This document shows positions 1 through 57,459 of a stretch of 57,459 nt of DNA, piece after piece; the stretch's first letter is position 1; each line of letters starts with the position of its first letter. The translations under genes were made by a program, and so were the position numbers. The stretch is from a virus. Taxonomy: Duplodnaviria; Caudoviricetes. The notes under the pieces are model-generated. The model worked only from the letters and a program-made list of their open reading frames with translations, was not told the DNA's origin and did no database searches. The DNA lies in the IMG/VR virus record IMGVR_UViG_3300020508_000007, positions 1-57,459 of that record. One strand, 5' to 3'.

Positions 1-99
1 AGAGCAAGGTTCTTCAGGAGAGCAAGGTTCTTCAGGAGAGCAAGGTTCTTCAGGAGAGCAAGGTTCTTCAGGAGAGCAAGGTTCTTCAGGAGAGCAAGG
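1..99 (+). repeat. Perfect 18-bp tandem repeat AGAGCAAGGTTCTTCAGG, 5.5 copies visible
   Basis: Units start at 1, 19, 37, 55, 73, partial at 91; they encode EQGSSG. Confidence 0.95.
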
Positions 100-1195
100 C
101 ATTCTCAAAAATGAAGATATTGAGGGAGATCTTTTAAGTAGTCAAAGCGGTTCGGGCATAAATACCACACAACTTTTGGATGCTTATGTTGAAATGTTCG
201 CTTCAAAAGAACGCAATCTAAAAAGAAAAGAAAAATTAAGTCAACTTGTGAATATTGTCAAACAAAAGTTTGAAGAAAAAAAGGATTTAGATGCATCAAT
301 TAAGCAAACCCTTGATGAATTTGAAGCTGAGATAAGCTCTCAAAAGAAAAAAGTTGAAAAACCTGAAACGCCCACTACAGTTGGATCAAATGAAAATGCT
401 GAAAGATATCAAAAGGAACTTGCTTCCAATGAGCAATTCAAAATAATAAACAAAAGTTTGTTCAAAAAAATAGAAGCATTCCTAATAGACTTTGAACTAG
501 AAGATGAGGACGATTATGTTCTTGACATAAGTGAAAATAAACTTCTTTCAATATTAAGCGAAAAATTTGGAGAAGCAATGGCAAATAAAAACATAAAATT
601 GCAAACAGTTTTTAAATTATTAGGTTTGTTAGATAAAAAATCAATAAATACAATTGAGGATGTAAAAAAAATTATTGATGGAAAGGTAATTCCAGAAACC
701 ACTCCAACAAATTCTTCGATCACTGCTGGAAAAGAATCTAATGTTACAGTTAAAGATGAAAAAAAACCAAATGTTACGTCTAGCAAAGAAAATAAATCTG
801 TTTTTAGACCTAGCGACTTTGAAGGGCTTGCAGATTCTGAAATAGCTCAAAAAATTACTGAAAAAATTTTTAAAGACCTAAATTCTAACTCAGATGAATT
901 TAAAAAAGCAGCTTATGGGGAAATTTCAGATTGGTTTACAGAAGATTCATATGTAGACTTTTTAAAAAAAAGCATGCGTAAAATAGATTCTGATTTTTTA
1001 AACGGTGTGCGAAATATCGTTTCAAACTCAGCTAATCAAATAGCAGAAAAGTACGAAGCAGGCAAATCCATAAATGTTGAGGCCATGAAAAAAAACTTGC
1101 GTATAAGACTAAAGAATTTTTCTCAAGGTTATAACGTTAAAAACGAAAGTTTTTATGATAAATTAAGAAGCTTTGTACAACTCATTAGATCTTAA
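1..1195 (+). CDS. Hypothetical K/E-rich protein, 5'-truncated by the window edge, with (EQGSSG)n repeat
   Basis: Frame 2 is open from base 2 (GAG CAA GGT TCT TCA GGA...) into the 176..1195 ORF. Confidence 0.75.
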   Translation, partial: EQGSSGEQGSSGEQGSSGEQGSSGEQGSSGEQGILKNEDIEGDLLSSQSGSGINTTQLLDAYVEMFASKERNLKRKEKLSQLVNIVKQKFEEKKDLDASIKQTLDEFEAEISSQKKKVEKPETPTTVGSNENAERYQKELASNEQFKIINKSLFKKIEAFLIDFELEDEDDYVLDISENKLLSILSEKFGEAMANKNIKLQTVFKLLGLLDKKSINTIEDVKKIIDGKVIPETTPTNSSITAGKESNVTVKDEKKPNVTSSKENKSVFRPSDFEGLADSEIAQKITEKIFKDLNSNSDEFKKAAYGEISDWFTEDSYVDFLKKSMRKIDSDFLNGVRNIVSNSANQIAEKYEAGKSINVEAMKKNLRIRLKNFSQGYNVKNESFYDKLRSFVQLIRS

Positions 1196-1677
1196 AACTT
1201 TCTTGCAGAATCTTCGGCATCAAAAGTTTTTTTGGAATGAGATGCCAAGGCTTCAAGATTAGCAATGTCAACAAAAGTAGCGTCACCTGTAGTATCATCA
1301 ACTACGGGTGACGGAGCTTCGTCTAATACTGGAAGAAGTTCTTGTGGTTTGCTTATTGGTTTTTTCACTAAATCGCCTTGAATTTTTTGACCCGTTTTTT
1401 CCTCATACTCTTTAATCATTTCTGTATGTTCGGGATTATTTAGATCTAATTCTACTTCTTCATGTATTGAAATTACATGTTGCAAACTGTAAAAACTTAC
1501 CAAATCATTGTTGTAGGGATGAGTCCCCCAAATTCCGTCTGCTGTTATGGATGTTATCCTAACAACAAAATGCTCTCTTGATATTCGTTCGTCAAAAGAA
1601 CGATTCATAGATGTGGAGATTATACTGCACACTTTGTGAACAAAGTGTTGAAGACCTTGAATAGTTTTTGCGTTCAT
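1192..1677 (-). CDS. Hypothetical protein
   Basis: 161-aa ORF convergent with the upstream gene; no recognised motif. Confidence 0.7.
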   Translation of the reverse strand: MNAKTIQGLQHFVHKVCSIISTSMNRSFDERISREHFVVRITSITADGIWGTHPYNNDLVSFYSLQHVISIHEEVELDLNNPEHTEMIKEYEEKTGQKIQGDLVKKPISKPQELLPVLDEAPSPVVDDTTGDATFVDIANLEALASHSKKTFDAEDSARKF

Positions 1678-1712
1678 GAAATAATTAAGTGATAAATGAA
1701 TAGATATTTATT

Positions 1713-2318
1713 ATGCCAGCAACAAGTAAAAGCCAACAAAGATTATTCGGAATTGTACACGGTTGTCAGAAAAGTGACAAGAAGAAATCTATTTGTAAAA
1801 GCCCTAAGATTAAAGACCTTACTAAGAGTGTTTCAGAAAAAGATGCTGAAGATTTTGCATCAACCAAACATGAAGATTTGCCTGAAAAGGTCGAAGAAGG
1901 GCAAGTCTTAAAATTTAAAAAGTGGATGAACTGTCAAATTGATGAAAACAGAAATCGTACTGGCTTAAAATTTGGGTATCCTGATGGTTATTACAGATCT
2001 CAATATCCCGGCTTGTATAGCACCCCTATATCAGCCACAGCCGCTTTAGATTTAGAAAATGAAAGAATGATGCCAAGAAAAAATCGTGAAAACAAAAGTG
2101 GAATTCCCGACGTTGTCAAAAAGCCCGTAGGAATGATCAGCTTTCCAGAAAATACCAGTTTTAGTAATTGGTTAAGTAAAAAAGGTCTAAATGAGAATCA
2201 AGAGGAAAATATGAATAACAAAAAATGTAATTGCAAATGCGATGGCTGCAAAAAAGGTGATTGCAAGAATTGTTCTTGTGAGAATTGCTCTTGTAAAAAT
2301 TGCACATGCAATAAGTAA
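1713..2318 (+). CDS. DUF3008-like N-terminus with metallothionein-like Cys-rich tail
   Basis: MPATSKSQQRLFG...DFASTKHEDLPEK resembles DUF3008; C-terminus CNCKCDGCKKGDCKNCSCENCSCKNCTC. Confidence 0.6.
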   Translation: MPATSKSQQRLFGIVHGCQKSDKKKSICKSPKIKDLTKSVSEKDAEDFASTKHEDLPEKVEEGQVLKFKKWMNCQIDENRNRTGLKFGYPDGYYRSQYPGLYSTPISATAALDLENERMMPRKNRENKSGIPDVVKKPVGMISFPENTSFSNWLSKKGLNENQEENMNNKKCNCKCDGCKKGDCKNCSCENCSCKNCTCNK

Positions 2319-2319
2319 T

Positions 2320-3384
2320 TTACAAACGATTTAACATCAAAAGATTTGGTGTATTTTCTGTGAATGGCTTTTCAAATTTTTCGATGTAAGCCTTGATGGT
2401 TGAGGCATTTCTTTCAACAAGAAACTTATTCCAATCCTTAAAAGCTGTTGGGGGTCGCACATAATAAATTTGTGTGAGCCCCTTTTCCAGCAGAGCTTTT
2501 CCTATATCGACCATTGCCTTAAAGCCTGCTTCATCTGCGTCAAATGCAAGCACAGGATTATAGTTGCGGATTAGCTCTATCTGATTGTCGGACATGAATT
2601 TTCCTCCACATGCACAACCTATGAATCCAGCTATTTCCAAAGATTTAGCATCAAATTCACCTTCTTGAATGTAAATTTTAGAGCCTTTAGCAGGCCACTT
2701 AGTCATAAACAAGACATCTTTTTGATCGACAATTGTGGTTGGGCATTTCATATATCTCAAGACATCTTTTTTATCACTCATCAATCGTGAATTGTAATAT
2801 ACCAATTCATTTTTGTCATTGTAATATGGAATAACAATTCGATTTTTGAACTCTCCAGCAACACAAACATACAAACCATCAATAGACATTTTGCGATCTT
2901 TAAGATATGCACTTGCTCTGTGTGCCATAAAATGATTGCCCAGTTGAGAAATCAAATAGGTTGATGGTGGCAAATCAAGTTTTGGTTTTATTTGTTCATC
3001 AACTTGAGGTATTGTTGGATGTGTTTCTTTGTGACCAAAAAATTCGTGAACTTTTTGTTCTAAATCTCGTAGTGAACATCCGCCTGTAATTCTAGCTTCA
3101 GCCTCATCCCATTCCATGTTTTCTAGTTGACTGACTAATTTTACCAATGATCCCATTTCATCGGTCAACCAACACCTATACGATCCAAGTTCTGGATGCT
3201 CCGATTTTCCACCAGAAGGATTCATCCATAAGTGAAACTTAGTATCGGTTTTTCCAAGCTTTTTCTCAGACCAAATTGAATGAGTGCATATCTCCGTGCC
3301 GTGAGAGGTGTTACGAATTTTTATGTTACTATCGCCAAAATACTCTTTGGCCCAGTCCATAAACAAATCAAAATCGACAGCCAT
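2320..3384 (-). CDS. DNA primase (TOPRIM, gp61/DnaG-like)
   Basis: FKNRIVIPYY, EGEFDAKSL, FDADEAG and KDWN motifs. Confidence 0.85.
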   Translation of the reverse strand: MAVDFDLFMDWAKEYFGDSNIKIRNTSHGTEICTHSIWSEKKLGKTDTKFHLWMNPSGGKSEHPELGSYRCWLTDEMGSLVKLVSQLENMEWDEAEARITGGCSLRDLEQKVHEFFGHKETHPTIPQVDEQIKPKLDLPPSTYLISQLGNHFMAHRASAYLKDRKMSIDGLYVCVAGEFKNRIVIPYYNDKNELVYYNSRLMSDKKDVLRYMKCPTTIVDQKDVLFMTKWPAKGSKIYIQEGEFDAKSLEIAGFIGCACGGKFMSDNQIELIRNYNPVLAFDADEAGFKAMVDIGKALLEKGLTQIYYVRPPTAFKDWNKFLVERNASTIKAYIEKFEKPFTENTPNLLMLNRL

Positions 3385-3497
3385 AAATTACCTTATTTTT
3401 CTTGTTTAGTATTGTTTTATAATCCATTTTTTCCGATAATACAAATCGTGTAAACACACAGAATTAATGTGTGTCCAAAATTAAGGAAAAATGAATC

Positions 3498-4337
3498 ATG
3501 AATATCAATCACATCTCTGTGAGTCGCAAAAAATGTTTTGATCTTTGCCAGCAACAATACAAATATCGCTACCATCTAAAGGTGCCTGCTCCCGGCCCTG
3601 AGCCATTTTACTTCGTATATGGTACTATTGTCCACAAAATTGCGGAACTTTATGTCCAAGAAAATGCAATAAGACCTATAGGCGACATAGCCGCCGATCT
3701 ACTTCGTGGGAAAATTCCTCTTGAGGATGACAAACCATGCCCGGCCTTGCCTGATGATTACAAAACTAAACTGATCAAGCATCTACGTGCAATACAAAAC
3801 CTTACTCAAAGAGTAGGGTGCGATGGTATGGTTGAACACGAATTCAGGTATGATCTTGATCCCCCGAATGGAAAGTGCGTAACTGGTTTTATAGATCGAC
3901 TAATTATAAGAGGTGATGGAGAAAATAAAAAGGCTTTCATCATCGATTACAAAACTACAAAAAAAGGCAAATTTCGTGTTAACAATCAAACTGTCTTAGA
4001 AGATTTGCAACTTCGATGTTACGCCAGAGTTGTTCAACGAGAGTTTGGAATTCCTTCTTGTAATATCAAAGCTGCTTTGTTTTATCTTGATGGTGAAAAC
4101 ATAGTTGCCGCCCAATACAATGATGAATCGCTAAATAGAGTCGAAGAAGAGCTAAAAAATGGATTCATACAAATTGAAAACTCAGATCCTGATAAAGTTT
4201 GGGGAAATGTTAGCTGGCACTGCAAAAACTGTGATTACGCTTCTATGTGTCATTTTTACAAACCACAAGGAAAGGCCGAATCCAAATGGAGCGGAGATCT
4301 TGTTGAATTAGGTCACGATGACAATTGGACCGCTTAA
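3498..4337 (+). CDS. PD-(D/E)xK exonuclease, RecB/Cas4-like
   Basis: N-terminal C...GTIVH, GFIDRL...IIDYKT, QLRCYA and C-terminal CxxCxxxxxC. Confidence 0.85.
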   Translation: MNINHISVSRKKCFDLCQQQYKYRYHLKVPAPGPEPFYFVYGTIVHKIAELYVQENAIRPIGDIAADLLRGKIPLEDDKPCPALPDDYKTKLIKHLRAIQNLTQRVGCDGMVEHEFRYDLDPPNGKCVTGFIDRLIIRGDGENKKAFIIDYKTTKKGKFRVNNQTVLEDLQLRCYARVVQREFGIPSCNIKAALFYLDGENIVAAQYNDESLNRVEEELKNGFIQIENSDPDKVWGNVSWHCKNCDYASMCHFYKPQGKAESKWSGDLVELGHDDNWTA

Positions 4338-5239
4338 CGATTTGGCAGAGGTATATAATCAGGTGGATAAGTGCCTTGAGGGTTGTTTCGATCTATGATG
4401 GGAAGTTTTCTAGCATAACTTGTCCCAGCATCATTAAGCCATCCATATCCATTTTTTTCATTGAGTTCTCTCAATACATTTAATGGAGTAAAAAGACCAT
4501 TTCCATTTCCTTCTAATTCAGTCGTGCCCCAACAAATGCCAACATACAGATCTTCAGAAAGTAGTCCGCCCCCAGAACGACCCGGTCTAGGACTATTTTC
4601 TGTAGTGACGACATCAACGCCATGTTGTCCTAAAACTCTTACATCGTAATGAGCTATTTCACGACCACCATCGCACCCTATAGAATGAAGCCTCATATCA
4701 GTTTTGTACTCAAATCCCGGAGGTGAGATTGGGAAATACATGGGTATCCAATCTGGTTTGAATCTTAATAAACTACAATCTTGACCTCTGGTATTTATGT
4801 AATAAAGAACTTCAGCAGGGTACTCTTTGGGGGGATTTAATTTTTCATCGTTGTGATACCAAGTTATCACAGTGCAGTTAATTTTTCTTCGCAACCCTTC
4901 TTCGGCAGTCATATTACCAGTCCATAAATGCCCACAAGACTGAATATAGGCATAGCCATCTTTATAGTCATAAAATACGATAGTTCCAGATCCAGCTTTT
5001 CCTTTAACAGAAATTTTTACCCCTGCTGAAATCCATTTACGAACACTTATGTCTCTTTGTTCATAAGGTGCACCTCCATGTGCAAGATGGGCAAACGGAT
5101 CATTTTGAATGATCGGCATGGGCTCAACAGCACTCATGTCATAATTGAACTGTGGCCTATGATTAAAATCAGAATACATTAATGCTGCGGTAAAAATACC
5201 TAACACGATTGTTAGGGTCAAAAGAAATTTTTTAATCAT
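4334..5239 (-). CDS. Trypsin-like serine protease with N-terminal membrane anchor or signal
   Basis: SCGH, DCSLL and GRSGGG triad motifs; hydrophobic N-terminus. Confidence 0.8.
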   Translation of the reverse strand: MIKKFLLTLTIVLGIFTAALMYSDFNHRPQFNYDMSAVEPMPIIQNDPFAHLAHGGAPYEQRDISVRKWISAGVKISVKGKAGSGTIVFYDYKDGYAYIQSCGHLWTGNMTAEEGLRRKINCTVITWYHNDEKLNPPKEYPAEVLYYINTRGQDCSLLRFKPDWIPMYFPISPPGFEYKTDMRLHSIGCDGGREIAHYDVRVLGQHGVDVVTTENSPRPGRSGGGLLSEDLYVGICWGTTELEGNGNGLFTPLNVLRELNEKNGYGWLNDAGTSYARKLPIIDRNNPQGTYPPDYIPLPNR

Positions 5240-5307
5240 TATCTTCTCTTGGTGACAAAGTTAAAGTAAAATGCGAAAGTTGCATCTAATGTATATATGG
5301 AGGAATT

Positions 5308-5796
5308 ATGCTAAGATTAACAGTACATCATAACATCCATTTAACAAAGGAACAAAGATATGCTTTACACAACGGAGAAGATGTTGCAGTAGTTGGTGTT
5401 TCTTTGCCTATTTGGACTCACAAAAACGTTACAACAGAACCGGGAAGAGAGGTTTTTTGTCAGTACATTCTTAAAAATCCAAAACAAGAACTTCCAATAA
5501 AAATATTAACGAATGGTTATGAAATAACGATTCCCTATAGGGAAGGCACCAAACTCGAAATTTCAAATGAAGAATACAGAAAGCTTGTTTTAGAAAATCC
5601 TGAAGAATTAGAAAGATTGTATGAAAAAACAATCAGAGAAGTGTCTTCTAAAAACTTACTTGATATAAAAGATGGTGGCTCTGAATTTCTGAATTACAAA
5701 GAATTAAATCATGCTATGGTAAAACAAAAAGAAATTCATATCATGCACCATGTGACCATAGGCACTTATGAAAAGCTTGAAAAAAGTTTTATTTAA
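5308..5796 (+). CDS. Hypothetical protein
   Basis: 162-aa ORF with GGAGG ribosome-binding site. Confidence 0.7.
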   Translation: MLRLTVHHNIHLTKEQRYALHNGEDVAVVGVSLPIWTHKNVTTEPGREVFCQYILKNPKQELPIKILTNGYEITIPYREGTKLEISNEEYRKLVLENPEELERLYEKTIREVSSKNLLDIKDGGSEFLNYKELNHAMVKQKEIHIMHHVTIGTYEKLEKSFI

Positions 5797-6324
5797 TTAA
5801 ACAGGTGGACAGTCTTTAAGTTGCATCCCAATTCTCATAGTAACTCTATCGCCACTATTAAGTACTAATGCAGAAGGCAGAACGGCAGTTGAAATTAATT
5901 TTTCATTTCCATCAACTTCTGCTGTAAGAAAAAGGTTTCTTACAGGCGACCAAGTCCCAAGAGTTGCTACGAAAGCAACAATAGGACTGGTTGCAGTGTA
6001 GTGATTGTTATTAAAGTTTATTGCAAAATCGCCTGAAGAAGCAATTTCGGCTCTGACATATCCAAATCCATTAGGTTCACCAATTAGATCATCCATCGTA
6101 TCATCTACCACAACAGATTGTCTGTTGTCTAGGCCAAGATAATAAAAGTCAGGAATGATAGAACTTACTTTGCCGCCAACAAAAGCAGCTTGAAGAATAA
6201 ATTCTTCGCCTTGATTATGAAGTAAATTATTGATATTGTGGTCTTCCCACAACAAATTATTTGAAGAGTCCCATAGTTGGATCTCTTGAACTTTCATGAT
6301 GCCGTGCCAATTATTGTGTTTCAT
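5797..6324 (-). CDS. Probable virion structural (tail-associated) protein
   Basis: Beta-rich YLGL...EPxGxGYxR pattern. Start moved to the ATG at 6324, which removes the overlap with the 6340 ORF. Confidence 0.55.
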   Translation of the reverse strand: MKHNNWHGIMKVQEIQLWDSSNNLLWEDHNINNLLHNQGEEFILQAAFVGGKVSSIIPDFYYLGLDNRQSVVVDDTMDDLIGEPNGFGYVRAEIASSGDFAINFNNNHYTATSPIVAFVATLGTWSPVRNLFLTAEVDGNEKLISTAVLPSALVLNSGDRVTMRIGMQLKDCPPV

Positions 6325-6329
6325 AACAT

Positions 6330-6335
6330 TATATA
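6330..6335. promoter_or_regulatory. Palindromic TATATA, candidate bidirectional late promoter
   Basis: 4 nt before ATG 6340 (+) and 5 nt before ATG 6324 (-); neither gene has a Shine-Dalgarno sequence. Confidence 0.45.
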
Positions 6336-6339
6336 GAGT

Positions 6340-6627
6340 ATGTTGAGCTTCAAAAAATGGATACAATCAGAGAATCTTGCTGGTCCGGGTGGAGGCCCAG
6401 AATTTAACCCAGACAGTCAAGAATTACTGGCTAAAAACCAGCATGCACACGGTGTTGGTGCATTTCCTAGTTATGGCAATAGCCCTATAAACAAAAATAG
6501 GACTGCCACCTCAGATTATTTAGATCCTAGGTTCAAAAGAAAATATATGGCAAAACAAAATATAGTCTCTGCTTCTGTCGATAAGCAAGTAAAAAAATCG
6601 CTATCGCAGAAGCCATCTCATGATTAA
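6340..6627 (+). CDS. Small protein with capsid-targeting-like N-terminus
   Basis: Begins MLSFKKWIQSE. Confidence 0.65.
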   Translation: MLSFKKWIQSENLAGPGGGPEFNPDSQELLAKNQHAHGVGAFPSYGNSPINKNRTATSDYLDPRFKRKYMAKQNIVSASVDKQVKKSLSQKPSHD

Positions 6628-6667
6628 TGACATTTTTACTTTAAATATTTCATTAATGTAATTTTTA

Positions 6668-6711
6668 ATAAAGAACGGGACAATTACAAGGCTAATTGTC
6701 CCGTTCTTTAT
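6668..6711. terminator. Hairpin between convergent genes, likely bidirectional terminator
   Basis: 19-bp perfect inverted repeat ATAAAGAACGGGACAATTA / TAATTGTCCCGTTCTTTAT. Confidence 0.75.
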
Positions 6712-6734
6712 CGAATATTTAGTACAAGATTTAT

Positions 6735-7097
6735 TTAAAAATCTTCGTCATCATTGTCATAGTCGTCATCTTCTTCGTCGTCATCGTCGTCGTCATCTTC
6801 CCAATCATCGTCGTCATCGACATGTTGCCAGCCATTCCAATCATCATCTTCATCATCGTCTTCGTCATCATCATCATCGTCGTCATCGTCGTCATCAAAA
6901 TCTTCGTCGTCGTCGAAGTAGTCATCATCGTCGTCATCTTCATAGTCATCATCAAAATCATCTTCATCATCATCTTCATCTTCGTCAGCAAATGTTGTGG
7001 TTGCGACAGATCTAGTTGATTTCATAAACGCATTTGATTCTAGCATCCAGTCCATTACATTTGGATCTGTTTCTGATTGAGAAAAATTCTTAGTCAT
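6735..7097 (-). CDS. Extremely acidic (poly-Asp/Glu) protein
   Basis: About 80 C-terminal residues are almost all D/E punctuated by F/Y/W; GGAG site before ATG 7097. Confidence 0.75.
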   Translation of the reverse strand: MTKNFSQSETDPNVMDWMLESNAFMKSTRSVATTTFADEDEDDDEDDFDDDYEDDDDDDYFDDDEDFDDDDDDDDDDDEDDDEDDDWNGWQHVDDDDDWEDDDDDDDEEDDDYDNDDEDF

Positions 7098-7186
7098 CGT
7101 TCGCTCCTCCAAGGAAAAAGACTTACGGGTATATTAGGAAACAATTGCAGAATTTGCAAATTATTTCTGAACATTCAGGCAAAATT

Positions 7187-7399
7187 ATGAAAGATAAGAT
7201 CAAAAATGAACAAGTTAAACATCAGGTTCGGGGTCAGGTTGTGGATCAGGTTTATGATCAGGTTCTTAATCAGGTTAGATATCAGCTTTGGTGGAAGGTT
7301 AATGATCAGGTTAGGTTAAAGGTTAGTGATCAGGTTTATTGGCAGGTTAGGAATCAAGTTTTGAGACAGGTTGACAATCAAGTTTGTTTTCAATTATAA
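7187..7399 (+). CDS. QVxx-repeat microprotein, unit 1
   Basis: MKDKI start, 12-nt CAGGTTnnnnnn period; TAA replaces the GAA of the shared LEREI tail. Confidence 0.6.
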   Translation: MKDKIKNEQVKHQVRGQVVDQVYDQVLNQVRYQLWWKVNDQVRLKVSDQVYWQVRNQVLRQVDNQVCFQL

Positions 7400-7409
7400 A
7401 GAGAGATTA

Positions 7410-7622
7410 ATGATGAGAGATAAAATTATTCAAAATTTGACAGAGATAAAAAAACAGGTTTGGGATAAGGTTTGGGATAAGGTTGGCGAGCAGGTTGATG
7501 TTCGGGTTTTTAATCAAGTTGATGTTCAGGTTTTGGATCAGATTTATTGGAGGGTTAGGCGTCAGGTTAGGAATAATCGGGTTGATAATCAATTAGAAAG
7601 AGAAATTAATGATGAAAGATAA
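7410..7622 (+). CDS. QVxx-repeat microprotein, unit 2
   Basis: MMRDKI...QVWDKVWDKV...QLEREINDER*; stop overlaps the next unit's start. Confidence 0.6.
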   Translation: MMRDKIIQNLTEIKKQVWDKVWDKVGEQVDVRVFNQVDVQVLDQIYWRVRRQVRNNRVDNQLEREINDER

Positions 7623-7809
7623 GATTAATAAAGTTAGAAAAGAAGCTTTGTATCAAGTTGAAAATCAGGTTGGGTTTTAGGTTCGGGATCAGGTTAGGTG
7701 GCAAGTTTACAATCAGGTTAGGTGGCAGTTTAATGATCAAGTTTGGCAGGTTAATGTAAATGTTAGGGATCAGGTGGCATTTCAAATTTTTTGTGGTTGT
7801 AAATCCTAA
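7612..7809 (+). pseudogene. QVxx-repeat unit 3 with in-frame TAG
   Basis: TAG at 7678-7680 in GTT GGG TTT TAG GTT; unit 5 has GTT GGG TTT CAG GTT. Repeats continue in frame after the stop. Confidence 0.6.
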
Positions 7810-8193
7810 CTAGCTGCTAACTATTTTCCTATAAATCTCTTCTATATTTAGAAGGGTTTGAGGTATTTTATCAGGAATATGCTTTTGGTATAATGGAAGT
7901 AAATATTTTATTGTATTATATGCTAATTCTAGAATTTGTTGAGCATTTCTTGATAATTGTTCTGGGTCATTAACATTTAAACCTTCCATTGTCTTTGCAT
8001 TTTCCAAAGCCCACTTTACACTGACTAGAATAGCTTGCCTTCCTTGATCTGTGGTGGCTAATTTTTCTCTATGAATTTGATTAGGACCTAAGAGATATTG
8101 AAGGTTTTTAAAAAGGTTTTTCAATAGTTGAAAAGGCACTTCGGTTGTTTCTAGGTATTTTCTTTGGGTGATATATTGATTAAAAGTTTTCAT
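7810..8193 (-). CDS. Hypothetical protein with capsid-targeting-like N-terminus, inside the QV array
   Basis: Begins MKTFNQYITQRKYLE. Confidence 0.7.
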   Translation of the reverse strand: MKTFNQYITQRKYLETTEVPFQLLKNLFKNLQYLLGPNQIHREKLATTDQGRQAILVSVKWALENAKTMEGLNVNDPEQLSRNAQQILELAYNTIKYLLPLYQKHIPDKIPQTLLNIEEIYRKIVSS

Positions 8194-8304
8194 TGATTAG
8201 TTCCTTTTTGAGACAGATAATTAAACAAATTACGCAAATATGTATTGTGAATTGGTTCAAAAATTGTGGTAAGATAGCTAGGCGATTAGAAAGAGAAATT
8301 AATT

Positions 8305-8475
8305 ATGAAAGATAAGATTCAGAAAGTAATGGATCAGGTTTTTGATCATGTTTGGGATCATATTAGTAATCAGGTTTGGGTTCAGGTTTATAATCAATTT
8401 GATGGTCAGATTTATTGGAGGGTTAGGCGTCAGGTTTGTTTCCGATTAAGTCGGGAGATTAACAATGAAAGATAA
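8305..8475 (+). CDS. QVxx-repeat microprotein, unit 4 (56 aa, not in ORF track)
   Basis: MKDKIQKVMDQVFDHVWDH...QIYWRVRRQVCFRLSREINNER*. Confidence 0.6.
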   Translation: MKDKIQKVMDQVFDHVWDHISNQVWVQVYNQFDGQIYWRVRRQVCFRLSREINNER

Positions 8476-8809
8476 GGTTGTGTGTCAGGTTAAGTGGCAA
8501 GTTAGGGATCAGATTTGGAATCAGACTGTGGATCAGGTTAGGCGTCAAGTTGGGTTTCAGGTTAGCAATAATCTGGTTTTGTGGAAGGTTAGGAATCAAT
8601 TAGAAAGAGAGATTGATAGTCAACTAAAGAAATTTGTCCATATCTTATCGATTAATTCTGTAAGTTATCGATGTGCAACCATAAGTGTGCGGCTTGCTTT
8701 TTGGAGGACATGGCTTTTTTTCTACGACTTGCACCATTTTTCCTTCAGGGTTTCTTTCCATTTTTACAGTCGTTACCAATTTACCATAGATTTGCTCCCA
8801 TTCATATAA
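8465..8809 (+). CDS. QVxx-repeat unit 5; family similarity ends near 8620, rest is run-on
   Basis: MKDKVVCQVKWQVRDQIWNQ...QLEREID; tail overlaps an antisense ORF. Confidence 0.5.
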   Translation: MKDKVVCQVKWQVRDQIWNQTVDQVRRQVGFQVSNNLVLWKVRNQLEREIDSQLKKFVHILSINSVSYRCATISVRLAFWRTWLFFYDLHHFSFRVSFHFYSRYQFTIDLLPFI

Positions 8810-8950
8810 TGGAGAGCCTTCTAACGCCTGCGAAGGTGTTTCGCAAGTGTTTTCCACATTGCCACATCCGCAACCCTGATTATTTTCCGGCTTGCGTCTG
8901 CGAGTATACTCTATTGAAGATTCATTTGGGGTACAGCTATAACAAGACAT
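8645..8950 (-). CDS. Small Cys-containing hypothetical protein
   Basis: AGGAG site just after the stop of the upstream peptidase. Confidence 0.65.
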   Translation of the reverse strand: MSCYSCTPNESSIEYTRRRKPENNQGCGCGNVENTCETPSQALEGSPLYEWEQIYGKLVTTVKMERNPEGKMVQVVEKKPCPPKSKPHTYGCTSITYRINR

Positions 8951-8959
8951 AAGTTCTCC

Positions 8960-10420
8960 TTAGGAAATATGAGTTCTAACTAACTTTCCATCTATGATTG
9001 CAAAAGGAGTTGCTGAGTCATCAGAAACTTTATTTTTAGCATTCAAAAAATCAATCATGTCACAAGCATTTTGAATTGATTCATCTTGTGGTACTGAAAT
9101 TAAATCATAAGGCATGCGATTTAAATCATACAAATACGCTTCTTCATTAGGAATTTCTACTGTCACATTATAAAGAGGATTATTTGTCTGTGCTCTCAAT
9201 ATTTGGTCTTGTAATTTAATCTCCATATTAGTTGCTGTTTTTAGGATTAAATCATCAGGACATGCTGGAGCCACGCTAAGCATTCGCAAAACTGGAGCAG
9301 CAAGATTTCTTGCCACGAAAATTTGATGAATTCTATCATGATATTTCCTGTTACTCAAAACCACATCAGCCCAAAGAATGGTCGTTGCCATGCTAGAAAA
9401 AAACTTAGCATTAATTGGAACGTTTTGAACGGCTTTTAAAACATATGTGCTCAAAGTATCTCGTGAAACTTTTACAGCATCAATAGGAGCTATGCCTTGA
9501 TTTAAGTTGTCCTCATACATCATTACAAAAATGTCATAAAATGCACCTAAAAATATTCTGCTAAAATTATGTGGATCTGATGATAATTGATCTGGTGGTG
9601 CATCTTGGGGCAAAGTGCTAGGACTTACATAAACAAAAGAATTTATTGCTGAACGCAAACAGTCATATGGCTTTCCATTTGTTGATCCAAAAAGTTGAAA
9701 AATAGCGATTCCAAATTGCTCGGCAATCCGACTAATTACATTTGGTTTTCGTAAATCGTTATTTGTTTCACTTAAAGCTCTGTTTATCATTTCATCATAA
9801 TTTAATGCGTGAATCATGGCAGTAAAGTCTGCAAAAGCCTCATGAAAAGCATCTACTTCAATCAGAGCAGCATTCCAAGTCTCTGGTCTATATGTGTCTA
9901 ATATTGCATGTCCAAGCTCATGGGCTACAATTTCAGACGAATCACATGTGTGAATTGTTCCTCCAATTTTTGGATGAGAATAACTGAAAAATCTTAAAGA
10001 TGAGCGATCATAATATGCATTCAAATCATTTCCCGCACGAGGATAAACATTTAATATGGAGGCTTTTGCCCAACGTGCAAATGCTCGCTCTGATTTAGAA
10101 TTGAAAAAATTTAAAGTATTAGCAACAACCACAAAACAATTTGCTGCTTGTCCTTCTATTGTGTTTCTTAAAAATCCACCGCCTCTGTAATTTTTCACCG
10201 CAAAAGCAATACGACCTGTGTATACGGGAGGAAGAATCTCCTTGATCAAATCTGGAGTGCTAAGATCATTCATAATAAATTGAATTTTCTTATTGTTTTG
10301 AGTCGGAATTTTAATTCTAGGAACAAGAATAGTAGGTCTTTTTATTCTCCAACTAATTACTTTAGCTCCTTTTACTTTTTCAAAACCAAAAAAGTTCATA
10401 ACTTTATCTAATAAATACAT
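8960..10420 (-). CDS. Zinc metallopeptidase, thermolysin/fungalysin-like (M4/M36)
   Basis: NAYY, AHELGH, FHEAFAD and DPH motifs. Confidence 0.8.
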   Translation of the reverse strand: MYLLDKVMNFFGFEKVKGAKVISWRIKRPTILVPRIKIPTQNNKKIQFIMNDLSTPDLIKEILPPVYTGRIAFAVKNYRGGGFLRNTIEGQAANCFVVVANTLNFFNSKSERAFARWAKASILNVYPRAGNDLNAYYDRSSLRFFSYSHPKIGGTIHTCDSSEIVAHELGHAILDTYRPETWNAALIEVDAFHEAFADFTAMIHALNYDEMINRALSETNNDLRKPNVISRIAEQFGIAIFQLFGSTNGKPYDCLRSAINSFVYVSPSTLPQDAPPDQLSSDPHNFSRIFLGAFYDIFVMMYEDNLNQGIAPIDAVKVSRDTLSTYVLKAVQNVPINAKFFSSMATTILWADVVLSNRKYHDRIHQIFVARNLAAPVLRMLSVAPACPDDLILKTATNMEIKLQDQILRAQTNNPLYNVTVEIPNEEAYLYDLNRMPYDLISVPQDESIQNACDMIDFLNAKNKVSDDSATPFAIIDGKLVRTHIS

Positions 10421-10463
10421 GAAACACCTCCCTTCTATATATCCTTGTTAGCTAGGCATCAAA

Positions 10464-11036
10464 ATGAGTAAACAAAAAGAAAATGTAATTAGAGAACAAA
10501 GGACCATTGAAGCAACCAAAAAGAATTTTATGGGACCATCAGGTAAATTTGGCATGATCCTACAAGCTTTTGGGACACCAGTGATTCGTCAAGGGACAGG
10601 TCTTTTTGACTCATCATACATGGATGACCCTTATGGAGACGAAGTTTACTCTGAATATGGATCAACTGCCAGCGGACAAAGAGGACCACTTCTTTTTCGT
10701 GACGAAATAGCCACAACAGCCGATGAAAATTTTTACAATGAAGGTTTAATATTTGACGGTTTAAGTCGTGGTATACATCTTGAAATAGTTTATTGGCACT
10801 ATGATAGTAGACTGCAAGTTTCTTTCAAAGGCTATCCAGTTTATATTGAAATAGCTGGCGAATTAGAGGCTTATGCACCTACAGATGAGTGGGAAAATAT
10901 TATTGAACGATTAGCCAAGGCAGGCAAAGATAGACTAAAAAGTCTTAAAAAACAGCAAGAGGAAGAAATTGGAAAGAAGTTACAAGAAAAAAAAGCCTCA
11001 TTCTTACAAAGAATTCGCACAAAGTGGGGAGTGTGA
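10464..11036 (+). CDS. Hypothetical protein
   Basis: 190-aa ORF. Confidence 0.7.
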   Translation: MSKQKENVIREQRTIEATKKNFMGPSGKFGMILQAFGTPVIRQGTGLFDSSYMDDPYGDEVYSEYGSTASGQRGPLLFRDEIATTADENFYNEGLIFDGLSRGIHLEIVYWHYDSRLQVSFKGYPVYIEIAGELEAYAPTDEWENIIERLAKAGKDRLKSLKKQQEEEIGKKLQEKKASFLQRIRTKWGV

Positions 11037-11151
11037 GCATGCTATTAACCAATCAGAGACCACAGTTGTAAATTCAATCAGTAAATCCGCATTCAAAAAC
11101 ATAAATAAGGATAGTTTAAAAGACTGTTCAGGGAATTATAGGAGGGTATCA

Positions 11152-11733
11152 ATGTCTGCAAAAAATCATGATAATTGCGAAAATCAAGACTGCAAAGTCG
11201 AAAGCTTAGTATTAGATGATGGTCGTCGTGCAGAAAGACACACAACTCTTGACGCAACCGGCAAAGAAGTTGTAGAAATTTTTGCTGAAGAAAAGCGTCC
11301 ACTAAAGCTAGAAAAAAGAATTGTTCGTGAGATGAAGAACATTATCGCCAAAGAAGTTCACCAATTCGTCAAGGATGGGGAAGTTTCTTACGAAGAAGTT
11401 CTTGCTCTTGAACCAGAAGTGCCACTACAAGTCAGATCTCGAATCGGAGTTGCTGAACATGCCAAAGTAGTAGATGGCGATTATGTACGAAAAGATGAAC
11501 TAGGAAAGCTTATTGAAGATGGTGTTGTCGCAGGTGTTTCTGCTTTAATGGAACAAATGCAGCCAGTTCAAGCACAAGCTCAACGACCAGAAGAAAAAGT
11601 CCTAAGAGCACAACAAATTGTCGAAATGAATGTAGAAGAAAAGAAAAAGAGCAACTCTTGGGAAAATTTAGCATTAGGTGCAATTATCCTAATTCAAGTT
11701 GTATTCCTTTTAGGGTACTATTTTTTAACGTAA
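11152..11733 (+). CDS. Hypothetical protein with C-terminal transmembrane anchor
   Basis: AGGAGG before ATG 11152; ends LALGAIILIQVVFLLGYYFLT. Confidence 0.7.
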   Translation: MSAKNHDNCENQDCKVESLVLDDGRRAERHTTLDATGKEVVEIFAEEKRPLKLEKRIVREMKNIIAKEVHQFVKDGEVSYEEVLALEPEVPLQVRSRIGVAEHAKVVDGDYVRKDELGKLIEDGVVAGVSALMEQMQPVQAQAQRPEEKVLRAQQIVEMNVEEKKKSNSWENLALGAIILIQVVFLLGYYFLT

Positions 11734-11774
11734 AAGTGGGTGTGTTATTTGGACACAATACAAACTATATAACT

Positions 11775-11905
11775 TCCCCTCCTACACAACTATCGTAGCA
11801 CCTGAAACCGAAAGGAAAAGGTGCTACTGTCGTGTAAGGAAAGATCGTTATCAAAAAAGACAACCTCACCGTGATCTGAACGATCTTTTCGATCAGATCA
11901 AGCCT
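11775..11905 (+). ncRNA. Candidate structured non-coding RNA
   Basis: GTAGCACCT/AGGTGCTAC stem capped by CC-GAAA-GG, second hairpin 11872-11900, TATATA just upstream. Strand and boundaries are inferred. Confidence 0.3.
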
Positions 11906-11925
11906 CTAAAATTTTCAAGTAGCGA

Positions 11926-12291
11926 TCAATTTGACTTTAAAACAGGACGCACACGAACTTCCCAAGATTCAAGATTGCCTTTAATTTCTACACTACCAAA
12001 TCTTTCGGTAAGCAAATCTACGGCTAAAGATTGACACTTTTTCTTAGCTTCATCTTTGTCAATTGCTACAAATTCTTCAAATCTGATGTAGTTTGGATGT
12101 TGCAATCCTCTTTGTTTATACATCAAATCTCCTTGCCAATTAGTAGTAGCTATTTTATGTTCGACGACTCGTTCTATTGATCTAGTCATTTTTTCTAAAA
12201 TAGCCACCAGTAACTCTGAGTTTGATTTTTCTGCAAGCTCTTTGATTAGGGATATTTCTTCTTCAGTAAAAATACAACTATTTAAAATCAT
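11926..12291 (-). CDS. Hypothetical protein
   Basis: 121-aa ORF with GAGG site. Confidence 0.65.
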   Translation of the reverse strand: MILNSCIFTEEEISLIKELAEKSNSELLVAILEKMTRSIERVVEHKIATTNWQGDLMYKQRGLQHPNYIRFEEFVAIDKDEAKKKCQSLAVDLLTERFGSVEIKGNLESWEVRVRPVLKSN

Positions 12292-12316
12292 CTAAACCTC
12301 TCTATTAAGAAATCAA

Positions 12317-12345
12317 AAATAAAAGCCCAGTTTATGCTGGGCTTT
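12317..12345 (-). terminator. Rho-independent terminator
   Basis: AAAGCCCAG/CTGGGCTTT stem followed by a T-rich tract on the minus strand. Confidence 0.65.
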
Positions 12346-12373
12346 ACATAGATCTAAAAAAGTTTGAAAGCTT

Positions 12374-12751
12374 TTAAGGTTTCGCGAGAGCAGAAATTGG
12401 CAATCTTTCCAAGGTACTTTTATTAGGATCATTTAAGCAATTTTTTGAAGACATGGTAAGTCTAGAATAGTCGCCATACTTGGCAATCTTAGACTTATTA
12501 TATGTCTTAATGCTTCGCAACATTTGCTTCAAGGATCGAACTGTTTTTCCTTCACGGATCTCATATCCAATAATCTTGGTTTTGGTATTTTTAATTACCA
12601 ATACTGTACGTCGCACAGGATGTGTGTGGTTTCCTTGATAGTAAAACTTAGCAACAGGCAACTTTCTAACAATTGGATGCTTGGTAGAGTTCACTTCGTG
12701 TGCTATCAATTTAGAGAAAGAAGTTGCTTCAAAAATTTCTGTAACCTTCAT
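12374..12751 (-). CDS. WYL-like domain protein
   Basis: FYY...RRTV...IIGYE...IKTYNKSKI spacing resembles WYL domains. Confidence 0.4.
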   Translation of the reverse strand: MKVTEIFEATSFSKLIAHEVNSTKHPIVRKLPVAKFYYQGNHTHPVRRTVLVIKNTKTKIIGYEIREGKTVRSLKQMLRSIKTYNKSKIAKYGDYSRLTMSSKNCLNDPNKSTLERLPISALAKP

Positions 12752-12874
12752 GTCAAAAATCCCTTTTTGTTTTCGTGGCTAATTCCACAGTACTTGATTT
12801 TATCTCAAATTCTTTAAGTGTCAAGCTACTTCAAAACACAAAATTTTGAAATTTAGAGTGCAAAGCTATGATGG

Positions 12875-13312
12875 TTATTTAAGATAGAGTTTCATTTCCA
12901 TGGCAGTTTCCATCGAATCTTTAAGCTGATCTTCATAAAAAACTTTCAAATACGCATAAAGAGTATGCAATGTAGGGTCGATTGCATTCTCTATCGCAGC
13001 AATCCTGTGACTGTAATTTGAAGCAACTTCTTCCTCCATTTTGATAGCATAAGCAACCAAAGCCCAAGGATCTGTTTCATCCATAATGTATGGATTGATG
13101 TTTTGCGAAGGCACGCCCCCAAGTTGGACAATCAATTTTGAAAACTCGGTTACGTGTTTGTGCTCGTCTTGAGACTCTTCTAAAAATAGCTCACTGTATT
13201 CCTGCCTATGCAAGCCTTTGACCATAGCACCCGCTTGCAAATAAAACATCATGTGTTTTCGTTCGTTTGCTAAATCTTCTTGCAAATTAGCAATAATTTT
13301 ATCGATATTCAT
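12875..13312 (-). CDS. Ferritin/bacterioferritin-like protein
   Basis: LANE...Y...EESQDEHKH...QLGGVP...MEEEV four-helix di-iron pattern. Confidence 0.8.
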   Translation of the reverse strand: MNIDKIIANLQEDLANERKHMMFYLQAGAMVKGLHRQEYSELFLEESQDEHKHVTEFSKLIVQLGGVPSQNINPYIMDETDPWALVAYAIKMEEEVASNYSHRIAAIENAIDPTLHTLYAYLKVFYEDQLKDSMETAMEMKLYLK

Positions 13313-13329
13313 AATCAGTTTGCTTTCTT

Positions 13330-14475
13330 TTATTGATGAGTGTGGAAAGGTAATTCTGGATGGCCGTGATCGTGAGTATAATCCATTTCTTTAAAACTTG
13401 CATGATTGAACTTCGGATTTGTTTCTGCATCCGTTACTCTCCATGCTAGCTCAAAAGCATACTGAGCCACCTGCATCAAACCATCATAGTTGATTTTATC
13501 TGCGGTGTCATTAGGGGTGTGATAGTGAGGATGACCCCCTGTGTGTAAAAACGCCACAGGAACTCTTTTGTTGTAAAAAGAAGCATGATCTGACCCACCC
13601 GACCCACGACTTGTAATACTTTTAGCAAAATTATACTTTTTATTCAAGTCAGAAAGTATCATTCCTATGTCAGCAGAGCTTTCTCCCTCATGAAAACTTG
13701 CAAAATACTCTCCCTTACCAAGATATCCGACCATATCCATGTTTAGCATAAAAATATGACTTTGCATTCTTGGCTTATCTTTCGGGTACAAAGGATTGTC
13801 GCAATAAAAACGACTTCCAATCAATCCCATCTCTTCTGCTGAATAAGCCTGAAATACAACTGTTCTTTTGCATTTATCCCTAATCATCGAAAAGGCTTGA
13901 GCGATTTCAAGCAAAGCAACGGTTCCAGAAGCATTGTCATCGGCTCCGGGATGAACTCTCCTTAAAGCTGGAGTCCTACTCATCGAAGGACCATATCCAA
14001 TATGGTCCATATGAGCACCAATTACCACGACTTCATTTTTCAAAACTGGATCTGTTCCTTCAATTACAGCATAAATGTTCTGCGTGTAATCATCTCCTTG
14101 TTCGTTTTTAAGACCGGAATTTACTCTTCTGATTGGAAATTTGTGGTAGACAGATTCCAAACCGAAACTTTCAAACTTGTGTTTTATAAATTCAGCAGCA
14201 ACAACATTTCCCTTCTTGCCACTCATGCGTCCCTCTAGTTCTTCACTAGCAAGATAAATTAAGTCTTTTTGAAGTTCTTCTTTGGAAATACTTTTTAAAG
14301 CATCTTCCAGAGTAATTTCTTTAGGCGGATCAACCTTGAAAGACTCATTCTTTTGAATCTTTGGACCTTCTGCCATATCGACTGTTTTGTTCTGTCTGTT
14401 CTTGATCTTCTGCAAAGCCACAAACATGGTAAGTGCTGTCATCAAAACTAAAATCATCAAAAGAATCTTTTTCAT
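13330..14475 (-). CDS. M28 family peptidase with signal or anchor
   Basis: GAHMDH, GADDNASG, AEEMGLIGS, NMDMVG, SDH and YHTPNDT motifs. Confidence 0.9.
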   Translation of the reverse strand: MKKILLMILVLMTALTMFVALQKIKNRQNKTVDMAEGPKIQKNESFKVDPPKEITLEDALKSISKEELQKDLIYLASEELEGRMSGKKGNVVAAEFIKHKFESFGLESVYHKFPIRRVNSGLKNEQGDDYTQNIYAVIEGTDPVLKNEVVVIGAHMDHIGYGPSMSRTPALRRVHPGADDNASGTVALLEIAQAFSMIRDKCKRTVVFQAYSAEEMGLIGSRFYCDNPLYPKDKPRMQSHIFMLNMDMVGYLGKGEYFASFHEGESSADIGMILSDLNKKYNFAKSITSRGSGGSDHASFYNKRVPVAFLHTGGHPHYHTPNDTADKINYDGLMQVAQYAFELAWRVTDAETNPKFNHASFKEMDYTHDHGHPELPFHTHQ

Positions 14476-14604
14476 ACTACCCTCCTGTATAACTTAATTC
14501 AGTAATTTTACATCAAGTTTGCTCGTTTTAATGTCTTGTATGTGTAAAAAATTATTAGCCAAATATACATATTAGCATCAAAACACAACAAAAAGGTGTA
14601 AAAT

Positions 14605-16440
14605 ATGGGAATTGCCGGAGAAGATATTGATCCAAATTGGAAAGCTAAATACAAAACCCTAAAAGAGTTTTACGCCAATGAATATGATCAAAGATATTTT
14701 ACTTTCAGTAGGTATGAACTAGAAATAGACCCTATGGAGTCTTTTGAAGAAATCGAAGCTTATGATTCTTTAAAGCAACAAAAAGAAATGATGAAATGTG
14801 CATTGTCATTTCCATATTTTTGTCACAAGTATGTAAAAATTGCTCACCCAAAAAGAGGTTTATTGCCCTTTGTCCTTTACAACTATCAACGTCGTTGTGT
14901 ACAAGAATACGAACACAATAGATTTAATATTATTTCCAAGTTCCGCCAAGGGGGACTGACAACAGTAACAGTTTTGTGGTGTATGTGGAGATGCATGTTC
15001 AAGCTCGATGAAACAATTATGGTTTTATCTAAGTCTGACCGTGAAGCGATTGCGGCTGGCGAAAACGTTAAAAGAGCATTGACAGAATTACCAGCTTGGT
15101 TGCGACCGGAAATGGATAAAAACAATGACCACCAAAAATTGTTTACAGAAACTGGCTGCAAGCTCTTCTTTTACACACCTGAAGCGGCTCGTGGACGTTC
15201 TATCACTTATTTGGTTTTGGACGAAGCAGCATTTATTCCACAGATGGACAAATATTGGAAAGCTATGTTCCCTACAATAAGCACCGGGGGCCACTGCATC
15301 ACAATTTCAACCGTCAACGGCGTAGGCAACTGGTACTATGACATTTACCAAGAAGCAAAAAAGAAACAAAATGATTTTAATGTGATCGAATTAGATTACT
15401 GGGAACACCCAGAATATAACGATCCTGTATGGGTGAAAGGTACGAGGGCACAGCTAGGAGAAAAAGGTTGGCTACAAGAAGTTATGCGTGACTTCCTTGG
15501 TGCTGGAGAGTCTTATATTCCTACAGATATTATTGTTGATTTAGATTTGGTCACTCAACAAATTGATCCTTTAAGAATGTTGTTTCCACAATGGAACAAC
15601 CTAGATGAAGCTAGAGAACAACGAATCATAGATATGGAAAATTGGATTCGTGGTGCTTTGCATGTTTGGAGAGAGCCAGTTGATGGAAGAGATTACATTT
15701 TAGGAATCGACTGTGCCGCTGGACTGGGTGGGGAAAACGATAACAGCGTTATTCAAGTCATTGACGCCGTAACTTGTGAACAAGTTGCAGAGTTCTATTC
15801 TAACTTATGTCCTCCATATAATTTTGCTCAAATTGTGTCTATGATAGGTAGATTGTACAACAATGGCATGATTGTGGTCGAAGATAACGGCGGATACGGA
15901 ACCAGTGTTTTGGATAAGTTGCAGCACGACTTCTTTTACGAAAACCTATACGAAGCATCCCAAGGCACAAGTAAAAATCCTAAGCCGGGTATAAAAACCA
16001 CTCACAGTAATAGACCTAAATTCTTAGAATTAATTCAGACACGTTTAATTAACAAAAGCATGGCTGTGCGTTCCAGAAGATTGGTCAAAGAACTTAAGGG
16101 CTTTGTATGGAATTCGGCAACAAAAAGAGCAGAGGCATCTAAAGGATTTCATGATGATGCAATCATGGCATTGTGTTTGGCACTGTATGCAAGAGAAACA
16201 AATCAAAGAGGTGGACCTATTGGTTTGGGTGGAATTGAAGATTCCAAGTATACCGAAGCTTACAAAGCTGAAATTTATGATGAAATTAAAAAAGAACTTT
16301 CAAAAGATTCTCCAGATGAATGGTTTAACCCAGATGATGAAGATGAATTTGGACAATTAGGTCGATACGAAATCTCTCCATCTATTCTGTATGGAGTAAA
16401 AAGACAAAATGATGAATTGCTCCGTGAATTTGGATGGTGA
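14605..16440 (+). CDS. Terminase large subunit (T4 gp17-like)
   Basis: LYNYQ, KFRQGGLTT (Walker A variant), LVLDEAAF, ISTVNG, GIDCAAG and HDDAIMA motifs. Confidence 0.93.
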   Translation: MGIAGEDIDPNWKAKYKTLKEFYANEYDQRYFTFSRYELEIDPMESFEEIEAYDSLKQQKEMMKCALSFPYFCHKYVKIAHPKRGLLPFVLYNYQRRCVQEYEHNRFNIISKFRQGGLTTVTVLWCMWRCMFKLDETIMVLSKSDREAIAAGENVKRALTELPAWLRPEMDKNNDHQKLFTETGCKLFFYTPEAARGRSITYLVLDEAAFIPQMDKYWKAMFPTISTGGHCITISTVNGVGNWYYDIYQEAKKKQNDFNVIELDYWEHPEYNDPVWVKGTRAQLGEKGWLQEVMRDFLGAGESYIPTDIIVDLDLVTQQIDPLRMLFPQWNNLDEAREQRIIDMENWIRGALHVWREPVDGRDYILGIDCAAGLGGENDNSVIQVIDAVTCEQVAEFYSNLCPPYNFAQIVSMIGRLYNNGMIVVEDNGGYGTSVLDKLQHDFFYENLYEASQGTSKNPKPGIKTTHSNRPKFLELIQTRLINKSMAVRSRRLVKELKGFVWNSATKRAEASKGFHDDAIMALCLALYARETNQRGGPIGLGGIEDSKYTEAYKAEIYDEIKKELSKDSPDEWFNPDDEDEFGQLGRYEISPSILYGVKRQNDELLREFGW

Positions 16441-16793
16441 TTATGAGTAAGTACAATGAAATAAAAAAAATTACAGGATTAGCAGAAGATCTTTTAAGAA
16501 AATCAACAAACCTGCCAGATGATAAGCACATGTCAGAAGCTCTTTTTCACCTGCGTCAAGCTATTAAGTGCTTAGAAAAAGCTGGTTCTTCACGCTCTAA
16601 AAAACAAGCTCAATCAACGCAATTCGAATCTTGGTGGGGAAGTGTGGTATCTGGCACGGCAAAAATGTCACAAAGTCCAGTATCCAATCAAGCGTATACA
16701 AGAAGTCTTAATGTATTGCAAAGCATGATAAATCAAGAAGAAAGTAAAATTACAGATGTGGAAACAGAAATTCAGAATACGTTTCTTGATTAA
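16434..16793 (+). CDS. Hypothetical protein
   Basis: Coupled to the terminase stop. Confidence 0.65.
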   Translation: MVIMSKYNEIKKITGLAEDLLRKSTNLPDDKHMSEALFHLRQAIKCLEKAGSSRSKKQAQSTQFESWWGSVVSGTAKMSQSPVSNQAYTRSLNVLQSMINQEESKITDVETEIQNTFLD

Positions 16794-16842
16794 AAATCAA
16801 AATTACAAAGATATATAATTAAAAATCTCAATGAGGCTTAAA

Positions 16843-18150
16843 ATGACGTACACAAAATTTGGAACATTCCTTGAGGAAAAAAATGTTCAAATTATGAATG
16901 AAAATGTTGATAGAATAGTTGAATCAATAATTGAATCTAGCATTCCATTTGAAGTATTTTACACAGAATGTTTATTGCCAATTTTGACTGAATCACAAAC
17001 TGAAGACCCTAACGAGCTTCTATCGGAAGTGGAAAGTTGGTTCCAAAGAAATATGCCAACATTTTCTAGAATGTTCGGTGGATCAAAACAAGAAGCTCCA
17101 AATCCTGAAGAAGAAGCTGCTGCAAAAAACCAAGCTTTTAATCAAAAACATAGTAATACTTTTGATAAAATCAAAAAAATGTTTATTGATGGGTTGAAAA
17201 AAACTGCAACTGAGATGCAAGGAAATGTTTCACGATATCCAAATGCTAAAATGTTAGTTACTGCAATTCAATCCCTTGTACAAAATGCAGCTAAGGCAAC
17301 TCAAGGATATCAATTCAAACAAGGTTCTTCTGATGAATTTTATAATAAATTCCAAGCAAATCAAGCTCAAGCAGGACAACAGAAAGCAATTCTTGGAGCA
17401 CTGCAATCTGGAAATGCTCAAGCCTTATTAAAAATGCCTGATGACCAAATAATAAAAGCTTTTGAACAACAGCCGCAAATGAAAAAGTTGACGCAATTTG
17501 CTAAAGACATTAATCAGCAAATTCAAAGAACATCTGATCCGGCTCAAAAAGCTAATTTGCAAAGTCAGCTTCGTCGAGTCATGAAATCTATTGAACAACA
17601 GCCGCAAATGAGACAACAACTGACGCAACTTGCTAAAAACATCAATCAGCAAATTCAAGTAGCATCTGATCCGGCTCAAAAAGCTAATTTGCAAAGTCAG
17701 CTTCGTCGAGTTATGAATTTAACCAAATTTGGCATGGGTTCTGAATTTGTGCAGAGTGCAGCTAAGGGACAGGCTCAACGTGATCAATTTACAAAGATGT
17801 ACAATGATAGAGCGGCTCAAGCTCAAGCCCAAGTCAAAGCAAATGCTGAAGCCAAGGAAAGACAGGCATTCGATGATCAAATGTTTGATCAGTTAATGAA
17901 AAATCCAAACCCTGAAAGAAGACCAAAAAGTGAAGAAGAATTACAATTTGAACTTGATCGCCTTTGGAAATTAGAACAGAAAAAACGTGCCAAAACCGCA
18001 ACGGGCAGCACATCAGTTACTGGTGGACCACAACCAATTCCATCACCTAGCGGAACTTCATCTCCAAGACCCATTATTAAAGATAGCACATGTCATCAAG
18101 ATGACATGTTGATTGAATCTTTAATTCGCTGCACCGGAATTGGAAAATAA
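16843..18150 (+). CDS. Q/A-rich helical protein with capsid-targeting-like N-terminus and internal duplication
   Basis: MTYTKFGTFLEE start; lies between terminase and portal. Confidence 0.7.
   Translation: MTYTKFGTFLEEKNVQIMNENVDRIVESIIESSIPFEVFYTECLLPILTESQTEDPNELLSEVESWFQRNMPTFSRMFGGSKQEAPNPEEEAAAKNQAFNQKHSNTFDKIKKMFIDGLKKTATEMQGNVSRYPNAKMLVTAIQSLVQNAAKATQGYQFKQGSSDEFYNKFQANQAQAGQQKAILGALQSGNAQALLKMPDDQIIKAFEQQPQMKKLTQFAKDINQQIQRTSDPAQKANLQSQLRRVMKSIEQQPQMRQQLTQLAKNINQQIQVASDPAQKANLQSQLRRVMNLTKFGMGSEFVQSAAKGQAQRDQFTKMYNDRAAQAQAQVKANAEAKERQAFDDQMFDQLMKNPNPERRPKSEEELQFELDRLWKLEQKKRAKTATGSTSVTGGPQPIPSPSGTSSPRPIIKDSTCHQDDMLIESLIRCTGIGK
17462..17717 (+). repeat. Two near-identical ~125-bp tandem copies
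   Basis: EQQPQM...INQQIQ..SDPAQKANLQSQLRRVM occurs twice. Confidence 0.9.
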
Positions 18151-18165
18151 AGGAAAATTGAATAC

Positions 18166-18193
18166 AAGCCCGGCATAAATGCTGGGCTTTTTT
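18166..18193 (+). terminator. Rho-independent terminator
   Basis: GCCCGGCAT-AA-ATGCTGGGC followed by T6. Confidence 0.75.
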
Positions 18194-18205
18194 CATTTAT
18201 AGGGT

Positions 18206-18724
18206 ATGCTGAACGTGAAATATGACTATTCTTGTGTCCATGTAGATTTGCCAAAAGGCATCTCCAATGAGATTATTGAATGGGGAAGAAAATATGTGAC
18301 AGATGAAGATATTTACGTATCTCAAAAAGATCCTACTTTTGGAAGAGAAGACGAGATACACACAACTATTTTGTATGGAATACACGGCGACTCACCAGAA
18401 GAAGTTAAAAATGTTTTGCAAGGATTCGGGCCAATCAAAGCTTCTTTAGGTAAAATAAATATATTTACTAATCCCTATCACTTTGATGTAGTCATGATTG
18501 AAGTTGAAAGCTCTGATTTATGTAATTTAAACAAAGCATTATCAGATAACATTAAACATACTAACAAGTATGGAGACTATAAACCTCACGTCACCATAGC
18601 ATATGTAAAGAAAAACAAAGGATGGAGATATTTGGGAAAAAATAAATTTCAAGGAAAACAATTTATTTGTGATGAATGTGTTTTTTCATCAAAAGATGGA
18701 ATTAAGTATCGATTCTTTATTTAA
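18206..18724 (+). CDS. 2H phosphoesterase (T4 gp57B/Acb1-like)
   Basis: Two HxT motifs: HTTILYG and YKPHVTIAY. Confidence 0.8.
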   Translation: MLNVKYDYSCVHVDLPKGISNEIIEWGRKYVTDEDIYVSQKDPTFGREDEIHTTILYGIHGDSPEEVKNVLQGFGPIKASLGKINIFTNPYHFDVVMIEVESSDLCNLNKALSDNIKHTNKYGDYKPHVTIAYVKKNKGWRYLGKNKFQGKQFICDECVFSSKDGIKYRFFI

Positions 18725-19120
18725 AACTGGATTCCATAATGATTCTGGGCTTCTTAAATGATACTGTCTCATACCCTCAAGTCTTATGTGATAATAGTCT
18801 TCAGCCTGAGATCTGCCGTATTTGTAAGTTTTGATAATATCGTCTAAACAATCATTTAAAGGGGTAGACCAAAAAATAAATTGATAGTATTCACAAAGCC
18901 TTTTCATAGAAAAGTCTTTGTTATGGAAAATTACGTCAACATATTTTGCAACAGACCCAGATTGCTTATGAGGATTTTGACGCAAATAGCTTACATCATC
19001 AGGATGTCCATAACTTTGATTGGTTTGATAAACCTGAATATATGGACTCTCTTGTAGTATTCCGGCAAGTTTTTGCCAATTAGATCCAAGGTGCGTCATA
19101 AGGAACAATGTGTTTTTCAT
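18689..19120 (-). CDS. Hypothetical protein, weak sulfotransferase-like N-terminus
   Basis: LFLMTHLGS...LAGILQESPYI; the resemblance is weak. Confidence 0.5.
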   Translation of the reverse strand: MKNTLFLMTHLGSNWQKLAGILQESPYIQVYQTNQSYGHPDDVSYLRQNPHKQSGSVAKYVDVIFHNKDFSMKRLCEYYQFIFWSTPLNDCLDDIIKTYKYGRSQAEDYYHIRLEGMRQYHLRSPESLWNPVLNKESILNSIF

Positions 19121-19185
19121 GGATTATAAGAGCGAAACTTACTATATAATAATAACGACGATAGTATTTTTGAAGGAGTTTTAAT

Positions 19186-22018
19186 ATGGCATGGTGGGAT
19201 TAAGAGCTAGTCCCAAATGATTGGTAACATTCATTTAGCAAACTTCGCTATATGCTGGAAAATCTCAGTATCTTAATTTACCATAGTGTGAAAATAATTA
19301 AGTGGAGACAATCAGCAGGCAACCTGATTTATCAGAGAGTCCTCAACGACTACATGCGAAGCAACCATTTTGGTTGATGATATAGTCTGACCTGTATGGC
19401 GACATACAGAAACTGACAGAAATGATCAGTTCCTTGCGAAAGCAAGAGTAACAATAGTGTTTTTTAAGGTCTTTTCATACGCATTTACAGACGATCCTTT
19501 ATCACGAAAAAACCGTCGTGACTATAGTGGTGCTGGTGTTTCACAAGTTGACGCAATACCAGACATTAGAGCAGGTAACGAAGGAATCTCAGGCGGATCA
19601 GGAACTGGTTCTATACGTCTTAGAGATACTAATGATTTCGTAGACTTATCGACCGTAACAAACAGAATTCATAGATACAAAGAATACGAACGCCTTCGTA
19701 ATATGCCTGAAATTGAAATGGCTATGACCGTGTTTGCTGATGAAACTTGTTTTGCAGGCAACACAAAAGTAATGACTCCTCACGGCCACAGAACTCTTAA
19801 AGATCTTGCTGAAAAAGAAAAAGATAAGTTTTTAGTGTATTGTTGGGATTTTGAAAAAGACGATTACACTCTCGGATGGGCTTACGCAGCAAGAAAAACT
19901 AAACGTGCTAAAACCGTTCGTGTGATTTTAGACAATGGAGATGATTTTGTTTGTACTCCAGATCACCGCATCTTACTAGCCGATAGTAAGTGGAAACAAG
20001 TTGCAGATTTCATCGTTGGAGATGAATTAATGCCTTTTTATCGGATTCCAGCTAGAACTGATTTTACAAACTGTAAGACTCAGCAATTTCCAAGGATCTA
20101 CACAAAAACCCATGGTTGGATTCACGAACGACAGTTTGTTGATGAATGGCGTACAGGCAAAGTGCCAGAAGAACTTCAAACCGTCAATCGTTATTGTCGC
20201 ATGATCGCTGAAGGTTTGAGCGTAAGGCAAATTACTGAAATGACTGGAAATGATTTTGCAACTGTCAGAAACCGAATGAAGAAACATGGATTTTCTAACC
20301 AAGAAATGAAATGGTTGGGAGCAAAATCAAAAACACGTCGTGTGGTTGCCGTTTTACCTCATGATGAAATAGATGTATATGATTTGACAGTTGAGAAGCA
20401 TCATAACTTTGCAACTAATTGGGGAATTGCTCACAATTGTCAAAAAGATGATGAGGGAAGAGTTTTTTCAATACAGACAAAAAATCAAGATATTAAAGAA
20501 GAATTAGAATTCTTGTTGTTCCATCGCAAAATGTTGAATTTCGATCAGAAGAAAACTTGGAACATGACAAAAACTCTATACATTCACGGAGATTTTTTCT
20601 TTGAGGTGGTCATAAATTTAGACAATCCTTCTGATGGTATTTGCAATTTGGTTCCTCTGCCTCCAGACTCCATGTATCGAATGGAAACAACAAAAGGTAA
20701 ATTACTTGAATTTCAACAGTCAAAAGAAGGTCCAGACTATCAAAGTCTTTCTCGTGTTGAAGTTACGCAAGCAACCGAAGCTGATTTGCAGCAAGCAACA
20801 GCAATTCGATTTGCTCCAGAGCAAATTGTTCATATCCGAATTGGCGATGATAGAAAAACTTTTTATCCATACGGTGTGTCTTTGATTGAATCTGCTCGTG
20901 GGCCAGCACACCAATTAAGACTCATGGAAGACGCTATGGTTGTGTATCGATTAACACGAGCACCTGAGCGTCGTGTTTTTTATATCGATGTTCAACAAAT
21001 GCCTCCCTATAAAGCAGAGGCTTTTATTGAAAGAATGAAAGATCAATTCCGTAAAAAGAAAATACCATCAGCAGGCAAGGCCCCCGGTGCGTCTTCCGTA
21101 GAAGAAAGATGGCAAGCACCAGCCGCTGATGAAGATTTCTGGATTCCAATTCGACCTAATGCCAACACTCGTGTTGAAACTCTTCCCGGTGCTCAAAATC
21201 TAGGTGAAGTAGATGATACATTGTATTTCCGAAATAAGCTTTTTACTGCTTTAAATTTCCCTAGAAATTACTTCAATAACGAAGATGTGGCCAGCACAAG
21301 AATTGCTTTGTCTGCTCAAGATGTAAAGTTTGCCAGAATGATTGAAAGATTGCAAAGCCACATTGAAGATGCTTTTTGGGAAATATGCGATAGGCATTTA
21401 CGACTCCTTGGATATCCCGAAGAAGCATACGAAGATTTAGTAATCAAAATGACTCCTCCAAGTGATTGGAGAGAACTCACTCGGGCAGAAGTTGTAACAA
21501 ATCGCTTGAATAATGCCTCCAATCTTAAAGGCTCTCAGCTAATGAGTGACTATGATATTTTGGTAGATTGGCTAAAATGCAGCGAAGAAGAAGCAAAGAA
21601 AAAATTAGCAAGATTGAAGATGCAGAAGCTTGAAGATCTCAAGTTGCAAATTATAGCTCAAAATCCAGCATTGATTGGTGTAGGATTGCCCGGACCAAAT
21701 GAAACAGAAGTGGGAACTGAGCCCGGAGGTCCAAGCCCCATGCTTGCACCGGGAACAGCACCAGAAGGAGATCCGAATGTAGCTCCTGTAAGTCCTGATA
21801 TGGGTGCTCAAGGAATGCCTTTAGGAGCAACTGGTATGCGAAAATACATGGATGTTGAAGGAGAACAAGATGGACAAAATCAAGATGTGCCCATGTCTGG
21901 CAGTGGAAATATGTTGCCAGAGCCATCTGAAGAGGATATAAAGAGATTTAATCTTGATATTCAAGACTACGAAAAAGAAATGGACGAAGAAGAAATTGAC
22001 CGTTCCGAGGAATCATGA
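19186..22018 (+). CDS. Portal protein (T4 gp20-like), join(19186..19200,19460..22018), with intein
   Basis: LMEDAMVVYRLTRAPERRVFYIDV, EDFWIP and ETLPGAQNLGE are gp20 motifs. Exon 1 MAWWD follows GAAGGAG and splices in frame to FFKVFSY. Confidence 0.92.
19201..19459 (+). mobile_element. Group I intron (259 nt, no ORF) in the portal gene
   Basis: P1 GGGAU/GUCCC with U-G at the splice site; P TATGCTGGAAA, Q AATCAGCAGG, R CTCAACGACTAC, S GATATAGTCT; terminal G19459 restores the frame. Confidence 0.9.
19748..20437 (+). mobile_element. Intein (230 aa) in the portal protein
   Basis: Starts CFAGNTKV, block B CTPDHRIL, block F VYDLTVEKHHNF, ends AHN followed by Cys. Confidence 0.93.
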
Positions 22019-22260
22019 CAAATTCACTAATATCAAACTTGCCCAAAAGTGCGATGAGAAATCGCAATAGTATCGAAAATTCTAAAGTCTGTGGATGCTA
22101 CCATTGTAAATTCATTTTCCAATCTACAAGAATTGAAGATTGGACAGATCAAGACGCAACAGCCATCTGTCCAAATTGCGGCGTAGATTCAGTCATTTCT
22201 GATTCTCAATACGTCATTACATTAGAACTTTTAGAAGAAGCACAAAAACATTGGTTTTAA
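22015..22260 (+). CDS. Small zinc-ribbon protein
   Basis: CGCYHC...TAICPNCGVDSVI. Confidence 0.75.
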   Translation: MTNSLISNLPKSAMRNRNSIENSKVCGCYHCKFIFQSTRIEDWTDQDATAICPNCGVDSVISDSQYVITLELLEEAQKHWF

Positions 22261-22261
22261 T

Positions 22262-23011
22262 CTACAAAAATAAATTAAAGTTATTTGAAGAATTTGCCCA
22301 AAGATGAATTAAATCTGGGTTTTTTATTAATTTGGCTTTGCCATGCTTGGCACAATAATACCAAGCTCTCACCCCAGTGTCAAAATACTTTTTGGTAAAA
22401 TCTACAACATTTTGCATATGAAAATTTATCTCAGTCTTGTAAATTTTTGTAAATTCTGGATCTTGTTTAAAGCCTTCATTTGAACAAACTTCAAAGTCTA
22501 AAAAATTGGTTTCTCCAATTTTCCAAACCGATGGGGTGAGATGTATGTGTCCTGTAAAATAAATACATGAACCTGCCATCCAAAAATCTTGTTGCATGGA
22601 ATCCATCAAATTCAAATACCATCGAGATCCTTTTATTACACAATCTGGCTCAACATGAACTAAATATTTGTACTTATTTGAATTTGCAAAATGCATAGCA
22701 AGATTTAAACATTTTCCATGCGACATTTTATGTGGAGTCTGTATTATATGTAAATTTTCAAATCTTTTTAAATGCCGTCTTTCAATTTCGCATTGCGTAA
22801 TTCCATTTTTTACAGGCTGTCCTAATGAATTGCTACATGACGAAAAACTCTTGGTTCGTTGCTCTGAATCGCTTATTGATGGATTGTTATCCATAACAAG
22901 AATATCTGCATCTTGAGTATATTTCAATAAAGATCTAATACAGCTTTGTGTCCAGCCATTTGAAAAGTAAGAGACTAAAACTAATAAAGTTTCTGAACGG
23001 AACTTAAACAT
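22262..23011 (-). CDS. Glycosyltransferase, GT2-like (GT-A fold)
   Basis: CIRSLLKY, ILVMDNN, SHGKCLN and VEPDC motifs. Confidence 0.7.
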   Translation of the reverse strand: MFKFRSETLLVLVSYFSNGWTQSCIRSLLKYTQDADILVMDNNPSISDSEQRTKSFSSCSNSLGQPVKNGITQCEIERRHLKRFENLHIIQTPHKMSHGKCLNLAMHFANSNKYKYLVHVEPDCVIKGSRWYLNLMDSMQQDFWMAGSCIYFTGHIHLTPSVWKIGETNFLDFEVCSNEGFKQDPEFTKIYKTEINFHMQNVVDFTKKYFDTGVRAWYYCAKHGKAKLIKNPDLIHLWANSSNNFNLFL

Positions 23012-23370
23012 TACTCTTGTTCGCCCATATTGTTATATCCACTATCAGCAGATGATGGCACAATTTCGTCGAAGTTTGGTGAATGCTTAGGCTTTAGAGA
23101 CAATTTAGGAACGCTATTTCGATCTAATTTTTTGATTAAATTAGATATCTCTGCATCACCTCGACGAGACATAGTTTGAAAAAAATCCATAGTTTCTTCT
23201 GGATATTTTCTCATAATTATTTTGAATAACTCTACTTCTGTCCTGTCCTGATCTTCTGCAAAATCACTGTCATTATCCTTGTTAAAATTGTATTTTTCTA
23301 CAGGATTGTCATTGTCAGCCAACCCCTCTTTGTAGTGTTTCTTCTTGAGCCAATCTTTAAACATCGACAT
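23011..23370 (-). CDS. Small protein with capsid-targeting-like N-terminus
   Basis: Begins MSMFKDWLKKKHYKE. Confidence 0.65.
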   Translation of the reverse strand: MSMFKDWLKKKHYKEGLADNDNPVEKYNFNKDNDSDFAEDQDRTEVELFKIIMRKYPEETMDFFQTMSRRGDAEISNLIKKLDRNSVPKLSLKPKHSPNFDEIVPSSADSGYNNMGEQE

Positions 23371-23538
23371 TTAATGCCTCTTTCTTAACAAAAAATACTA
23401 AGCTCTGCATAACTAGACTTATAGTAGGCAGCAAGTATCTATCACACTCGACCCAAATTCGAGCAATTTTGGGTAAATACAAGCAAAAGCTGTAGTGCTT
23501 TGGGTGCCAAACAAAATAGAAGTCGAGGAGTTAAAAAC

Positions 23539-25407
23539 ATGAGAAGAAAACTCATCAAACAGGATGCCTTCGATAGAATCATCAGCGAATCCGTTACTAC
23601 GGCTGAGCGAGAGTTGGTTGAAGTTGAACCGATTTTAGCACGGGCAATGGGTAAGGATTTCCTTAGCCTTAAGTCTTTCACTGAGTCCACATGCCTTTAT
23701 GAGACTCACCAAGGAACTTATGTCCATGCTGGTTATGAATTCAAGAACGGTCAGATCACCTTCAACAATGTCGAAGAATTAGTAATTGACGAATCATCTC
23801 AAATAGAAAAGCGTAAAGCTATTCTTTCTGACATGATTGATGCCGTTCTAGTAGATGACGCTGCAAAAGCTAACGGTTTATTCGAAGGCTATTTGGGCAT
23901 GGTTCGCTGGAACGAATCTAAAGAAAACAAAAAAGAACTGCCTGCTTTCTTAAAGAAAAAGGGCAAAAAGGATGAAGACGGCGAAGATGAAGAAAAAGAT
24001 CTTCCTCCTTTCATGAAGAAAAAAGACAAGAAAGAAGACAAGCTACCTGCCTTCCTTAAAAAAGGTAAGGACAAAAAGGATAGCAAGAAGCACGACGAAG
24101 AAAAGAAAAATCATTTGTTCAAGAAGGCTAAGAAGGCTGGCAAAGACATTGCTGAAGCTTATATGACTTCACAAAATGTTCTCGACTATGTTGAGTTCAT
24201 GAAGATCGGTCCAACTTTGGCAGAAGCTGCAACAAAGGTTGATGAACAAGGAAATCTTACCGACATTCGCATTCCATCCCGTGCTCTTCGCAATGAAGCC
24301 AAACTCCAACGTTTCGATTGGAAGGTTCTCAATGCTAAAGCCATGGATTGCCGCAAGAAGATCCCATACTTCTGCGAAAGTCAAGACTTCTGCAAAGCTA
24401 TTGTGCAATTGAAGCGTCAAAACGCTTTCAGTGACGCTCAAGGTCTTGAAGAAGCTTTGGATCACATCGTTAAGAATTTCCCAGAGATTCTTTATGCAAC
24501 TCAATCTGAAGTAGCTCAGATTGTTGCTGAGGCTCTCAACATAGCTAACATCACCAATTTTGATGATGAAACCTGTGAGTTCATGGCTGAAGGAATTCTT
24601 CGCAAAGCACACAGTGCTTACACCGAAAGAGTTGCTCAACTTCTCCACTTGGCTTCCGCACCAAAAATGCAAGAAGGCACCGATGCTTATGCTCACTTCC
24701 AAAGTGTAGTTGAAGGTTTCTTCCCAGCTTTGGATGAGAAGTTTGGTCTGGAACGCAAAGTTTTTGCAGATCTCTATGAATCCATCGACGCTGTTTACGC
24801 AAAGGCTAATCGCCGAGGCGACAACGCTACTAAGAATGAAGCTGCATCCTATCTAAACGATTTGGCCGCTGTTCTTAATGAGCAAGTTAAGCCTGAATTA
24901 GCTCTCGCAGAAGATGCCGCTGAATTCCTAGCAAACATTATTGAAACCAATTTGGAATCTGGTGTTTGGGTTGTAAGCAACACACCTCACATGACCGTTA
25001 ATGGCGACCACCCTGATATGGCTAAGAAAGCTGCTCACGGCTACTCTCCTTCCAAGGACTTTAGCGGTAATTACGGCGATCCACTTCCTGCTATCGGTAG
25101 CGATGACATGAAGTATAAGGGCGGAAAACATGCTAAGGACATGCGTCACAAAGGCTGGGGACAAGAAGGCGGAAACGAAGTCTTCCCAAGCTTAACAAAT
25201 CCATACATTCCTAAGCCTTTTGGTGATTACACAATGAAGGGCGAAATGGGAGTAGATAAGAGCAACAGTGGACTGTCACTCGATTCTTCAAGCGATACTT
25301 GGCCAAACTTAAAGAACCCATACCTTCCTAAAGAAGCGGGTGCTACAGGTGGCAAAGGTCACAAAATGAAGAATGGTAAGGACACCGATTTGGTAGTAGA
25401 CCGCTAA
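23539..25407 (+). CDS. Probable prohead core protein
   Basis: GAGGAG before ATG 23539; first gene of the protease-scaffold-capsid operon; K/D/E-rich insert. Function inferred from position. Confidence 0.6.
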   Translation: MRRKLIKQDAFDRIISESVTTAERELVEVEPILARAMGKDFLSLKSFTESTCLYETHQGTYVHAGYEFKNGQITFNNVEELVIDESSQIEKRKAILSDMIDAVLVDDAAKANGLFEGYLGMVRWNESKENKKELPAFLKKKGKKDEDGEDEEKDLPPFMKKKDKKEDKLPAFLKKGKDKKDSKKHDEEKKNHLFKKAKKAGKDIAEAYMTSQNVLDYVEFMKIGPTLAEAATKVDEQGNLTDIRIPSRALRNEAKLQRFDWKVLNAKAMDCRKKIPYFCESQDFCKAIVQLKRQNAFSDAQGLEEALDHIVKNFPEILYATQSEVAQIVAEALNIANITNFDDETCEFMAEGILRKAHSAYTERVAQLLHLASAPKMQEGTDAYAHFQSVVEGFFPALDEKFGLERKVFADLYESIDAVYAKANRRGDNATKNEAASYLNDLAAVLNEQVKPELALAEDAAEFLANIIETNLESGVWVVSNTPHMTVNGDHPDMAKKAAHGYSPSKDFSGNYGDPLPAIGSDDMKYKGGKHAKDMRHKGWGQEGGNEVFPSLTNPYIPKPFGDYTMKGEMGVDKSNSGLSLDSSSDTWPNLKNPYLPKEAGATGGKGHKMKNGKDTDLVVDR

Positions 25408-25431
25408 TTTTTAATTAAGGAGCAAAAACAC

Positions 25432-26139
25432 ATGGATCAGATGTTACTCATCGACTGCTGTGGTGGCTCCGGTTTCGAACTACAACTTAGTGAGTCAAAT
25501 GTCTCATCAAGAGGCGGACTCACTAAGTTTCGTGGTAAATTCCAAGAAGCCGAAGCAATAAACAAAAACAAGCGAATGTATCCGTATGATGTCCTTAACG
25601 AAAATATCGGTCGTCTTCAGGAAGCGATCAGTGATCGCAGACTGGTTGGCGAATTGGACCACCCATCGGATTCAATTATCCACTTCGCTAATACCTCTCA
25701 CGTAGTTACTAAATTATGGTGGGATGGTAATGTCCTCATGGGCGAGGGCGAAATCCTAAATACACCATCTGGAATGATTCTTAAGAGTCTTATAGATGGT
25801 GGTGTGAAAGTTGGAATTAGTTCAAGAGGAGTAGGAAACGGAAAGGTGAACGAAGATGGCATCCTTGTCATTGGTGAAAGCTATAAGCTCATTACCTTCG
25901 ACGCTGTTGCCGATCCTAGCACTTTTGCTGCGTTCCAAGAAAAAGTCGTCTCTAAAGATGAAAGCTTCAATGTTCAAGCGACTAAACAATATGTTCATAA
26001 TAAACAACAGAATTCTAATAAATCTGCTGCTAAAAATGAAAGCGTTGGCATAGATAACGTGAACAAAGAATTATTGATCGCTTTTCTAGGCGGCTTTGTG
26101 AAATCTCAAACAGAGAAATTTAAGTCGAGGTTAGGCTAA
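25432..26139 (+). CDS. Prohead protease (T4 gp21-like)
   Basis: NKNKRMY, GELDHP, GISSRGVG and DAVADPS motifs. Confidence 0.93.
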   Translation: MDQMLLIDCCGGSGFELQLSESNVSSRGGLTKFRGKFQEAEAINKNKRMYPYDVLNENIGRLQEAISDRRLVGELDHPSDSIIHFANTSHVVTKLWWDGNVLMGEGEILNTPSGMILKSLIDGGVKVGISSRGVGNGKVNEDGILVIGESYKLITFDAVADPSTFAAFQEKVVSKDESFNVQATKQYVHNKQQNSNKSAAKNESVGIDNVNKELLIAFLGGFVKSQTEKFKSRLG

Positions 26140-27038
26140 TGGACAAAATCATAGAAGCATTGAAGAAAGTACTTCCTGCTGAGCACGTAAATGAGGTTGC
26201 CAAGGCTGTCGAAGAGATGATGGCTGAAAACGTCTCTGCTCTTGAAGCTGAATACCAGAACAAACTGGAAGAGGCTTACGAGCAAATCGCTGAAGAGCGT
26301 AAGACGGATGAAGCTGTTGCTGAAACAGGCTACCAACAAGCTTACGAAATCATTCAATCGTTGATGACTCGATTGGATGAACAGCGTGAAGAATTTGAAA
26401 ACGCCCTCGAAGAGGGCTTTGAAGAAGCTTATAACGAGCTTCAAAAAGAAAAAGGTCGCAATCAAAATCTCGAAGTCGAGATTTATGAAGAAGCAACCTC
26501 TAAACTCCAAGAGATGAAAAGTCTCATGGTCGATAAATTAGATCAATTCTTGGCTCTGCAAGAGTCAGATATGTACGAGTCTGCTAAGCGTGATGTGTTG
26601 AGCGATCCACGTATTCTAGAACAACGTGTTGCTATCGAAAAGATGGCTGAACTGTTGAGCGATTATATGGGTGGCGATTCCGTCAATGGAGTGTCTTCTT
26701 CCAAGATTGAAGAAATGTCGAAACAAATTGAAGCCTTAAGAGGCCAAATGAGAATCATTGAAGCTAAGAACGTCCGACTTGCTACTCAGAACAACAAACT
26801 GAGCGAACAAGTACGTGAAGCCCATGATGTCATCACTGAAGCTACTAAGGTCGAAAGAACGAATAGAGCAAGCAAGAGAGAGAATGCAAGTGGGCGTGGA
26901 CAAAGAGTTGTGAACGAGCAAATCATCAGTGAATATGCCGCTCCAACTAACAACAAATCAGCACAAGAGACTGACCTCCGTGAAGGTCATGACCCTCTAG
27001 CTGATCTTCTGGTTCTCTCTGGATTAGAACAATCCTAA
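26139..27038 (+). CDS. Prohead scaffold protein (gp22-like)
   Basis: E-rich coiled coil between protease and capsid genes. Confidence 0.75.
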   Translation: MDKIIEALKKVLPAEHVNEVAKAVEEMMAENVSALEAEYQNKLEEAYEQIAEERKTDEAVAETGYQQAYEIIQSLMTRLDEQREEFENALEEGFEEAYNELQKEKGRNQNLEVEIYEEATSKLQEMKSLMVDKLDQFLALQESDMYESAKRDVLSDPRILEQRVAIEKMAELLSDYMGGDSVNGVSSSKIEEMSKQIEALRGQMRIIEAKNVRLATQNNKLSEQVREAHDVITEATKVERTNRASKRENASGRGQRVVNEQIISEYAAPTNNKSAQETDLREGHDPLADLLVLSGLEQS

Positions 27039-27079
27039 GAACTTAATCGAACTCATTTTTAAAGGAAAAGAGGACATAA

Positions 27080-28525
27080 ATGAACGCACGTTTCCTCAAC
27101 GAAGCTCGTGAGATCGAGACCAGATGGTCTAAGCCACTTCGTAACGGCAAGTCAATGCTTGATGGCATTACTGATCGCTACGAAAGAGCAACTGCCGCTG
27201 TTCTCCTCGAAAATCAACGTCTCTTGAATGAGACCATGACCGATACTGGCGATATTTCTCAATTCAAGAGAATCGCTATTCCATTGGTCCGTCGTATTTA
27301 CCCACAATTGATCGCTAACAAGATCGTATCTGTTCAGCCTTTGTTGGGTCCAACCGGTTTGGTTTACTACCTCCGCTTCCGCTACTCTTCAAACAAGGGT
27401 GCTATGCGTGGTGCAGACCTAAACAGCGGATTCCCAAGTGATGACCGTACATCGCTCCAACAATTGGCAAGCGGTGATGGTAACTTGGACATCTATTACA
27501 CACACCAATTCGTTCAAAACGAGACCAGCAGCACCGACGCAGGTGGAGACACCACTTCGGTTTTTGCTCCTCTTGAGCACACCCCAGTTTTGGCTGGCAC
27601 TATGACCGGTACTGTCTATGACGGTGCTGTCGCTGTCCAAACCTTCGTTGTTGCTGAAAACGGCACTTTCACCTTCACCGATATCGGAACCCCAACCAAT
27701 AAGGCTACTGGCGGTACCCTCGATCTCGTAACAGGCGAAATGACCCTCACTTGGAATAACGATCCGGGTGCTAACAATGTTGTTTGCTCATATGAGTACA
27801 ACATGGAATGCAACCAAGATTTGCCAGAAGTAAATCTCGTTATCGAATCAGAAGAAATCGCAGCTAAGACTCGTAAGCTCAAAGCAGCTTGGTCATATGA
27901 AGCTCAACAAGATCTTCGTAGCCAGCACAGCCTCGATGCTGAAGCTGAACTTACCGCAGTTCTTGCACAAGAAATCAACTTGGAAATCGACCGTGAAGTT
28001 CTCAGTGACTTGAGAAACAACGCAGGTACCGTTGCTGTGTGGGATTTCAACACCGCTCTGGGCGATACCATCAAGGAAAAATATGAAAGCCTTTATGTTA
28101 AGGTTGTCGAAGTTTCCAACGTTGTTCACCGTAAGACCCTCCGTGGTGGTTGCAACTGGCTTGTTACCTCTCCTGAAGTTGCCTCCGTGTTCGAAACAGC
28201 GACCGCTGGTTTCGCTCCCGCTCCTTCCGAAGGTTTCACCGCTAGCCTCGGCATCCAGTACGTCGGAACCATCAACAACAGATGGAGATTGTACAAAGAT
28301 CCATTGTTCCCACAAGGTCAAATCCTCATGGGTTACAAGGGCGATTCCTACATGGATAGCGGCTATTTCTACATGCCTTATGTTCCACTTACTCAAACTC
28401 CAGTTGTTCTCGATCCAGAGAGCTTCTGTCCACGTAAGGGTATTTTGACCCGATACGGCAAGAAATTGCTCCGTGAAGGTGCTAAGTTCTACGCAAGAAT
28501 GTCGATTGCTAATTTCATCGTGTAA
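27080..28525 (+). CDS. Major capsid protein (T4 gp23-like)
   Basis: LLENQ, IPLVRR, VQPLLGPTGLVYYLR, KTRKLKAAWSYEAQQDL, EIDRE, YMPYVPL and TRYG motifs. Confidence 0.96.
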   Translation: MNARFLNEAREIETRWSKPLRNGKSMLDGITDRYERATAAVLLENQRLLNETMTDTGDISQFKRIAIPLVRRIYPQLIANKIVSVQPLLGPTGLVYYLRFRYSSNKGAMRGADLNSGFPSDDRTSLQQLASGDGNLDIYYTHQFVQNETSSTDAGGDTTSVFAPLEHTPVLAGTMTGTVYDGAVAVQTFVVAENGTFTFTDIGTPTNKATGGTLDLVTGEMTLTWNNDPGANNVVCSYEYNMECNQDLPEVNLVIESEEIAAKTRKLKAAWSYEAQQDLRSQHSLDAEAELTAVLAQEINLEIDREVLSDLRNNAGTVAVWDFNTALGDTIKEKYESLYVKVVEVSNVVHRKTLRGGCNWLVTSPEVASVFETATAGFAPAPSEGFTASLGIQYVGTINNRWRLYKDPLFPQGQILMGYKGDSYMDSGYFYMPYVPLTQTPVVLDPESFCPRKGILTRYGKKLLREGAKFYARMSIANFIV

Positions 28526-28561
28526 CGGAAATCCTTGCCAAGCAAGAAGTTACGATCATAC

Positions 28562-28603
28562 AAAAAAAAGAAACCCGACCAGAAATGGTCGGGTTTCTTT
28601 TTT
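28562..28603 (+). terminator. Strong terminator after the capsid gene
   Basis: GAAACCCGACCA-GAAA-TGGTCGGGTTTC flanked by A and T runs. Confidence 0.9.
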
Positions 28604-28676
28604 GCTAATAAATATATTTCTGCTCTTGCAATGGGTTTATTACTTCTGTATCATAAATATACAGGAGACATTAACT

Positions 28677-30236
28677 ATGATGCAAATTACAATTGTGGAC
28701 ATTGCAAATCCAAAAAATTATGATAATAAAGATTGGCCAGAAGGATTAATTTTCTTTTCGGACGAATGGAATTTTAGAAAAAGTCAATGCCAAAATTTTA
28801 TCAACTCACACAACAAAGTTCATGATCGAAAAATACATGGAAGAAAATGTGTCGTTAAAGAAATACTACCTGAGATTGGAAAACAATTTATTGCTACACA
28901 TCATATTCAAGGTTCTAACCATTTAGGCGTAGTTTTCTTTGGGCTTTTTTATTCAGATGAACTAATTGGAGTCATGTCTCTTGGTAGACACAGCAGACAA
29001 ATTTCGAATAACAGAATTGTTCTAGATAGATTCTGCATAGCTAATGGAGTTCATGTTCAAGGTGGAGCAACAAAGTTATTCTCCAGATGTATTGAATGGG
29101 CAAAATCCAGAAAGTACGATGAAATAATAAGTTTCAGTGACAATCGTATAACGGATGGTCAAGTTTATAAAATCATGGGATTTTTCTTAGAAAAGAACCA
29201 CAAATCAGACTATTGCTATGTTGATTCTAATAACCCACACCATAGATTAAGCAAGCAAAGCCAAAAAAAATCTTCTTCTAAGTGCCCCGAAGGAATGACA
29301 GAATTTGACTGGGCAAATGTGCGTGGTTTAAAAAAGTTATGGGATAAAGGCAAAAAAAGATGGGTCTATCATCTAAATCAAAATGCTAAGACTTGGATAC
29401 AGAAATTGTCAGCAAATTGTGCTGAACAAAATAGACTAGGAGTGTTTAAACACTCTCATATTAGGGGCTATTTTACATCTGAAAAATGCCAAAGTGAAAT
29501 TTATTATAGCTCTTCTTATGAATTAAGATGTCTATACCTTTTAGAAAATGATTTGAATGTTGCTTCTTTTAGGCGAGCCGAAACATTTATTGATAGCAAC
29601 AACAAAAGTAGAAATCCAGACATTTATGTTGTTTATACAGATGGAACTGTCGAGATATTAGAAGTTAAGCCAGATAAAAGATTTCAAAAAGAGGCAGACG
29701 TTAAAAAGCAAATCGACGAAACTGCAAAATTTGCTGCTTCTAAAGGAATAAAGTTTTCTGTATGGTCTGAGAGAAATTCTGGATTAAAAAATGACCATGC
29801 TATTATTCAATGGGCAAAAAAATTTATTGCAGAAACTACTGGTAATATTTATTGGCTTGAAAAACAAAAACAAAACAACAAAAAGAAAGCTAAGAAGCAT
29901 TATGACAATGTAGTTGCTAAAAACACTGTCACAGTATGGTGTGATTTCTGTAAACAGAACCATCAACCACTCCGTTTGACATATGACAAAAATATAGACA
30001 GAAATGGACGATATATCTGCGAGCGTGAAGGAGGACACATATCAGGCTCCAAGCCTAAACTACATTTAATTAAAGAAAACCCTTACGCTAACGAAAACAA
30101 GAAACAATGTTCCGCCTGCAAAGAAATCAAATCATTCGATGAATTCGGCACTGATAAGTCTCGGCGAGACGGTTATGCCACGAGATGCAAGGTGTGTCGG
30201 GCAAAGGGTTCAAATCAACGATATCATCAATCTTGA
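28677..30236 (+). CDS. Multidomain homing-endonuclease-like protein: Hef/Mom-like domain + TnsA-like nuclease + zinc finger
   Basis: HHIQG...GVMSLG...RFC...GGATKL...ISFSD; YSSSYELR...PDIYV...EVKP; CSAC...DGYATRCKVC. AGGAG before ATG 28677. Confidence 0.65.
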   Translation: MMQITIVDIANPKNYDNKDWPEGLIFFSDEWNFRKSQCQNFINSHNKVHDRKIHGRKCVVKEILPEIGKQFIATHHIQGSNHLGVVFFGLFYSDELIGVMSLGRHSRQISNNRIVLDRFCIANGVHVQGGATKLFSRCIEWAKSRKYDEIISFSDNRITDGQVYKIMGFFLEKNHKSDYCYVDSNNPHHRLSKQSQKKSSSKCPEGMTEFDWANVRGLKKLWDKGKKRWVYHLNQNAKTWIQKLSANCAEQNRLGVFKHSHIRGYFTSEKCQSEIYYSSSYELRCLYLLENDLNVASFRRAETFIDSNNKSRNPDIYVVYTDGTVEILEVKPDKRFQKEADVKKQIDETAKFAASKGIKFSVWSERNSGLKNDHAIIQWAKKFIAETTGNIYWLEKQKQNNKKKAKKHYDNVVAKNTVTVWCDFCKQNHQPLRLTYDKNIDRNGRYICEREGGHISGSKPKLHLIKENPYANENKKQCSACKEIKSFDEFGTDKSRRDGYATRCKVCRAKGSNQRYHQS

Positions 30237-30395
30237 TGCTTCAACACCTTCTAATTTTAATTATTCAACATCAAACAATAGCTTTTTGAGGTTGAAATTT
30301 TATAACTTTTAAGTAATTTTATTGTTTTGTAAGTTTGTTTTTGCTATAAATTACTAGAACGGTATCTGACTTCATCTGTATTAAGAAAAAATGAA

Positions 30396-30929
30396 ATGAT
30401 ATTTCCTCCATCAATCGCAAATGTTCTTGACAAACTCGGCATTCTTGTGGGACGCTCACATGAAAGAGGCAAATTTTACAAATTTATGGAACAAAGAAAA
30501 CTGTTTGATCGCACACCTCCTTTTAATGCACGTATCCCGTTTCACTATGCATTTGAACAGGGTTATGCAAAATTATTCGCAAATTTAAAATCATATTACA
30601 TCTGGAGTTCAGATTTCGTTTATGATTTAGAAAATGATGAAAATAGGTTTTTGGTTTCCACTCAAGACATTCGTGGTTCTTATTTTAGTCAAAAACAACT
30701 CTGTAGTCCAGATGTAATGTCAAGACCTTTTACACAATCAGAGATCAAAAAACTATTAGCACCATATAAGAATGACGATGGAACACCGACCGAAGAGGCT
30801 CTAGAAAAAAAATGGGCTTTAGAAGCTGGCTATACCAAAATTTTTGCATGGGAAGACGAAAAGATAAAAGCTATTTTTGAAGAGTATCAATCTTTCAAAA
30901 ACGACAACTGCTCCACAGCGAGCCAGTAA
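30396..30929 (+). CDS. Hypothetical protein
   Basis: 177-aa ORF. Confidence 0.6.
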   Translation: MIFPPSIANVLDKLGILVGRSHERGKFYKFMEQRKLFDRTPPFNARIPFHYAFEQGYAKLFANLKSYYIWSSDFVYDLENDENRFLVSTQDIRGSYFSQKQLCSPDVMSRPFTQSEIKKLLAPYKNDDGTPTEEALEKKWALEAGYTKIFAWEDEKIKAIFEEYQSFKNDNCSTASQ

Positions 30930-30982
30930 GCTTAGGGGGCAAACAAATCATCTACAAAAAAGCAAAACTTCAAGAAAGTAAC

Positions 30983-31375
30983 ATGAACTTTATAGTTGTA
31001 CAAGTAGATCAGAATTACGATTACGTGGAAGACGTAAGATACATTGCCAGCTTTCCCACAGAAGAAGCCGCCAATGCTTTTAAACAAGAAAAAGAAGAAG
31101 AGCAGAATACCAAATGGAGAGCGAGACTTGATTACATTGAGCAATGGGTAAATGCGATTCAGTTGCCTGAAAACATTGATTACAATTCATGGTGTGAATA
31201 TCTTGAGGAATATCACCCATTTTCTGCAAAGCCCTCGAAAGTATCTCCAAAAGATTTTCATAAAGAATTAAAGGGGTATCTTCGAACTTATCATTCTGTT
31301 ACACTTGAAGGGTATGATCCGCCAGCAGCGGATTTTAATTGGAATGGATTGCATGTGGTAAAGATAAATGACTGA
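30983..31375 (+). CDS. Hypothetical protein
   Basis: 130-aa ORF. Confidence 0.65.
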   Translation: MNFIVVQVDQNYDYVEDVRYIASFPTEEAANAFKQEKEEEQNTKWRARLDYIEQWVNAIQLPENIDYNSWCEYLEEYHPFSAKPSKVSPKDFHKELKGYLRTYHSVTLEGYDPPAADFNWNGLHVVKIND

Positions 31376-31544
31376 ACAAATACAATTTAGATTCTTGAAG
31401 AAGAACGACTCTATTTACATTAGAAAAGAAGATGTGATCAATTATCTTCTTGAAATTGCTGCTACTGAAGAAATCGATGTTCGCAACCGGTTGAATCAAG
31501 CGGCCTCAAACATCAACAAATTAGGAGATAAAAATGATCAGTAA
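31368..31544 (+). CDS. Small hypothetical protein (58 aa, not in ORF track)
   Basis: MTEQIQFRFLKK...DKNDQ*; overlaps both neighbours by a few bases. Confidence 0.6.
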   Translation: MTEQIQFRFLKKNDSIYIRKEDVINYLLEIAATEEIDVRNRLNQAASNINKLGDKNDQ

Positions 31545-31719
31545 AGCAGATTTGAGTGAATTGCAACGGTTAGCAACAAACTTTTACGACAATGACAAGA
31601 AGTTTGTTCGTCGAATTATTCATGGAGTAAGTTTGATGGATCGAGATATTATGAAGTTACAAGCAGAAAATGAAGCGTTGAAAAAAGAAATTGCTGATTT
31701 GAAGCTTCTTAAAAAGTAA
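31534..31719 (+). CDS. Small coiled-coil protein
   Basis: AGGAG site; 61 aa. Confidence 0.6.
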   Translation: MISKADLSELQRLATNFYDNDKKFVRRIIHGVSLMDRDIMKLQAENEALKKEIADLKLLKK

Positions 31720-31765
31720 AAAACTTGCAAATTAACAATTTAAGTCTCTAAGCAATAAATACTTT

Positions 31766-32617
31766 ATGCTTAGATTTTCTGATTTTATTCGTTTATCATT
31801 TAATGAAATAGTTGAGCCGATCAAAACAACGGCCAAGAGACGCAACATCATAAAAAATGCTGGCACTATGCGTGCTACGCCTGTTATTGAGTATCAATTT
31901 CGTACATCTCTTGGCAACTTAGTGAAGCTTCATTTTAGGCTAAAAGATGAAAGTCCTCTGACTTATGATGTGTCATTTTATGTTAATGACACACAATACG
32001 ATGATGCCAGCAGAACTGATGGCAATAATCGTGATCCTGAGATCTTAGGTAAAGTTTTGTACTTAATCAGAAGTAAAGCGGATTTGCTAAAGGCTGAAGA
32101 GATACATTTCCTTGCTCAGAAAGGCGAAGGAGATGTTAAAGTAGTAAGGAATTTAAACATTGAAGAATATAAGCCGAATGCTTTACAACAACTTAATTTA
32201 TTGAAACAATGGCTTCAAAGATATGAAGTCAAAATGATAGAGCCAAATAAAGAAGTATATTTGAAGCTTAGAAGGCCCATACCGCCAGCCAGACCGGATA
32301 TAGATGTAGAAAGATGGGTTCGAGTTATTGATGAGTGCATGGCACTTGTAATAAAGGGACAGACTTTAGATATGAACAATCTAGAGGGTTCCATGTACAC
32401 ACAAAGTATTGCAACCAATTATCCGCAATACAAAGCTCTGATTGATGCGTTACGTAATTACACAAACGCAATCTTATCGAATACAGATTCTGGTTTTCAT
32501 AAACGCAAGAACCGAAGGGCGTCTTTATATTCAAAACTGTTGAATAGATATTTCTCTGATTGGGATATTGAACAGAGCAAAGATTCTTTTGTTATGAAAA
32601 GACAACAATCTAATTAA
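31766..32617 (+). CDS. Hypothetical protein with capsid-targeting-like N-terminus
   Basis: MLRFSDFIRLSFNE; TAAATA 4 nt upstream. Confidence 0.7.
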   Translation: MLRFSDFIRLSFNEIVEPIKTTAKRRNIIKNAGTMRATPVIEYQFRTSLGNLVKLHFRLKDESPLTYDVSFYVNDTQYDDASRTDGNNRDPEILGKVLYLIRSKADLLKAEEIHFLAQKGEGDVKVVRNLNIEEYKPNALQQLNLLKQWLQRYEVKMIEPNKEVYLKLRRPIPPARPDIDVERWVRVIDECMALVIKGQTLDMNNLEGSMYTQSIATNYPQYKALIDALRNYTNAILSNTDSGFHKRKNRRASLYSKLLNRYFSDWDIEQSKDSFVMKRQQSN

Positions 32618-33024
32618 TTTGGTTCATGCAAAGCCTCTCTGGCTATTTGTCTGACTTTGCACATTAGACAAGTGTGACCATGATAAGAGTCACATTCGCA
32701 GCCTTTTGTGTTTGCAATAGAAATAAGCCCTTCTTTGAGCTTAAGTATTTTATCTTTAGACTTAGGTTTACTTTCTGACGATACGATACAATTCTTTGCC
32801 CAATAGTCTGCGTGTCCACTTTCATCGAATTTACGAAGTGCATCTTGAATGTGAGTTTCCATGCAACCGATATATTGCTTGCCATTTTTCCAGATACCAT
32901 AGTCTTGCAAGCAAGTAGCATATCCTTCTCTGTATGCCTTTTTGAAGCAACCGTGACAATGAACGGTGCCTCCATTAACGCTTACGCCACCACATGATTT
33001 GCATTCAACTGGTTCAGTTAACAT
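32614..33024 (-). CDS. Cys-rich hypothetical protein
   Basis: Several CxxC motifs. Confidence 0.6.
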   Translation of the reverse strand: MLTEPVECKSCGGVSVNGGTVHCHGCFKKAYREGYATCLQDYGIWKNGKQYIGCMETHIQDALRKFDESGHADYWAKNCIVSSESKPKSKDKILKLKEGLISIANTKGCECDSYHGHTCLMCKVRQIAREALHEPN

Positions 33025-33035
33025 TTATTTTTCTT

Positions 33036-34310
33036 TCAATGATGACTTGAGACGAATCCACCTGTTTTTTGCACTAAATCAAAATTGTTTTCGATGAATT
33101 CAATTACTTCTTGAGGGTTTATGTTTCTATTGAACACTATATTGGGGCCATGATTGTCTAGGTAGACAGCATACAGATTGCCAAATTTTTGCAATCCCTT
33201 TGAAGTATTGTTTCCGCATTCGTGTGACCCGCATTCAAATTCTTTTTGAGAAACTGTTGGGACTTGAGAGAGTGGTTTTTTAGGACAATGAAAGTGAACA
33301 ATACAATCAACGTCAGGGTGATCACGAAAGACGATTCTTTGGCTTTGTCCACCAACGCTTGGTTTTGCACCATAAGCTAGAACTGTGTCAGGTCCATCTG
33401 TAACAATTTTAACCAAACCGACTTCTGACAATTTGTTGAAGTTGGTTTTACGAATGCTTGTTAAGAAGGTGTTATCGTTTACTTTGCAGGCAAAGTGCCC
33501 AGCAGTAACGCCATTAAAAGGCTTGTAGGCGTTTTGCTCGATGCAATAGTTGACAATATCTCTCAATGAGTTTGGAATGAGATCAGAGTTCCAAGGGATT
33601 GGATTACCTGCAATTACTGTGGATCTTGTAAAAGTCAAGTGAGTTCTATGGAAGATCATCTTCATGAGTTCTTCCAACATTTGATCTCGCGTATGAGTAT
33701 CTGATGTAGCGTATCTAGATTCTTCTGGGGTTACGATCATGTTGTAGCGTGTTAGAGTGTCATTTGCGACAACAAGGTTACAAGAAGCTTTCTTGCATAA
33801 ATTCAAAGCTTCCAAATATTGTTCATCTGGAGATTTGTTGGTCGTTGTTTTGAATCCGACAAGAAAAATATCTTTACGTTGTTGTCGTATGCGATTGATT
33901 ATTTTGTCGGCTGTCTTTAATTGAATTGGCTCTTGCAAACTTCTTGAATTCAATCGAGGTGCATGTTTTCCTGAAATACATGAGCCGATTTGTCCGTCAA
34001 AATCGCAAAGTGCGGCTGACATGATGATGACTTTAGTCAAATCGCTTTTCAGTACAGCATCAACATCATCAGCAATATGTTGATTAGTTTCAAGTGTGCT
34101 TCCGCCAGCCATTTTTGTAAGCTTTAAATCAACAACCATTTTTGGAATGTGAATCTTAGCTAATTCTGCAAGTTTTATTGCTGTGCTGCCGTAAGCTGGG
34201 GCACATAAAGCTAGGTGATTGCGTAAATGAGAAACTGTTCCACCGCCATAGATTACAATTTTCTTATTGTCCATGATTGGATTTCTTATTCTAGGGTTTT
34301 TCGTTGACAC
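33036..34310 (-). CDS. CoaB/DFP-like domain fused to class II aldolase/adducin-like domain
   Basis: GGGT, SAALCDF, LVGFKTT, LVVAND; then HPDVDCIVHFH and LDNHG. Start may be 34274. Confidence 0.65.
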   Translation of the reverse strand: MSTKNPRIRNPIMDNKKIVIYGGGTVSHLRNHLALCAPAYGSTAIKLAELAKIHIPKMVVDLKLTKMAGGSTLETNQHIADDVDAVLKSDLTKVIIMSAALCDFDGQIGSCISGKHAPRLNSRSLQEPIQLKTADKIINRIRQQRKDIFLVGFKTTTNKSPDEQYLEALNLCKKASCNLVVANDTLTRYNMIVTPEESRYATSDTHTRDQMLEELMKMIFHRTHLTFTRSTVIAGNPIPWNSDLIPNSLRDIVNYCIEQNAYKPFNGVTAGHFACKVNDNTFLTSIRKTNFNKLSEVGLVKIVTDGPDTVLAYGAKPSVGGQSQRIVFRDHPDVDCIVHFHCPKKPLSQVPTVSQKEFECGSHECGNNTSKGLQKFGNLYAVYLDNHGPNIVFNRNINPQEVIEFIENNFDLVQKTGGFVSSHH

Positions 34311-34845
34311 AATCTAATTGATCGCCGTCATCCATACGAGCACTAATGCCATCGCATAGGTGTAATAACCAAGCCATTCTAGTATTGGGTGAAACGGGGC
34401 TTCCCCACTCTTTAAGTCCATGATGAGCTAATATAGCGTGCAAAATCTCATCATTATCTTCGAATCCTTGTTCTTTTGCAGCTTGGCTCCACACAATGCC
34501 AGAACGGCTTATGTGATGAATGTGTCTTTTGTGTATATTACTTTGCCATTGGCCATCTACACAACTATAGTCCCACATTTTTCCGGCATCGTGAAACAAC
34601 GCAGCTAGAAATAATTTGCGTTCACAAACTGCTTTTTTTAAGGGCTTAAAGTATTCATTATTCTTGAGGCACAGTTCCACTACTTCGGTTGTATGTCGAA
34701 GTAAACCACCATCACCATAGTGGTGATGAAGTCTTTTTGAGGAACCTGAACAAATTAGAAATCTGTTATCATGCAAAATAACGTTTGCCAAGGGCAATAC
34801 GTCATATTCTTCAGCTAAACATTTTAACGTTTGGACTTCATGCAT
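34291..34845 (-). CDS. HD hydrolase, YhaM-like
   Basis: HHHYGDGGLLRHT, HDAGK, ILAHHG..EWGSP and LHLCD motifs. Confidence 0.85.
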   Translation of the reverse strand: MHEVQTLKCLAEEYDVLPLANVILHDNRFLICSGSSKRLHHHYGDGGLLRHTTEVVELCLKNNEYFKPLKKAVCERKLFLAALFHDAGKMWDYSCVDGQWQSNIHKRHIHHISRSGIVWSQAAKEQGFEDNDEILHAILAHHGLKEWGSPVSPNTRMAWLLHLCDGISARMDDGDQLDCVNEKP

Positions 34846-34855
34846 GATTTGAAAA

Positions 34856-35418
34856 TAGGCCGGGCAGGACTCGAACCTGCAACCAACAGATTATGCTTAC
34901 CACTACGGTTTTCACCGCCAATTTTTCTACCCTTTTAATTCCTGCTGAACTTATCCGAGTTTTTGCAAATTTAATTGCATTCAAGGGTACAGGGCTTGTT
35001 TGTGGTCTGGACTATGCTTTAACCTTGGAAAGAAAGCTTCGCAAACTTATCACTAAGTTAATCGCTTTCTTAATAGCGTGAACTTTCGTGAGAGTCCCCG
35101 CTAACATTCTTTAGGTTGGTGATTATAGTCTCTACACGTTTTCAACAGTGAGCTTTCCTACATTGCTACTACACTCACGAACCTGTGCTAGGTCTTTCAA
35201 GGCATCCTTCAACGGGTTTCCCCTCCAGTTTTTTAGCCTTTACTTGTTGAACTTCGCTCGGCGTTGGGAATTTCTGAGCTAAGCCTCAGAATTATCTCTG
35301 CTTCGTCTGTGCGACTTCCTTCGATATACCGTTCACCGAATTTACACCTTACTGACTACAAGTTTCCCTGTAGCCGACCCTTTTGAGTCTGCTGCTCTAA
35401 CCATTGAGCTACCGGCCC
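34856..35418 (-). tRNA. tRNA-Ile2 (CAU), intron-split, exons 35418..35386 and 34895..34856, no encoded CCA
   Basis: Spliced GGGCCGGTAGCTCAATGGTTAGAGCAGCAGACT|CATAATCTGTTGGTTGCAGGTTCGAGTCCTGCCCGGCCTA folds into a full cloverleaf. GACTCATAATC arm and C4-G69/C5-G68 favour Ile2 over Met. Confidence 0.88.
34896..35385 (-). mobile_element. Group I intron (490 nt) between U33 and C34 of the tRNA
   Basis: P1 GACU-C-AAAA-G-GGUC; P AAATTCGGTGAA, Q AACGCCGAGC, R GTAGAGACTAT, S AGCATAGTCC; ends in G. Confidence 0.9.
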
Positions 35419-35489
35419 TTAATTGGACACTCCTATTATACGTGAGTTGTGGCTGAAATCCATTCATGTTTTGATTTTTGGGCACAAAA

Positions 35490-37673
35490 TCATCGATTTT
35501 TCCATTTACCAAAACTGTCTTCGTAATCTTTGGCTTGTCTTCGTTTCATTTCCGCTCCAATTTCTGGCCCCATTTTAGTCAAGCCAAGATCCCTTTGAAT
35601 ATCTTCGCCACTGAATTTTGCAGGTTCGTAATTGTGAAGATGTGCCAAATGATCTTGATCGACTTCATGTCCAACCAATGGATGAAAGTCTTGGATCAAT
35701 TCCTTTCTTTGGCTTGGATTTTTCTTATACAGAGAAATTGCATGCTGGCTCAAGTCCTGAGAGTTTGGATTTTGTGTAATTAGCCAAGTTTTGATTAAAG
35801 ACGTGACTTCATCCACAATGTCGTTAGGCCATTTCATGGCATTAAGCTTGTTTCTGATTTCTTCAGGTCTGCCTGCCTTTCTTAGGAGCAAGGCCAACGT
35901 CAAGATTACCTTTTTATTGTTGTAGTTTTTCTTGTCATCGCCCTTTAAGCCTGATCCTGTTGGCAGTTTTTGTAAGTTATCTACTGCTTGCATGTCTAGT
36001 TCCATGCCCGGAAACATGAACGGCAGGGCACCAATAGACTCAAAACCACGTAAGATTACACGAGGGTCTCTAGCCTTTGTTAAGGAGGCTATAAATTCTG
36101 CTTGTATCCTTTCTGGAGAAACTCCTTCTAAGCTACTGAATTTTTTCATAGCCTCAAAAGTTTCTGGATCGACGATATCTTTGAGATTATCTGTGTTAAA
36201 AATTCCATGAAATCTTACGCCACGCATAACTCGTAGAGGATCTTCTGCAAATCGGTCATGTGCTGATCCAACTGGGCTAACTCTTTTGTTTTTAATATCT
36301 TCTAGCCCTTTTCCTCCGCCAAAATCAATAATGGTTCCTTGGGAGCCTGAATTAATTGGCATATCATAGTACAAAGCGTTGAAGGTAAAATCCCTTCGAC
36401 GGTAATCATTTTTTGCATCTGATGCTTTCACAGAGGATGGTCGTCGTCGATCTTCGTATCCAGACTCTTCACGAAAGGTTGCAATTTCAAACTCTTGATT
36501 ATTTATGATTGCCGAAATCACTCCGAAAGATTCGCCTTTGGGCACATATTTGATCCCTGCTTTTTCTAGAATTTGAATAACTTCATTGGATAAAGCGTCT
36601 GTGGCAAAATCCACATCTTTGATTTCAAAAGGAAGATCATGATACTTGCTCATCAAGTAATCTCTAACAGTTCCCCCAACCACATAAAATGTTTTGTTTG
36701 CGTTTTTGAAAGCTTGATTCAAAATTGTGGCTCCCTTTTCGAATATTCCTAAAGGAATATATGCCTTCATGGTAAATGGCTCTAATTCTTGGGATTCCAT
36801 AAATTGCCTAAAATTCATTTTTGATTCTTTGAGCAAGGATTCAATTTGATCTGGAGTTAGATTGAATTTGCCTGTTTTGGTCATACCGGCTAATGCCATT
36901 CGTATTTGATCTGTAGTTCTGCCTTTTTGTTTTAGCTGACTGACGACTAATCTTGGATCATCTCCGATTGGCTGATTTGTATTTTTGCTTCTTTTTTCTA
37001 AATCTTTGCGGTACAAATCAGAAGTAGTATAGATGCCAGACACTCCTTGGTCGGCAGCAATTGTGTTGTTTTGGGCAAAATTTTTAGCTGTTTTCCAACT
37101 AACTCCAGACTCTCCGCCTCTTCCCATTCTATCCATGAGGAGCAAAACCAAAAGAAGTTTTATTTTCCGATCTGTTTTGTATTTTCCATTCTCGTCTAGA
37201 ATTTCTTTTTTGAGTGCTTTGTTTTTGAAACCATCTTTGTCGTGCAGGCTCATGTGGTATTTGATGACCCACCACAAATCTTCACGATCTTTTGGATCGG
37301 CTTTTTGATACATTTTATACCAAGATGGACTTAGACGGAGCATAGCTTTTTCGAACGTGCTTGGGTCTTCGTGACCATGAGCACTTAGAGTTTTGGGGTC
37401 TAAGGCATCTCCTTTGCCTATGTCGTGCAATAAGGAGGCAAATCGGAGGATATTGATATCTTGGTCGTTAAAATCGAGGTCTAAATTAGAAAGAGGCCCA
37501 TTTGGGTTTTCCTTTTGTTTTGTTTTTAATACTGAAATTGCAGATTGTAGAGAAGCTCTAACCATCATGGTGTGGCGATCTACAGGGCCTTCCGGGTGAT
37601 GTTTTGGGTTTTGGGGAACTTGGAGTTGTTGCCTCAAAGACGATTCGATTATCCATCGTTGAAAAGTTTTCAT
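35490..37673 (-). CDS. HD domain + tRNA nucleotidyltransferase (CCA-adding/poly(A) polymerase family)
   Basis: PQNPKHHPEG...HT...LLHDIGK; VGGTVRD, DVDFAT, EIATFR, RRDFTFNAL and EDPLRVMRGVRF motifs. Confidence 0.9.
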   Translation of the reverse strand: MKTFQRWIIESSLRQQLQVPQNPKHHPEGPVDRHTMMVRASLQSAISVLKTKQKENPNGPLSNLDLDFNDQDINILRFASLLHDIGKGDALDPKTLSAHGHEDPSTFEKAMLRLSPSWYKMYQKADPKDREDLWWVIKYHMSLHDKDGFKNKALKKEILDENGKYKTDRKIKLLLVLLLMDRMGRGGESGVSWKTAKNFAQNNTIAADQGVSGIYTTSDLYRKDLEKRSKNTNQPIGDDPRLVVSQLKQKGRTTDQIRMALAGMTKTGKFNLTPDQIESLLKESKMNFRQFMESQELEPFTMKAYIPLGIFEKGATILNQAFKNANKTFYVVGGTVRDYLMSKYHDLPFEIKDVDFATDALSNEVIQILEKAGIKYVPKGESFGVISAIINNQEFEIATFREESGYEDRRRPSSVKASDAKNDYRRRDFTFNALYYDMPINSGSQGTIIDFGGGKGLEDIKNKRVSPVGSAHDRFAEDPLRVMRGVRFHGIFNTDNLKDIVDPETFEAMKKFSSLEGVSPERIQAEFIASLTKARDPRVILRGFESIGALPFMFPGMELDMQAVDNLQKLPTGSGLKGDDKKNYNNKKVILTLALLLRKAGRPEEIRNKLNAMKWPNDIVDEVTSLIKTWLITQNPNSQDLSQHAISLYKKNPSQRKELIQDFHPLVGHEVDQDHLAHLHNYEPAKFSGEDIQRDLGLTKMGPEIGAEMKRRQAKDYEDSFGKWKNR

Positions 37674-37807
37674 AATTCAAATGTATTTAGAAAATACGAG
37701 ATAAAATTTGTCAAGGTTTTAAAAATCAACTTTACCGAGAACAAGGCTGACATATAATCAAGTGTTGTTTGGAGATTTCGAATTTACTTTAGCACAGAGG
37801 CAGAATC

Positions 37808-38683
37808 ATGCAAAAAGTTCACTTGGTTGTGATTGATCCGCAAAATTCGTTTTGCAACATTGTACAAGCCGGAGATCAACAAAAGCTCCACGACGGAGAA
37901 TTGTGTGTTGCTGGTGCATGGGATGACATGCAGCGTGTAGCCAATTTGGTGAAGCGTTTGGGCAGAAAGCTTAGCCAAATTCACGTCACCCTTGACAGTC
38001 ACCATCAATGGCACATTGCACACCCATGTTGGTTCAAGGACGGCAAGGGCAATCATCCGGCTCCATTTACGATGATGCGAAATGAAAACAACAACATCAT
38101 TGGGGCACAATTTGATGCAAATGGTCAGCCACACGATGTTGGCGAATATACTCCTACTTTGTTTGGAGATGCGTACAAGTGGACCTACAAATATTTGGCG
38201 GAGCTTTCTACGGGTGGTCGTTATCCACACGTTATTTGGCCATATCACTGTTTGATTGGCACGCCCGGTCACAACATTGTTGCCCCTCTCAACGAGGCAA
38301 TTTTTGAGTGGGAACAAAATGTCCGACAGACTGTAAACAAGATCACCAAGGGATCTTGTCGATTTGTTGAGCACTTTTCGGCAGTTCGTGCTGAAGTGGC
38401 TTATTCTGAAGATCCTTCAACGCAACTCAACACTGATTTCGTGACTATGTTGGGTCATGATGCAGATGAAGTTTTGATTGCTGGCGAAGCTTTATCGCAC
38501 TGTGTTGCCAACACTTTCCGTGACATTGCTACGGAGTTGGGCGATGACTTCGTAAAGAAGTGTGTGCTATTGCAAGATGCTTCTTCCAACGTCACCGGTT
38601 TTGAGGTATACGGCGAGCAGTTCGTCAAAGACATGGTGGCTCGTGGAATGCGTGTCACAACGACTGTAGATTATCTCAAGTAA
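37808..38683 (+). CDS. Nicotinamidase/isochorismatase family cysteine hydrolase
   Basis: VIDPQN, TLDSH...H, WPYHC, TKG and GEALSHCV motifs. Confidence 0.85.
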   Translation: MQKVHLVVIDPQNSFCNIVQAGDQQKLHDGELCVAGAWDDMQRVANLVKRLGRKLSQIHVTLDSHHQWHIAHPCWFKDGKGNHPAPFTMMRNENNNIIGAQFDANGQPHDVGEYTPTLFGDAYKWTYKYLAELSTGGRYPHVIWPYHCLIGTPGHNIVAPLNEAIFEWEQNVRQTVNKITKGSCRFVEHFSAVRAEVAYSEDPSTQLNTDFVTMLGHDADEVLIAGEALSHCVANTFRDIATELGDDFVKKCVLLQDASSNVTGFEVYGEQFVKDMVARGMRVTTTVDYLK

Positions 38684-38731
38684 TCCTCAGTCCTTCATTA
38701 ACATTTTTCAAAACAACAGGGAGTTTTTAGC

Positions 38732-39466
38732 ATGTCGAATGCATCGGAAAATTTGGAACAACACAAGATTGGACATTTCGGTTTTAGTGCTGTGAATGCC
38801 AAAGACTTGGGGGCTACTTCTTACACGCTTGTGACAATTGTTTGCGACCGAAGTGGGAGTACATCTGGTTTTCAAAATGATATGGAAAATGCTTTGAAGC
38901 AAGTTGTCAAAGCATGTCAATCTTCGCCACGAGCCGACAACTTGTTGGTGCGTGTCATCACTTTTGAGAACAACGTGACTGAATTTCATGGATTCAAGTT
39001 ATTGGAAACCATCAACATGGATGACTACAACAACTCTTTGAGTCCGGGTGGCACAACGGCGTTGTATGATGCAATGGTGAATTCCATTGAAGGAACAAAC
39101 AATTACGCCAAGCAACTTGCTCAACAAGACTATGATGTGAATGCGATTATTTTCTGGATGACTGATGGTGCTGACAATGCTAGCACTCATGGAACGAATC
39201 AGATCATTTCAGGTCTTAACGAGACTGTAAAAGACGAATGTCTTGAAAGTTTGGTTACGGTTTTGCTGGGCGTCAATGTCAATGATGCATCTTACAAATC
39301 GTATCTTGAAAACATTCACAAAACGTGTGGTCTATCTCAATTTGAATCGATTGAAAACGCAGATGCTAAGAGTTTGGCAAAGCTTGCTAACTTCGTTAGC
39401 CAATCGATTTCATCGCAATCGCAAGCCCTTGGTTCTGGCGGACCTTCTCAATCTATCAATTTTTAA
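38732..39466 (+). CDS. vWA domain protein (TerY-like)
   Basis: MIDAS DRSGS, GGTTALYDA and TDGADN. Confidence 0.85.
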   Translation: MSNASENLEQHKIGHFGFSAVNAKDLGATSYTLVTIVCDRSGSTSGFQNDMENALKQVVKACQSSPRADNLLVRVITFENNVTEFHGFKLLETINMDDYNNSLSPGGTTALYDAMVNSIEGTNNYAKQLAQQDYDVNAIIFWMTDGADNASTHGTNQIISGLNETVKDECLESLVTVLLGVNVNDASYKSYLENIHKTCGLSQFESIENADAKSLAKLANFVSQSISSQSQALGSGGPSQSINF

Positions 39467-39487
39467 ATTGATAGTAGTTTTATTTAC

Positions 39488-39521
39488 GAACACCCAGATG
39501 TAATAGTCTGGGTGTTTTTTT
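39488..39521 (+). terminator. Rho-independent terminator
   Basis: ACACCCAGAT/GTCTGGGTGT stem followed by a T run. Confidence 0.75.
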
Positions 39522-39533
39522 AGGCAATTCGAG

Positions 39534-40100
39534 GTGAACGCGATGATCATCAAAAAACTTTTTCGAAACAAAGAAGAGTATTTGGACTATGCTTGGCTTT
39601 TGATAAATCCAGATCGCGAGAAAATTTGGAAAGAAGAAGATCTGCCTTTATTGGAGCCATTTTTTAAGGCTACAAGTGGTGGTAAAAGAGACTTTGAATG
39701 GACAGATGAAATTAAGGAATCTTTTGATCATTATACGAAGTGCAGAACCGAATATGCCGATGATCGCACCGAGATGCGGGATGATCTATGTAACTTTGAC
39801 ACAAATGACTTGCATGCATTCTTTTTCTTGCAACCTTTTGATGAAAGTTGTTGCGACATCGATGATCAAGGAAATGAGATAGATGAAAATGGAAACATTC
39901 TGCCTCCATTTGCTAGAGAGTCTCTATCGATTAATAAAGAATATGAGGAAACTATGAGGTTCCCTTTATTTTTTACTGGAACAATTGGAAATTCTTGGAC
40001 TAGAGACGGAAACATCAACTATTGTCAATCAGAATTTGTGTCATTAAGTGAGTTCCCTGCTGATTTAATTGTTGATCATCTTACCAATTTGGCCAAATAA
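39534..40100 (+). CDS. Acidic hypothetical protein
   Basis: 188-aa ORF between the vWA and PP2C genes. Confidence 0.6.
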   Translation: MNAMIIKKLFRNKEEYLDYAWLLINPDREKIWKEEDLPLLEPFFKATSGGKRDFEWTDEIKESFDHYTKCRTEYADDRTEMRDDLCNFDTNDLHAFFFLQPFDESCCDIDDQGNEIDENGNILPPFARESLSINKEYEETMRFPLFFTGTIGNSWTRDGNINYCQSEFVSLSEFPADLIVDHLTNLAK

Positions 40101-40118
40101 GCATTGAAAGGTCGTATA

Positions 40119-40961
40119 ATGCATTCTGATTCTTTTTACACTAAAGGCACAACACATAAAGAGTGCCAAGATTATGCTACTCATGGTTGTCATTATGGGA
40201 TGCATTATGCCATGGTGTCGGATGGTTGTTCTTCTGCACCTAAATCTGATTTTGGTGCGAGACTTTTAAGTCAAAGTGCGGTAAATGTCCTTGCTGAGTT
40301 ACATCAATCTGACATTGCCAGAGAGAACAGGGGTGAATGGATCACATCAAAGGCCATAAGAGATGCATTAGATGCTTCTGCAATTTTAAATTTGCCTATA
40401 GACTGTTTATGTTCAACTCTTTTATTTACCACGGTTTTAAAAAACGAATCATCTTTTTATGCCTTGGTATCAGGAGATGGATTTGTTGTTGCCAAAAAAG
40501 CTGATGGCTTAGAAATTCACGAATACGAATTTGAAAAAGGTGCTCCATTTTACTTGCGATACAGCTTGAATCCTACGATGCTCTCTGCATATTGGCAAAG
40601 GTTTGGTAGAACAATTATTCATACCAAGTACGAACTTGGAAATTTTTCAACTACTACAGTTGATCGTGATGCACCTGAGATTTGTCCTAAATTTTTTGAA
40701 CATTACTTTCCATTTGATGAATACGAATGGGTTGCTGTGTTGACTGATGGAAGTGGATCTTTTTTAGAAATGATCAACAACAGCACAAGTCTTGAGCCTC
40801 TTTTACTTAGTCCCGACACTGTTTTGAAGGACTTGTTGAATTTCAAAAATTTTCAAGGCGAGTTTGTACAACGTCGTTGCTCCAAGGCTTTCAAGGATTT
40901 TACAAAAAAGCATTGGCAAAACACTGATGATTTCTCTATTGCCGCCATAACACAATTGTAA
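40119..40961 (+). CDS. PP2C-like protein phosphatase
   Basis: H..CQD, SDGCSS, GDG, LTDG and DDFS motifs. Confidence 0.85.
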   Translation: MHSDSFYTKGTTHKECQDYATHGCHYGMHYAMVSDGCSSAPKSDFGARLLSQSAVNVLAELHQSDIARENRGEWITSKAIRDALDASAILNLPIDCLCSTLLFTTVLKNESSFYALVSGDGFVVAKKADGLEIHEYEFEKGAPFYLRYSLNPTMLSAYWQRFGRTIIHTKYELGNFSTTTVDRDAPEICPKFFEHYFPFDEYEWVAVLTDGSGSFLEMINNSTSLEPLLLSPDTVLKDLLNFKNFQGEFVQRRCSKAFKDFTKKHWQNTDDFSIAAITQL

Positions 40962-40971
40962 GGACAAAAGC

Positions 40972-42705
40972 ATGAAATTATTTTTACAAGGATCTGGAAC
41001 AGAGATTGCTTTAACTCAACGAGATTTTATTGCTAAGGGTGGCGAAGGCAGCATTTATGGCAAGGGGCAAATTGCTTATAAGTTGTATGAAGATGCAAGC
41101 AAAATGATCCCTGTTGCCAAAATACGTGAATTGTCTGCATTGGATCACCCAAACATAATCAAACCTGAAATCGTTTTATTGAACAACAAAAATACGCCAG
41201 TTGGCTATACGATGAGGTTACTTAAGGACACTACTGTTTTGGTGTCCTTATTCACAAAAGCTTTTCGTCAAAGAAATAACATTGATGATGCCAAGATGCT
41301 ACATCTTGTTAAGGAGTTGCAAAAGCTAATTGCTTTTGTGCATAGTAAGAATATTCTTGTTGTTGACTTGAATGAAATGAATTTTTTGACTGATGCGAAT
41401 TTCCATGAAATTTATGGAATTGATGTCAATTCATATCAAACCTCAAATTTTAAAGCCACTGCGATCATGGATACAATACGTGATCGTCATATGGTGGGGC
41501 ATAACTTTAACGAAAACACCGACTGGTTTAGTTGGGCTATTTTGGCTTTTCAAATGATGATTGGCATTCATCCGTATCGTGGTAATCATCCAGATTTTGA
41601 AAATTTGCCAAAGGATCAAAGATTAAACGCTCGCATGGAAAAGAACATTTCTGTATTTCACAAAGATGCGACTTTTCCTAAAGTTTGTCAGCCATTTGAT
41701 GTGATTCCCCCAACACTACGCGGTTGGTTTGTGGATGTTTTTGAAAAGGGTTACAGAGGACTTCCTCCTAAAGATTTTGCTGCTGTAGCTGTAGCTATCG
41801 CCGCACAAATAAAAAATATCACTGGAAATAACAAGTTTGAAATTGTTGAATTGCAAGATTTTGGTGATGAAATCATCAGAGTTTGCACAACACCTTCAAC
41901 AACAGTGGTATTTACCAAAAAACAAATTTTTGTAGGCAAGAAAGGATATGGTTTGCCATCAAAAAATACAAAAATTGGTTTTGCTCCTAAAACAGAAAAA
42001 CCTATTGCCTTTTGGATTGACAATGGCTTGAAAGCCATGGATGTGATGTCTCAAACAGAACTACAAGTGCCAGCTACAGGAACTGCTCTTTTGGAATACG
42101 ATGGTAGAGTGTATGTGCAAAACAATACACATATTATCGAATTGATAATTGCTGAATTCCCAACAGGCGTCAAAATCTTGCAAAAAGAGGTTGGCAAAGT
42201 TATGGATGTACTTGGGGCGACTCAAGTTTGGGATGGATTTATCTTGCAGAATATGCTTGGAAAATATTGGGGTACTTTCTTTCCTCAAAGCGGTCAAAGT
42301 TTTCAATTGGCATTTCCAGAGCTAAACGACTATCAAATTATTGATGCAAAGCATCAAAAAGGTATAGTCGTAGTAGTCGGGAAAAAATTGCTTACAACCA
42401 AAACCATGCAAAGCAAAGGACAGTACGATAGACTCACATTTAGATTAAAGGATGATCACAAAACTTACGATACATGGAAAGCCGAGGATGTGGTTCCGTC
42501 TGGAATTAATTTCACAGTAGCGGATCATGGAATCGCCGTTTTGATGACTGAGGACGAGCATTTAGAGGCGTTTTCCATAAATGCCGGATCTTCAATTAAG
42601 AGATTTGAAGACAATGTATTAGACGCTGATATGCGTCTTAGTCATCGTGGATCGAAGATCTTGTTTCATCAAGGTAAGAAAATCTACTCAATTTCCATGA
42701 AGTAA
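40972..42705 (+). CDS. Ser/Thr protein kinase (TerY-P type) with beta-rich C-terminal region
   Basis: GGEGSIY, AYKLY, VHSKNILVVDLNEMNFL, IDVNSYQ and DWFS...HPY motifs. Confidence 0.88.
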   Translation: MKLFLQGSGTEIALTQRDFIAKGGEGSIYGKGQIAYKLYEDASKMIPVAKIRELSALDHPNIIKPEIVLLNNKNTPVGYTMRLLKDTTVLVSLFTKAFRQRNNIDDAKMLHLVKELQKLIAFVHSKNILVVDLNEMNFLTDANFHEIYGIDVNSYQTSNFKATAIMDTIRDRHMVGHNFNENTDWFSWAILAFQMMIGIHPYRGNHPDFENLPKDQRLNARMEKNISVFHKDATFPKVCQPFDVIPPTLRGWFVDVFEKGYRGLPPKDFAAVAVAIAAQIKNITGNNKFEIVELQDFGDEIIRVCTTPSTTVVFTKKQIFVGKKGYGLPSKNTKIGFAPKTEKPIAFWIDNGLKAMDVMSQTELQVPATGTALLEYDGRVYVQNNTHIIELIIAEFPTGVKILQKEVGKVMDVLGATQVWDGFILQNMLGKYWGTFFPQSGQSFQLAFPELNDYQIIDAKHQKGIVVVVGKKLLTTKTMQSKGQYDRLTFRLKDDHKTYDTWKAEDVVPSGINFTVADHGIAVLMTEDEHLEAFSINAGSSIKRFEDNVLDADMRLSHRGSKILFHQGKKIYSISMK

Positions 42706-42744
42706 ATGCAATTTTAAGCCTTCATACAATCCTATATAAGGCAT

Positions 42745-43179
42745 ATGCTACCATCAGAGGAGATGAATATGGCTAATGATAGAAATCCCATGAACCTTGA
42801 AGATTTGCCCGGCTATTTGAAGTCTCAAAGGGAATCTGAAGAGTCAGGTAATTCACCTATAATTCAAACTGGACAGATTATTGCCGAGCCTGAAGTCACT
42901 TACAAATGGCGTAATCTTCTTGGATTTGCTGCCTTATTGCTTGGCTTGACCATGGTGTGGGGGGTAATGCAATATAACAAGGACACAGAAAATATCACTT
43001 TCATGGTTGAAAATCAAAGCCCTGAAACAATAACAAAAATTTTATCAGAAACAAATTCAAAACTGATTTCCATGGAGCAAAAATCAGACAAGGTTTATGA
43101 AGTCAAGTTAACGGCTCCAAAAAGTAAGAGACCTTTGCTAGACATCTTACTAAACAATAAAAAGCCTGAATCTAAGTGA
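42745..43179 (+). CDS. Single-pass membrane protein
   Basis: LLGFAALLLGLTMVWGVM segment. Confidence 0.65.
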   Translation: MLPSEEMNMANDRNPMNLEDLPGYLKSQRESEESGNSPIIQTGQIIAEPEVTYKWRNLLGFAALLLGLTMVWGVMQYNKDTENITFMVENQSPETITKILSETNSKLISMEQKSDKVYEVKLTAPKSKRPLLDILLNNKKPESK

Positions 43180-43181
43180 TA

Positions 43182-43457
43182 TTAGACCTTCGCAATATCT
43201 GGCTGAGATAATTTGAAGCCGCTTATTTCTTCAAATTTGGCTTCGTTGCCAATTGGTAAAGAAATTCTAAAACATACTGCACAAGACTTTGTAGGATATG
43301 TCCATGCAAAGTCTTTAACCTCAAGTGAGTGTGAGGCATGTAATTTGCCTTTGCAAAGGATCAAGGCGTTCATTATTTTGTAAAGAGAATTTTGAGAAGG
43401 AGTAACAATATTTTCTTCTCCTATGTCCCAAAATCTGCTTAATTCTATTTTACTCAA
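43182..43457 (-). CDS. Hypothetical protein
   Basis: 91-aa ORF with TTG start. Confidence 0.5.
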   Translation of the reverse strand: MSKIELSRFWDIGEENIVTPSQNSLYKIMNALILCKGKLHASHSLEVKDFAWTYPTKSCAVCFRISLPIGNEAKFEEISGFKLSQPDIAKV

Positions 43458-43621
43458 AATATTAATCTTACTGTGGGGTTATGAATTTGAAATCAAATTA
43501 GATCGACTTTCATTACAAAACTGTTTGTAAATCTGGCTTCCAATCTAATTGTAAATGATATGAAATGGTTGAAACTTAACATTTGTTTTGCATACATAAA
43601 TTGTGTTTTTGGAGTGAAAAA

Positions 43622-44188
43622 ATGAATTTTAAAAATTGGCTAGAAACGAGTAACAATTTAGTAGGGCCTTCAGGCTCTGTTGTTACACATTTTTTTAAAA
43701 CTGCACAAGGCTCAAAATATATTTTGACAAATAAAAATGAGTCAAGAAGAGTTAAATCATTTCATGCCAATACAGGTGGAGAAGATCAAGGACTACATGA
43801 ATGGTTTCAACAGTGTGTTTTTGTGCCACCTACCCATGAAATTCAAGCCAGTTCTTACCAAAATTTGAGAAATCATTATTCTGGACCAGTATTGTTAGGT
43901 GCTTCAAGTGGGACTCTTTCATTTTTTATTGTAAAAAACAATAAATGGGAAGTCGTTTTATTTAAAGACGCATTTCAAAAGGCAATAAGAAGTCCTATAC
44001 ACGCTAAAAGATCAGAAGAGCCAATGCAATTCCCATATACTAAAATACCAACAATAGGATATTCTGTAGCAGAGTGGAGCAATAAACCCGATAACACATT
44101 AAAAAGCTATCATTTTGGATCTCCAGTCTCTGAAGTAAAGCCCATACAACAAGCAAGTGCATCAGATTTACAAGATTTTTTTAGTTAA
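43622..44188 (+). CDS. Hypothetical protein with capsid-targeting-like N-terminus
   Basis: GGAG site then MNFKNWLETS at 43622. Confidence 0.7.
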   Translation: MNFKNWLETSNNLVGPSGSVVTHFFKTAQGSKYILTNKNESRRVKSFHANTGGEDQGLHEWFQQCVFVPPTHEIQASSYQNLRNHYSGPVLLGASSGTLSFFIVKNNKWEVVLFKDAFQKAIRSPIHAKRSEEPMQFPYTKIPTIGYSVAEWSNKPDNTLKSYHFGSPVSEVKPIQQASASDLQDFFS

Positions 44189-44285
44189 ATTAATCTCAAC
44201 AGAGCTTCTGGCTTTCTGATTTACTTGATTATCAACATAAAACTTTTCGGAAGCCCTTCTTATACATTGATTCCAAAAATAAAAT

Positions 44286-44519
44286 CTAATCTGATTCCAG
44301 ATCTGGCGTATAATCTGTTTTCCATTTTGGGTTTTTGCAGCCAGAACCAACAAATCCTTCTCTAACCAAATGTTTGGTTTTTTGACAGCGTTGACACTTT
44401 TTTGTGCCACGTTGAATGCCCCAAGTAAAAAACAGAATATGCAATCCTGTGAATTGCACAGGCTTTGCTTCTATTTCTGCCCAATCATGAATGCCTAAAA
44501 AACAAAGGATTGATTTCAT
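44286..44519 (-). CDS. Small protein, CxxGxHxW...CxRC type
   Basis: LCFLGIHDW...CQRC. Confidence 0.6.
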   Translation of the reverse strand: MKSILCFLGIHDWAEIEAKPVQFTGLHILFFTWGIQRGTKKCQRCQKTKHLVREGFVGSGCKNPKWKTDYTPDLESD

Positions 44520-44533
44520 TATATTTTAACGCC

Positions 44534-44827
44534 TTATTGTTGAGCTACTGGGGTGTCTTTGGAAATCTTTTTGATGCTCAGAATGCAATAATCCCTGTTT
44601 AAAACGGCTGATGAAAAAGCACAAGGTGTAGCTGAAGATGTGATGTAAGTAACGGTTACATCCTGCTCTTCGCCGGTATAAACACCTGCAACTTGATCGT
44701 ATCGTTGGAGTGTGATCACGTCTCCAACTTCAAAGTTACGATCATTATTTCTCAGATCGTGTGTCTTAGTGCCAAGTGCAATTGCGTCATAGAAATACGT
44801 CCAACTTTTGCATTTGTGTTTTTTCAT
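44534..44827 (-). CDS. DUF3850/ASCH-like (PUA fold) protein
   Basis: HKCKSW...G.KTHDLRNNDRNFEVGD. Confidence 0.75.
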   Translation of the reverse strand: MKKHKCKSWTYFYDAIALGTKTHDLRNNDRNFEVGDVITLQRYDQVAGVYTGEEQDVTVTYITSSATPCAFSSAVLNRDYCILSIKKISKDTPVAQQ

Positions 44828-44841
44828 TTTATCTTTCGATT

Positions 44842-45225
44842 CTAACGAGAAGACCATCCATCAACATCATCGTCAAGATCTGGAATGTGTCCACCTATGC
44901 TTCGAGCAAATTTATCTCCAAGCAAAGTTCTACGGGAAGAGTGCGTCGGTTCTTGATAGCCGTTTTGTTGTGCAAATTCCGTAGCTTCATCCCAAATATA
45001 TTTTCCAAGTCCTTGTTGACGATACTTTGGAGCAACAAAAATCTCTTTAGTTTCACCAGTATCATCATCCCAAACAATATAGCCTACAGGCCCTCGTTTG
45101 TCAAAGAAATTCAAATTATGAGTGTAAAAATTCTCATCATGGGAATACTTGAAATTCAATGTTTCCCAATCTGGGTCATTTATGTTAGGCAGGTTATTTT
45201 CTTGTAGCCATCTTGCAAAATTCAT
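44842..45225 (-). CDS. GNAT acetyltransferase with capsid-targeting-like N-terminus
   Basis: IFVAPKYRQQGLG acetyl-CoA motif; starts MNFARWLQE at 45225. Confidence 0.8.
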   Translation of the reverse strand: MNFARWLQENNLPNINDPDWETLNFKYSHDENFYTHNLNFFDKRGPVGYIVWDDDTGETKEIFVAPKYRQQGLGKYIWDEATEFAQQNGYQEPTHSSRRTLLGDKFARSIGGHIPDLDDDVDGWSSR

Positions 45226-45309
45226 AAAATTATTTAGGGTCAAAAATTAAAAAAAGATCAAGTTTTGTGACCAATCGGTCGATGATAAATTAACAAAGGA
45301 ATTACTAAA

Positions 45310-45774
45310 ATGAACGAACGAAATACACACAAAATTGCATCTTCAAAAGTCAAAGTTGGAGATTTGATGGCATTGGTTTATTATGTTAAAGTTAAGGGAA
45401 TCGTTGGGGGTGGCCAAGAGTTGCTTGTGAACGATGTTGACAATGTTGGGCCAGACATATTAGTGCGTGGCAAAGAGTTGATTGAGCAAGCACTATCGAG
45501 CGATCAATTTGCTGAAACCGTGAAAATTAGCAAGACTCAAGCAGCAGAAATTTTGGTTCACTCAAATAATCGTCCAATTACAGTTAATTTTATCAAAGCA
45601 GACGGAAGTGATCGAATTCTAAGAGGAAGACTTATTAAGCCAGAGCCTTTACTGGGAAGAAGTATGATGGAAGACTTGGATTTGCCAAGTGTTGAAAAGA
45701 ATCGAACAAGATTAGTTGATCACAGAACAATCAAAGAATTGATTGTGGATGGTGTGAAATACACTGTTAACTAA
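45310..45774 (+). CDS. Hypothetical protein
   Basis: AAGGA site; 154 aa. Confidence 0.7.
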   Translation: MNERNTHKIASSKVKVGDLMALVYYVKVKGIVGGGQELLVNDVDNVGPDILVRGKELIEQALSSDQFAETVKISKTQAAEILVHSNNRPITVNFIKADGSDRILRGRLIKPEPLLGRSMMEDLDLPSVEKNRTRLVDHRTIKELIVDGVKYTVN

Positions 45775-45784
45775 AAGTAAGTAG

Positions 45785-45837
45785 AAAACAAGAGAATCAT
45801 GTCAATTGAATACAAATTGACATGATTCTCTTGTTTT
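45785..45837. terminator. Long hairpin between convergent genes, bidirectional terminator
   Basis: 23-bp perfect inverted repeat AAAACAAGAGAATCATGTCAATT / AATTGACATGATTCTCTTGTTTT. Confidence 0.8.
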
Positions 45838-46078
45838 AGATATTCTTGTAATCGAAATTGGCATTTTTAGGCAAGGGACTAATCAATGTTCCATGTTTAG
45901 TTGCATAATTATAAAGCCTCTCAGGCGTTGATGCAGACATTTTATTTGGGAGTAAGTGTATTGCATCGATGTTGTATGTTACTCTCTTGCCGTCAACAGC
46001 AAATGTTATATCACCAGCTTTATTTTTTGCTACAATTACTACATTTGCATTTTCTAACCATGTTTTAAATCTTGTCAT
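45836..46078 (-). CDS. Small protein with capsid-targeting-like N-terminus
   Basis: Begins MTRFKTWLENA. Confidence 0.65.
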   Translation of the reverse strand: MTRFKTWLENANVVIVAKNKAGDITFAVDGKRVTYNIDAIHLLPNKMSASTPERLYNYATKHGTLISPLPKNANFDYKNI

Positions 46079-46205
46079 AGAATATTTCTAGTGTTTTGAA
46101 TTTGTGGAATTGTTGAGATTATATATTCCCATATTTGAAAGATTGATGTTGCCAGCTATTAAGTCTATCTATATTGCTGTGCTTCTCGATTCAAGAGGAA
46201 TATAA

Positions 46206-46676
46206 ATGACAGAAAATAGAGATCTCCTTCAATACCAAGAAGGATCGCCTTGGTTTTGGAAAATATTTGGCGGAGCAATCATGGGAATAATCAGCATCTT
46301 GCTATTAACTCATATAACTAATATTAACAGCAATATTGATCGCACATTTCTTTCGTTACGAGGCGAAAACAAAGATTTATATGTTATGATTGACTCACAA
46401 AAAGAGCGTCTTGTGGGTCTAGAACAAAATCGTGAACAGTATAAAGAAAAGATATCAAGCTTAGAAAAAAGCTTACTTCAGTCGCAATTGTCAATTGATG
46501 AGTTTAAACAAAAAGTTGTAGCTACTGAAACTCAACTTAATTCTTTAAAAGAAGAAATTAAAGCTCTAAAGGATTTGAACAAAGACACCATACAACAATT
46601 ACAAGAAGTCAGAGAAAAACTAGTAGCAGCAGATGCAGCTAAGAAGGCAACTATTGAAAGCACAAACAAAAAATAA
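46206..46676 (+). CDS. Membrane-anchored coiled-coil protein
   Basis: N-terminal transmembrane helix and heptad-rich tail. Confidence 0.7.
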   Translation: MTENRDLLQYQEGSPWFWKIFGGAIMGIISILLLTHITNINSNIDRTFLSLRGENKDLYVMIDSQKERLVGLEQNREQYKEKISSLEKSLLQSQLSIDEFKQKVVATETQLNSLKEEIKALKDLNKDTIQQLQEVREKLVAADAAKKATIESTNKK

Positions 46677-46943
46677 TTAGAGACCAAGTTTTTTAAGTTT
46701 GTCTTCTCCATCATTTTTATGTTTGTTTTTCTTGTAATTTTTAGCTGCCTTTCTAATTTCCTTGCTTAAAAGCTCAGGATGTTCGTCGCCATGGATTGTT
46801 GCAAACGCATTAAGGTGTCCAGCACTAGTGGGTGCGTGTGCAAGAGGAGGCAATTGCCCCGATCCATATAGTGGTGGGTAAATGCCAAGAGAGGTTCTTT
46901 TGCCTCGCTCCATTAGCCATTGTTGAAAAGTTGGAAGTGCCAT
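46677..46943 (-). CDS. Small protein with capsid-targeting-like N-terminus
   Basis: MALPTFQQWLME at 46943; this start removes the overlap with the upstream gene. Confidence 0.65.
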   Translation of the reverse strand: MALPTFQQWLMERGKRTSLGIYPPLYGSGQLPPLAHAPTSAGHLNAFATIHGDEHPELLSKEIRKAAKNYKKNKHKNDGEDKLKKLGL

Positions 46944-46956
46944 ACAAGTATGTATG

Positions 46957-47700
46957 TTATTCCTTTGAAATATCATAAAAATGTTTGCTGTAAGCCCTTC
47001 TAGCGTCAGCCCATTCTGAAGGAATTTGTTTGTTGGGATCTTCAATAGGGTAACTGCCACGCCCTAAATGATGTGCTATTGGTAATTTATTGTAAGTAAA
47101 AGTGTTGCCATAAAATTCATAGGAATGCAAGCCAAAGAATGCTCCTTGGTAATCTTTAATTGGAAATGACATGTATGGTTTGTTTTTCAAACGAAGCCGC
47201 AACTGCCAACCAGTATCCATATCAGGGTCAACTAAAAAACCATGCTTACAAGCGGGGCAAGTTTTCCAAATAGCGTCTAGATTTAGATCTTGGATTTCAT
47301 CAAGTACATAAGCAGCACCATATGCAGATGGAAAGTCGTTTCTTACGAATGCCGCACCAACAGCAAGAAAGCCTTGTATAAGAAATTGTTCCAAAAAAGC
47401 TAGATGACTCCTTTTTTCCCAAAAGAAATCAGGATCTTGAAACAAAATGTACTTTGAAGATGCAGCTTGCAGTATTTTTGTTAGGCCCAATCCATGTGTT
47501 TGATATTCAATCCCATCATGAGATATGAGTTTAAATTCAAACTCTTTCTGTATATCTTCTAATGCTTTTGTTTGGTTGGGAAATGTGTTATCTACAACAA
47601 TCAATTCAAAGTCATTATTGAAATCATATAGCATCTTAAATTGGTAATATAAATAATCTACAGATTTCCAATTTACGAATCCAACTGTCCATTTAGCCAT
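46957..47700 (-). CDS. Glycosyltransferase, GT2-like
   Basis: LIVVDNT, HGLGL, FQDPDFF (DxD) and DTG motifs. Confidence 0.75.
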   Translation of the reverse strand: MAKWTVGFVNWKSVDYLYYQFKMLYDFNNDFELIVVDNTFPNQTKALEDIQKEFEFKLISHDGIEYQTHGLGLTKILQAASSKYILFQDPDFFWEKRSHLAFLEQFLIQGFLAVGAAFVRNDFPSAYGAAYVLDEIQDLNLDAIWKTCPACKHGFLVDPDMDTGWQLRLRLKNKPYMSFPIKDYQGAFFGLHSYEFYGNTFTYNKLPIAHHLGRGSYPIEDPNKQIPSEWADARRAYSKHFYDISKE

Positions 47701-47737
47701 ATTTCATATCATTTACAAATAAACTATTTACTATGAA

Positions 47738-48364
47738 TTAAATAGTAAATTTTTCTTCAACTACTTTTTCAACAGGTATGAATGCCATCACTTTGTTTGG
47801 AGTAAAACTCTTTGGGTCCGGGTCTTTTGTGGGACGTAAGTCAATCCCATTAAAGGACTTAAATGGCTTGTAAAGTTTGCCTTGGAAACTTGATGAATCT
47901 AATTCAGTGATGCAATCCAAAACTGACTGTTTGAGTTTGGATGCGGGAACATAGTAAATTTCAGTTTCTGATTGATTTAGTACAAAATAGTGTTCGACTA
48001 AAGTTCCTCGATAGTCTCTTCCTTGTTGATGAAAGTTTTGCAGTTGTTCTGACAATTTTTTATTGTTGTCATGATTTCTTAAAACTTCGTATGCGATATC
48101 GTTTCTTCCGGGCTTAAATGTTCTACGCAGTTTGATTTGTACTGGTTCTTGAGGAGATCCACCAAGATAACCATCAATTTTAAGACGTGCATCAGCATGG
48201 TAGCCTTCGGCAGGAAGAATTTCTACGCCATGTTCCATTAGTTTTTCAATGATGAATTTTTCGCCGATGACACGGCCTTGAGCCATTCTTTCATTGATGG
48301 GAAAGCGACTAAAATCTTGGTTGCTCATCCCAGATGTTTCAAAATGTTTTTTGAATCTATCCAT
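47738..48364 (-). CDS. Putative PD-(D/E)xK nuclease
   Basis: GE...D...KIDGY...VQIK pattern; begins MDRFKKHFE. Confidence 0.5.
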   Translation of the reverse strand: MDRFKKHFETSGMSNQDFSRFPINERMAQGRVIGEKFIIEKLMEHGVEILPAEGYHADARLKIDGYLGGSPQEPVQIKLRRTFKPGRNDIAYEVLRNHDNNKKLSEQLQNFHQQGRDYRGTLVEHYFVLNQSETEIYYVPASKLKQSVLDCITELDSSSFQGKLYKPFKSFNGIDLRPTKDPDPKSFTPNKVMAFIPVEKVVEEKFTI

Positions 48365-48530
48365 GAATTATTCTTATCAGATCTGGCTGAAATACAGCAC
48401 AGTGTGTTATTGTATGTACTCACTAAGATGCGTTCTTGAGAGTTTGTCTTCTTGGGCGATTTTTTATTATAGCAATTTATCTTAATTTTGAAAAGCTAAG
48501 AAGATATGTTCATAATAATAGATAAGTTGT

Positions 48531-48977
48531 ATGATAAAAATAAATCAATTCTGCGTATTGTTGGCAATTTCTTTATTTCTTTTATCTGGCTGTAGAAGAG
48601 AGCCTGTTTCAGTAAGAGAAAATGAAATTTTTCTTACTGAACTTCTTTTTGTTCATAATGTTGAAAGGGGCAAGCAAGGCTTAGCTCAATTACAATTAGA
48701 TTCAGATCTTATGACCACTGCACAAGAATGGGCAGAAACTATGGCCGCAAGAAAAAGAATGTTTCATGGAAATACTTTTATGCATGAAAAATTTAAATTA
48801 GGCGGAGAAAACATAGCAAGAGGACAAGACAGTATTGACAAGCTAATCGTAGGTTGGATGAATTCAACTAGCCATCGAAATAATATACTTAATACAGAGT
48901 TTACTCATGCTGGTCTTGGATACGCCAGAGCATCTAATGGAGATTTATATTGGTGTGTTCAGTTTGGTGGCGACTGA
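48531..48977 (+). CDS. CAP/SCP domain lipoprotein
   Basis: LSGC lipobox; HNVER, GENIA and WMNSTSHRNNIL motifs. Confidence 0.88.
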   Translation: MIKINQFCVLLAISLFLLSGCRREPVSVRENEIFLTELLFVHNVERGKQGLAQLQLDSDLMTTAQEWAETMAARKRMFHGNTFMHEKFKLGGENIARGQDSIDKLIVGWMNSTSHRNNILNTEFTHAGLGYARASNGDLYWCVQFGGD

Positions 48978-48979
48978 CA

Positions 48980-49534
48980 TTATATTCTATCATACATAAA
49001 TGTTGGAAATCTATGTGCGATAATTTTAAATAGAGATTCTGTGCCTGTAACTGAAAATAAGATTTTTAATCTTTTGCCATCGTGATTGATATTACAATTT
49101 AAATCAAGTTCATTAAAATATTGCAAGATAATTTTGGTTCCTTCTTCGCCAAACTTAGTTGTGTTTATGTAGGCGTTTTTCTTTCCTCTACCTGTTTTGC
49201 CGCCACTGTCTAAAAACCACATGGCAATTCCGGTATCTGTAAGAGTGTCTAAAATTGACATTTTTATCTGTCTATTTGGTCCATTATACAAATCCTCATA
49301 TAGTTTTGTTATCGATTCATGGCAACATGAATTACATCGATAGGTGTTGCCATACTTGTGCAATTTCATTTCTGAAAAATAACCGTTCATCTCAGCCATT
49401 TTATAAAAAAGCCATTTTTCATTTTGGCTTCGCATGGAAAGATAGTAATTAATTCCTTTAGGTGGCTTTACTAAAGATGATCCACCTAATACAGTTCCCA
49501 ACAAAACTTGTGATTGAAAATTATAATAAACCAT
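48980..49534 (-). CDS. Free-standing double-motif LAGLIDADG protein with degenerate active sites
   Basis: LLGTVLGGSSL (usually LGDG) and AMWFLDSG (usually DDG); INTTKF. Confidence 0.75.
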   Translation of the reverse strand: MVYYNFQSQVLLGTVLGGSSLVKPPKGINYYLSMRSQNEKWLFYKMAEMNGYFSEMKLHKYGNTYRCNSCCHESITKLYEDLYNGPNRQIKMSILDTLTDTGIAMWFLDSGGKTGRGKKNAYINTTKFGEEGTKIILQYFNELDLNCNINHDGKRLKILFSVTGTESLFKIIAHRFPTFMYDRI

Positions 49535-49669
49535 GCTTTTATGTAGTTTTTACTTTTGTTTTTTCATGTACCAAATTTTATTCTAAACATGCACCTCTTA
49601 TGGGTTAATTAATTGCACAAAGCATAACTACCTTTGATTTGTTCCTCTTTCATATTTAAGGAGATCACT

Positions 49670-50011
49670 ATGGCTGCTACTTCTGTAACCGGCGTGGGCC
49701 TTGGCTCTGCTGTTAAACAACAAAAAGGTTCTGAGCATTTGAGCATTGGTGCTGAAAAGATTATCGGTCCAAGAGTTGTTTATGCTGGGCTTCACACTTT
49801 GGATAGTTCTGGCGACTTAACCATCAAGCTTCCTGAGCTTGCTGGTGTCTCCGCAGATTATGTTGTATTGGTAACTGAAGCTGGTGTTGCTGCTGCGGCA
49901 GCAGTTGCTGCTTCTTTGGCAATTACAACTGGTGCGACTACCATCGTTTTGAAGGGTCCAGCAACCACCGCTTGCAACGTACTTGTTGTGAAGGCTGGAT
50001 TGGCTGTTTAA
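49670..50011 (+). CDS. Small A/G/V/T-rich probable virion protein
   Basis: AAGGAG site, composition, and its own terminator. Confidence 0.6.
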   Translation: MAATSVTGVGLGSAVKQQKGSEHLSIGAEKIIGPRVVYAGLHTLDSSGDLTIKLPELAGVSADYVVLVTEAGVAAAAAVAASLAITTGATTIVLKGPATTACNVLVVKAGLAV

Positions 50012-50043
50012 TTAAATTCTGTTTGACAACAGACGTTACCCAG

Positions 50044-50070
50044 AACCCACTTCAAATGAAGTGGGTTTTT
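50044..50070 (+). terminator. Rho-independent terminator
   Basis: AACCCACTTCA/TGAAGTGGGTT followed by a T run. Confidence 0.75.
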
Positions 50071-50083
50071 ATTTGTCTTACTG

Positions 50084-51019
50084 CTAAGGAGTAACTAAAT
50101 CAGCAGATTGTAAAGTGTAGGGAATTTCTGTTATTTGGTTCGGATTTTTGTTTGCTCCTGAATACTGATATTGAATTTTTCTTCCAAGATCTCCAGCTTT
50201 TGCACCTGCTGGGTATTCAATAATTTCAGTTATTCTATCGCTCCCATCCACTGTCAGTTTTTGAAAAGAAAATAATCCAGAAGCTCTTCCGCCTACGAGT
50301 TCCCAGTCTTGCTTCATGGTATTTGAATCCAATTCAAGACTATTTCCTCTCGCATCTACAGCATTATCGATAATAAAATCATCAATTTGAGATGCTCCAC
50401 CAGAATTGCTAGGATCTAAAAGAATCAAAACATTAGTTTCGTCTATTGGATCTGACATATTTCCTCCCCAAATTTTACATTTAGCAAAATAGTTTGGAAG
50501 TTGTGCTACGCCAGCTTTTGCATTAAAACCTAAAACTGTTTCAGCCCCTGAATTTAAAACAATAAACTTCATTCTTGAAGTTTCAAATTTTTGAATAATC
50601 ACAATTCTGGTATGGAACCCAGAACTATCTTTGTGAAGACTAGCTGTAAAGAAGGTAGAAAAGGTTGGGTCTGCATTTAAAATTGTTGTTATTTGAGCAG
50701 GTGTTATTGCTGAAGATGTAGGTGCTGGACTTAAAGCAGCATAAGTGTTGTCAGTCAAATCTACAGTTATATTGGTATAGTTTTGGAAGGTGCCATTTGT
50801 GGTCAATCTAAATGTAAGAATGGCTTTTGAGTTGCCATCAACATCGTTACCTGAGAGATTGTAAGTTGCAGGAGAGCCCACAGGCTCTTTCCATGCACTT
50901 ACCAAAGTGTCGGATCTACCAGCATTTGGTGGACAGACGAAGGCGATTGAATACTGTCGGTCACCTAAAACCCAATTTCCTCTGAATTCTGTTGAAAAGG
51001 GATTTTGAAAATAAGCCAT
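50084..51019 (-). CDS. Probable structural protein
   Basis: GAGGA before ATG 51019; T/S/N-rich composition. Confidence 0.6.
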   Translation of the reverse strand: MAYFQNPFSTEFRGNWVLGDRQYSIAFVCPPNAGRSDTLVSAWKEPVGSPATYNLSGNDVDGNSKAILTFRLTTNGTFQNYTNITVDLTDNTYAALSPAPTSSAITPAQITTILNADPTFSTFFTASLHKDSSGFHTRIVIIQKFETSRMKFIVLNSGAETVLGFNAKAGVAQLPNYFAKCKIWGGNMSDPIDETNVLILLDPSNSGGASQIDDFIIDNAVDARGNSLELDSNTMKQDWELVGGRASGLFSFQKLTVDGSDRITEIIEYPAGAKAGDLGRKIQYQYSGANKNPNQITEIPYTLQSADLVTP

Positions 51020-51204
51020 GATTTCCTCATATAATAAAACTAAGGGTATATAGGTCAAAGTTAGGGTATTTTTGCCAGAAATGGAATCTAACAATGTTTA
51101 AGTTTACCTTAACTTCTAAGTTGATTTTGTTGCAAATATTTTTTGATGTTTACTAATATAGCGATAGACACTAGTCTTTTATTTTGAATAGAAAAGGAAT
51201 CATT

Positions 51205-51552
51205 ATGTCGAACAAAATCGTTGACGCCACAGGCAAAGAATTAAGAGCAGCACTTCCCAAGGCAAAAAGCGTTCGTCCTTTCGGATCTAAAATGCTTGTT
51301 GAAGTTTTACGAGCAGATGAAATCATGGGCTCTAGTCTTCATATTTCAGAAAACGCCACTGTGGATGGTGCCCCACAAGCTTACATTACTGCTATGGGAC
51401 CAAATGTTCCAGAGGATTGTGGTTTAGAAGTAGGTCAAAGAGTCTACTGGACTGGCCGAGGTACCGAAATTGAAAACCCCGCCTGCACAACAGGAAGAAT
51501 AAATGCTCTGCTTGAAATTAGCAATATTTTAGCAATCATTTCAGAAGAGTAA
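51205..51552 (+). CDS. GroES-like co-chaperonin (functional analogue of T4 gp31)
   Basis: VRPFGSKMLVE, AMGP, LEVGQRV and NILAII match the Cpn10 pattern. Confidence 0.75.
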   Translation: MSNKIVDATGKELRAALPKAKSVRPFGSKMLVEVLRADEIMGSSLHISENATVDGAPQAYITAMGPNVPEDCGLEVGQRVYWTGRGTEIENPACTTGRINALLEISNILAIISEE

Positions 51553-51553
51553 T

Positions 51554-52498
51554 ATGAATTTTCTTGTTATACCATCTATTCGCAAAGACAGCATCCAACA
51601 CTTTCTGATTGAATGGAAAGATGTGGGTGGTTGGGATGCTGTCATTTTGGTTGAAGATAATCCAACTAAAACTTTTGAAGTAGATGTTAATTATCATTTT
51701 TCTTGGAAAGAAATAGACGAGGAGCTTAAAGCTGATTCTTGGATTATTTCTCGTCGAGATAGTGCCATACGATGCTTTGGATTCTACAAAGCTTGGCAAT
51801 TAGGTGCAAAAAACATTTTTACATTAGATGATGATTGTTTGCCAACATTTGATAGCTTTTGCAAAGAACACATTCAAAACTTGCATCACACAAGCAAATG
51901 GGGAGAATCAGTTTTAGGATACAGAACTAGAGGTCTTCCTTACAGAAACAAAGGCTGTCTTACAAATGTTAAGTTCAGCATGGGTTTATGGCAAGGCGTC
52001 CCTGATTTTGATGCGATTCAAATGTTTAAATTTGAAGACCAACCATCAATTGAATTGACCAAAACAAGACTAATGCCACGCAATCAATACTTTCCATTCT
52101 GCGGAATGAATTTTGCCTTCACAAGCGATGTAACGCCATTAACGTATTTTCCTTTGATGGGAATGAATAGTCCATATGGGCGTTTTGATGATATTTGGTT
52201 TGGTATTATTTGCAAAAAAGTATGCGATCATCTGGATTACCATATAGCATGTGGAAAGCCATATATTTTTCACAGCAAAGCAAGTGATGCCTTCAACAAT
52301 CTGGTGAAAGAAGCTCCGGGAATCAAATTTAATGAAAACTTTTGGGAAATAATTGATGGTATTGAGCTTAAAACAAGAACGCCCATTTCATGCATGAAAG
52401 AAATTGGTCAAAACTTGGAAGGTCATGAGAATGATTATTTGAAAAAATTAGGACAAGCGATTTGTATTTGGGCAAATCTCTTTATTCCCAATCCATAG
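51554..52498 (+). CDS. RGP/UDP-arabinopyranose mutase (GT75) homologue
   Basis: DSAIRCFGF, TLDDDC, RGLPY, GLWQGVPDFDA, CGMNFAF, GRFDDIW, CDHL and HSKAS..FNNLVKE are collinear with plant RGP motifs. Confidence 0.85.
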   Translation: MNFLVIPSIRKDSIQHFLIEWKDVGGWDAVILVEDNPTKTFEVDVNYHFSWKEIDEELKADSWIISRRDSAIRCFGFYKAWQLGAKNIFTLDDDCLPTFDSFCKEHIQNLHHTSKWGESVLGYRTRGLPYRNKGCLTNVKFSMGLWQGVPDFDAIQMFKFEDQPSIELTKTRLMPRNQYFPFCGMNFAFTSDVTPLTYFPLMGMNSPYGRFDDIWFGIICKKVCDHLDYHIACGKPYIFHSKASDAFNNLVKEAPGIKFNENFWEIIDGIELKTRTPISCMKEIGQNLEGHENDYLKKLGQAICIWANLFIPNP

Positions 52499-52868
52499 AA
52501 TAAATCCAACTTTTATCTTTGGCTCGAATTTCAGCGTTGATGATTTCAGAGGTTATAACGACTTGCTGCGTTTCTTCTATCACAAACTCAAATCTCATTC
52601 CACATCCAATCCAATTTTCTTTTGGCACTATTGCATTTTCTATAACTGATCCAAGCGGACATATGATTGTCGGATCAGGAAACCTTGGTTTGTTGTTCGA
52701 TCTGTTTCCACCAGAAATTAACCCTTTTTTGTTTTCTAACAATTCTATTTCATAGTCTGAATTTTTAGTTTTCAAAATAATTAAGGTGTGGAGGGGGAAA
52801 AAAGAAAAGTAAAAACCTTTATCTTTTGAATCGAAAGCTTTCTTTGAAAGACCAAACAAATTGACCAT
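52482..52868 (-). CDS. Hypothetical protein
   Basis: 128-aa ORF with GAGG site. Confidence 0.6.
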   Translation of the reverse strand: MVNLFGLSKKAFDSKDKGFYFSFFPLHTLIILKTKNSDYEIELLENKKGLISGGNRSNNKPRFPDPTIICPLGSVIENAIVPKENWIGCGMRFEFVIEETQQVVITSEIINAEIRAKDKSWIYSMDWE

Positions 52869-52967
52869 AAATGCCTCGCAATCGCCCTTGTCTGAGCAAC
52901 TCTTTTATTATAAGATATTTACTGAAATATAGTGCAAGTTTTTGTAGCAAAAATGCGAGAATCATAT

Positions 52968-54050
52968 ATGGAAATCACCGAAAAACCTCAAATCGACTTG
53001 ACAGAGAGACAAAAGTGGGCCTTATTCCAACTTGTTAATGGAATTCGAGAAAAAAATCTCTTGGAGCAATCCCTTGGAGGCTATGCTGGAACGGGTAAAA
53101 CCACACTGATCAAATATCTAACCAAATTCTTCCCAGAATACGCTGTGGCTGCTTATACGGGAAAAGCTGCGAACGTTTTGCGTAAAAAAGGAATTTCAGC
53201 AACAACTATTCACTCAAGAATTTACAAACCATTTTTTGATAATGGAGTCGTGTATTTTGATCTAAACCCAGACGTGGGTTGTGCTGGCTTTATAATTGAT
53301 GAAGCTTCTATGGTGTCTCAAGACATTTATGATGATCTTAAAAGTTTTGGGTTGCCTATGGTTTTTGTAGGAGATCACGGACAACTTGAGCCCGTTGATT
53401 CAAAATTAAACCTGATGGAAAAGCCTGATTATACTTTGGAAGAAATACATAGAAACGCTGGTGATATTGCAAGATTTGCAGAACACTTACGCATGGGATT
53501 TGCGTCTCGTAGCTTTCGTGGTTCAGACGCCACGGTAGAGTTTTTGCCGGGCCGAGCACTGAAAGATGAGATTTTATGTGAAGTAAATCAAGTAATTTGT
53601 GCGTTCAATAAAACTCGGGTTGCCACAAACATCCAAATTAGAAAAGCCCTTGGATACGAGGGTTTACTAAATATTGGGGAAAGAATAATGTGTTTAAAAA
53701 ATAATCGAAAAGCCGGATTGTTTAATGGAATGCAAGGGATTGTGCGTAACCTATACAAACTCAAAAGTAGAAGTTATATAGACTTTGAGTTTGATGGAGA
53801 AATTCTTGAAGGCGTGTGCTTCGATGACTCTTGCTTCGGGCAAGAGTCATATCAAATTAAACAAAAAGGTCAAGATGGTCCAAATCCTTTTGATTATGCC
53901 TATTGCATAACAGGTCATAAATCTCAAGGCGATGAATGGGATGATGTTCTTGTAATCGAGCAAATGTGTAAAAATTGGGCTCACAAGCGATGGGCTTACA
54001 CAGCAGCTAGTCGTGCCAAAAAGAAACTTAGATGGAAAGCAGCCTCTTAA
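52968..54050 (+). CDS. SF1B DNA helicase (Dda/RecD-like)
   Basis: GYAGTGKTT, TGKAA, TIHS, IDEASMV, GDHGQL, HKSQG and YTAASRA motifs. Confidence 0.92.
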   Translation: MEITEKPQIDLTERQKWALFQLVNGIREKNLLEQSLGGYAGTGKTTLIKYLTKFFPEYAVAAYTGKAANVLRKKGISATTIHSRIYKPFFDNGVVYFDLNPDVGCAGFIIDEASMVSQDIYDDLKSFGLPMVFVGDHGQLEPVDSKLNLMEKPDYTLEEIHRNAGDIARFAEHLRMGFASRSFRGSDATVEFLPGRALKDEILCEVNQVICAFNKTRVATNIQIRKALGYEGLLNIGERIMCLKNNRKAGLFNGMQGIVRNLYKLKSRSYIDFEFDGEILEGVCFDDSCFGQESYQIKQKGQDGPNPFDYAYCITGHKSQGDEWDDVLVIEQMCKNWAHKRWAYTAASRAKKKLRWKAAS

Positions 54051-54382
54051 CAATCCTTTAGCTTTTCTGCTTCAACTATCATGCGTTCATAATAAGCTTG
54101 AGCTAATGCGTGAGCTTCTGCATATTCAACTAGGTCCGATTCATTCCACAGCCCATTAAATGTGTCTTTATAGACCACATTTAATCTACCATATGTCTTT
54201 TTAAAATTGCTAACAAGACGTTCTTTCAATACAATCTTTTCAAGCTTTCCTTTACGAGCAGCATGAATGTTATAAAGAATATCTCTTGCATAATATTTTG
54301 TGTACACTTGTTGAATGTATCTGATAAAACTGCAACTTTTGACTACAACGCCTCCAGACATGTTAATATTATGGGTAATCAT
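54047..54382 (-). CDS. Hypothetical protein related to the C-terminal module of the upstream repeat protein
   Basis: Coupled by ATGA overlap; begins with one MSGGVVV repeat. Confidence 0.65.
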   Translation of the reverse strand: MITHNINMSGGVVVKSCSFIRYIQQVYTKYYARDILYNIHAARKGKLEKIVLKERLVSNFKKTYGRLNVVYKDTFNGLWNESDLVEYAEAHALAQAYYERMIVEAEKLKDC

Positions 54383-57300
54383 AGTGGTGCCTCCTCTACT
54401 TGGTCATCGCCTTGAAACGAAAGAGCCCCAATTATTGGATTAGGGTCATTGACTGAATTTTTAAATTGTTTGTAATTTTCCCATAGTTCATTACTAATTC
54501 TAGTAATTTTTTCTCTTTGCATAATAGACTCTGAAATTTTCAAAGGATAAGGATACGAAGGAGTGACTTTTTCTGTTGGGTTTTTTTGAAATCTATTGTT
54601 CTTTTTAGAAATTTTAGATTGTGTGTTGGTTGTTTTTTCTCTATGAGAAACTTCTTCAGAGATCTTAATTGGCTCTGGAATAACGGCTGTCTCGCTTCCA
54701 CTGGGATCAATACTTCCTTTAATGAATCGACTGTAACGACGTGCCAATTCATCCGCGATTTTTGATTTACGTAGGTTTTCAAATCCTGATTCAGAAATAA
54801 GTTCTGTTTCAGGAAAAACGCCTATATCTGTGATGTAGTACCAAATGTCCTCAATATTTCTATAACCACGAATTATTGCTTTTAAATATTGAACAGGCAT
54901 GGCCTGCTTTTGAACATAAACAATTTCATTAATTCGATATTTTCTTGGTAAGTTTTGCGTGCTACTGTTTAAAATTACACGACCTGTAGCGTTTCCACCA
55001 ACAATTATTCCGCCATATACTGGCTGAATATAACCATATACTACTGATGAAGATCCGTTTAGAACTATCCCACCAGACATAATGTCCACATAGAAATTAG
55101 TGATCATCCCACCACTAATTACTACGCCACCGAAGGATCTAATGTCGTACTCTACATTAAAATCAACTTGTCCAAAACAATTAGCCCCACCAGAAGTAAG
55201 TTCATTTACTACACGAACGATGAGGCTTTCACCATTGATTTGGGCACCACCAAACATCAATTCAGAACTATCAATAAAGACTTTTGATTGTCCATTAGCT
55301 AAAATGCCTCCTGTTGATATTACTTGTGTGATTTCTTCGTATATTGACTGACCGTTAACCAGCGATCCACCAGAGCCAATGTTTGAAAGAATAGTATTAG
55401 CTGTTGATTCAGTGCCTAGTGTTACGCCACCAAAAACTAATGGATTGTATGTGGCATTGGTCTGAACAAATCCTGAGATAACCAGTCCACCACTTGATTC
55501 TAAATGATATGTAATTTGAACTGAAGCGTTGCCGCTTACTTGAATTCTTCCAACTGCATTTTCAAAATCATAGAATTCTTGTTTCGATTGACCAGATACT
55601 ATTGCTCCGCCAGAAATTATGTGAGCATATACCAGAACAACTTGTGAGTCTCCGCTTGTTTTGACACCACCAGCAAGTAGAGGTTTATAGAGTGCTGTTG
55701 TTGTTGCCAAGCCACTTAAAATCGCTCCAGAAGAGGCTCTTAAAATGTAAAATGCTTGAATTAAGGCTGTGCCTTGTACTTTTAAGCCACCACTCACAAA
55801 AATATTTATTTGTGTTTGTGAATTTGATTGTCCACCTATGGTCAGTCCAAAGCTTGGCAAAAAATTGTAAATAAATCTTGAAACTGCTAGTCCGCCAATT
55901 TTTAAGCCACCAGAAGAAATATTGGTGCCTATGATTGAAACACTTGCAGAGCCTGATGTAGAAGCTCCACCACTTCCTATTGATTGATAGACGATATTAC
56001 TTATTGCAGATCCATTTGAGAATAGTCCACCAAAAGATTGTAATGTATATCTTACAAAAGTCTCAGCAGACCCTGAAAGTTCAACACCATTAATCGAAAT
56101 AATGTTATATGTTACAATTGCTTTCGATGTACCAGCAATAGTTGCACCACCAGACATTGATATCGCAACATCGCCAATTTGATCAGATTCTCCACCAGCA
56201 ACTACACCACCTGATACTGGTATGTTGTATGTGGCATTAGAGTTTGCCGCTCCATTTGCCTTAATGCCTCCAGACATAACTTCCAAATCATTGAAGATCT
56301 GTGATGCTGATCCATTTGTTTTCGCACCTCCACTACCAGTAATATTGTAAATAAGATTTACAAATGCAGAGCCGTTGTTTACAACACCATTTGAAGCAAT
56401 TGCTCTGTAAATTGTAAATACCAAAGAACTTCCAGAGGAAATAGAGCCACCAGAAGATTGGAATCTCACGATGTATTGTGTTTCTGTTTGTCCAGAAGTT
56501 AAAACTCCACTAGCTGCAATTATATTATTGACAACTTGAATATTCGCTGAGCCGCCTGATAATGTCCCGTTGCTTCCAATAATTGTATAAACAACCAACG
56601 GCCTTACTGCACCATTTGTGATTATTCCGCCTGCTGCAAAAACGCTATAAGACGCACTTGAAATTGAGCTTCCATTTACAGAAACCCCACCATTCATGGT
56701 CTGAGAGTTTCTCAAACTTACATTTGAAACACCTCCTAAGGAACACCCACTTACAGCTACGATGTTGTAGCTTGCAGAAATAATTGATGTGCCGCTTGCT
56801 CTTGCCCCTCCAGACATAGCCTCAAGATCTAAAAATGCCTTTTCTGCTGTGCCACTTACAGAAATGCCGCCAGTAGAAAACACATTGTAAATTGCTCGTG
56901 AGTTGGCTGTTCCGCTGACAACTAAACCATTAGACATAGATGTGTTGCCGACAAAAACGACAACAGATACGCCATTAAGAATTACGCCACTTGTAGCAAA
57001 TACATTATAAGATGCACTCGCAAAAGCAGTTCCAGTGACCGCTATTCCATTCGTTGCAAGCACATTGTATGATATAGAACTATTTGCTATACCGTTTACG
57101 GAAACGCCACCAAAAGTTTCTTGAGTCGTGCTTATTGTGCCTTGTGATGCACCTTGAGCAATTAAACCACCTGATGCAGCCGCACTATAGATCGCTACAA
57201 TTGATGCAGATCCATTTAAAGCAACACCACCAGTGATTGTTGTTATGTTTTGGATTGTAACAGCGGCAGTGCCACTAGCAACAACACCTCCACTCAAACT

Positions 57301-57459
57301 TGTATTATAGCTTGCTACAACTTGTGATGTTCCATTAACGTTTACAAAACCAGTTATCGTAGTGGAATATATTGACGAATTAACTGCCGTGCCATTAACT
57401 ACAATGCCGCCAGTTGCAATAACATTATCTGTAACGACATTTACTGCCGTGCCATTAAC
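54379..57459 (-). CDS. Long Gly/Ser-rich ~21-aa repeat protein, probable fibre or structural protein, start outside the window
   Basis: Frame stays open from 57459; repeat consensus SGG(I/V)xxxGxAxxxxxYxxxx. Confidence 0.75.
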   Translation of the reverse strand, partial: VNGTAVNVVTDNVIATGGIVVNGTAVNSSIYSTTITGFVNVNGTSQVVASYNTSLSGGVVASGTAAVTIQNITTITGGVALNGSASIVAIYSAAASGGLIAQGASQGTISTTQETFGGVSVNGIANSSISYNVLATNGIAVTGTAFASASYNVFATSGVILNGVSVVVFVGNTSMSNGLVVSGTANSRAIYNVFSTGGISVSGTAEKAFLDLEAMSGGARASGTSIISASYNIVAVSGCSLGGVSNVSLRNSQTMNGGVSVNGSSISSASYSVFAAGGIITNGAVRPLVVYTIIGSNGTLSGGSANIQVVNNIIAASGVLTSGQTETQYIVRFQSSGGSISSGSSLVFTIYRAIASNGVVNNGSAFVNLIYNITGSGGAKTNGSASQIFNDLEVMSGGIKANGAANSNATYNIPVSGGVVAGGESDQIGDVAISMSGGATIAGTSKAIVTYNIISINGVELSGSAETFVRYTLQSFGGLFSNGSAISNIVYQSIGSGGASTSGSASVSIIGTNISSGGLKIGGLAVSRFIYNFLPSFGLTIGGQSNSQTQINIFVSGGLKVQGTALIQAFYILRASSGAILSGLATTTALYKPLLAGGVKTSGDSQVVLVYAHIISGGAIVSGQSKQEFYDFENAVGRIQVSGNASVQITYHLESSGGLVISGFVQTNATYNPLVFGGVTLGTESTANTILSNIGSGGSLVNGQSIYEEITQVISTGGILANGQSKVFIDSSELMFGGAQINGESLIVRVVNELTSGGANCFGQVDFNVEYDIRSFGGVVISGGMITNFYVDIMSGGIVLNGSSSVVYGYIQPVYGGIIVGGNATGRVILNSSTQNLPRKYRINEIVYVQKQAMPVQYLKAIIRGYRNIEDIWYYITDIGVFPETELISESGFENLRKSKIADELARRYSRFIKGSIDPSGSETAVIPEPIKISEEVSHREKTTNTQSKISKKNNRFQKNPTEKVTPSYPYPLKISESIMQREKITRISNELWENYKQFKNSVNDPNPIIGALSFQGDDQVEEAPL

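Follow-up and report, generated by a model that had tools for sequence, protein, structure and literature searches.

The window, the whole 57,459-nt stretch of viral DNA that was analysed, is part of a huge phage with T4-type head genes (portal, S77 protease, scaffold and gp23-type capsid protein), and across it a short peptide tag recurs on proteins of very different kinds (Table 1). The fragment comes from a very large uncultured lake phage; the capsid protein of its nearest cultured phage is only 33% identical to that of the window, and the relatives that we compared were G001 (459-kb genome; capsid protein 96% identical) and LR756511 (capsid protein 77% identical). All eleven N-terminal tags listed in the initial annotation translate exactly as given there, and the internal copies that it placed in the HD-CCA fusion (one) and in ORF 1713 (two) are present.

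Table 1. Tagged genes and head-module genes of the window. Tagged genes are named in the text by the first nucleotide of their start codon; SD, Shine-Dalgarno site.
Product	Coordinates	Strand	Tag or N-terminus (nt)	Upstream of start	Further evidence
Composite protein, 201 aa	1713..2318	+	Internal: LKFKKWMNCQIDE (residues 66-78, nt 1908-1946); SFSNWLSKKGLNE (residues 149-161, nt 2157-2195)		Pfam DUF3008 head; Cys-rich tail
Tagged small basic protein, 95 aa, pI 9.7	6340..6627	+	MLSFKKWIQSE (6340-6372)	TATATA box 6330-6335, 4 nt before ATG; no SD	G001 orthologue 59% identical, tag kept
Tagged protein, 127 aa, pI 9.3	7810..8193	-	MKTFNQYITQRKYLE (8149-8193)	SD-like AAGGA; no box	No family in Pfam or PHROG; no orthologue in G001
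Tagged Gln-rich repeat protein, 435 aa	16843..18150	+	MTYTKFGTFLEE (16843-16878)	GAGG SD; TATATA box 16812-16817, 25 nt upstream	Between large terminase and portal; repeats weakly match Pfam EAD9/DUF6381; tagged orthologue in L022
Tagged acidic protein, 119 aa, pI 5.1	23011..23370	-	MSMFKDWLKKKHYKE (23326-23370)	AGAGG SD	Divergent from head operon; N-terminus MYNFTDWLNNKRLKE in G001 orthologue (46% identity), MKRFLDYYRFRE in positional counterpart in LR756511
Head-module protein, about 620 aa	23539..25407	+	AFDRIISE, tag-like	TAAATA box 23474-23479	Upstream of protease, in T4 gp67/68 place; no family in Pfam search
gp21-type prohead protease (S77)	25432..26139	+			Pfam Peptidase_S77, E = 2.5e-25; T4 gp21 chain 5jbl_A, E = 1.4e-14
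gp22-like scaffold, 299 aa	26139..27038	+			23 [LIVM]-x-E sites
gp23-type major capsid protein	27080..28525	+	MNARFLNE, tag-like		Pfam Gp23, E = 6.2e-85
Tagged protein, 283 aa, pI 9.4	31766..32617	+	MLRFSDFIRLSFNE (31766-31807)	TAAATA box 31756-31761, 4 nt before ATG	
Tagged HD phosphohydrolase + CCA-adding enzyme fusion, 727 aa	35490..37673	-	MKTFQRWIIE (37644-37673); internal MNFRQFME (residue 286, nt 36795-36818) at HD/CCA joint	TAAATA box 37684-37689, 10 nt upstream	Pfam HD, PolyA_pol, PolyA_pol_RNAbd
Tagged protein, 188 aa, pI 9.1	43622..44188	+	MNFKNWLE (43622-43645)	GGAG SD; TACATA box 43593-43598, 23 nt upstream	No family match
Tagged GNAT acetyltransferase, 127 aa, pI 4.7	44842..45225	-	MNFARWLQE (45199-45225)	TAAATA box 45231-45236, 5 nt before ATG	Pfam Acetyltransf_1, E = 2.5e-8, from residue 18
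Tagged small basic protein, 80 aa, pI 9.7	45836..46078	-	MTRFKTWLE (46052-46078)	Near-box TAGAAATA, 4 nt before ATG	
Tagged small basic protein, 88 aa, pI 9.7	46677..46943	-	MALPTFQQWLME (46908-46943)	TACATA box 46949-46954, 5 nt before ATG	G001 orthologue 78% identical, N-terminus MALQSFTQWLNE; YPPLY..GQLPPL module, also in L016 of LR756511
Tagged protein, 208 aa, weak PD-(D/E)XK nuclease-like fold	47738..48364	-	MDRFKKHFE (48338-48364)	Near-box AGAATA, 4 nt before ATG	

The head module contains the gp21 homologue that had been reported for this DNA, which we presume to be the enzyme that removes the tag, and a scaffold that would presumably form the core receiving it. In the window capsid protein, whose candidate propeptide cuts are LLE-44 and LNE-51, residue 56 pairs in the alignment with residue 20 of mature T4 gp23*, and the tag-like N-termini of the capsid protein and of the 620-aa protein are both kept in LR756511.

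The tag motif, M-x(1-4)-F-x-x-[W/F/Y/H]-[L/I/M/F]-x(0-6)-E, stands at the start of 8-10 of 75 window ORFs, against 0.2-0.5 in shuffled controls, and the expected N-terminal enrichment was thus borne out. Specifically, a loose regex (M.{1,4}F..[WFYH][LIFM]) matched the first 16 residues of 10 ORFs in a greedy 75-ORF set that excludes 45225 and 46943 (2000 shuffles: mean 0.50, maximum 4; internal Met positions: 2/350), and a stricter regex requiring Glu within 4 further residues matched the first 20 residues of 8/75 (2000 shuffles: mean 0.19, maximum 3; internal Met positions: 1/306). Both regexes were composed after the tags had been seen; as a check independent of them, a weight matrix trained only on 16 tags of LR756511 placed five of the claimed starts within the top 7 of 1453 window ATGs. 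A census of G001 found 26 tagged genes among 661 crude genes (shuffle mean 2.0, maximum 6). In 8193, 23370 and 31766 the Glu lies further out, beyond the stricter regex; we retained the latter two because their orthologues keep the motif, and 8193 on the loose regex alone because no orthologue was found. The starts 16843 and 43622 lie within longer ORFs yet have GAGG or GGAG 6-8 nt upstream, and a TA(N)ATA box precedes 45225 and 46943 by 5 nt. A doubtful regex match in the primase (2320-3384; MAVDFDLFMDWAKE) was left uncounted.

The tagged proteins had been called unrelated, and at the BLASTP level this holds: with the first 15 residues stripped, the best pair among the 12 tagged modules, searched as a 12-sequence database, reached E = 0.003 over 44 residues. 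The tag occurs in 42 BLASTP families in loci around 80 related capsid genes, and among relatives of the HD-CCA fusion or of its CCA part it is present in 49 of 70 phage-type proteins but in none of 50 cellular CCA enzymes, with stand-alone phage CCA enzymes carrying it at their N-terminus. That the motif is a product of chance, or the sole surviving similarity of one paralogous family, is scarcely credible. Some kinship does exist, as 6340 and 43622 have NL(A/V)GP(G/S)G in common and a YP..Y..GQ.PP module is common to 46943, the insert of ORF 1713 and L016 of LR756511; both forms of the idea are nevertheless contradicted by an enrichment put at no less than 20-fold, by folds as diverse as GNAT, HD, CCA enzyme and the nuclease-like protein, by the number of families and by the untagged cellular homologues.

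Within families the tag behaves as an add-on peptide. Of 67 homologues of the 208-aa protein, among which D64, Q76 and K78 do not vary, 41 carry it by regex. In the 283-aa family, where E14, E17 and P18 are invariant, an alignment of the window protein with 8 homologues shows it in 8 of the 9 sequences. In both families it evolves faster than the body. AF2 models of both proteins (pLDDT 84.6 and 83.8, respectively) show it as a detached low-confidence helix (residues 2-10 and 4-12) followed by a loose linker; a fold search with the 283-aa model gave no confident match, and the Foldseek matches of the 208-aa model, most of them to restriction-type nucleases, were without exception weak (best E = 0.0097). 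Synonymous codons in the tag track genome usage (F is TTT in 18/28 tags vs 72% genome-wide) and at least 10 codons are used at position 8; selection thus acts on the tag peptide and not on the RNA. A DNA pattern for Trp-type tags gave 16 matches in LR756511 and 17 in G001, each against 2 in the reversed control, but no excess in the distant huge phage LR756508 (6 vs 2) or in T4 (4 vs 4); all 16 matches in LR756511 open ORFs of at least 54 aa, and 15 of them have Glu at positions 9-12, which the pattern did not specify.

The internal copies mark fusion joints of once-separate tagged genes, both in the HD-CCA protein and in ORF 1713. The two copies in ORF 1713 flank an inserted tag-plus-YP module of 80 aa, whereas the G001 orthologue has a single internal tag and no insert, and the insert exists in G001 as a separate tagged 75-aa gene. 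The HD/CCA joint in G001 reads IRFKTFIEATE, without Met. One could suppose from this insert, from the fusion of two tagged genes in HD-CCA and from tagged sets that differ between phages with 96% identical capsid proteins that the shared sequence is mainly a recombination joint, a short conserved module of DNA and peptide that travels with its promoter box in swaps, insertions and fusions while the peptide itself does little. We consider this improbable: conservation is specific to amino acids (F, W/F/Y, L/I, E) across families down to 39% identity, and synonymous sites are as free as genome usage permits and so leave little DNA identity for recombination. Such a role would, moreover, be compatible with our preferred reading of the peptide rather than a true alternative to it.

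In about half of the tagged genes the ATG is preceded at 4-5 nt by a T4-late-like TA(N)ATA box, and a Shine-Dalgarno site is missing. Across the 80 capsid-gene loci (966 kb), the box lies 3-7 nt before the ATG in 35 of 58 tagged ORFs of at least 100 aa, 26 of them at 4 nt; this spacing is seen in 39 of the 1172 untagged ORFs and at 0.62% of ATGs overall. By family the counts are 25/42 tagged and 22/385 untagged, and in the window a box within 70 nt precedes 9/11 tagged but 16/64 untagged genes. T4 ipII and ipIII differ from this half in having a Shine-Dalgarno site and no adjacent box. From a box next to the ATG without a Shine-Dalgarno site, it follows that this half of the tagged genes is probably expressed late, on messages with little or no leader. 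PMC1524935 gives TATAAATA, spanning -13 to -6, as the late promoter sequence of T4 and CTAAATA as the one used by Aeh1. At 4 nt, the spacer seen here is 1 nt shorter than in T4, where the last A is at -6, so that under a strict T4 rule the RNA would start at the T of the ATG. Genes for gp55-like late sigma factors are found in LR756511 (phrog_234, E = 7.4e-8) and G001. The adjoining box and the fusion origin of the internal tags are new for this window.

If messages start at the AUG, the codons after it might be conserved for initiation and carry no protein signal, in line with the 35 box-adjoined starts without a Shine-Dalgarno site and the frequent Lys (AAA/AAG) at codon 2. This is very unlikely, however, as the tag is kept despite normal Shine-Dalgarno sites in 18/58 tagged ORFs of the loci and 4/11 in the window, the box also precedes untagged genes (42745 and 49534 in the window, 39 ORFs in relatives), codon choice in the tag is free and internal copies are conserved. 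We know of no initiation role for a fixed spacing of Trp, Phe and Glu.

T4 ipII and ipIII begin with MKTYQEFIAE in the T4 record, as stated in the initial annotation, and the consensus of the tags in this clade is M-K-T-F-K-E-W-L-E. In the T4 tag, targeting needs residues 4 and 7 and processing needs residues 8 and 10 (PMC9026906 section 2.6), and the positions mapped there are those conserved in the window tag. At positions left free by the regex, the commonest residues among 90 non-redundant clade tags are K2 (32%), T3 (27%), K5 (32%) and E6 (38%); three are the T4 residues, while K5 differs from the T4 Q. T4 gp21 cleaves at L/I-x-E. At P3 of the first Glu, L/I occurs in only 5/12 window tags and 35/90 clade tags, and W, F or Y occupies this position in 41/90 of the latter, so the strict rule as written does not describe them. 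The idea of a portable head-loading address is partly supported: the add-on behaviour, the selected peptide, the matched T4 positions and the S77 protease fit it, strict cleavage sites and a purely N-terminal position less well. To our knowledge, experiments on the T4 tag concern N-terminal tags only, from which the internal copies here differ. T4 gp61.1 (54 aa, annotated hypothetical, beside the primase gene) begins with MKTFKEFIKE, and the first 22 residues of the 6340 protein resemble it. We do not know gp61.1 as a head protein, and because it carries the same motif, the motif alone is no proof of head loading.

The tag itself is real and its destination is probable: on comparison with T4, we favour with moderate confidence the reading that the peptide is the form that the T4 capsid targeting sequence takes in this lineage, loading cargo into the head. 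The tag would form a short N-terminal amphipathic helix whose aromatics at 4 and 7 and aliphatic at 8 make one hydrophobic face, by which a newly made protein may dock on the scaffold core as the prohead assembles. The S77 protease would then cleave after the Glu closing the tag, and the freed, mostly basic proteins could remain with the DNA in the head and enter the next host alongside it. Late expression would supply the cargo when heads are built, and we speculate that tags at the fusion joints of HD-CCA and ORF 1713 may give cargo separable by the protease.

The same helix could instead dock, N-terminally and internally alike, on some other shared partner such as a chaperone, clamp, RNA polymerase, membrane site or degradation adaptor of phage or host. 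Internal peptides kept even without Met (IRFKTFIEATE, and FKNWLESQ in the G001 DUF3008 orthologue), the motif on gp61.1, the many tags outside L/I-x-E and the cytoplasmic workplace of enzymes such as the CCA enzyme would all fit this alternative. We hold it to be possible but rather unlikely, given the T4 match at four functionally mapped positions plus K2, T3 and E6, the full T4-type head module, the link between the motif and a late-type box and the related N-termini on two head proteins; no other partner was indicated in our analysis.

With head loading as the preferred reading, the tag would make the probable packaged cargo of a huge phage readable from sequence. As had been proposed for enzyme cargo, the tag is attached to the GNAT acetyltransferase, the HD-CCA enzyme and the nuclease-like protein. 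A CCA enzyme would be useful in the infected cell even unpackaged, a point against head loading. The tagged set is both basic, with pI of 9 or more in 8/12 modules vs 14/66 other ORFs, and variable between close relatives, G001 having orthologues of only 6 of the 12; in both respects it can be likened to the T4 internal proteins, although 12 tagged modules in about 75 window ORFs is far above the handful of tagged proteins in T4.

The initial annotation had proposed that a short N-terminal peptide shared by a series of window proteins is an address that loads enzymes and small proteins into the head for delivery at infection. Every N-terminus it listed translates as written, giving 11 N-terminal tags of the form M-x(1-4)-F-x-x-[W/F/Y/H]-[L/I/M/F]-x(0-6)-E, and the internal copies it described are also present, one at 36818 and two in ORF 1713. 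Phe at position 4 and Trp, Phe, Tyr or His at position 7 occur in all 11, with a Met-Phe gap of 1–4 residues, and the proteins that carry them do appear unrelated, as a BLASTP comparison of the twelve tagged modules past residue 15 gave nothing better than E = 0.003. The motif is enriched at N-termini over shuffled controls: a loose regex matched the first 16 residues of 10 of 75 greedy ORFs (shuffle mean 0.50, maximum 4 in 2000) and 2 of 350 internal Met positions, and a stricter regex demanding the Glu matched 8 of 75 ORFs (shuffle mean 0.19, maximum 3) and 1 of 306 internal positions. Both regexes were composed after the tags had been seen, so we trained a weight matrix solely on tags of LR756511, a huge-phage relative; five of its top seven hits among the 1453 ATGs of the window were claimed starts. 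Two other N-termini were left uncounted, namely that of the primase (2320-3384), a doubtful regex match that is probably due to chance, and MNFFGFEKV at 10399, which is internal to an ORF that has a strong Shine-Dalgarno (SD) sequence at an ATG further upstream. The tag is almost certainly a real, functional and portable peptide.

The 57,459 bases of the window (GC about 33–44%) are the entire record for its genome. At the DNA level, 50,697 phage records include a single relative, the uncultured phage LR756511 (595 kb). The capsid protein of LR756511 is 77% identical to that of the window and that of the best cultured phage 33%; the capsid gene has 337 relatives in IMG/VR, and one IMG/VR genome, G001 (458,813 bases, rated 91% complete), has a capsid protein 96% identical. 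All 12 sequencing runs listed for a query with window positions 41000-49000 were DNA runs from freshwater or lake metagenomes, with no RNA run among them. The gp21 homologue that had been claimed was recovered as the S77 protease of a set of T4-type prohead genes, and these genes, together with the relatives and the freshwater or lake source, indicate that the window is part of the genome of a huge freshwater phage whose head is of the T4 type.

Head genes and tagged proteins of the window, with their database matches
Feature	Coordinates	Strand	Match or remark
Composite tagged ORF	1713-2318		
Large terminase	14605-16440	+	
Gln-rich repeat protein, 435 aa, tagged	start 16843, between terminase and portal		Weak EAD9/DUF6381 Pfam matches
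Portal, intein-bearing	19457-22018	+	Pfam Portal_T4
Acidic 119-aa protein, tagged	start 23370, beside head operon		
Protein of about 620 aa	23539-25407	+	No family
S77 prohead protease	25432-26139	+	Pfam Peptidase_S77; alignment to T4 gp21, E = 1.4e-14
gp22-like scaffold	26139-27038	+	142 relatives
gp23-type major capsid protein	27080-28525	+	Pfam Gp23
HD-CCA protein, 727 aa, tagged	start 37673		Pfam HD phosphohydrolase and CCA-adding enzyme
GNAT acetyltransferase, tagged	44842-45225		Pfam match
208-aa protein, tagged	47738-48364		Weak Foldseek matches
Five tagged proteins, 80-283 aa			No family

To follow the tag beyond the window, a Trp-type DNA pattern was run at three-residue and two-residue spacing, with the same pattern reversed as the control. 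At three-residue spacing it gave 16 matches vs 2 in the control for LR756511, 17 vs 2 for G001, 6 vs 2 for LR756508 (capsid 34% identical) and 4 vs 4 for T4, and at two-residue spacing 10 vs 1, 6 vs 6, 4 vs 1 and 0 vs 0 in the same order. The matches in LR756508 are not tag-like in appearance, and G001 shows no excess at two-residue spacing, yet five of its six matches resemble real tags. All 16 three-residue matches in LR756511 start ORFs of at least 54 aa, and Glu at positions 9–12 (15 of 16) and an MKT start (9 of 16) recur among them, neither of which was required by the pattern. A looser DNA pattern, ATG-N6-TWY-N6-TDB-HTN, proved too noisy (96 vs 57 in the control for LR756511, 45 vs 26 for T4) and was kept solely as a positive control, which recovers T4 ipII and ipIII. 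A crude gene census of G001 counted 26 tagged genes among 661 (shuffle mean 2.0, maximum 6 in 300), with 27 of 886 N-terminal Met positions matching vs 7 of 2141 internal ones (p = 1.7e-9), several of the latter looking like mis-called starts. Across 80 related capsid-gene loci (966 kb) we counted 58 tagged ORFs of at least 100 aa, which fall into 42 BLASTP families, and because only 6 of the 12 window modules have an orthologue in G001, the putative cargo set turns over quickly. Just 3′ of the capsid gene of LR756511 (locus L001) lie a 165-aa protein (21808-22305) starting MLTWTEFLE, with Trp at 4 and Phe at 7, and a 1076-aa protein (24134-27364) starting MEFREWFRSAE; very large proteins can therefore bear the tag.

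Codons within the tag track genome usage, with position 8 encoding Leu, Ile, Met or Phe through at least 10 codons, so selection acts on the peptide. Among the best 120 of 4360 relatives of the 727-aa HD-plus-CCA protein, the motif lies in the first 30 residues of 49 of the 70 closest, which are phage-type, and in the first 25 residues of none of the following 50, which are cellular-type CCA enzymes. Regex matches were found in 41 of 67 homologues of the 208-aa protein, most of the others being variants or start calls downstream, and the 283-aa protein (8 usable homologues) keeps the motif in 8 of 9 aligned sequences, with E14, E17 and P18 invariant. AlphaFold2 models of the 208-aa and 283-aa proteins depict the tag as a short helix of low confidence, joined by a loose linker to a body that is predicted well.

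The internal copies can be traced to gene fusion. Stand-alone phage CCA enzymes (400–470 aa) start with M.FK.WL..EE, and the fusion proteins retain the motif at the HD/CCA joint, so the internal copy in the HD-CCA protein is the old N-terminus of a fused gene; at this joint G001 reads IRFKTFIEATE, without the Met, and the copy is still conserved as a peptide. In the G001 orthologue of ORF 1713, a DUF3008 domain is followed by a single internal FKNWLESQ and then by a Cys-rich tail, whereas the window ORF has an extra 80 residues between two tag copies; this insert has its homologue in G001 as a gene of its own, 75 aa long, with the start MLDFVNWC. Both cases show tagged genes fused head to tail, with their tags retained at the joints.

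The peptide that the initial annotation took as its model is indeed present in the T4 record, where ipII and ipIII start MKTYQEFIAE. In the excerpted text of PMC9026906, the first ten residues of T4 IPIII are enough for head incorporation, residues 4 and 7 are the main basis of targeting, residues 8 and 10 are the basis of processing, and gp21 cleaves after L/I-x-E. The conserved positions of the tag are F4, W/F/Y7, L/I/M8 and a closing Glu, so that both systems place an N-terminal peptide of about ten residues, aromatic at positions 4 and 7, aliphatic at position 8 and closed by Glu, on unrelated, mostly basic, fast-changing proteins, and both phages have the gp20/gp21/gp22/gp23 head module. 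The likeness extends to K2, T3 and E6: at the positions left free by the regex, 90 non-redundant clade tags most commonly have K2, T3, K5 and E6, where T4 has K, T, Q and E. The tag is presumed to work as the T4 capsid targeting sequence (CTS) does, and is very probably derived from it. It differs in that position 7 is Trp in 62% of tags, whereas it is Phe in T4, and in that the Met-to-Phe spacing varies from 1 to 4 residues and the Glu may stand anywhere from position 8 to 15. The number of tagged genes also differs, at least 26 per genome vs a handful in T4, the presumed cargo includes enzymes (HD-CCA, GNAT and a nuclease-like protein), and there are internal copies.

Fit to the T4 cut rule appears weaker than fit to the targeting residues. 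A closing Glu is found in 12 of 12 window tags, at positions 8–15; strict Leu or Ile at P3 occurs in 5 of these 12 and in 35 of the 90 clade tags, and aromatic residues often take their place at P3 of the first Glu (Trp, Phe or Tyr in 41 of the 90). Elsewhere in the head module, the capsid protein has LLE-44 and LNE-51 near the point aligned with the mature T4 N-terminus, and 23 [LIVM]-x-E sites are present in the 299-residue scaffold. Tag-like motifs, F-x-x-I-x-x-E and F-L-x-E, close the N-termini of the core-region protein of 620 aa (23539-23590, MRRKLIKQDAFDRIISE) and of the capsid protein (27080-27103, MNARFLNE), and these endings are kept in LR756511 (L001 positions 15780 and 19288; MKRKLINYDVFQKISE and MSANAKFLNE). 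Complex prediction with the scaffold alignment and residues 1-45 of the tagged 208-aa family scored 0.00 in two control-free runs, which weighs neither way.

A T4 protein bears directly on how far the motif can be trusted as a mark of head residence. T4 gp61.1 (NC_000866, 18966-19130; 367-531 of our T4 locus, − strand), a 54-aa hypothetical protein encoded beside the primase gene, starts MKTFKEFIKE, and its N-terminus MKTFKEFIKEDMVAGDSGGNPE combines the tag with a Gly-rich stretch as in MLSFKKWIQSENLAGPGGGPE of the window (compared with 6340-6627 and 43622-44188); over 22 residues it is similar to the 95-aa protein of the window (E = 5e-4 in a single comparison). We found nothing relevant on gp61.1 in the open-access literature, including in combination with capsid targeting. 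Since a protein annotated only as hypothetical bears the motif, the motif is no proof of head residence, and the departures from T4, namely the internal copies, the aromatic P3 and the sheer number of tagged genes, count against head loading. On balance we lean towards the prediction that the tag loads its proteins into the head, with real room for doubt.

CTS-like sequences on variable proteins of T4 relatives have been published, as the excerpted texts of PMC9026906 and PMC3012670 describe; our search of the open-access literature found no paper tying huge phages to capsid targeting. In the giant phages phiKZ, 201phi2-1 and SPN3US, ejection or inner-body proteins have long N-terminal propeptides that are cut by gp21-like proteases, and in the excerpted account these are mostly 79 to >160 residues long, with the cut motif A/S/G-x-E and no short common decapeptide (PMC5694885). 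The proposed likeness is that many proteins, enzymes among them, enter the head of a giant phage and that their N-terminal regions are removed after Glu by a gp21-type protease; for the tag, both loading and removal are predictions. These phages are not close relatives, the capsid and scaffold here being of T4 type. Encapsulin cargo-loading peptides offer a further parallel to the proposed role of the tag, as there too a short terminal peptide directs diverse enzymes inside an HK97-fold shell; they are usually C-terminal, are not cleaved and attach to the shell protein itself, and no delivery of cargo to another cell is involved.

Two of the three enzymes that had been named as tagged cargo, the HD-CCA protein and the GNAT acetyltransferase, have Pfam assignments, and the HD and CCA parts plausibly form, in our reading, a pair for tRNA 3′-end repair. 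The third, a putative nuclease, is best regarded as a lead: matches to the 208-aa model are mostly to restriction-type PD-(D/E)XK nucleases (DpnI, PvuII, a SPARDA nuclease and Hjc) and D64, Q76 and K78 are invariant in 34 sequences of the family, but all the matches are weak (best Foldseek E = 0.0097, TM 0.28–0.40) and there is none in Pfam. Searches of Pfam and PHROGs with ten tagged proteins returned nothing beyond GNAT and the weak matches of the 435-aa protein, and the 188-aa protein had no match above chance level in the ESM Atlas. For the 283-aa model Foldseek gave no match with E < 0.003 (TM about 0.2), and its acetyltransferase-like matches are at noise level, so no fold name was assigned. 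Like the DNA-associated internal proteins of T4, the tagged modules are mostly basic, with a pI of at least 9 in 8 of 12, compared with 14 among the 66 other ORFs. The sequence GGTTCGAGTCCTGCCCGGCCTA (about 34846-34910, − strand), which lies just upstream of the HD gene (34291-34845), resembles a tRNA T-arm and 3′ acceptor end; neither ARAGORN nor Rfam called a tRNA gene in the window.

Many tagged genes lack an SD sequence and have instead, ending 4–5 nt before the ATG, a TA(N)ATA box that is often preceded by C (CTAAATA, CTATATA, CTAGATA), a feature absent from the initial annotation. Over the whole window, TA(N)ATA-N4-5-ATG shows no excess (8 occurrences vs a shuffle mean of 12.3); the unusual part is its placement, as 7 of the 8 are at ORF starts, four of them tagged (6340, 31766, 45225 and 46943). 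A box lies at most 70 nt upstream of 9 of 11 tagged vs 16 of 64 untagged window genes (p = 5e-4), and in the head operon a TAAATA lies 59 nt ahead of the ATG at 23539. Of the 58 tagged ORFs in the 80 related loci, 35 have a box 3–7 nt upstream, at 4 nt in 26 cases, and none of the 35 has an SD; among untagged ORFs the count is 39 of 1172, and among all ATGs the share is 0.62%. Counted by family, the figures are 25 of 42 tagged vs 22 of 385 untagged. Two untagged genes, 42745 (+ strand; TATATA, 6-nt spacer) and 49534 (− strand; TACATA, 5-nt spacer), also have a box adjoining the ATG and no SD, so this leaderless-type arrangement is not exclusive to tagged genes.

Late promoters of the T4 type are read by gp55, and genes resembling gp55 are found in two relatives. 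With a PHROG profile (Pfam has no gp55 family), a gp55-type late sigma was detected in LR756511 (phrog_234, E = 7.4e-8 and 1.8e-5; T4 positive control 2.5e-70), and G001 has an orthologue that shares 53% identity with the one in LR756511; a search of both genomes with the T4 gp55 protein as sole query gave no match, and the 57-kb window has no gp55-type gene. The T4 late promoter is TATAAATA at −13 to −6, and the form in Aeromonas phage Aeh1 is CTAAATA from −12, as given in the excerpted text of PMC1524935. A TA(A/T)ATA core, here often C-preceded, is common to both, but the box here is a 6-mer where that of T4 is an 8-mer, and its commonest spacer (4 nt) is 1 nt under the T4 geometry. The tagged genes that stand directly behind a late-type box without an SD also differ from T4 ipII and ipIII, which have one, and a box usually 4–5 nt before the ATG would imply leaderless messages. 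We infer that the box is a late promoter giving leaderless or nearly leaderless messages. If so, it would define a leaderless late message class, none of which we found described for T4-type phages in open-access text; nor did we find there a phage paper linking leaderless messages with TATAAATA.

Box, start codon and tag might together form a portable cassette for late expression and head shipping of acquired genes, with the internal tags as protease-cut joints of cargo polyproteins, a proposal that we put forward tentatively and consider rather less probable than head loading itself. With such a cassette a huge phage could make almost any acquired gene a capsid-delivered effector. Proteins carried in phage heads take effect in the first seconds of an infection, when no phage gene has yet been read, and those of T4 include inhibitors of host restriction systems. 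To our knowledge, purification of particles of uncultured huge phages has so far been beyond anyone, so a sequence rule for head cargo would provide a first list of their immediate-early weapons, and would also reveal how quickly the list turns over between close relatives. The injected arsenal could then be listed from sequence alone, at 25–40 proteins per genome; it would differ between near-identical phages and would include a tRNA 3′-end repair kit (HD and CCA), a nuclease-like protein and an acetyltransferase. As the tag is short and modular, it could also serve to load chosen proteins into such capsids. All of these implications hang on head loading, which we judge somewhat the likelier outcome.

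Several other loci in the window are of interest in their own right. Small adjoining ORFs at 7145-8809 have a common repetitive (V/W)-D-Q-V / Q-V-x-x-Q-V pattern (e.g. MKDKIQKVMDQVFDHVWDHISNQVWVQVYNQ) and look like a paralogous family or repeat region. A ferritin-like protein (12875-13312, E = 1.8e-13) adjoins an M28 peptidase with a hydrophobic N-terminus (13330-14475), both untagged and both unusual as phage genes. Signalling-type genes form a run at 38732-42705 and encode a protein with a VWA domain, a PP2C phosphatase (E = 1.4e-14) and a 577-aa protein whose protein kinase match is weak and falls under the Pfam cut-off. Directly 3′ of the capsid gene, the long ORF at 28677-30236 carries a Mom-family/GNAT domain (Pfam Mom, E = 2.8e-11) together with a C-terminal part rich in Cys, and probably starts at a Met pair near 28677 rather than at a GTG at 28473. 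The portal gene is interrupted: an SD and ATG GCA TGG TGG (MAWW) at 19186 are followed by a group I intron (19191-19409; Rfam RF00028, 84.5 bits), and the ORF, whose residues 110-327 match Pfam Intein_splicing, resumes near 19457; the LR756511 portal reads MAWYDLFKIF... without interruption. Between terminase and portal, a 2H phosphoesterase (18206-18724; Pfam 2_5_RNA_ligase2, E = 1.6e-8; Acb1 anti-CBASS family, 1.9e-7) is kept at the equivalent place in LR756511 with 46% identity.

What the first reader, a model, noticed from the sequence alone, without database searches (positions are those of the whole stretch)
7187..8625. Tandem array of coupled QVxx-repeat microgenes with a conserved junction and variable 12-nt units
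Seen: five ~55-70 codon units built from CAGGTTnnnnnn (QVxx), variable positions rich in W/R/D/N/Y. Units are joined by TTAGAAAGAGAAATTAA(n)ATGAAAGATAAG, which reads LEREINxER* in one frame and MKDK in the next (near 7394, 7593, 8286, 8446, partial 8600). A 31-nt block is identical in units 2 and 4 (7538-7568, 8406-8436). Units 1 and 3 carry nonsense changes. The + strand is strongly G/T-skewed with GGTTAG-like words. Inference: a recombination-shuffled, fast-turnover peptide repertoire (for example anti-defence or binding peptides), or an element acting at DNA/RNA level.
Basis: partly seen in the sequence, partly recalled or inferred. Interest (0 to 1): 0.8.

Follow-up and report, generated by a model that had tools for sequence, protein, structure and literature searches.

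The report
Decaying row of QV-repeat mini-genes
A large lake-water phage carries five tiny back-to-back genes, each a free-standing copy of a four-amino-acid repeat that other phages build into one unstudied protein; here the row looks old, partly broken and without its usual partner gene.

Summary
Between 7187 and 8625 the + strand holds five small genes (56-70 codons) made of Q-V-x-x units. Each has a fixed MKDK start and a fixed LEREINDER end, and the stop of one gene overlaps the start of the next. They are protein-coding members of a widespread phage family. The same tetrapeptide tract normally sits inside DUF6745 proteins. In some phages it is instead split off as rows of mini-genes beside a repeat-less DUF6745 gene. 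This scan has reported such rows before on other DNA; I re-derived the pattern independently here.

This copy is atypical in four ways:
- No DUF6745 gene lies in the 57-kb record, which is about 11% of the genome.
- The row is an insertion between genes that are adjacent in two relatives.
- An orphan gene on the opposite strand splits it.
- Three of the five units are damaged, and synonymous sites have drifted.

Its pieces were identical in contigs of two other studies, so fast turnover is not seen here. A DNA- or RNA-level role is not supported. Function is unknown. The best guess is an exchangeable helical surface module that works with a DUF6745 core. I found no paper that describes such rows.

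The parts
7113..7186 (.). Divergent intergenic region between the acidic-protein gene (-) and U1 (+). It is the left edge of the inserted segment.
   Evidence: ORF map. No promoter-like site was scored here. In two relatives the flanking genes are adjacent.
7187..7399 (+). U1: 70-aa mini-gene with an MKDK cap and 16 tetrads. TAA at 7397-7399 replaces the GAA of the LEREIN cap, so the last 8 cap residues are lost.
   Evidence: AlphaFold2 gives one continuous helix, residues 2-69, mean pLDDT 85.8.
7410..7622 (+). U2: intact 70-aa mini-gene (MMRDK ... NQLEREINDER). Its stop lies inside the start region of U3.
   Evidence: AlphaFold2 gives an all-helical model with a low-confidence break at residues 34-36, mean pLDDT 67.7.
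7609..7809 (+). U3: damaged unit. TAG at 7678-7680 sits at a Q position. One tetrad is a codon short. The normal C-cap is missing, and the frame ends against the stop of the opposite-strand ORF.
   Evidence: The TAG is present in a contig of run X5 covering 7468-7794 with no other letters.
7810..8193 (-). 127-aa orphan ORF on the opposite strand that splits the array.
   Evidence: No Pfam or PHROG family. No relative in viral contigs. No usable Atlas hit. The exact protein is on record from 9 contigs, in a cluster of one.
8286..8315 (+). Orphan junction remnant (RLEREINYER, then stop). It is the C-cap of a lost unit and overlaps the start of U4.
   Evidence: 19-nt exact match to the U2/U3 junction, 7592 = 8285. 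ORF 8193-8315.
8305..8475 (+). U4: intact 56-aa mini-gene with a diverged cap (RLSREINNER). Its stop overlaps the start of U5.
8465..8625 (+). U5: the last unit. Its cap is cut after LEREID and the normal stop is lost. The ORF runs on to 8809, antisense to the neighbouring gene. This is the right edge of the inserted segment.
7538..7568 (+). 31-nt block (encodes QIYWRVRRQV) identical to 8406-8436 in U4.
   Evidence: Logan contigs break exactly here.
8406..8436 (+). Second copy of the 31-nt block.
6735..7112 (-). Left flank, not part of the array: extremely acidic 125-aa protein. An acidic protein occupies the same place in two relatives.
   Evidence: BLASTP gave no alignment between the acidic proteins, so the match is by position and composition only.
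8645..8950 (-). Right flank, not part of the array: 101-aa Cys-rich ORF. Its first 30 residues match the C-terminal tail of the metalloprotease-like protein of LR756511.1.
   Evidence: E 2e-5 for a single comparison. The exact protein is on record from 7 contigs.

Best explanation
**What it is (shown).** The region is a row of five paralogous mini-genes on the + strand. Each encodes an MKDK cap, then 10-16 tetrapeptides, then a charged cap LEREINDER. Each tetrapeptide has a polar Q, a hydrophobic V and two variable residues. Where the chain is intact, the stop of one gene lies 11-14 nt inside the next gene. They belong to the QV tetrapeptide-tract family of phages. That tract is usually the middle part of DUF6745 proteins, and in some phages it is split off as rows of mini-genes.

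**History of this copy (shown or directly inferred).**
- The row and an orphan opposite-strand gene (about 7113-8644) are an insertion between a metalloprotease-like gene block and an acidic-protein gene. These are adjacent in two relatives.
- Its codon use is foreign to the phage.
- Unlike typical arrays, its synonymous sites have drifted.
- Three of the five units are damaged.
- I read it as an older, probably acquired array that is no longer homogenised and is partly decaying. U2 and U4 are still intact.

**How it works (inferred).**
- The purine-rich cap codons (GAAAGAGAAA) double as a ribosome-binding site for the next gene, so the units are made by coupled translation.
- Each product is predicted to be one long alpha-helix about 100 A long.
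- On an ideal helix the Q-V pair winds round the axis once per nine tetrads, and the x-x residues make a variable surface. In this array, as in the family, these positions favour W, R and D/N.
- Across the family, the internal tract and the detached mini-genes are mutually exclusive. I therefore think the helices act together with a DUF6745 core, as exchangeable versions of its variable middle part.
- By analogy with mycobacteriophage Tweety gp54, they would set what that core binds. Here the core would have to be encoded in the unseen 89% of the genome.
For: **Coding frame**
- Each unit has an ATG, caps and a stop in one frame.
- The three length departures in the tracts (U2 +1 codon, U3 -1, U5 +1) keep the frame.
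- Site 2 is V/I/L/F in 62 of 64 tetrads. Site 1 is Q in 45 of 64, and Q/K/R/H/N in 62 of 64.

**Family**
- A scan of viral contigs found 162 relatives among 299 pattern matches; 78 loci were kept.
- In all 78 loci one Q codon makes up at least 87% and one V codon at least 80%. All eight Q/V codon pairs occur across loci.
- A profile of the four units found 501 representatives at E <= 0.001 and 95 at E <= 1e-10.
- I scanned 105 of the best 150, and 91 of the 105 carry DUF6745.

**Cis or trans pattern, using my own model built from 37 post-tract tails**
- 15 of 29 loci with two or more mini-genes hold a DUF6745-like gene.
- In the 13 real array loci among those 15, all 14 DUF6745-like genes are repeat-less.
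- In loci without arrays, 36 of 39 carry at least 10 QVxxQV.
- Of five records with an array but no DUF6745 in the fetched locus, the two complete ones have a DUF6745 gene about 3 and 7 kb away. The three fragments have none.

**Insertion**
- L080 and LR756511.1 have the metalloprotease-like gene followed directly by an acidic protein.
- In LR756511.1 that gene includes a Cys-rich tail that matches the window's 101-aa ORF.
- The profile finds no QV unit in the 595-kb LR756511.1.

**Foreign and drifted codons**
- Array CAG is 32 of 48 Q codons against 15% in long ORFs. GTT is 51 of 57 against 45% (p 1.5e-15 and 1.7e-12).
- Entropy at codon third positions in the window is 0.94, 1.70 and 0.98 bits. 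The means over 66 loci are 0.04, 0.31 and 0.25.

**Helix.** U1 folds as one helix, residues 2-69, pLDDT 85.8. U2 is helical at pLDDT 67.7.
Against: - No DUF6745 or phrog_31813 match lies anywhere in the 57-kb record. In both complete records tested the DUF6745 gene lay within about 8 kb of the array. Here 7 kb upstream and 49 kb downstream are empty of it.
- My own model gave only a gappy 27.5-bit match on the Toprim primase, which I judge spurious.
- Three of five units are damaged: U1 cap stop, U3 TAG and lost cap, U5 lost stop. This fits a remnant as well as a working set.
- No array ORF that I tried, in any frame, is in the 15-billion-protein collection.
- There is no evidence of transcription or translation.
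- The helix models are single-sequence predictions. The U2 model is of low confidence, and its break shows that the fold is not settled.
- The link to counter-defence is analogy only. Tweety gp54 has no Pfam match and has a different repeat (AAxx).
- The statistical support for selection at the V site is modest: 8 single changes at codon position 1 against 1 at position 2, p 0.04.
Confidence: 0.6

Rival explanations
1. Dead remnant. The array was captured from another phage and is now a non-functional, decaying set of pseudogenes. The intact look of U2 and U4 is only a matter of time.
For: - Three of five units are damaged.
- There is no partner DUF6745 in 57 kb.
- Synonymous sites have drifted, unlike in 66 other loci.
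- The array is split by an unrelated ORF.
- The terminal cap is cut at the edge of the insert.
- None of the ORFs I tried is in the protein collection.
Against: - The V site is hydrophobic in 62 of 64 tetrads despite the DNA drift.
- The length departures keep the frame.
- Caps, starts and overlapping stops are intact for U2 and U4.
- The U1 stop removes only eight cap residues.
- Pieces of the array are identical in contigs of two studies not flagged as sources.
Confidence: 0.25
2. Stand-alone helices. The mini-proteins work without any DUF6745 core. They might self-assemble into rods or bundles, or bind a host or defence protein directly as small decoys.
For: - No DUF6745 lies in the record.
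- 14 of 29 loci with mini-genes show none in the fetched stretch.
- A long single helix is predicted for U1.
- Coupled translation of paralogues is typical of subunits made in fixed ratios (established knowledge).
Against: - Six of those 14 arrays sit at the edge of their locus, so a neighbour may be cut off.
- Both complete records tested do have a DUF6745 gene nearby.
- The strict either/or of internal tract and detached units argues for a shared function with DUF6745.
Confidence: 0.12
3. An element that acts as DNA or RNA. A G/T-rich minisatellite, structured RNA or recombination signal, with the open frames as a by-product.
For: - The region has the strongest GC skew of the window.
- Three frames, and parts of the minus strand, are open.
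- In related loci the hexamer is monomorphic.
Against: - The hexamer differs between lineages through all eight synonymous pairs, while the peptide stays QV.
- There is no Rfam match in the array.
- Folding z-scores are -1.6 and -1.3.
- Only the QV frame has a start, a cap and a stop per unit, here and in the array loci.
Confidence: 0.02
4. Read-through by recoding. The phage reads TAG as glutamine, so U3 is intact.
For: The TAG at 7678-7680 sits exactly where CAG (Q) is expected. Some large phages recode TAG (recalled, not checked here).
Against: - 3 of 29 long ORFs end in TAG, and the long ORFs are intact under table 11.
- No tRNA of any kind is in the window.
- CAG to TAG is a single transition.
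- Another phage has a TAA at a Q site.
- U3 also lacks its C-cap.
Confidence: 0.03

Closest known systems
Central tetrapeptide tract of phage DUF6745 proteins (Pfam PF20530, phrog_31813); function unknown
   Same: - It has the same xQVx repeat. The profile of the window's units finds these proteins first, and 91 of 105 scanned carry DUF6745.
- Family-wide, variation sits at codon positions 1-2 of the x residues.
   Different: - The window's units are free-standing genes of 56-70 aa with their own caps.
- They have no N-terminal or DUF6745 domain.
- They have 10-16 tetrads, against 24-68 in the 25 long proteins printed.
Rows of detached QV mini-genes beside a repeat-less DUF6745 gene. Seen in uncultured phages here (for example L005, L019, L031, L052) and in earlier reports of this scan. 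I found no paper on them.
   Same: - The format is the same: Met-Lys cap, tract, short charged cap, chained genes on one strand.
- BLASTP identity to U1 is 50-60%.
   Different: - No DUF6745 gene lies in the record.
- The hexamer is not homogeneous, and synonymous sites have drifted.
- Three of five units are damaged.
- The row is split by an unrelated opposite-strand ORF.
Mycobacteriophage Tweety gp54 (also Che8 gp57, PMC gp51)
   Same: - It has a 12-bp unit whose first six bases are invariant. Variation sits at unit positions 7, 8, 10 and 11, and the third codon positions are fixed (passages of PMC2884959). The QV family shows the same pattern.
- Changes in repeat number tune escape from a prophage defence (passage of PMC9262239).
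   Different: - The repeat is Ala-Ala-x-x inside a single 374-aa protein with unique ends.
- It has no Pfam match at E <= 0.1, so it is not DUF6745.
- It is an analogue, not a shown relative.
Diversity-generating retroelements (DGR)
   Same: They give localised variation at non-synonymous positions in a phage protein.
   Different: - No reverse transcriptase lies in the record.
- I saw no template/variable repeat pair.
- Family-wide variation is not what adenine-specific mutagenesis of one template codon would give. The x2 residues are D 46%, N 16%, A 14% and G 8%, with the other NNC residues rare.

Membership tests
QV tetrapeptide-tract family (tract of DUF6745 proteins and its detached mini-gene form) | Four-residue period with a constant polar plus hydrophobic pair (Q-V) and two variable residues | tested here: met
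   There are 64 tetrads. Site 2 is V/I/L/F in 62 and site 1 is Q in 45. The 12-nt pattern occurs 30 times against 0.22 expected.
QV tetrapeptide-tract family (tract of DUF6745 proteins and its detached mini-gene form) | Profile-level similarity to the tracts of other members | tested here: met
   The profile found 501 representatives at E <= 0.001. Of the 105 scanned, 91 carry DUF6745. tblastn found 162 relatives in viral contigs.
QV tetrapeptide-tract family (tract of DUF6745 proteins and its detached mini-gene form) | Mini-gene format: own Met-Lys cap, short charged C-cap, chained genes on one strand | tested here: met
   The same format is seen in the array loci.
QV tetrapeptide-tract family (tract of DUF6745 proteins and its detached mini-gene form) | A repeat-less DUF6745 gene near the array on the same strand | tested here: not met
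   No PF20530 or phrog_31813 match lies in the 57-kb record. My own model gives only a spurious primase match. The record is about 11% of the genome, so the genome as a whole could not be tested.
QV tetrapeptide-tract family (tract of DUF6745 proteins and its detached mini-gene form) | Within-locus monomorphic Q-V hexamer, with variation confined to codon positions 1-2 of x-x | tested here: not met
   Window: CAG 32 and CAA 16. Third-position entropies are 0.94, 1.70 and 0.98 bits, against means of 0.04, 0.31 and 0.25 in 66 loci.
DUF6745 (Pfam PF20530) | The roughly 200-residue DUF6745 domain | tested here: not met
   None of the four units scanned has a Pfam family. The units are filed beside DUF6745, not as members of it.
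Tweety gp54-type tunable repeat protein | Unique N- and C-terminal domains flanking the tetrapeptide tract in one protein | tested here: not met
   The units have only 3-15 residue caps. gp54 has about 140- and 50-residue ends.
Tweety gp54-type tunable repeat protein | Changes in repeat number alter escape from a host defence | not testable with these tools
   This needs a cultured host and phage. It is known for Tweety only from the review passage.
Diversity-generating retroelement | A reverse transcriptase and a template repeat near the variable repeat | tested here: not met
   No RVT_1 match at E <= 1 in the record. The only long exact repeat in the array region is the 31-nt block.
TAG-recoded phage (TAG read as Gln) | TAG not used as a stop, and a suppressor tRNA present | tested here: not met
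   3 of 29 long ORFs end in TAG. No tRNA lies in the window.

The most novel reading that the evidence does not exclude
The mini-genes are a library of parts that work in trans. Each helix docks onto a repeat-less DUF6745 core, encoded elsewhere in this roughly half-megabase genome, in place of the tract that other phages carry in cis. One core could then display many alternative surfaces and lengths. The phage could change what the core binds, for instance a host defence protein, by shuffling, gaining or losing 200-bp genes. The window would show the late stage of such a library, after homogenisation has stopped.
Probability: 0.25. Interest if true: 0.8.

Novelty: new variant of a known kind. 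Interest (0 to 1): 0.5.

Why it matters
Phage proteins with fast-changing tetrapeptide repeats are known from one studied case, Tweety gp54. There, repeat number tunes escape from a bacterial defence. The QV tract is much more widespread: the profile found 501 cluster representatives. It sits in a protein family (DUF6745) that no paper in the searched library mentions.

The same tract can be built into the protein or encoded as a row of separate mini-genes. This is a natural split experiment. It says that the tract is a module in its own right and probably binds the core.

This window adds three points:
- Such rows can move as an island into a conserved gene block.
- They can outlive the process that keeps their DNA uniform.
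- They then decay unit by unit while still keeping the amino-acid pattern.

It also flags a class of small genes that may be missed by automatic annotation. None of the array ORFs I tried is in a collection of 15 billion proteins.

Tried and rejected
- **Oligomer prediction.** A homodimer job for U2 could not be queued in 17 hand-ins. No result exists.
- **Word-based homologue search with U2.** One candidate, none scored. The unit is too diverged for shared 5-residue words.
- **tblastn of U2 against isolated phages.** No match. BLAST's low-complexity filter may hide repeats, so this says little.
- **blastn of 7100-8700 against phages.** No match.
- **Junction pattern scans.** Viral contigs gave 0 matches. 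Metagenome contigs gave 4, none with a QV frame, so they are chance.
- **Relatives of the 127-aa ORF.** None found.
- **Shared neighbours.** No window ORF in 1-20000 other than U1 and U5 matches any ORF of 23 array loci.
- **Solved structures by sequence.** Nothing meaningful for the unit profile or for a DUF6745 protein; best E 0.19 and 0.0054.
- **Sequencing runs.** No RNA holder is listed.
- **Low-depth joints.** Many low-depth contigs at 85-95% likeness join distant parts of the array, with sides of 21-36 nt. By the tool's own warning these may come from other arrays or organisms, so I do not count them as rearrangements.
- **X4 record 22.** It joins 7537 to 8406 through the 31-nt block. 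The bins on the other two arms have no cover in that run, and 31 is also where the Logan contigs break. I treat the join as an assembly artefact.
- **Terminal repeats.** No terminal inverted or direct repeats flank the 127-aa ORF insert.
- **Promoter scan.** It found fewer sites than the shuffles did, 7 against a mean of 10. The site at 8193-8221 upstream of U4 is only a consensus match.
- **Hairpin fold for U2.** Rejected as unreliable. The break has pLDDT below 50, and U1 folds as one helix.
- **Papers.** 'DUF6745' gave 0 papers. Four QV hexapeptide strings gave one irrelevant paper. 'Tetrapeptide repeat' with phage terms gave nothing relevant.
Full report
**Setting.** The window is a whole IMG/VR virus record of 57,459 bases that CheckV rates as 11% complete. 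It encodes:
- a T4-type major capsid protein, prohead protease and large terminase, and a portal protein that holds an intein
- a Toprim primase and a PD-(D/E)XK nuclease
- many accessory genes

The terminase is closest (49.8% identity) to a 595-kb uncultured phage, LR756511.1. The DNA around the finding occurs in lake and freshwater metagenomes. So this is a fragment of a very large T4-like freshwater phage. Its host is unknown.

- CAGGTTNNNNNNCAGGTT with at most one mismatch occurs 30 times, all on the + strand between 7211 and 8563. Shuffles gave a mean of 0.22.
- In the frame that reads CAG GTT as Gln-Val there are five units: U1 7187-7399, U2 7410-7622, U3 7609-7809, U4 8305-8475 and U5 8465-8625.
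- Each starts with MKDK (MRDK in U2). Where intact, each ends with NQLEREINDER.
- The stop of U2 lies 11-14 nt inside U3. The stop of a lost unit lies inside U4, and the stop of U4 lies inside U5.
- The 31-nt block 7538-7568 recurs exactly at 8406-8436.
- TAA 7397-7399 replaces the GAA of the U1 cap. TAG 7678-7680 replaces a CAG in U3. Both are present, with no other letters, in contigs of runs not flagged as possible sources (X4 7384-7537, X5 7468-7794).

A 127-aa ORF on the opposite strand (7810-8193) separates U3 from an orphan cap remnant (8286-8315) and U4.

**It is protein-coding in the QV frame.**
- Three + frames, and parts of the minus strand, are open because of the repeat's composition. 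Only the QV frame has a start, caps and a stop per unit.
- The three departures from the 12-nt period are each of one codon: U2 QVRNN, U3 QVW, and the extra W in U5.
- Over 64 tetrads the second site is V/I/L/F in 62. The first site is Q in 45, and Q/K/R/H/N in 62.
- Single-base departures from GTT fall 8 times on codon position 1, which gives I, L or F. They fall once on position 2 (p 0.04).
- The strongest argument comes from relatives. In all 78 related loci one Q codon makes up at least 87% and one V codon at least 80% of the scorable units. Across loci all eight pairs of CAA/CAG with GTT/GTC/GTA/GTG occur.
- So the peptide is conserved and the DNA word is not. This also removes the G/T skew as a conserved feature.
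- There is no Rfam match in the array. RNA folding z-scores are -1.6 and -1.3. No reverse transcriptase lies in the record.

**What family it is.**
- A scan of viral contigs with the unit alignment gave 299 pattern matches, of which 162 encode relatives; 78 loci were kept.
- The loci show two builds. One is a long protein with a tract of tens of tetrads. The other is a row of 2-19 small genes, each with a Met-Lys cap, a tract and a short charged cap.
- An exhaustive profile search found 501 cluster representatives at E <= 0.001 and 95 at E <= 1e-10.
- I scanned 105 of the best 150 against Pfam, and 91 of the 105 carry DUF6745.
- With a model that I built from 37 post-tract tails, a DUF6745-like gene is present in 15 of 29 loci that have two or more mini-genes. 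Two of the 29, L049 and L062, are off-frame artefacts inside long proteins. Six of the 14 without it have the array at the edge of the locus.
- In the 13 real array loci with such a gene, all 14 DUF6745-like genes are repeat-less: 0-1 QVxxQV and 209-337 aa.
- In loci without arrays, 36 of 39 carry at least 10 QVxxQV.
- I took five records whose array had no DUF6745 in the fetched stretch. The two complete ones have a DUF6745 gene about 3 and 7 kb from the array. The three fragments have none.
- The tract is therefore either in cis or in trans, which argues that the mini-proteins work with the DUF6745 core.
- Earlier agents of this scan reported the same arrangement on other genomes. I used their notes as leads and re-derived the pattern from my own loci.

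**Family-wide variation.**
- Over 66 loci with at least 20 QVxxQV units, mean within-locus entropy is 0.04 and 0.15 bits at the third positions of Q and V. It is 0.31 and 0.25 at the third positions of the two x codons.
- At unit positions 7, 8, 10 and 11 it is 1.43, 0.65, 0.65 and 0.88 bits.
- The x residues are mainly W 26%, R 26%, G 17% and S 9%, then D 46%, N 16%, A 14% and G 8%.
- The 2007 Tweety paper describes the same rule for gp54: first six bases invariant, third positions fixed, variation at positions 7, 8, 10 and 11 (passages of PMC2884959; its supplementary tables were not read).
- A review passage says that changes in the number of gp54 repeats let Tweety escape the Phrann gp29/gp30 defence (PMC9262239; the primary paper was not read).
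- Tweety gp54 itself has an AAxx tract and no Pfam match at E <= 0.1. It is an analogue, not a shown relative.

**How this copy differs.**
1. No DUF6745 or phrog_31813 match lies in the record. My own model hits only the Toprim primase, with a gappy 27.5-bit alignment that I judge spurious. The window reaches only 7 kb to the left of the array, and the genome is about nine-tenths unseen. Absence from the genome is therefore not shown.
2. The array is an insertion.
   - In L080 (34% identity to the 486-aa metalloprotease-like protein) that gene is followed directly by an extremely acidic protein.
   - The same holds in LR756511.1 (37% identity).
   - In LR756511.1 the gene carries a Cys-rich tail that matches the window's separate 101-aa ORF.
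   - The unit profile finds nothing in the 595-kb genome.
   - In the window, 7113-8644 lies between these partners.
3. The codon use is foreign. CAG makes up 32 of 48 Q codons against 15% in the long ORFs. GTT makes up 51 of 57 V codons against 45%.
4. The array is not homogeneous. Third-position entropies are 0.94, 1.70 and 0.98 bits, with CAA replacing CAG in a third of the units. That is the direction of the phage's own bias.
5. Three of five units are damaged, and the last cap is cut at the edge of the insert. An in-tract stop at a Q site is rare: I found it in only one other phage among the 78 loci.
6. Pieces of the array are identical in contigs of two studies not flagged as sources: X4 at 6969-7346, 7384-7537, 7743-8164 and 8406-8866, and X5 at 7045-7284, 7468-7794 and 8598-8966. 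Contigs cannot show rare variants, but nothing here indicates rapid turnover.

**Structure.** AlphaFold2 without an alignment gives U1 as one continuous helix, residues 2-69, at mean pLDDT 85.8. U2 comes out helical with a break of very low confidence, at mean pLDDT 67.7. On an ideal helix a four-residue repeat advances 40 degrees and 6 A per unit (arithmetic). The Q-V pair would then wind once round the axis in nine units, and there is no straight hydrophobic seam. This fits a rod with a variable surface better than a classical coiled coil. That is inference; no oligomer prediction could be run.

**Verdict.**
- Its reading as a peptide repertoire is right.
- Its 'fast turnover' applies to the family but is not seen in this copy.
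- The DNA/RNA alternative is not supported.
- The most likely account is an acquired, ageing and partly broken row of detached QV-tract mini-genes.
- Their working partner, if there still is one, is a DUF6745 core elsewhere in the genome.
- TAG recoding as a rescue for U3 is unlikely: 3 of 29 long ORFs end in TAG and the window holds no tRNA.

**Literature.** Searches for DUF6745 (0 papers), for four QV hexapeptide strings and for tetrapeptide repeats in phages found no description of such mini-gene rows.

Noticed in passing
window 19457-22018 (+): The T4-type portal protein (Portal_T4, E 9e-75) carries an intein splicing domain at residues 110-327 (E 1.4e-13).
   Followed up: no
window 18206-18721 (+): A 172-aa protein matches the 2'-5' RNA ligase superfamily and the anti-CBASS Acb1 family (E 1.9e-7, 31.4 bits, above the cut-off). 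It is a candidate counter-defence nuclease.
   Followed up: no
window 8960-10420 (-), 8645-8950 (-), 6735-7112 (-): This is a conserved block of a 486-aa protein with an HELGH motif (metalloprotease-like, no Pfam family), a Cys-rich piece and an extremely acidic D/E-run protein. In LR756511.1 the Cys-rich piece is fused to the first protein; in the window it is a separate ORF.
   Followed up: partly
window 28473-30233 (+): Directly after the major capsid gene lies a 587-aa protein with Mom-family and GNAT acetyltransferase matches. It may modify DNA.
   Followed up: no
window 40104-42702 (+): Adjacent PP2C-type phosphatase and protein-kinase-like genes, preceded by a VWA-like gene at 38732-39463.
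   Followed up: no
window 48983-49534 (-): A free-standing LAGLIDADG homing endonuclease (E 5e-21).
   Followed up: no
window 2323-3387 (-): My home-made model of the region after the QV tract (DUF6745-like) gives a gappy 27.5-bit match to the Toprim part of the primase. I judged it spurious and cannot explain it.
   Followed up: partly
L023 4545-5354, L027 2-409, protein P0131: A third build of the family: a QV tract followed by a small C-terminal domain of about 60 residues (motif YEHPxFDLIRxG) instead of DUF6745. L023 has no Pfam family.
   Followed up: no
window 7145-8806, all frames tried: None of the 17 array ORF sequences I looked up, in either strand or any frame, is in the 15-billion-protein collection. 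The two flanking opposite-strand ORFs are, on 9 and 7 contigs. The mini-genes may be missed by the gene callers behind that collection.
   Followed up: partly
window 7538-7568 and 8406-8436: Logan contigs of all four runs break at the 31-nt block, which acts as a branch point in the assemblies. One low-depth contig crosses from U2 into U4.
   Followed up: partly
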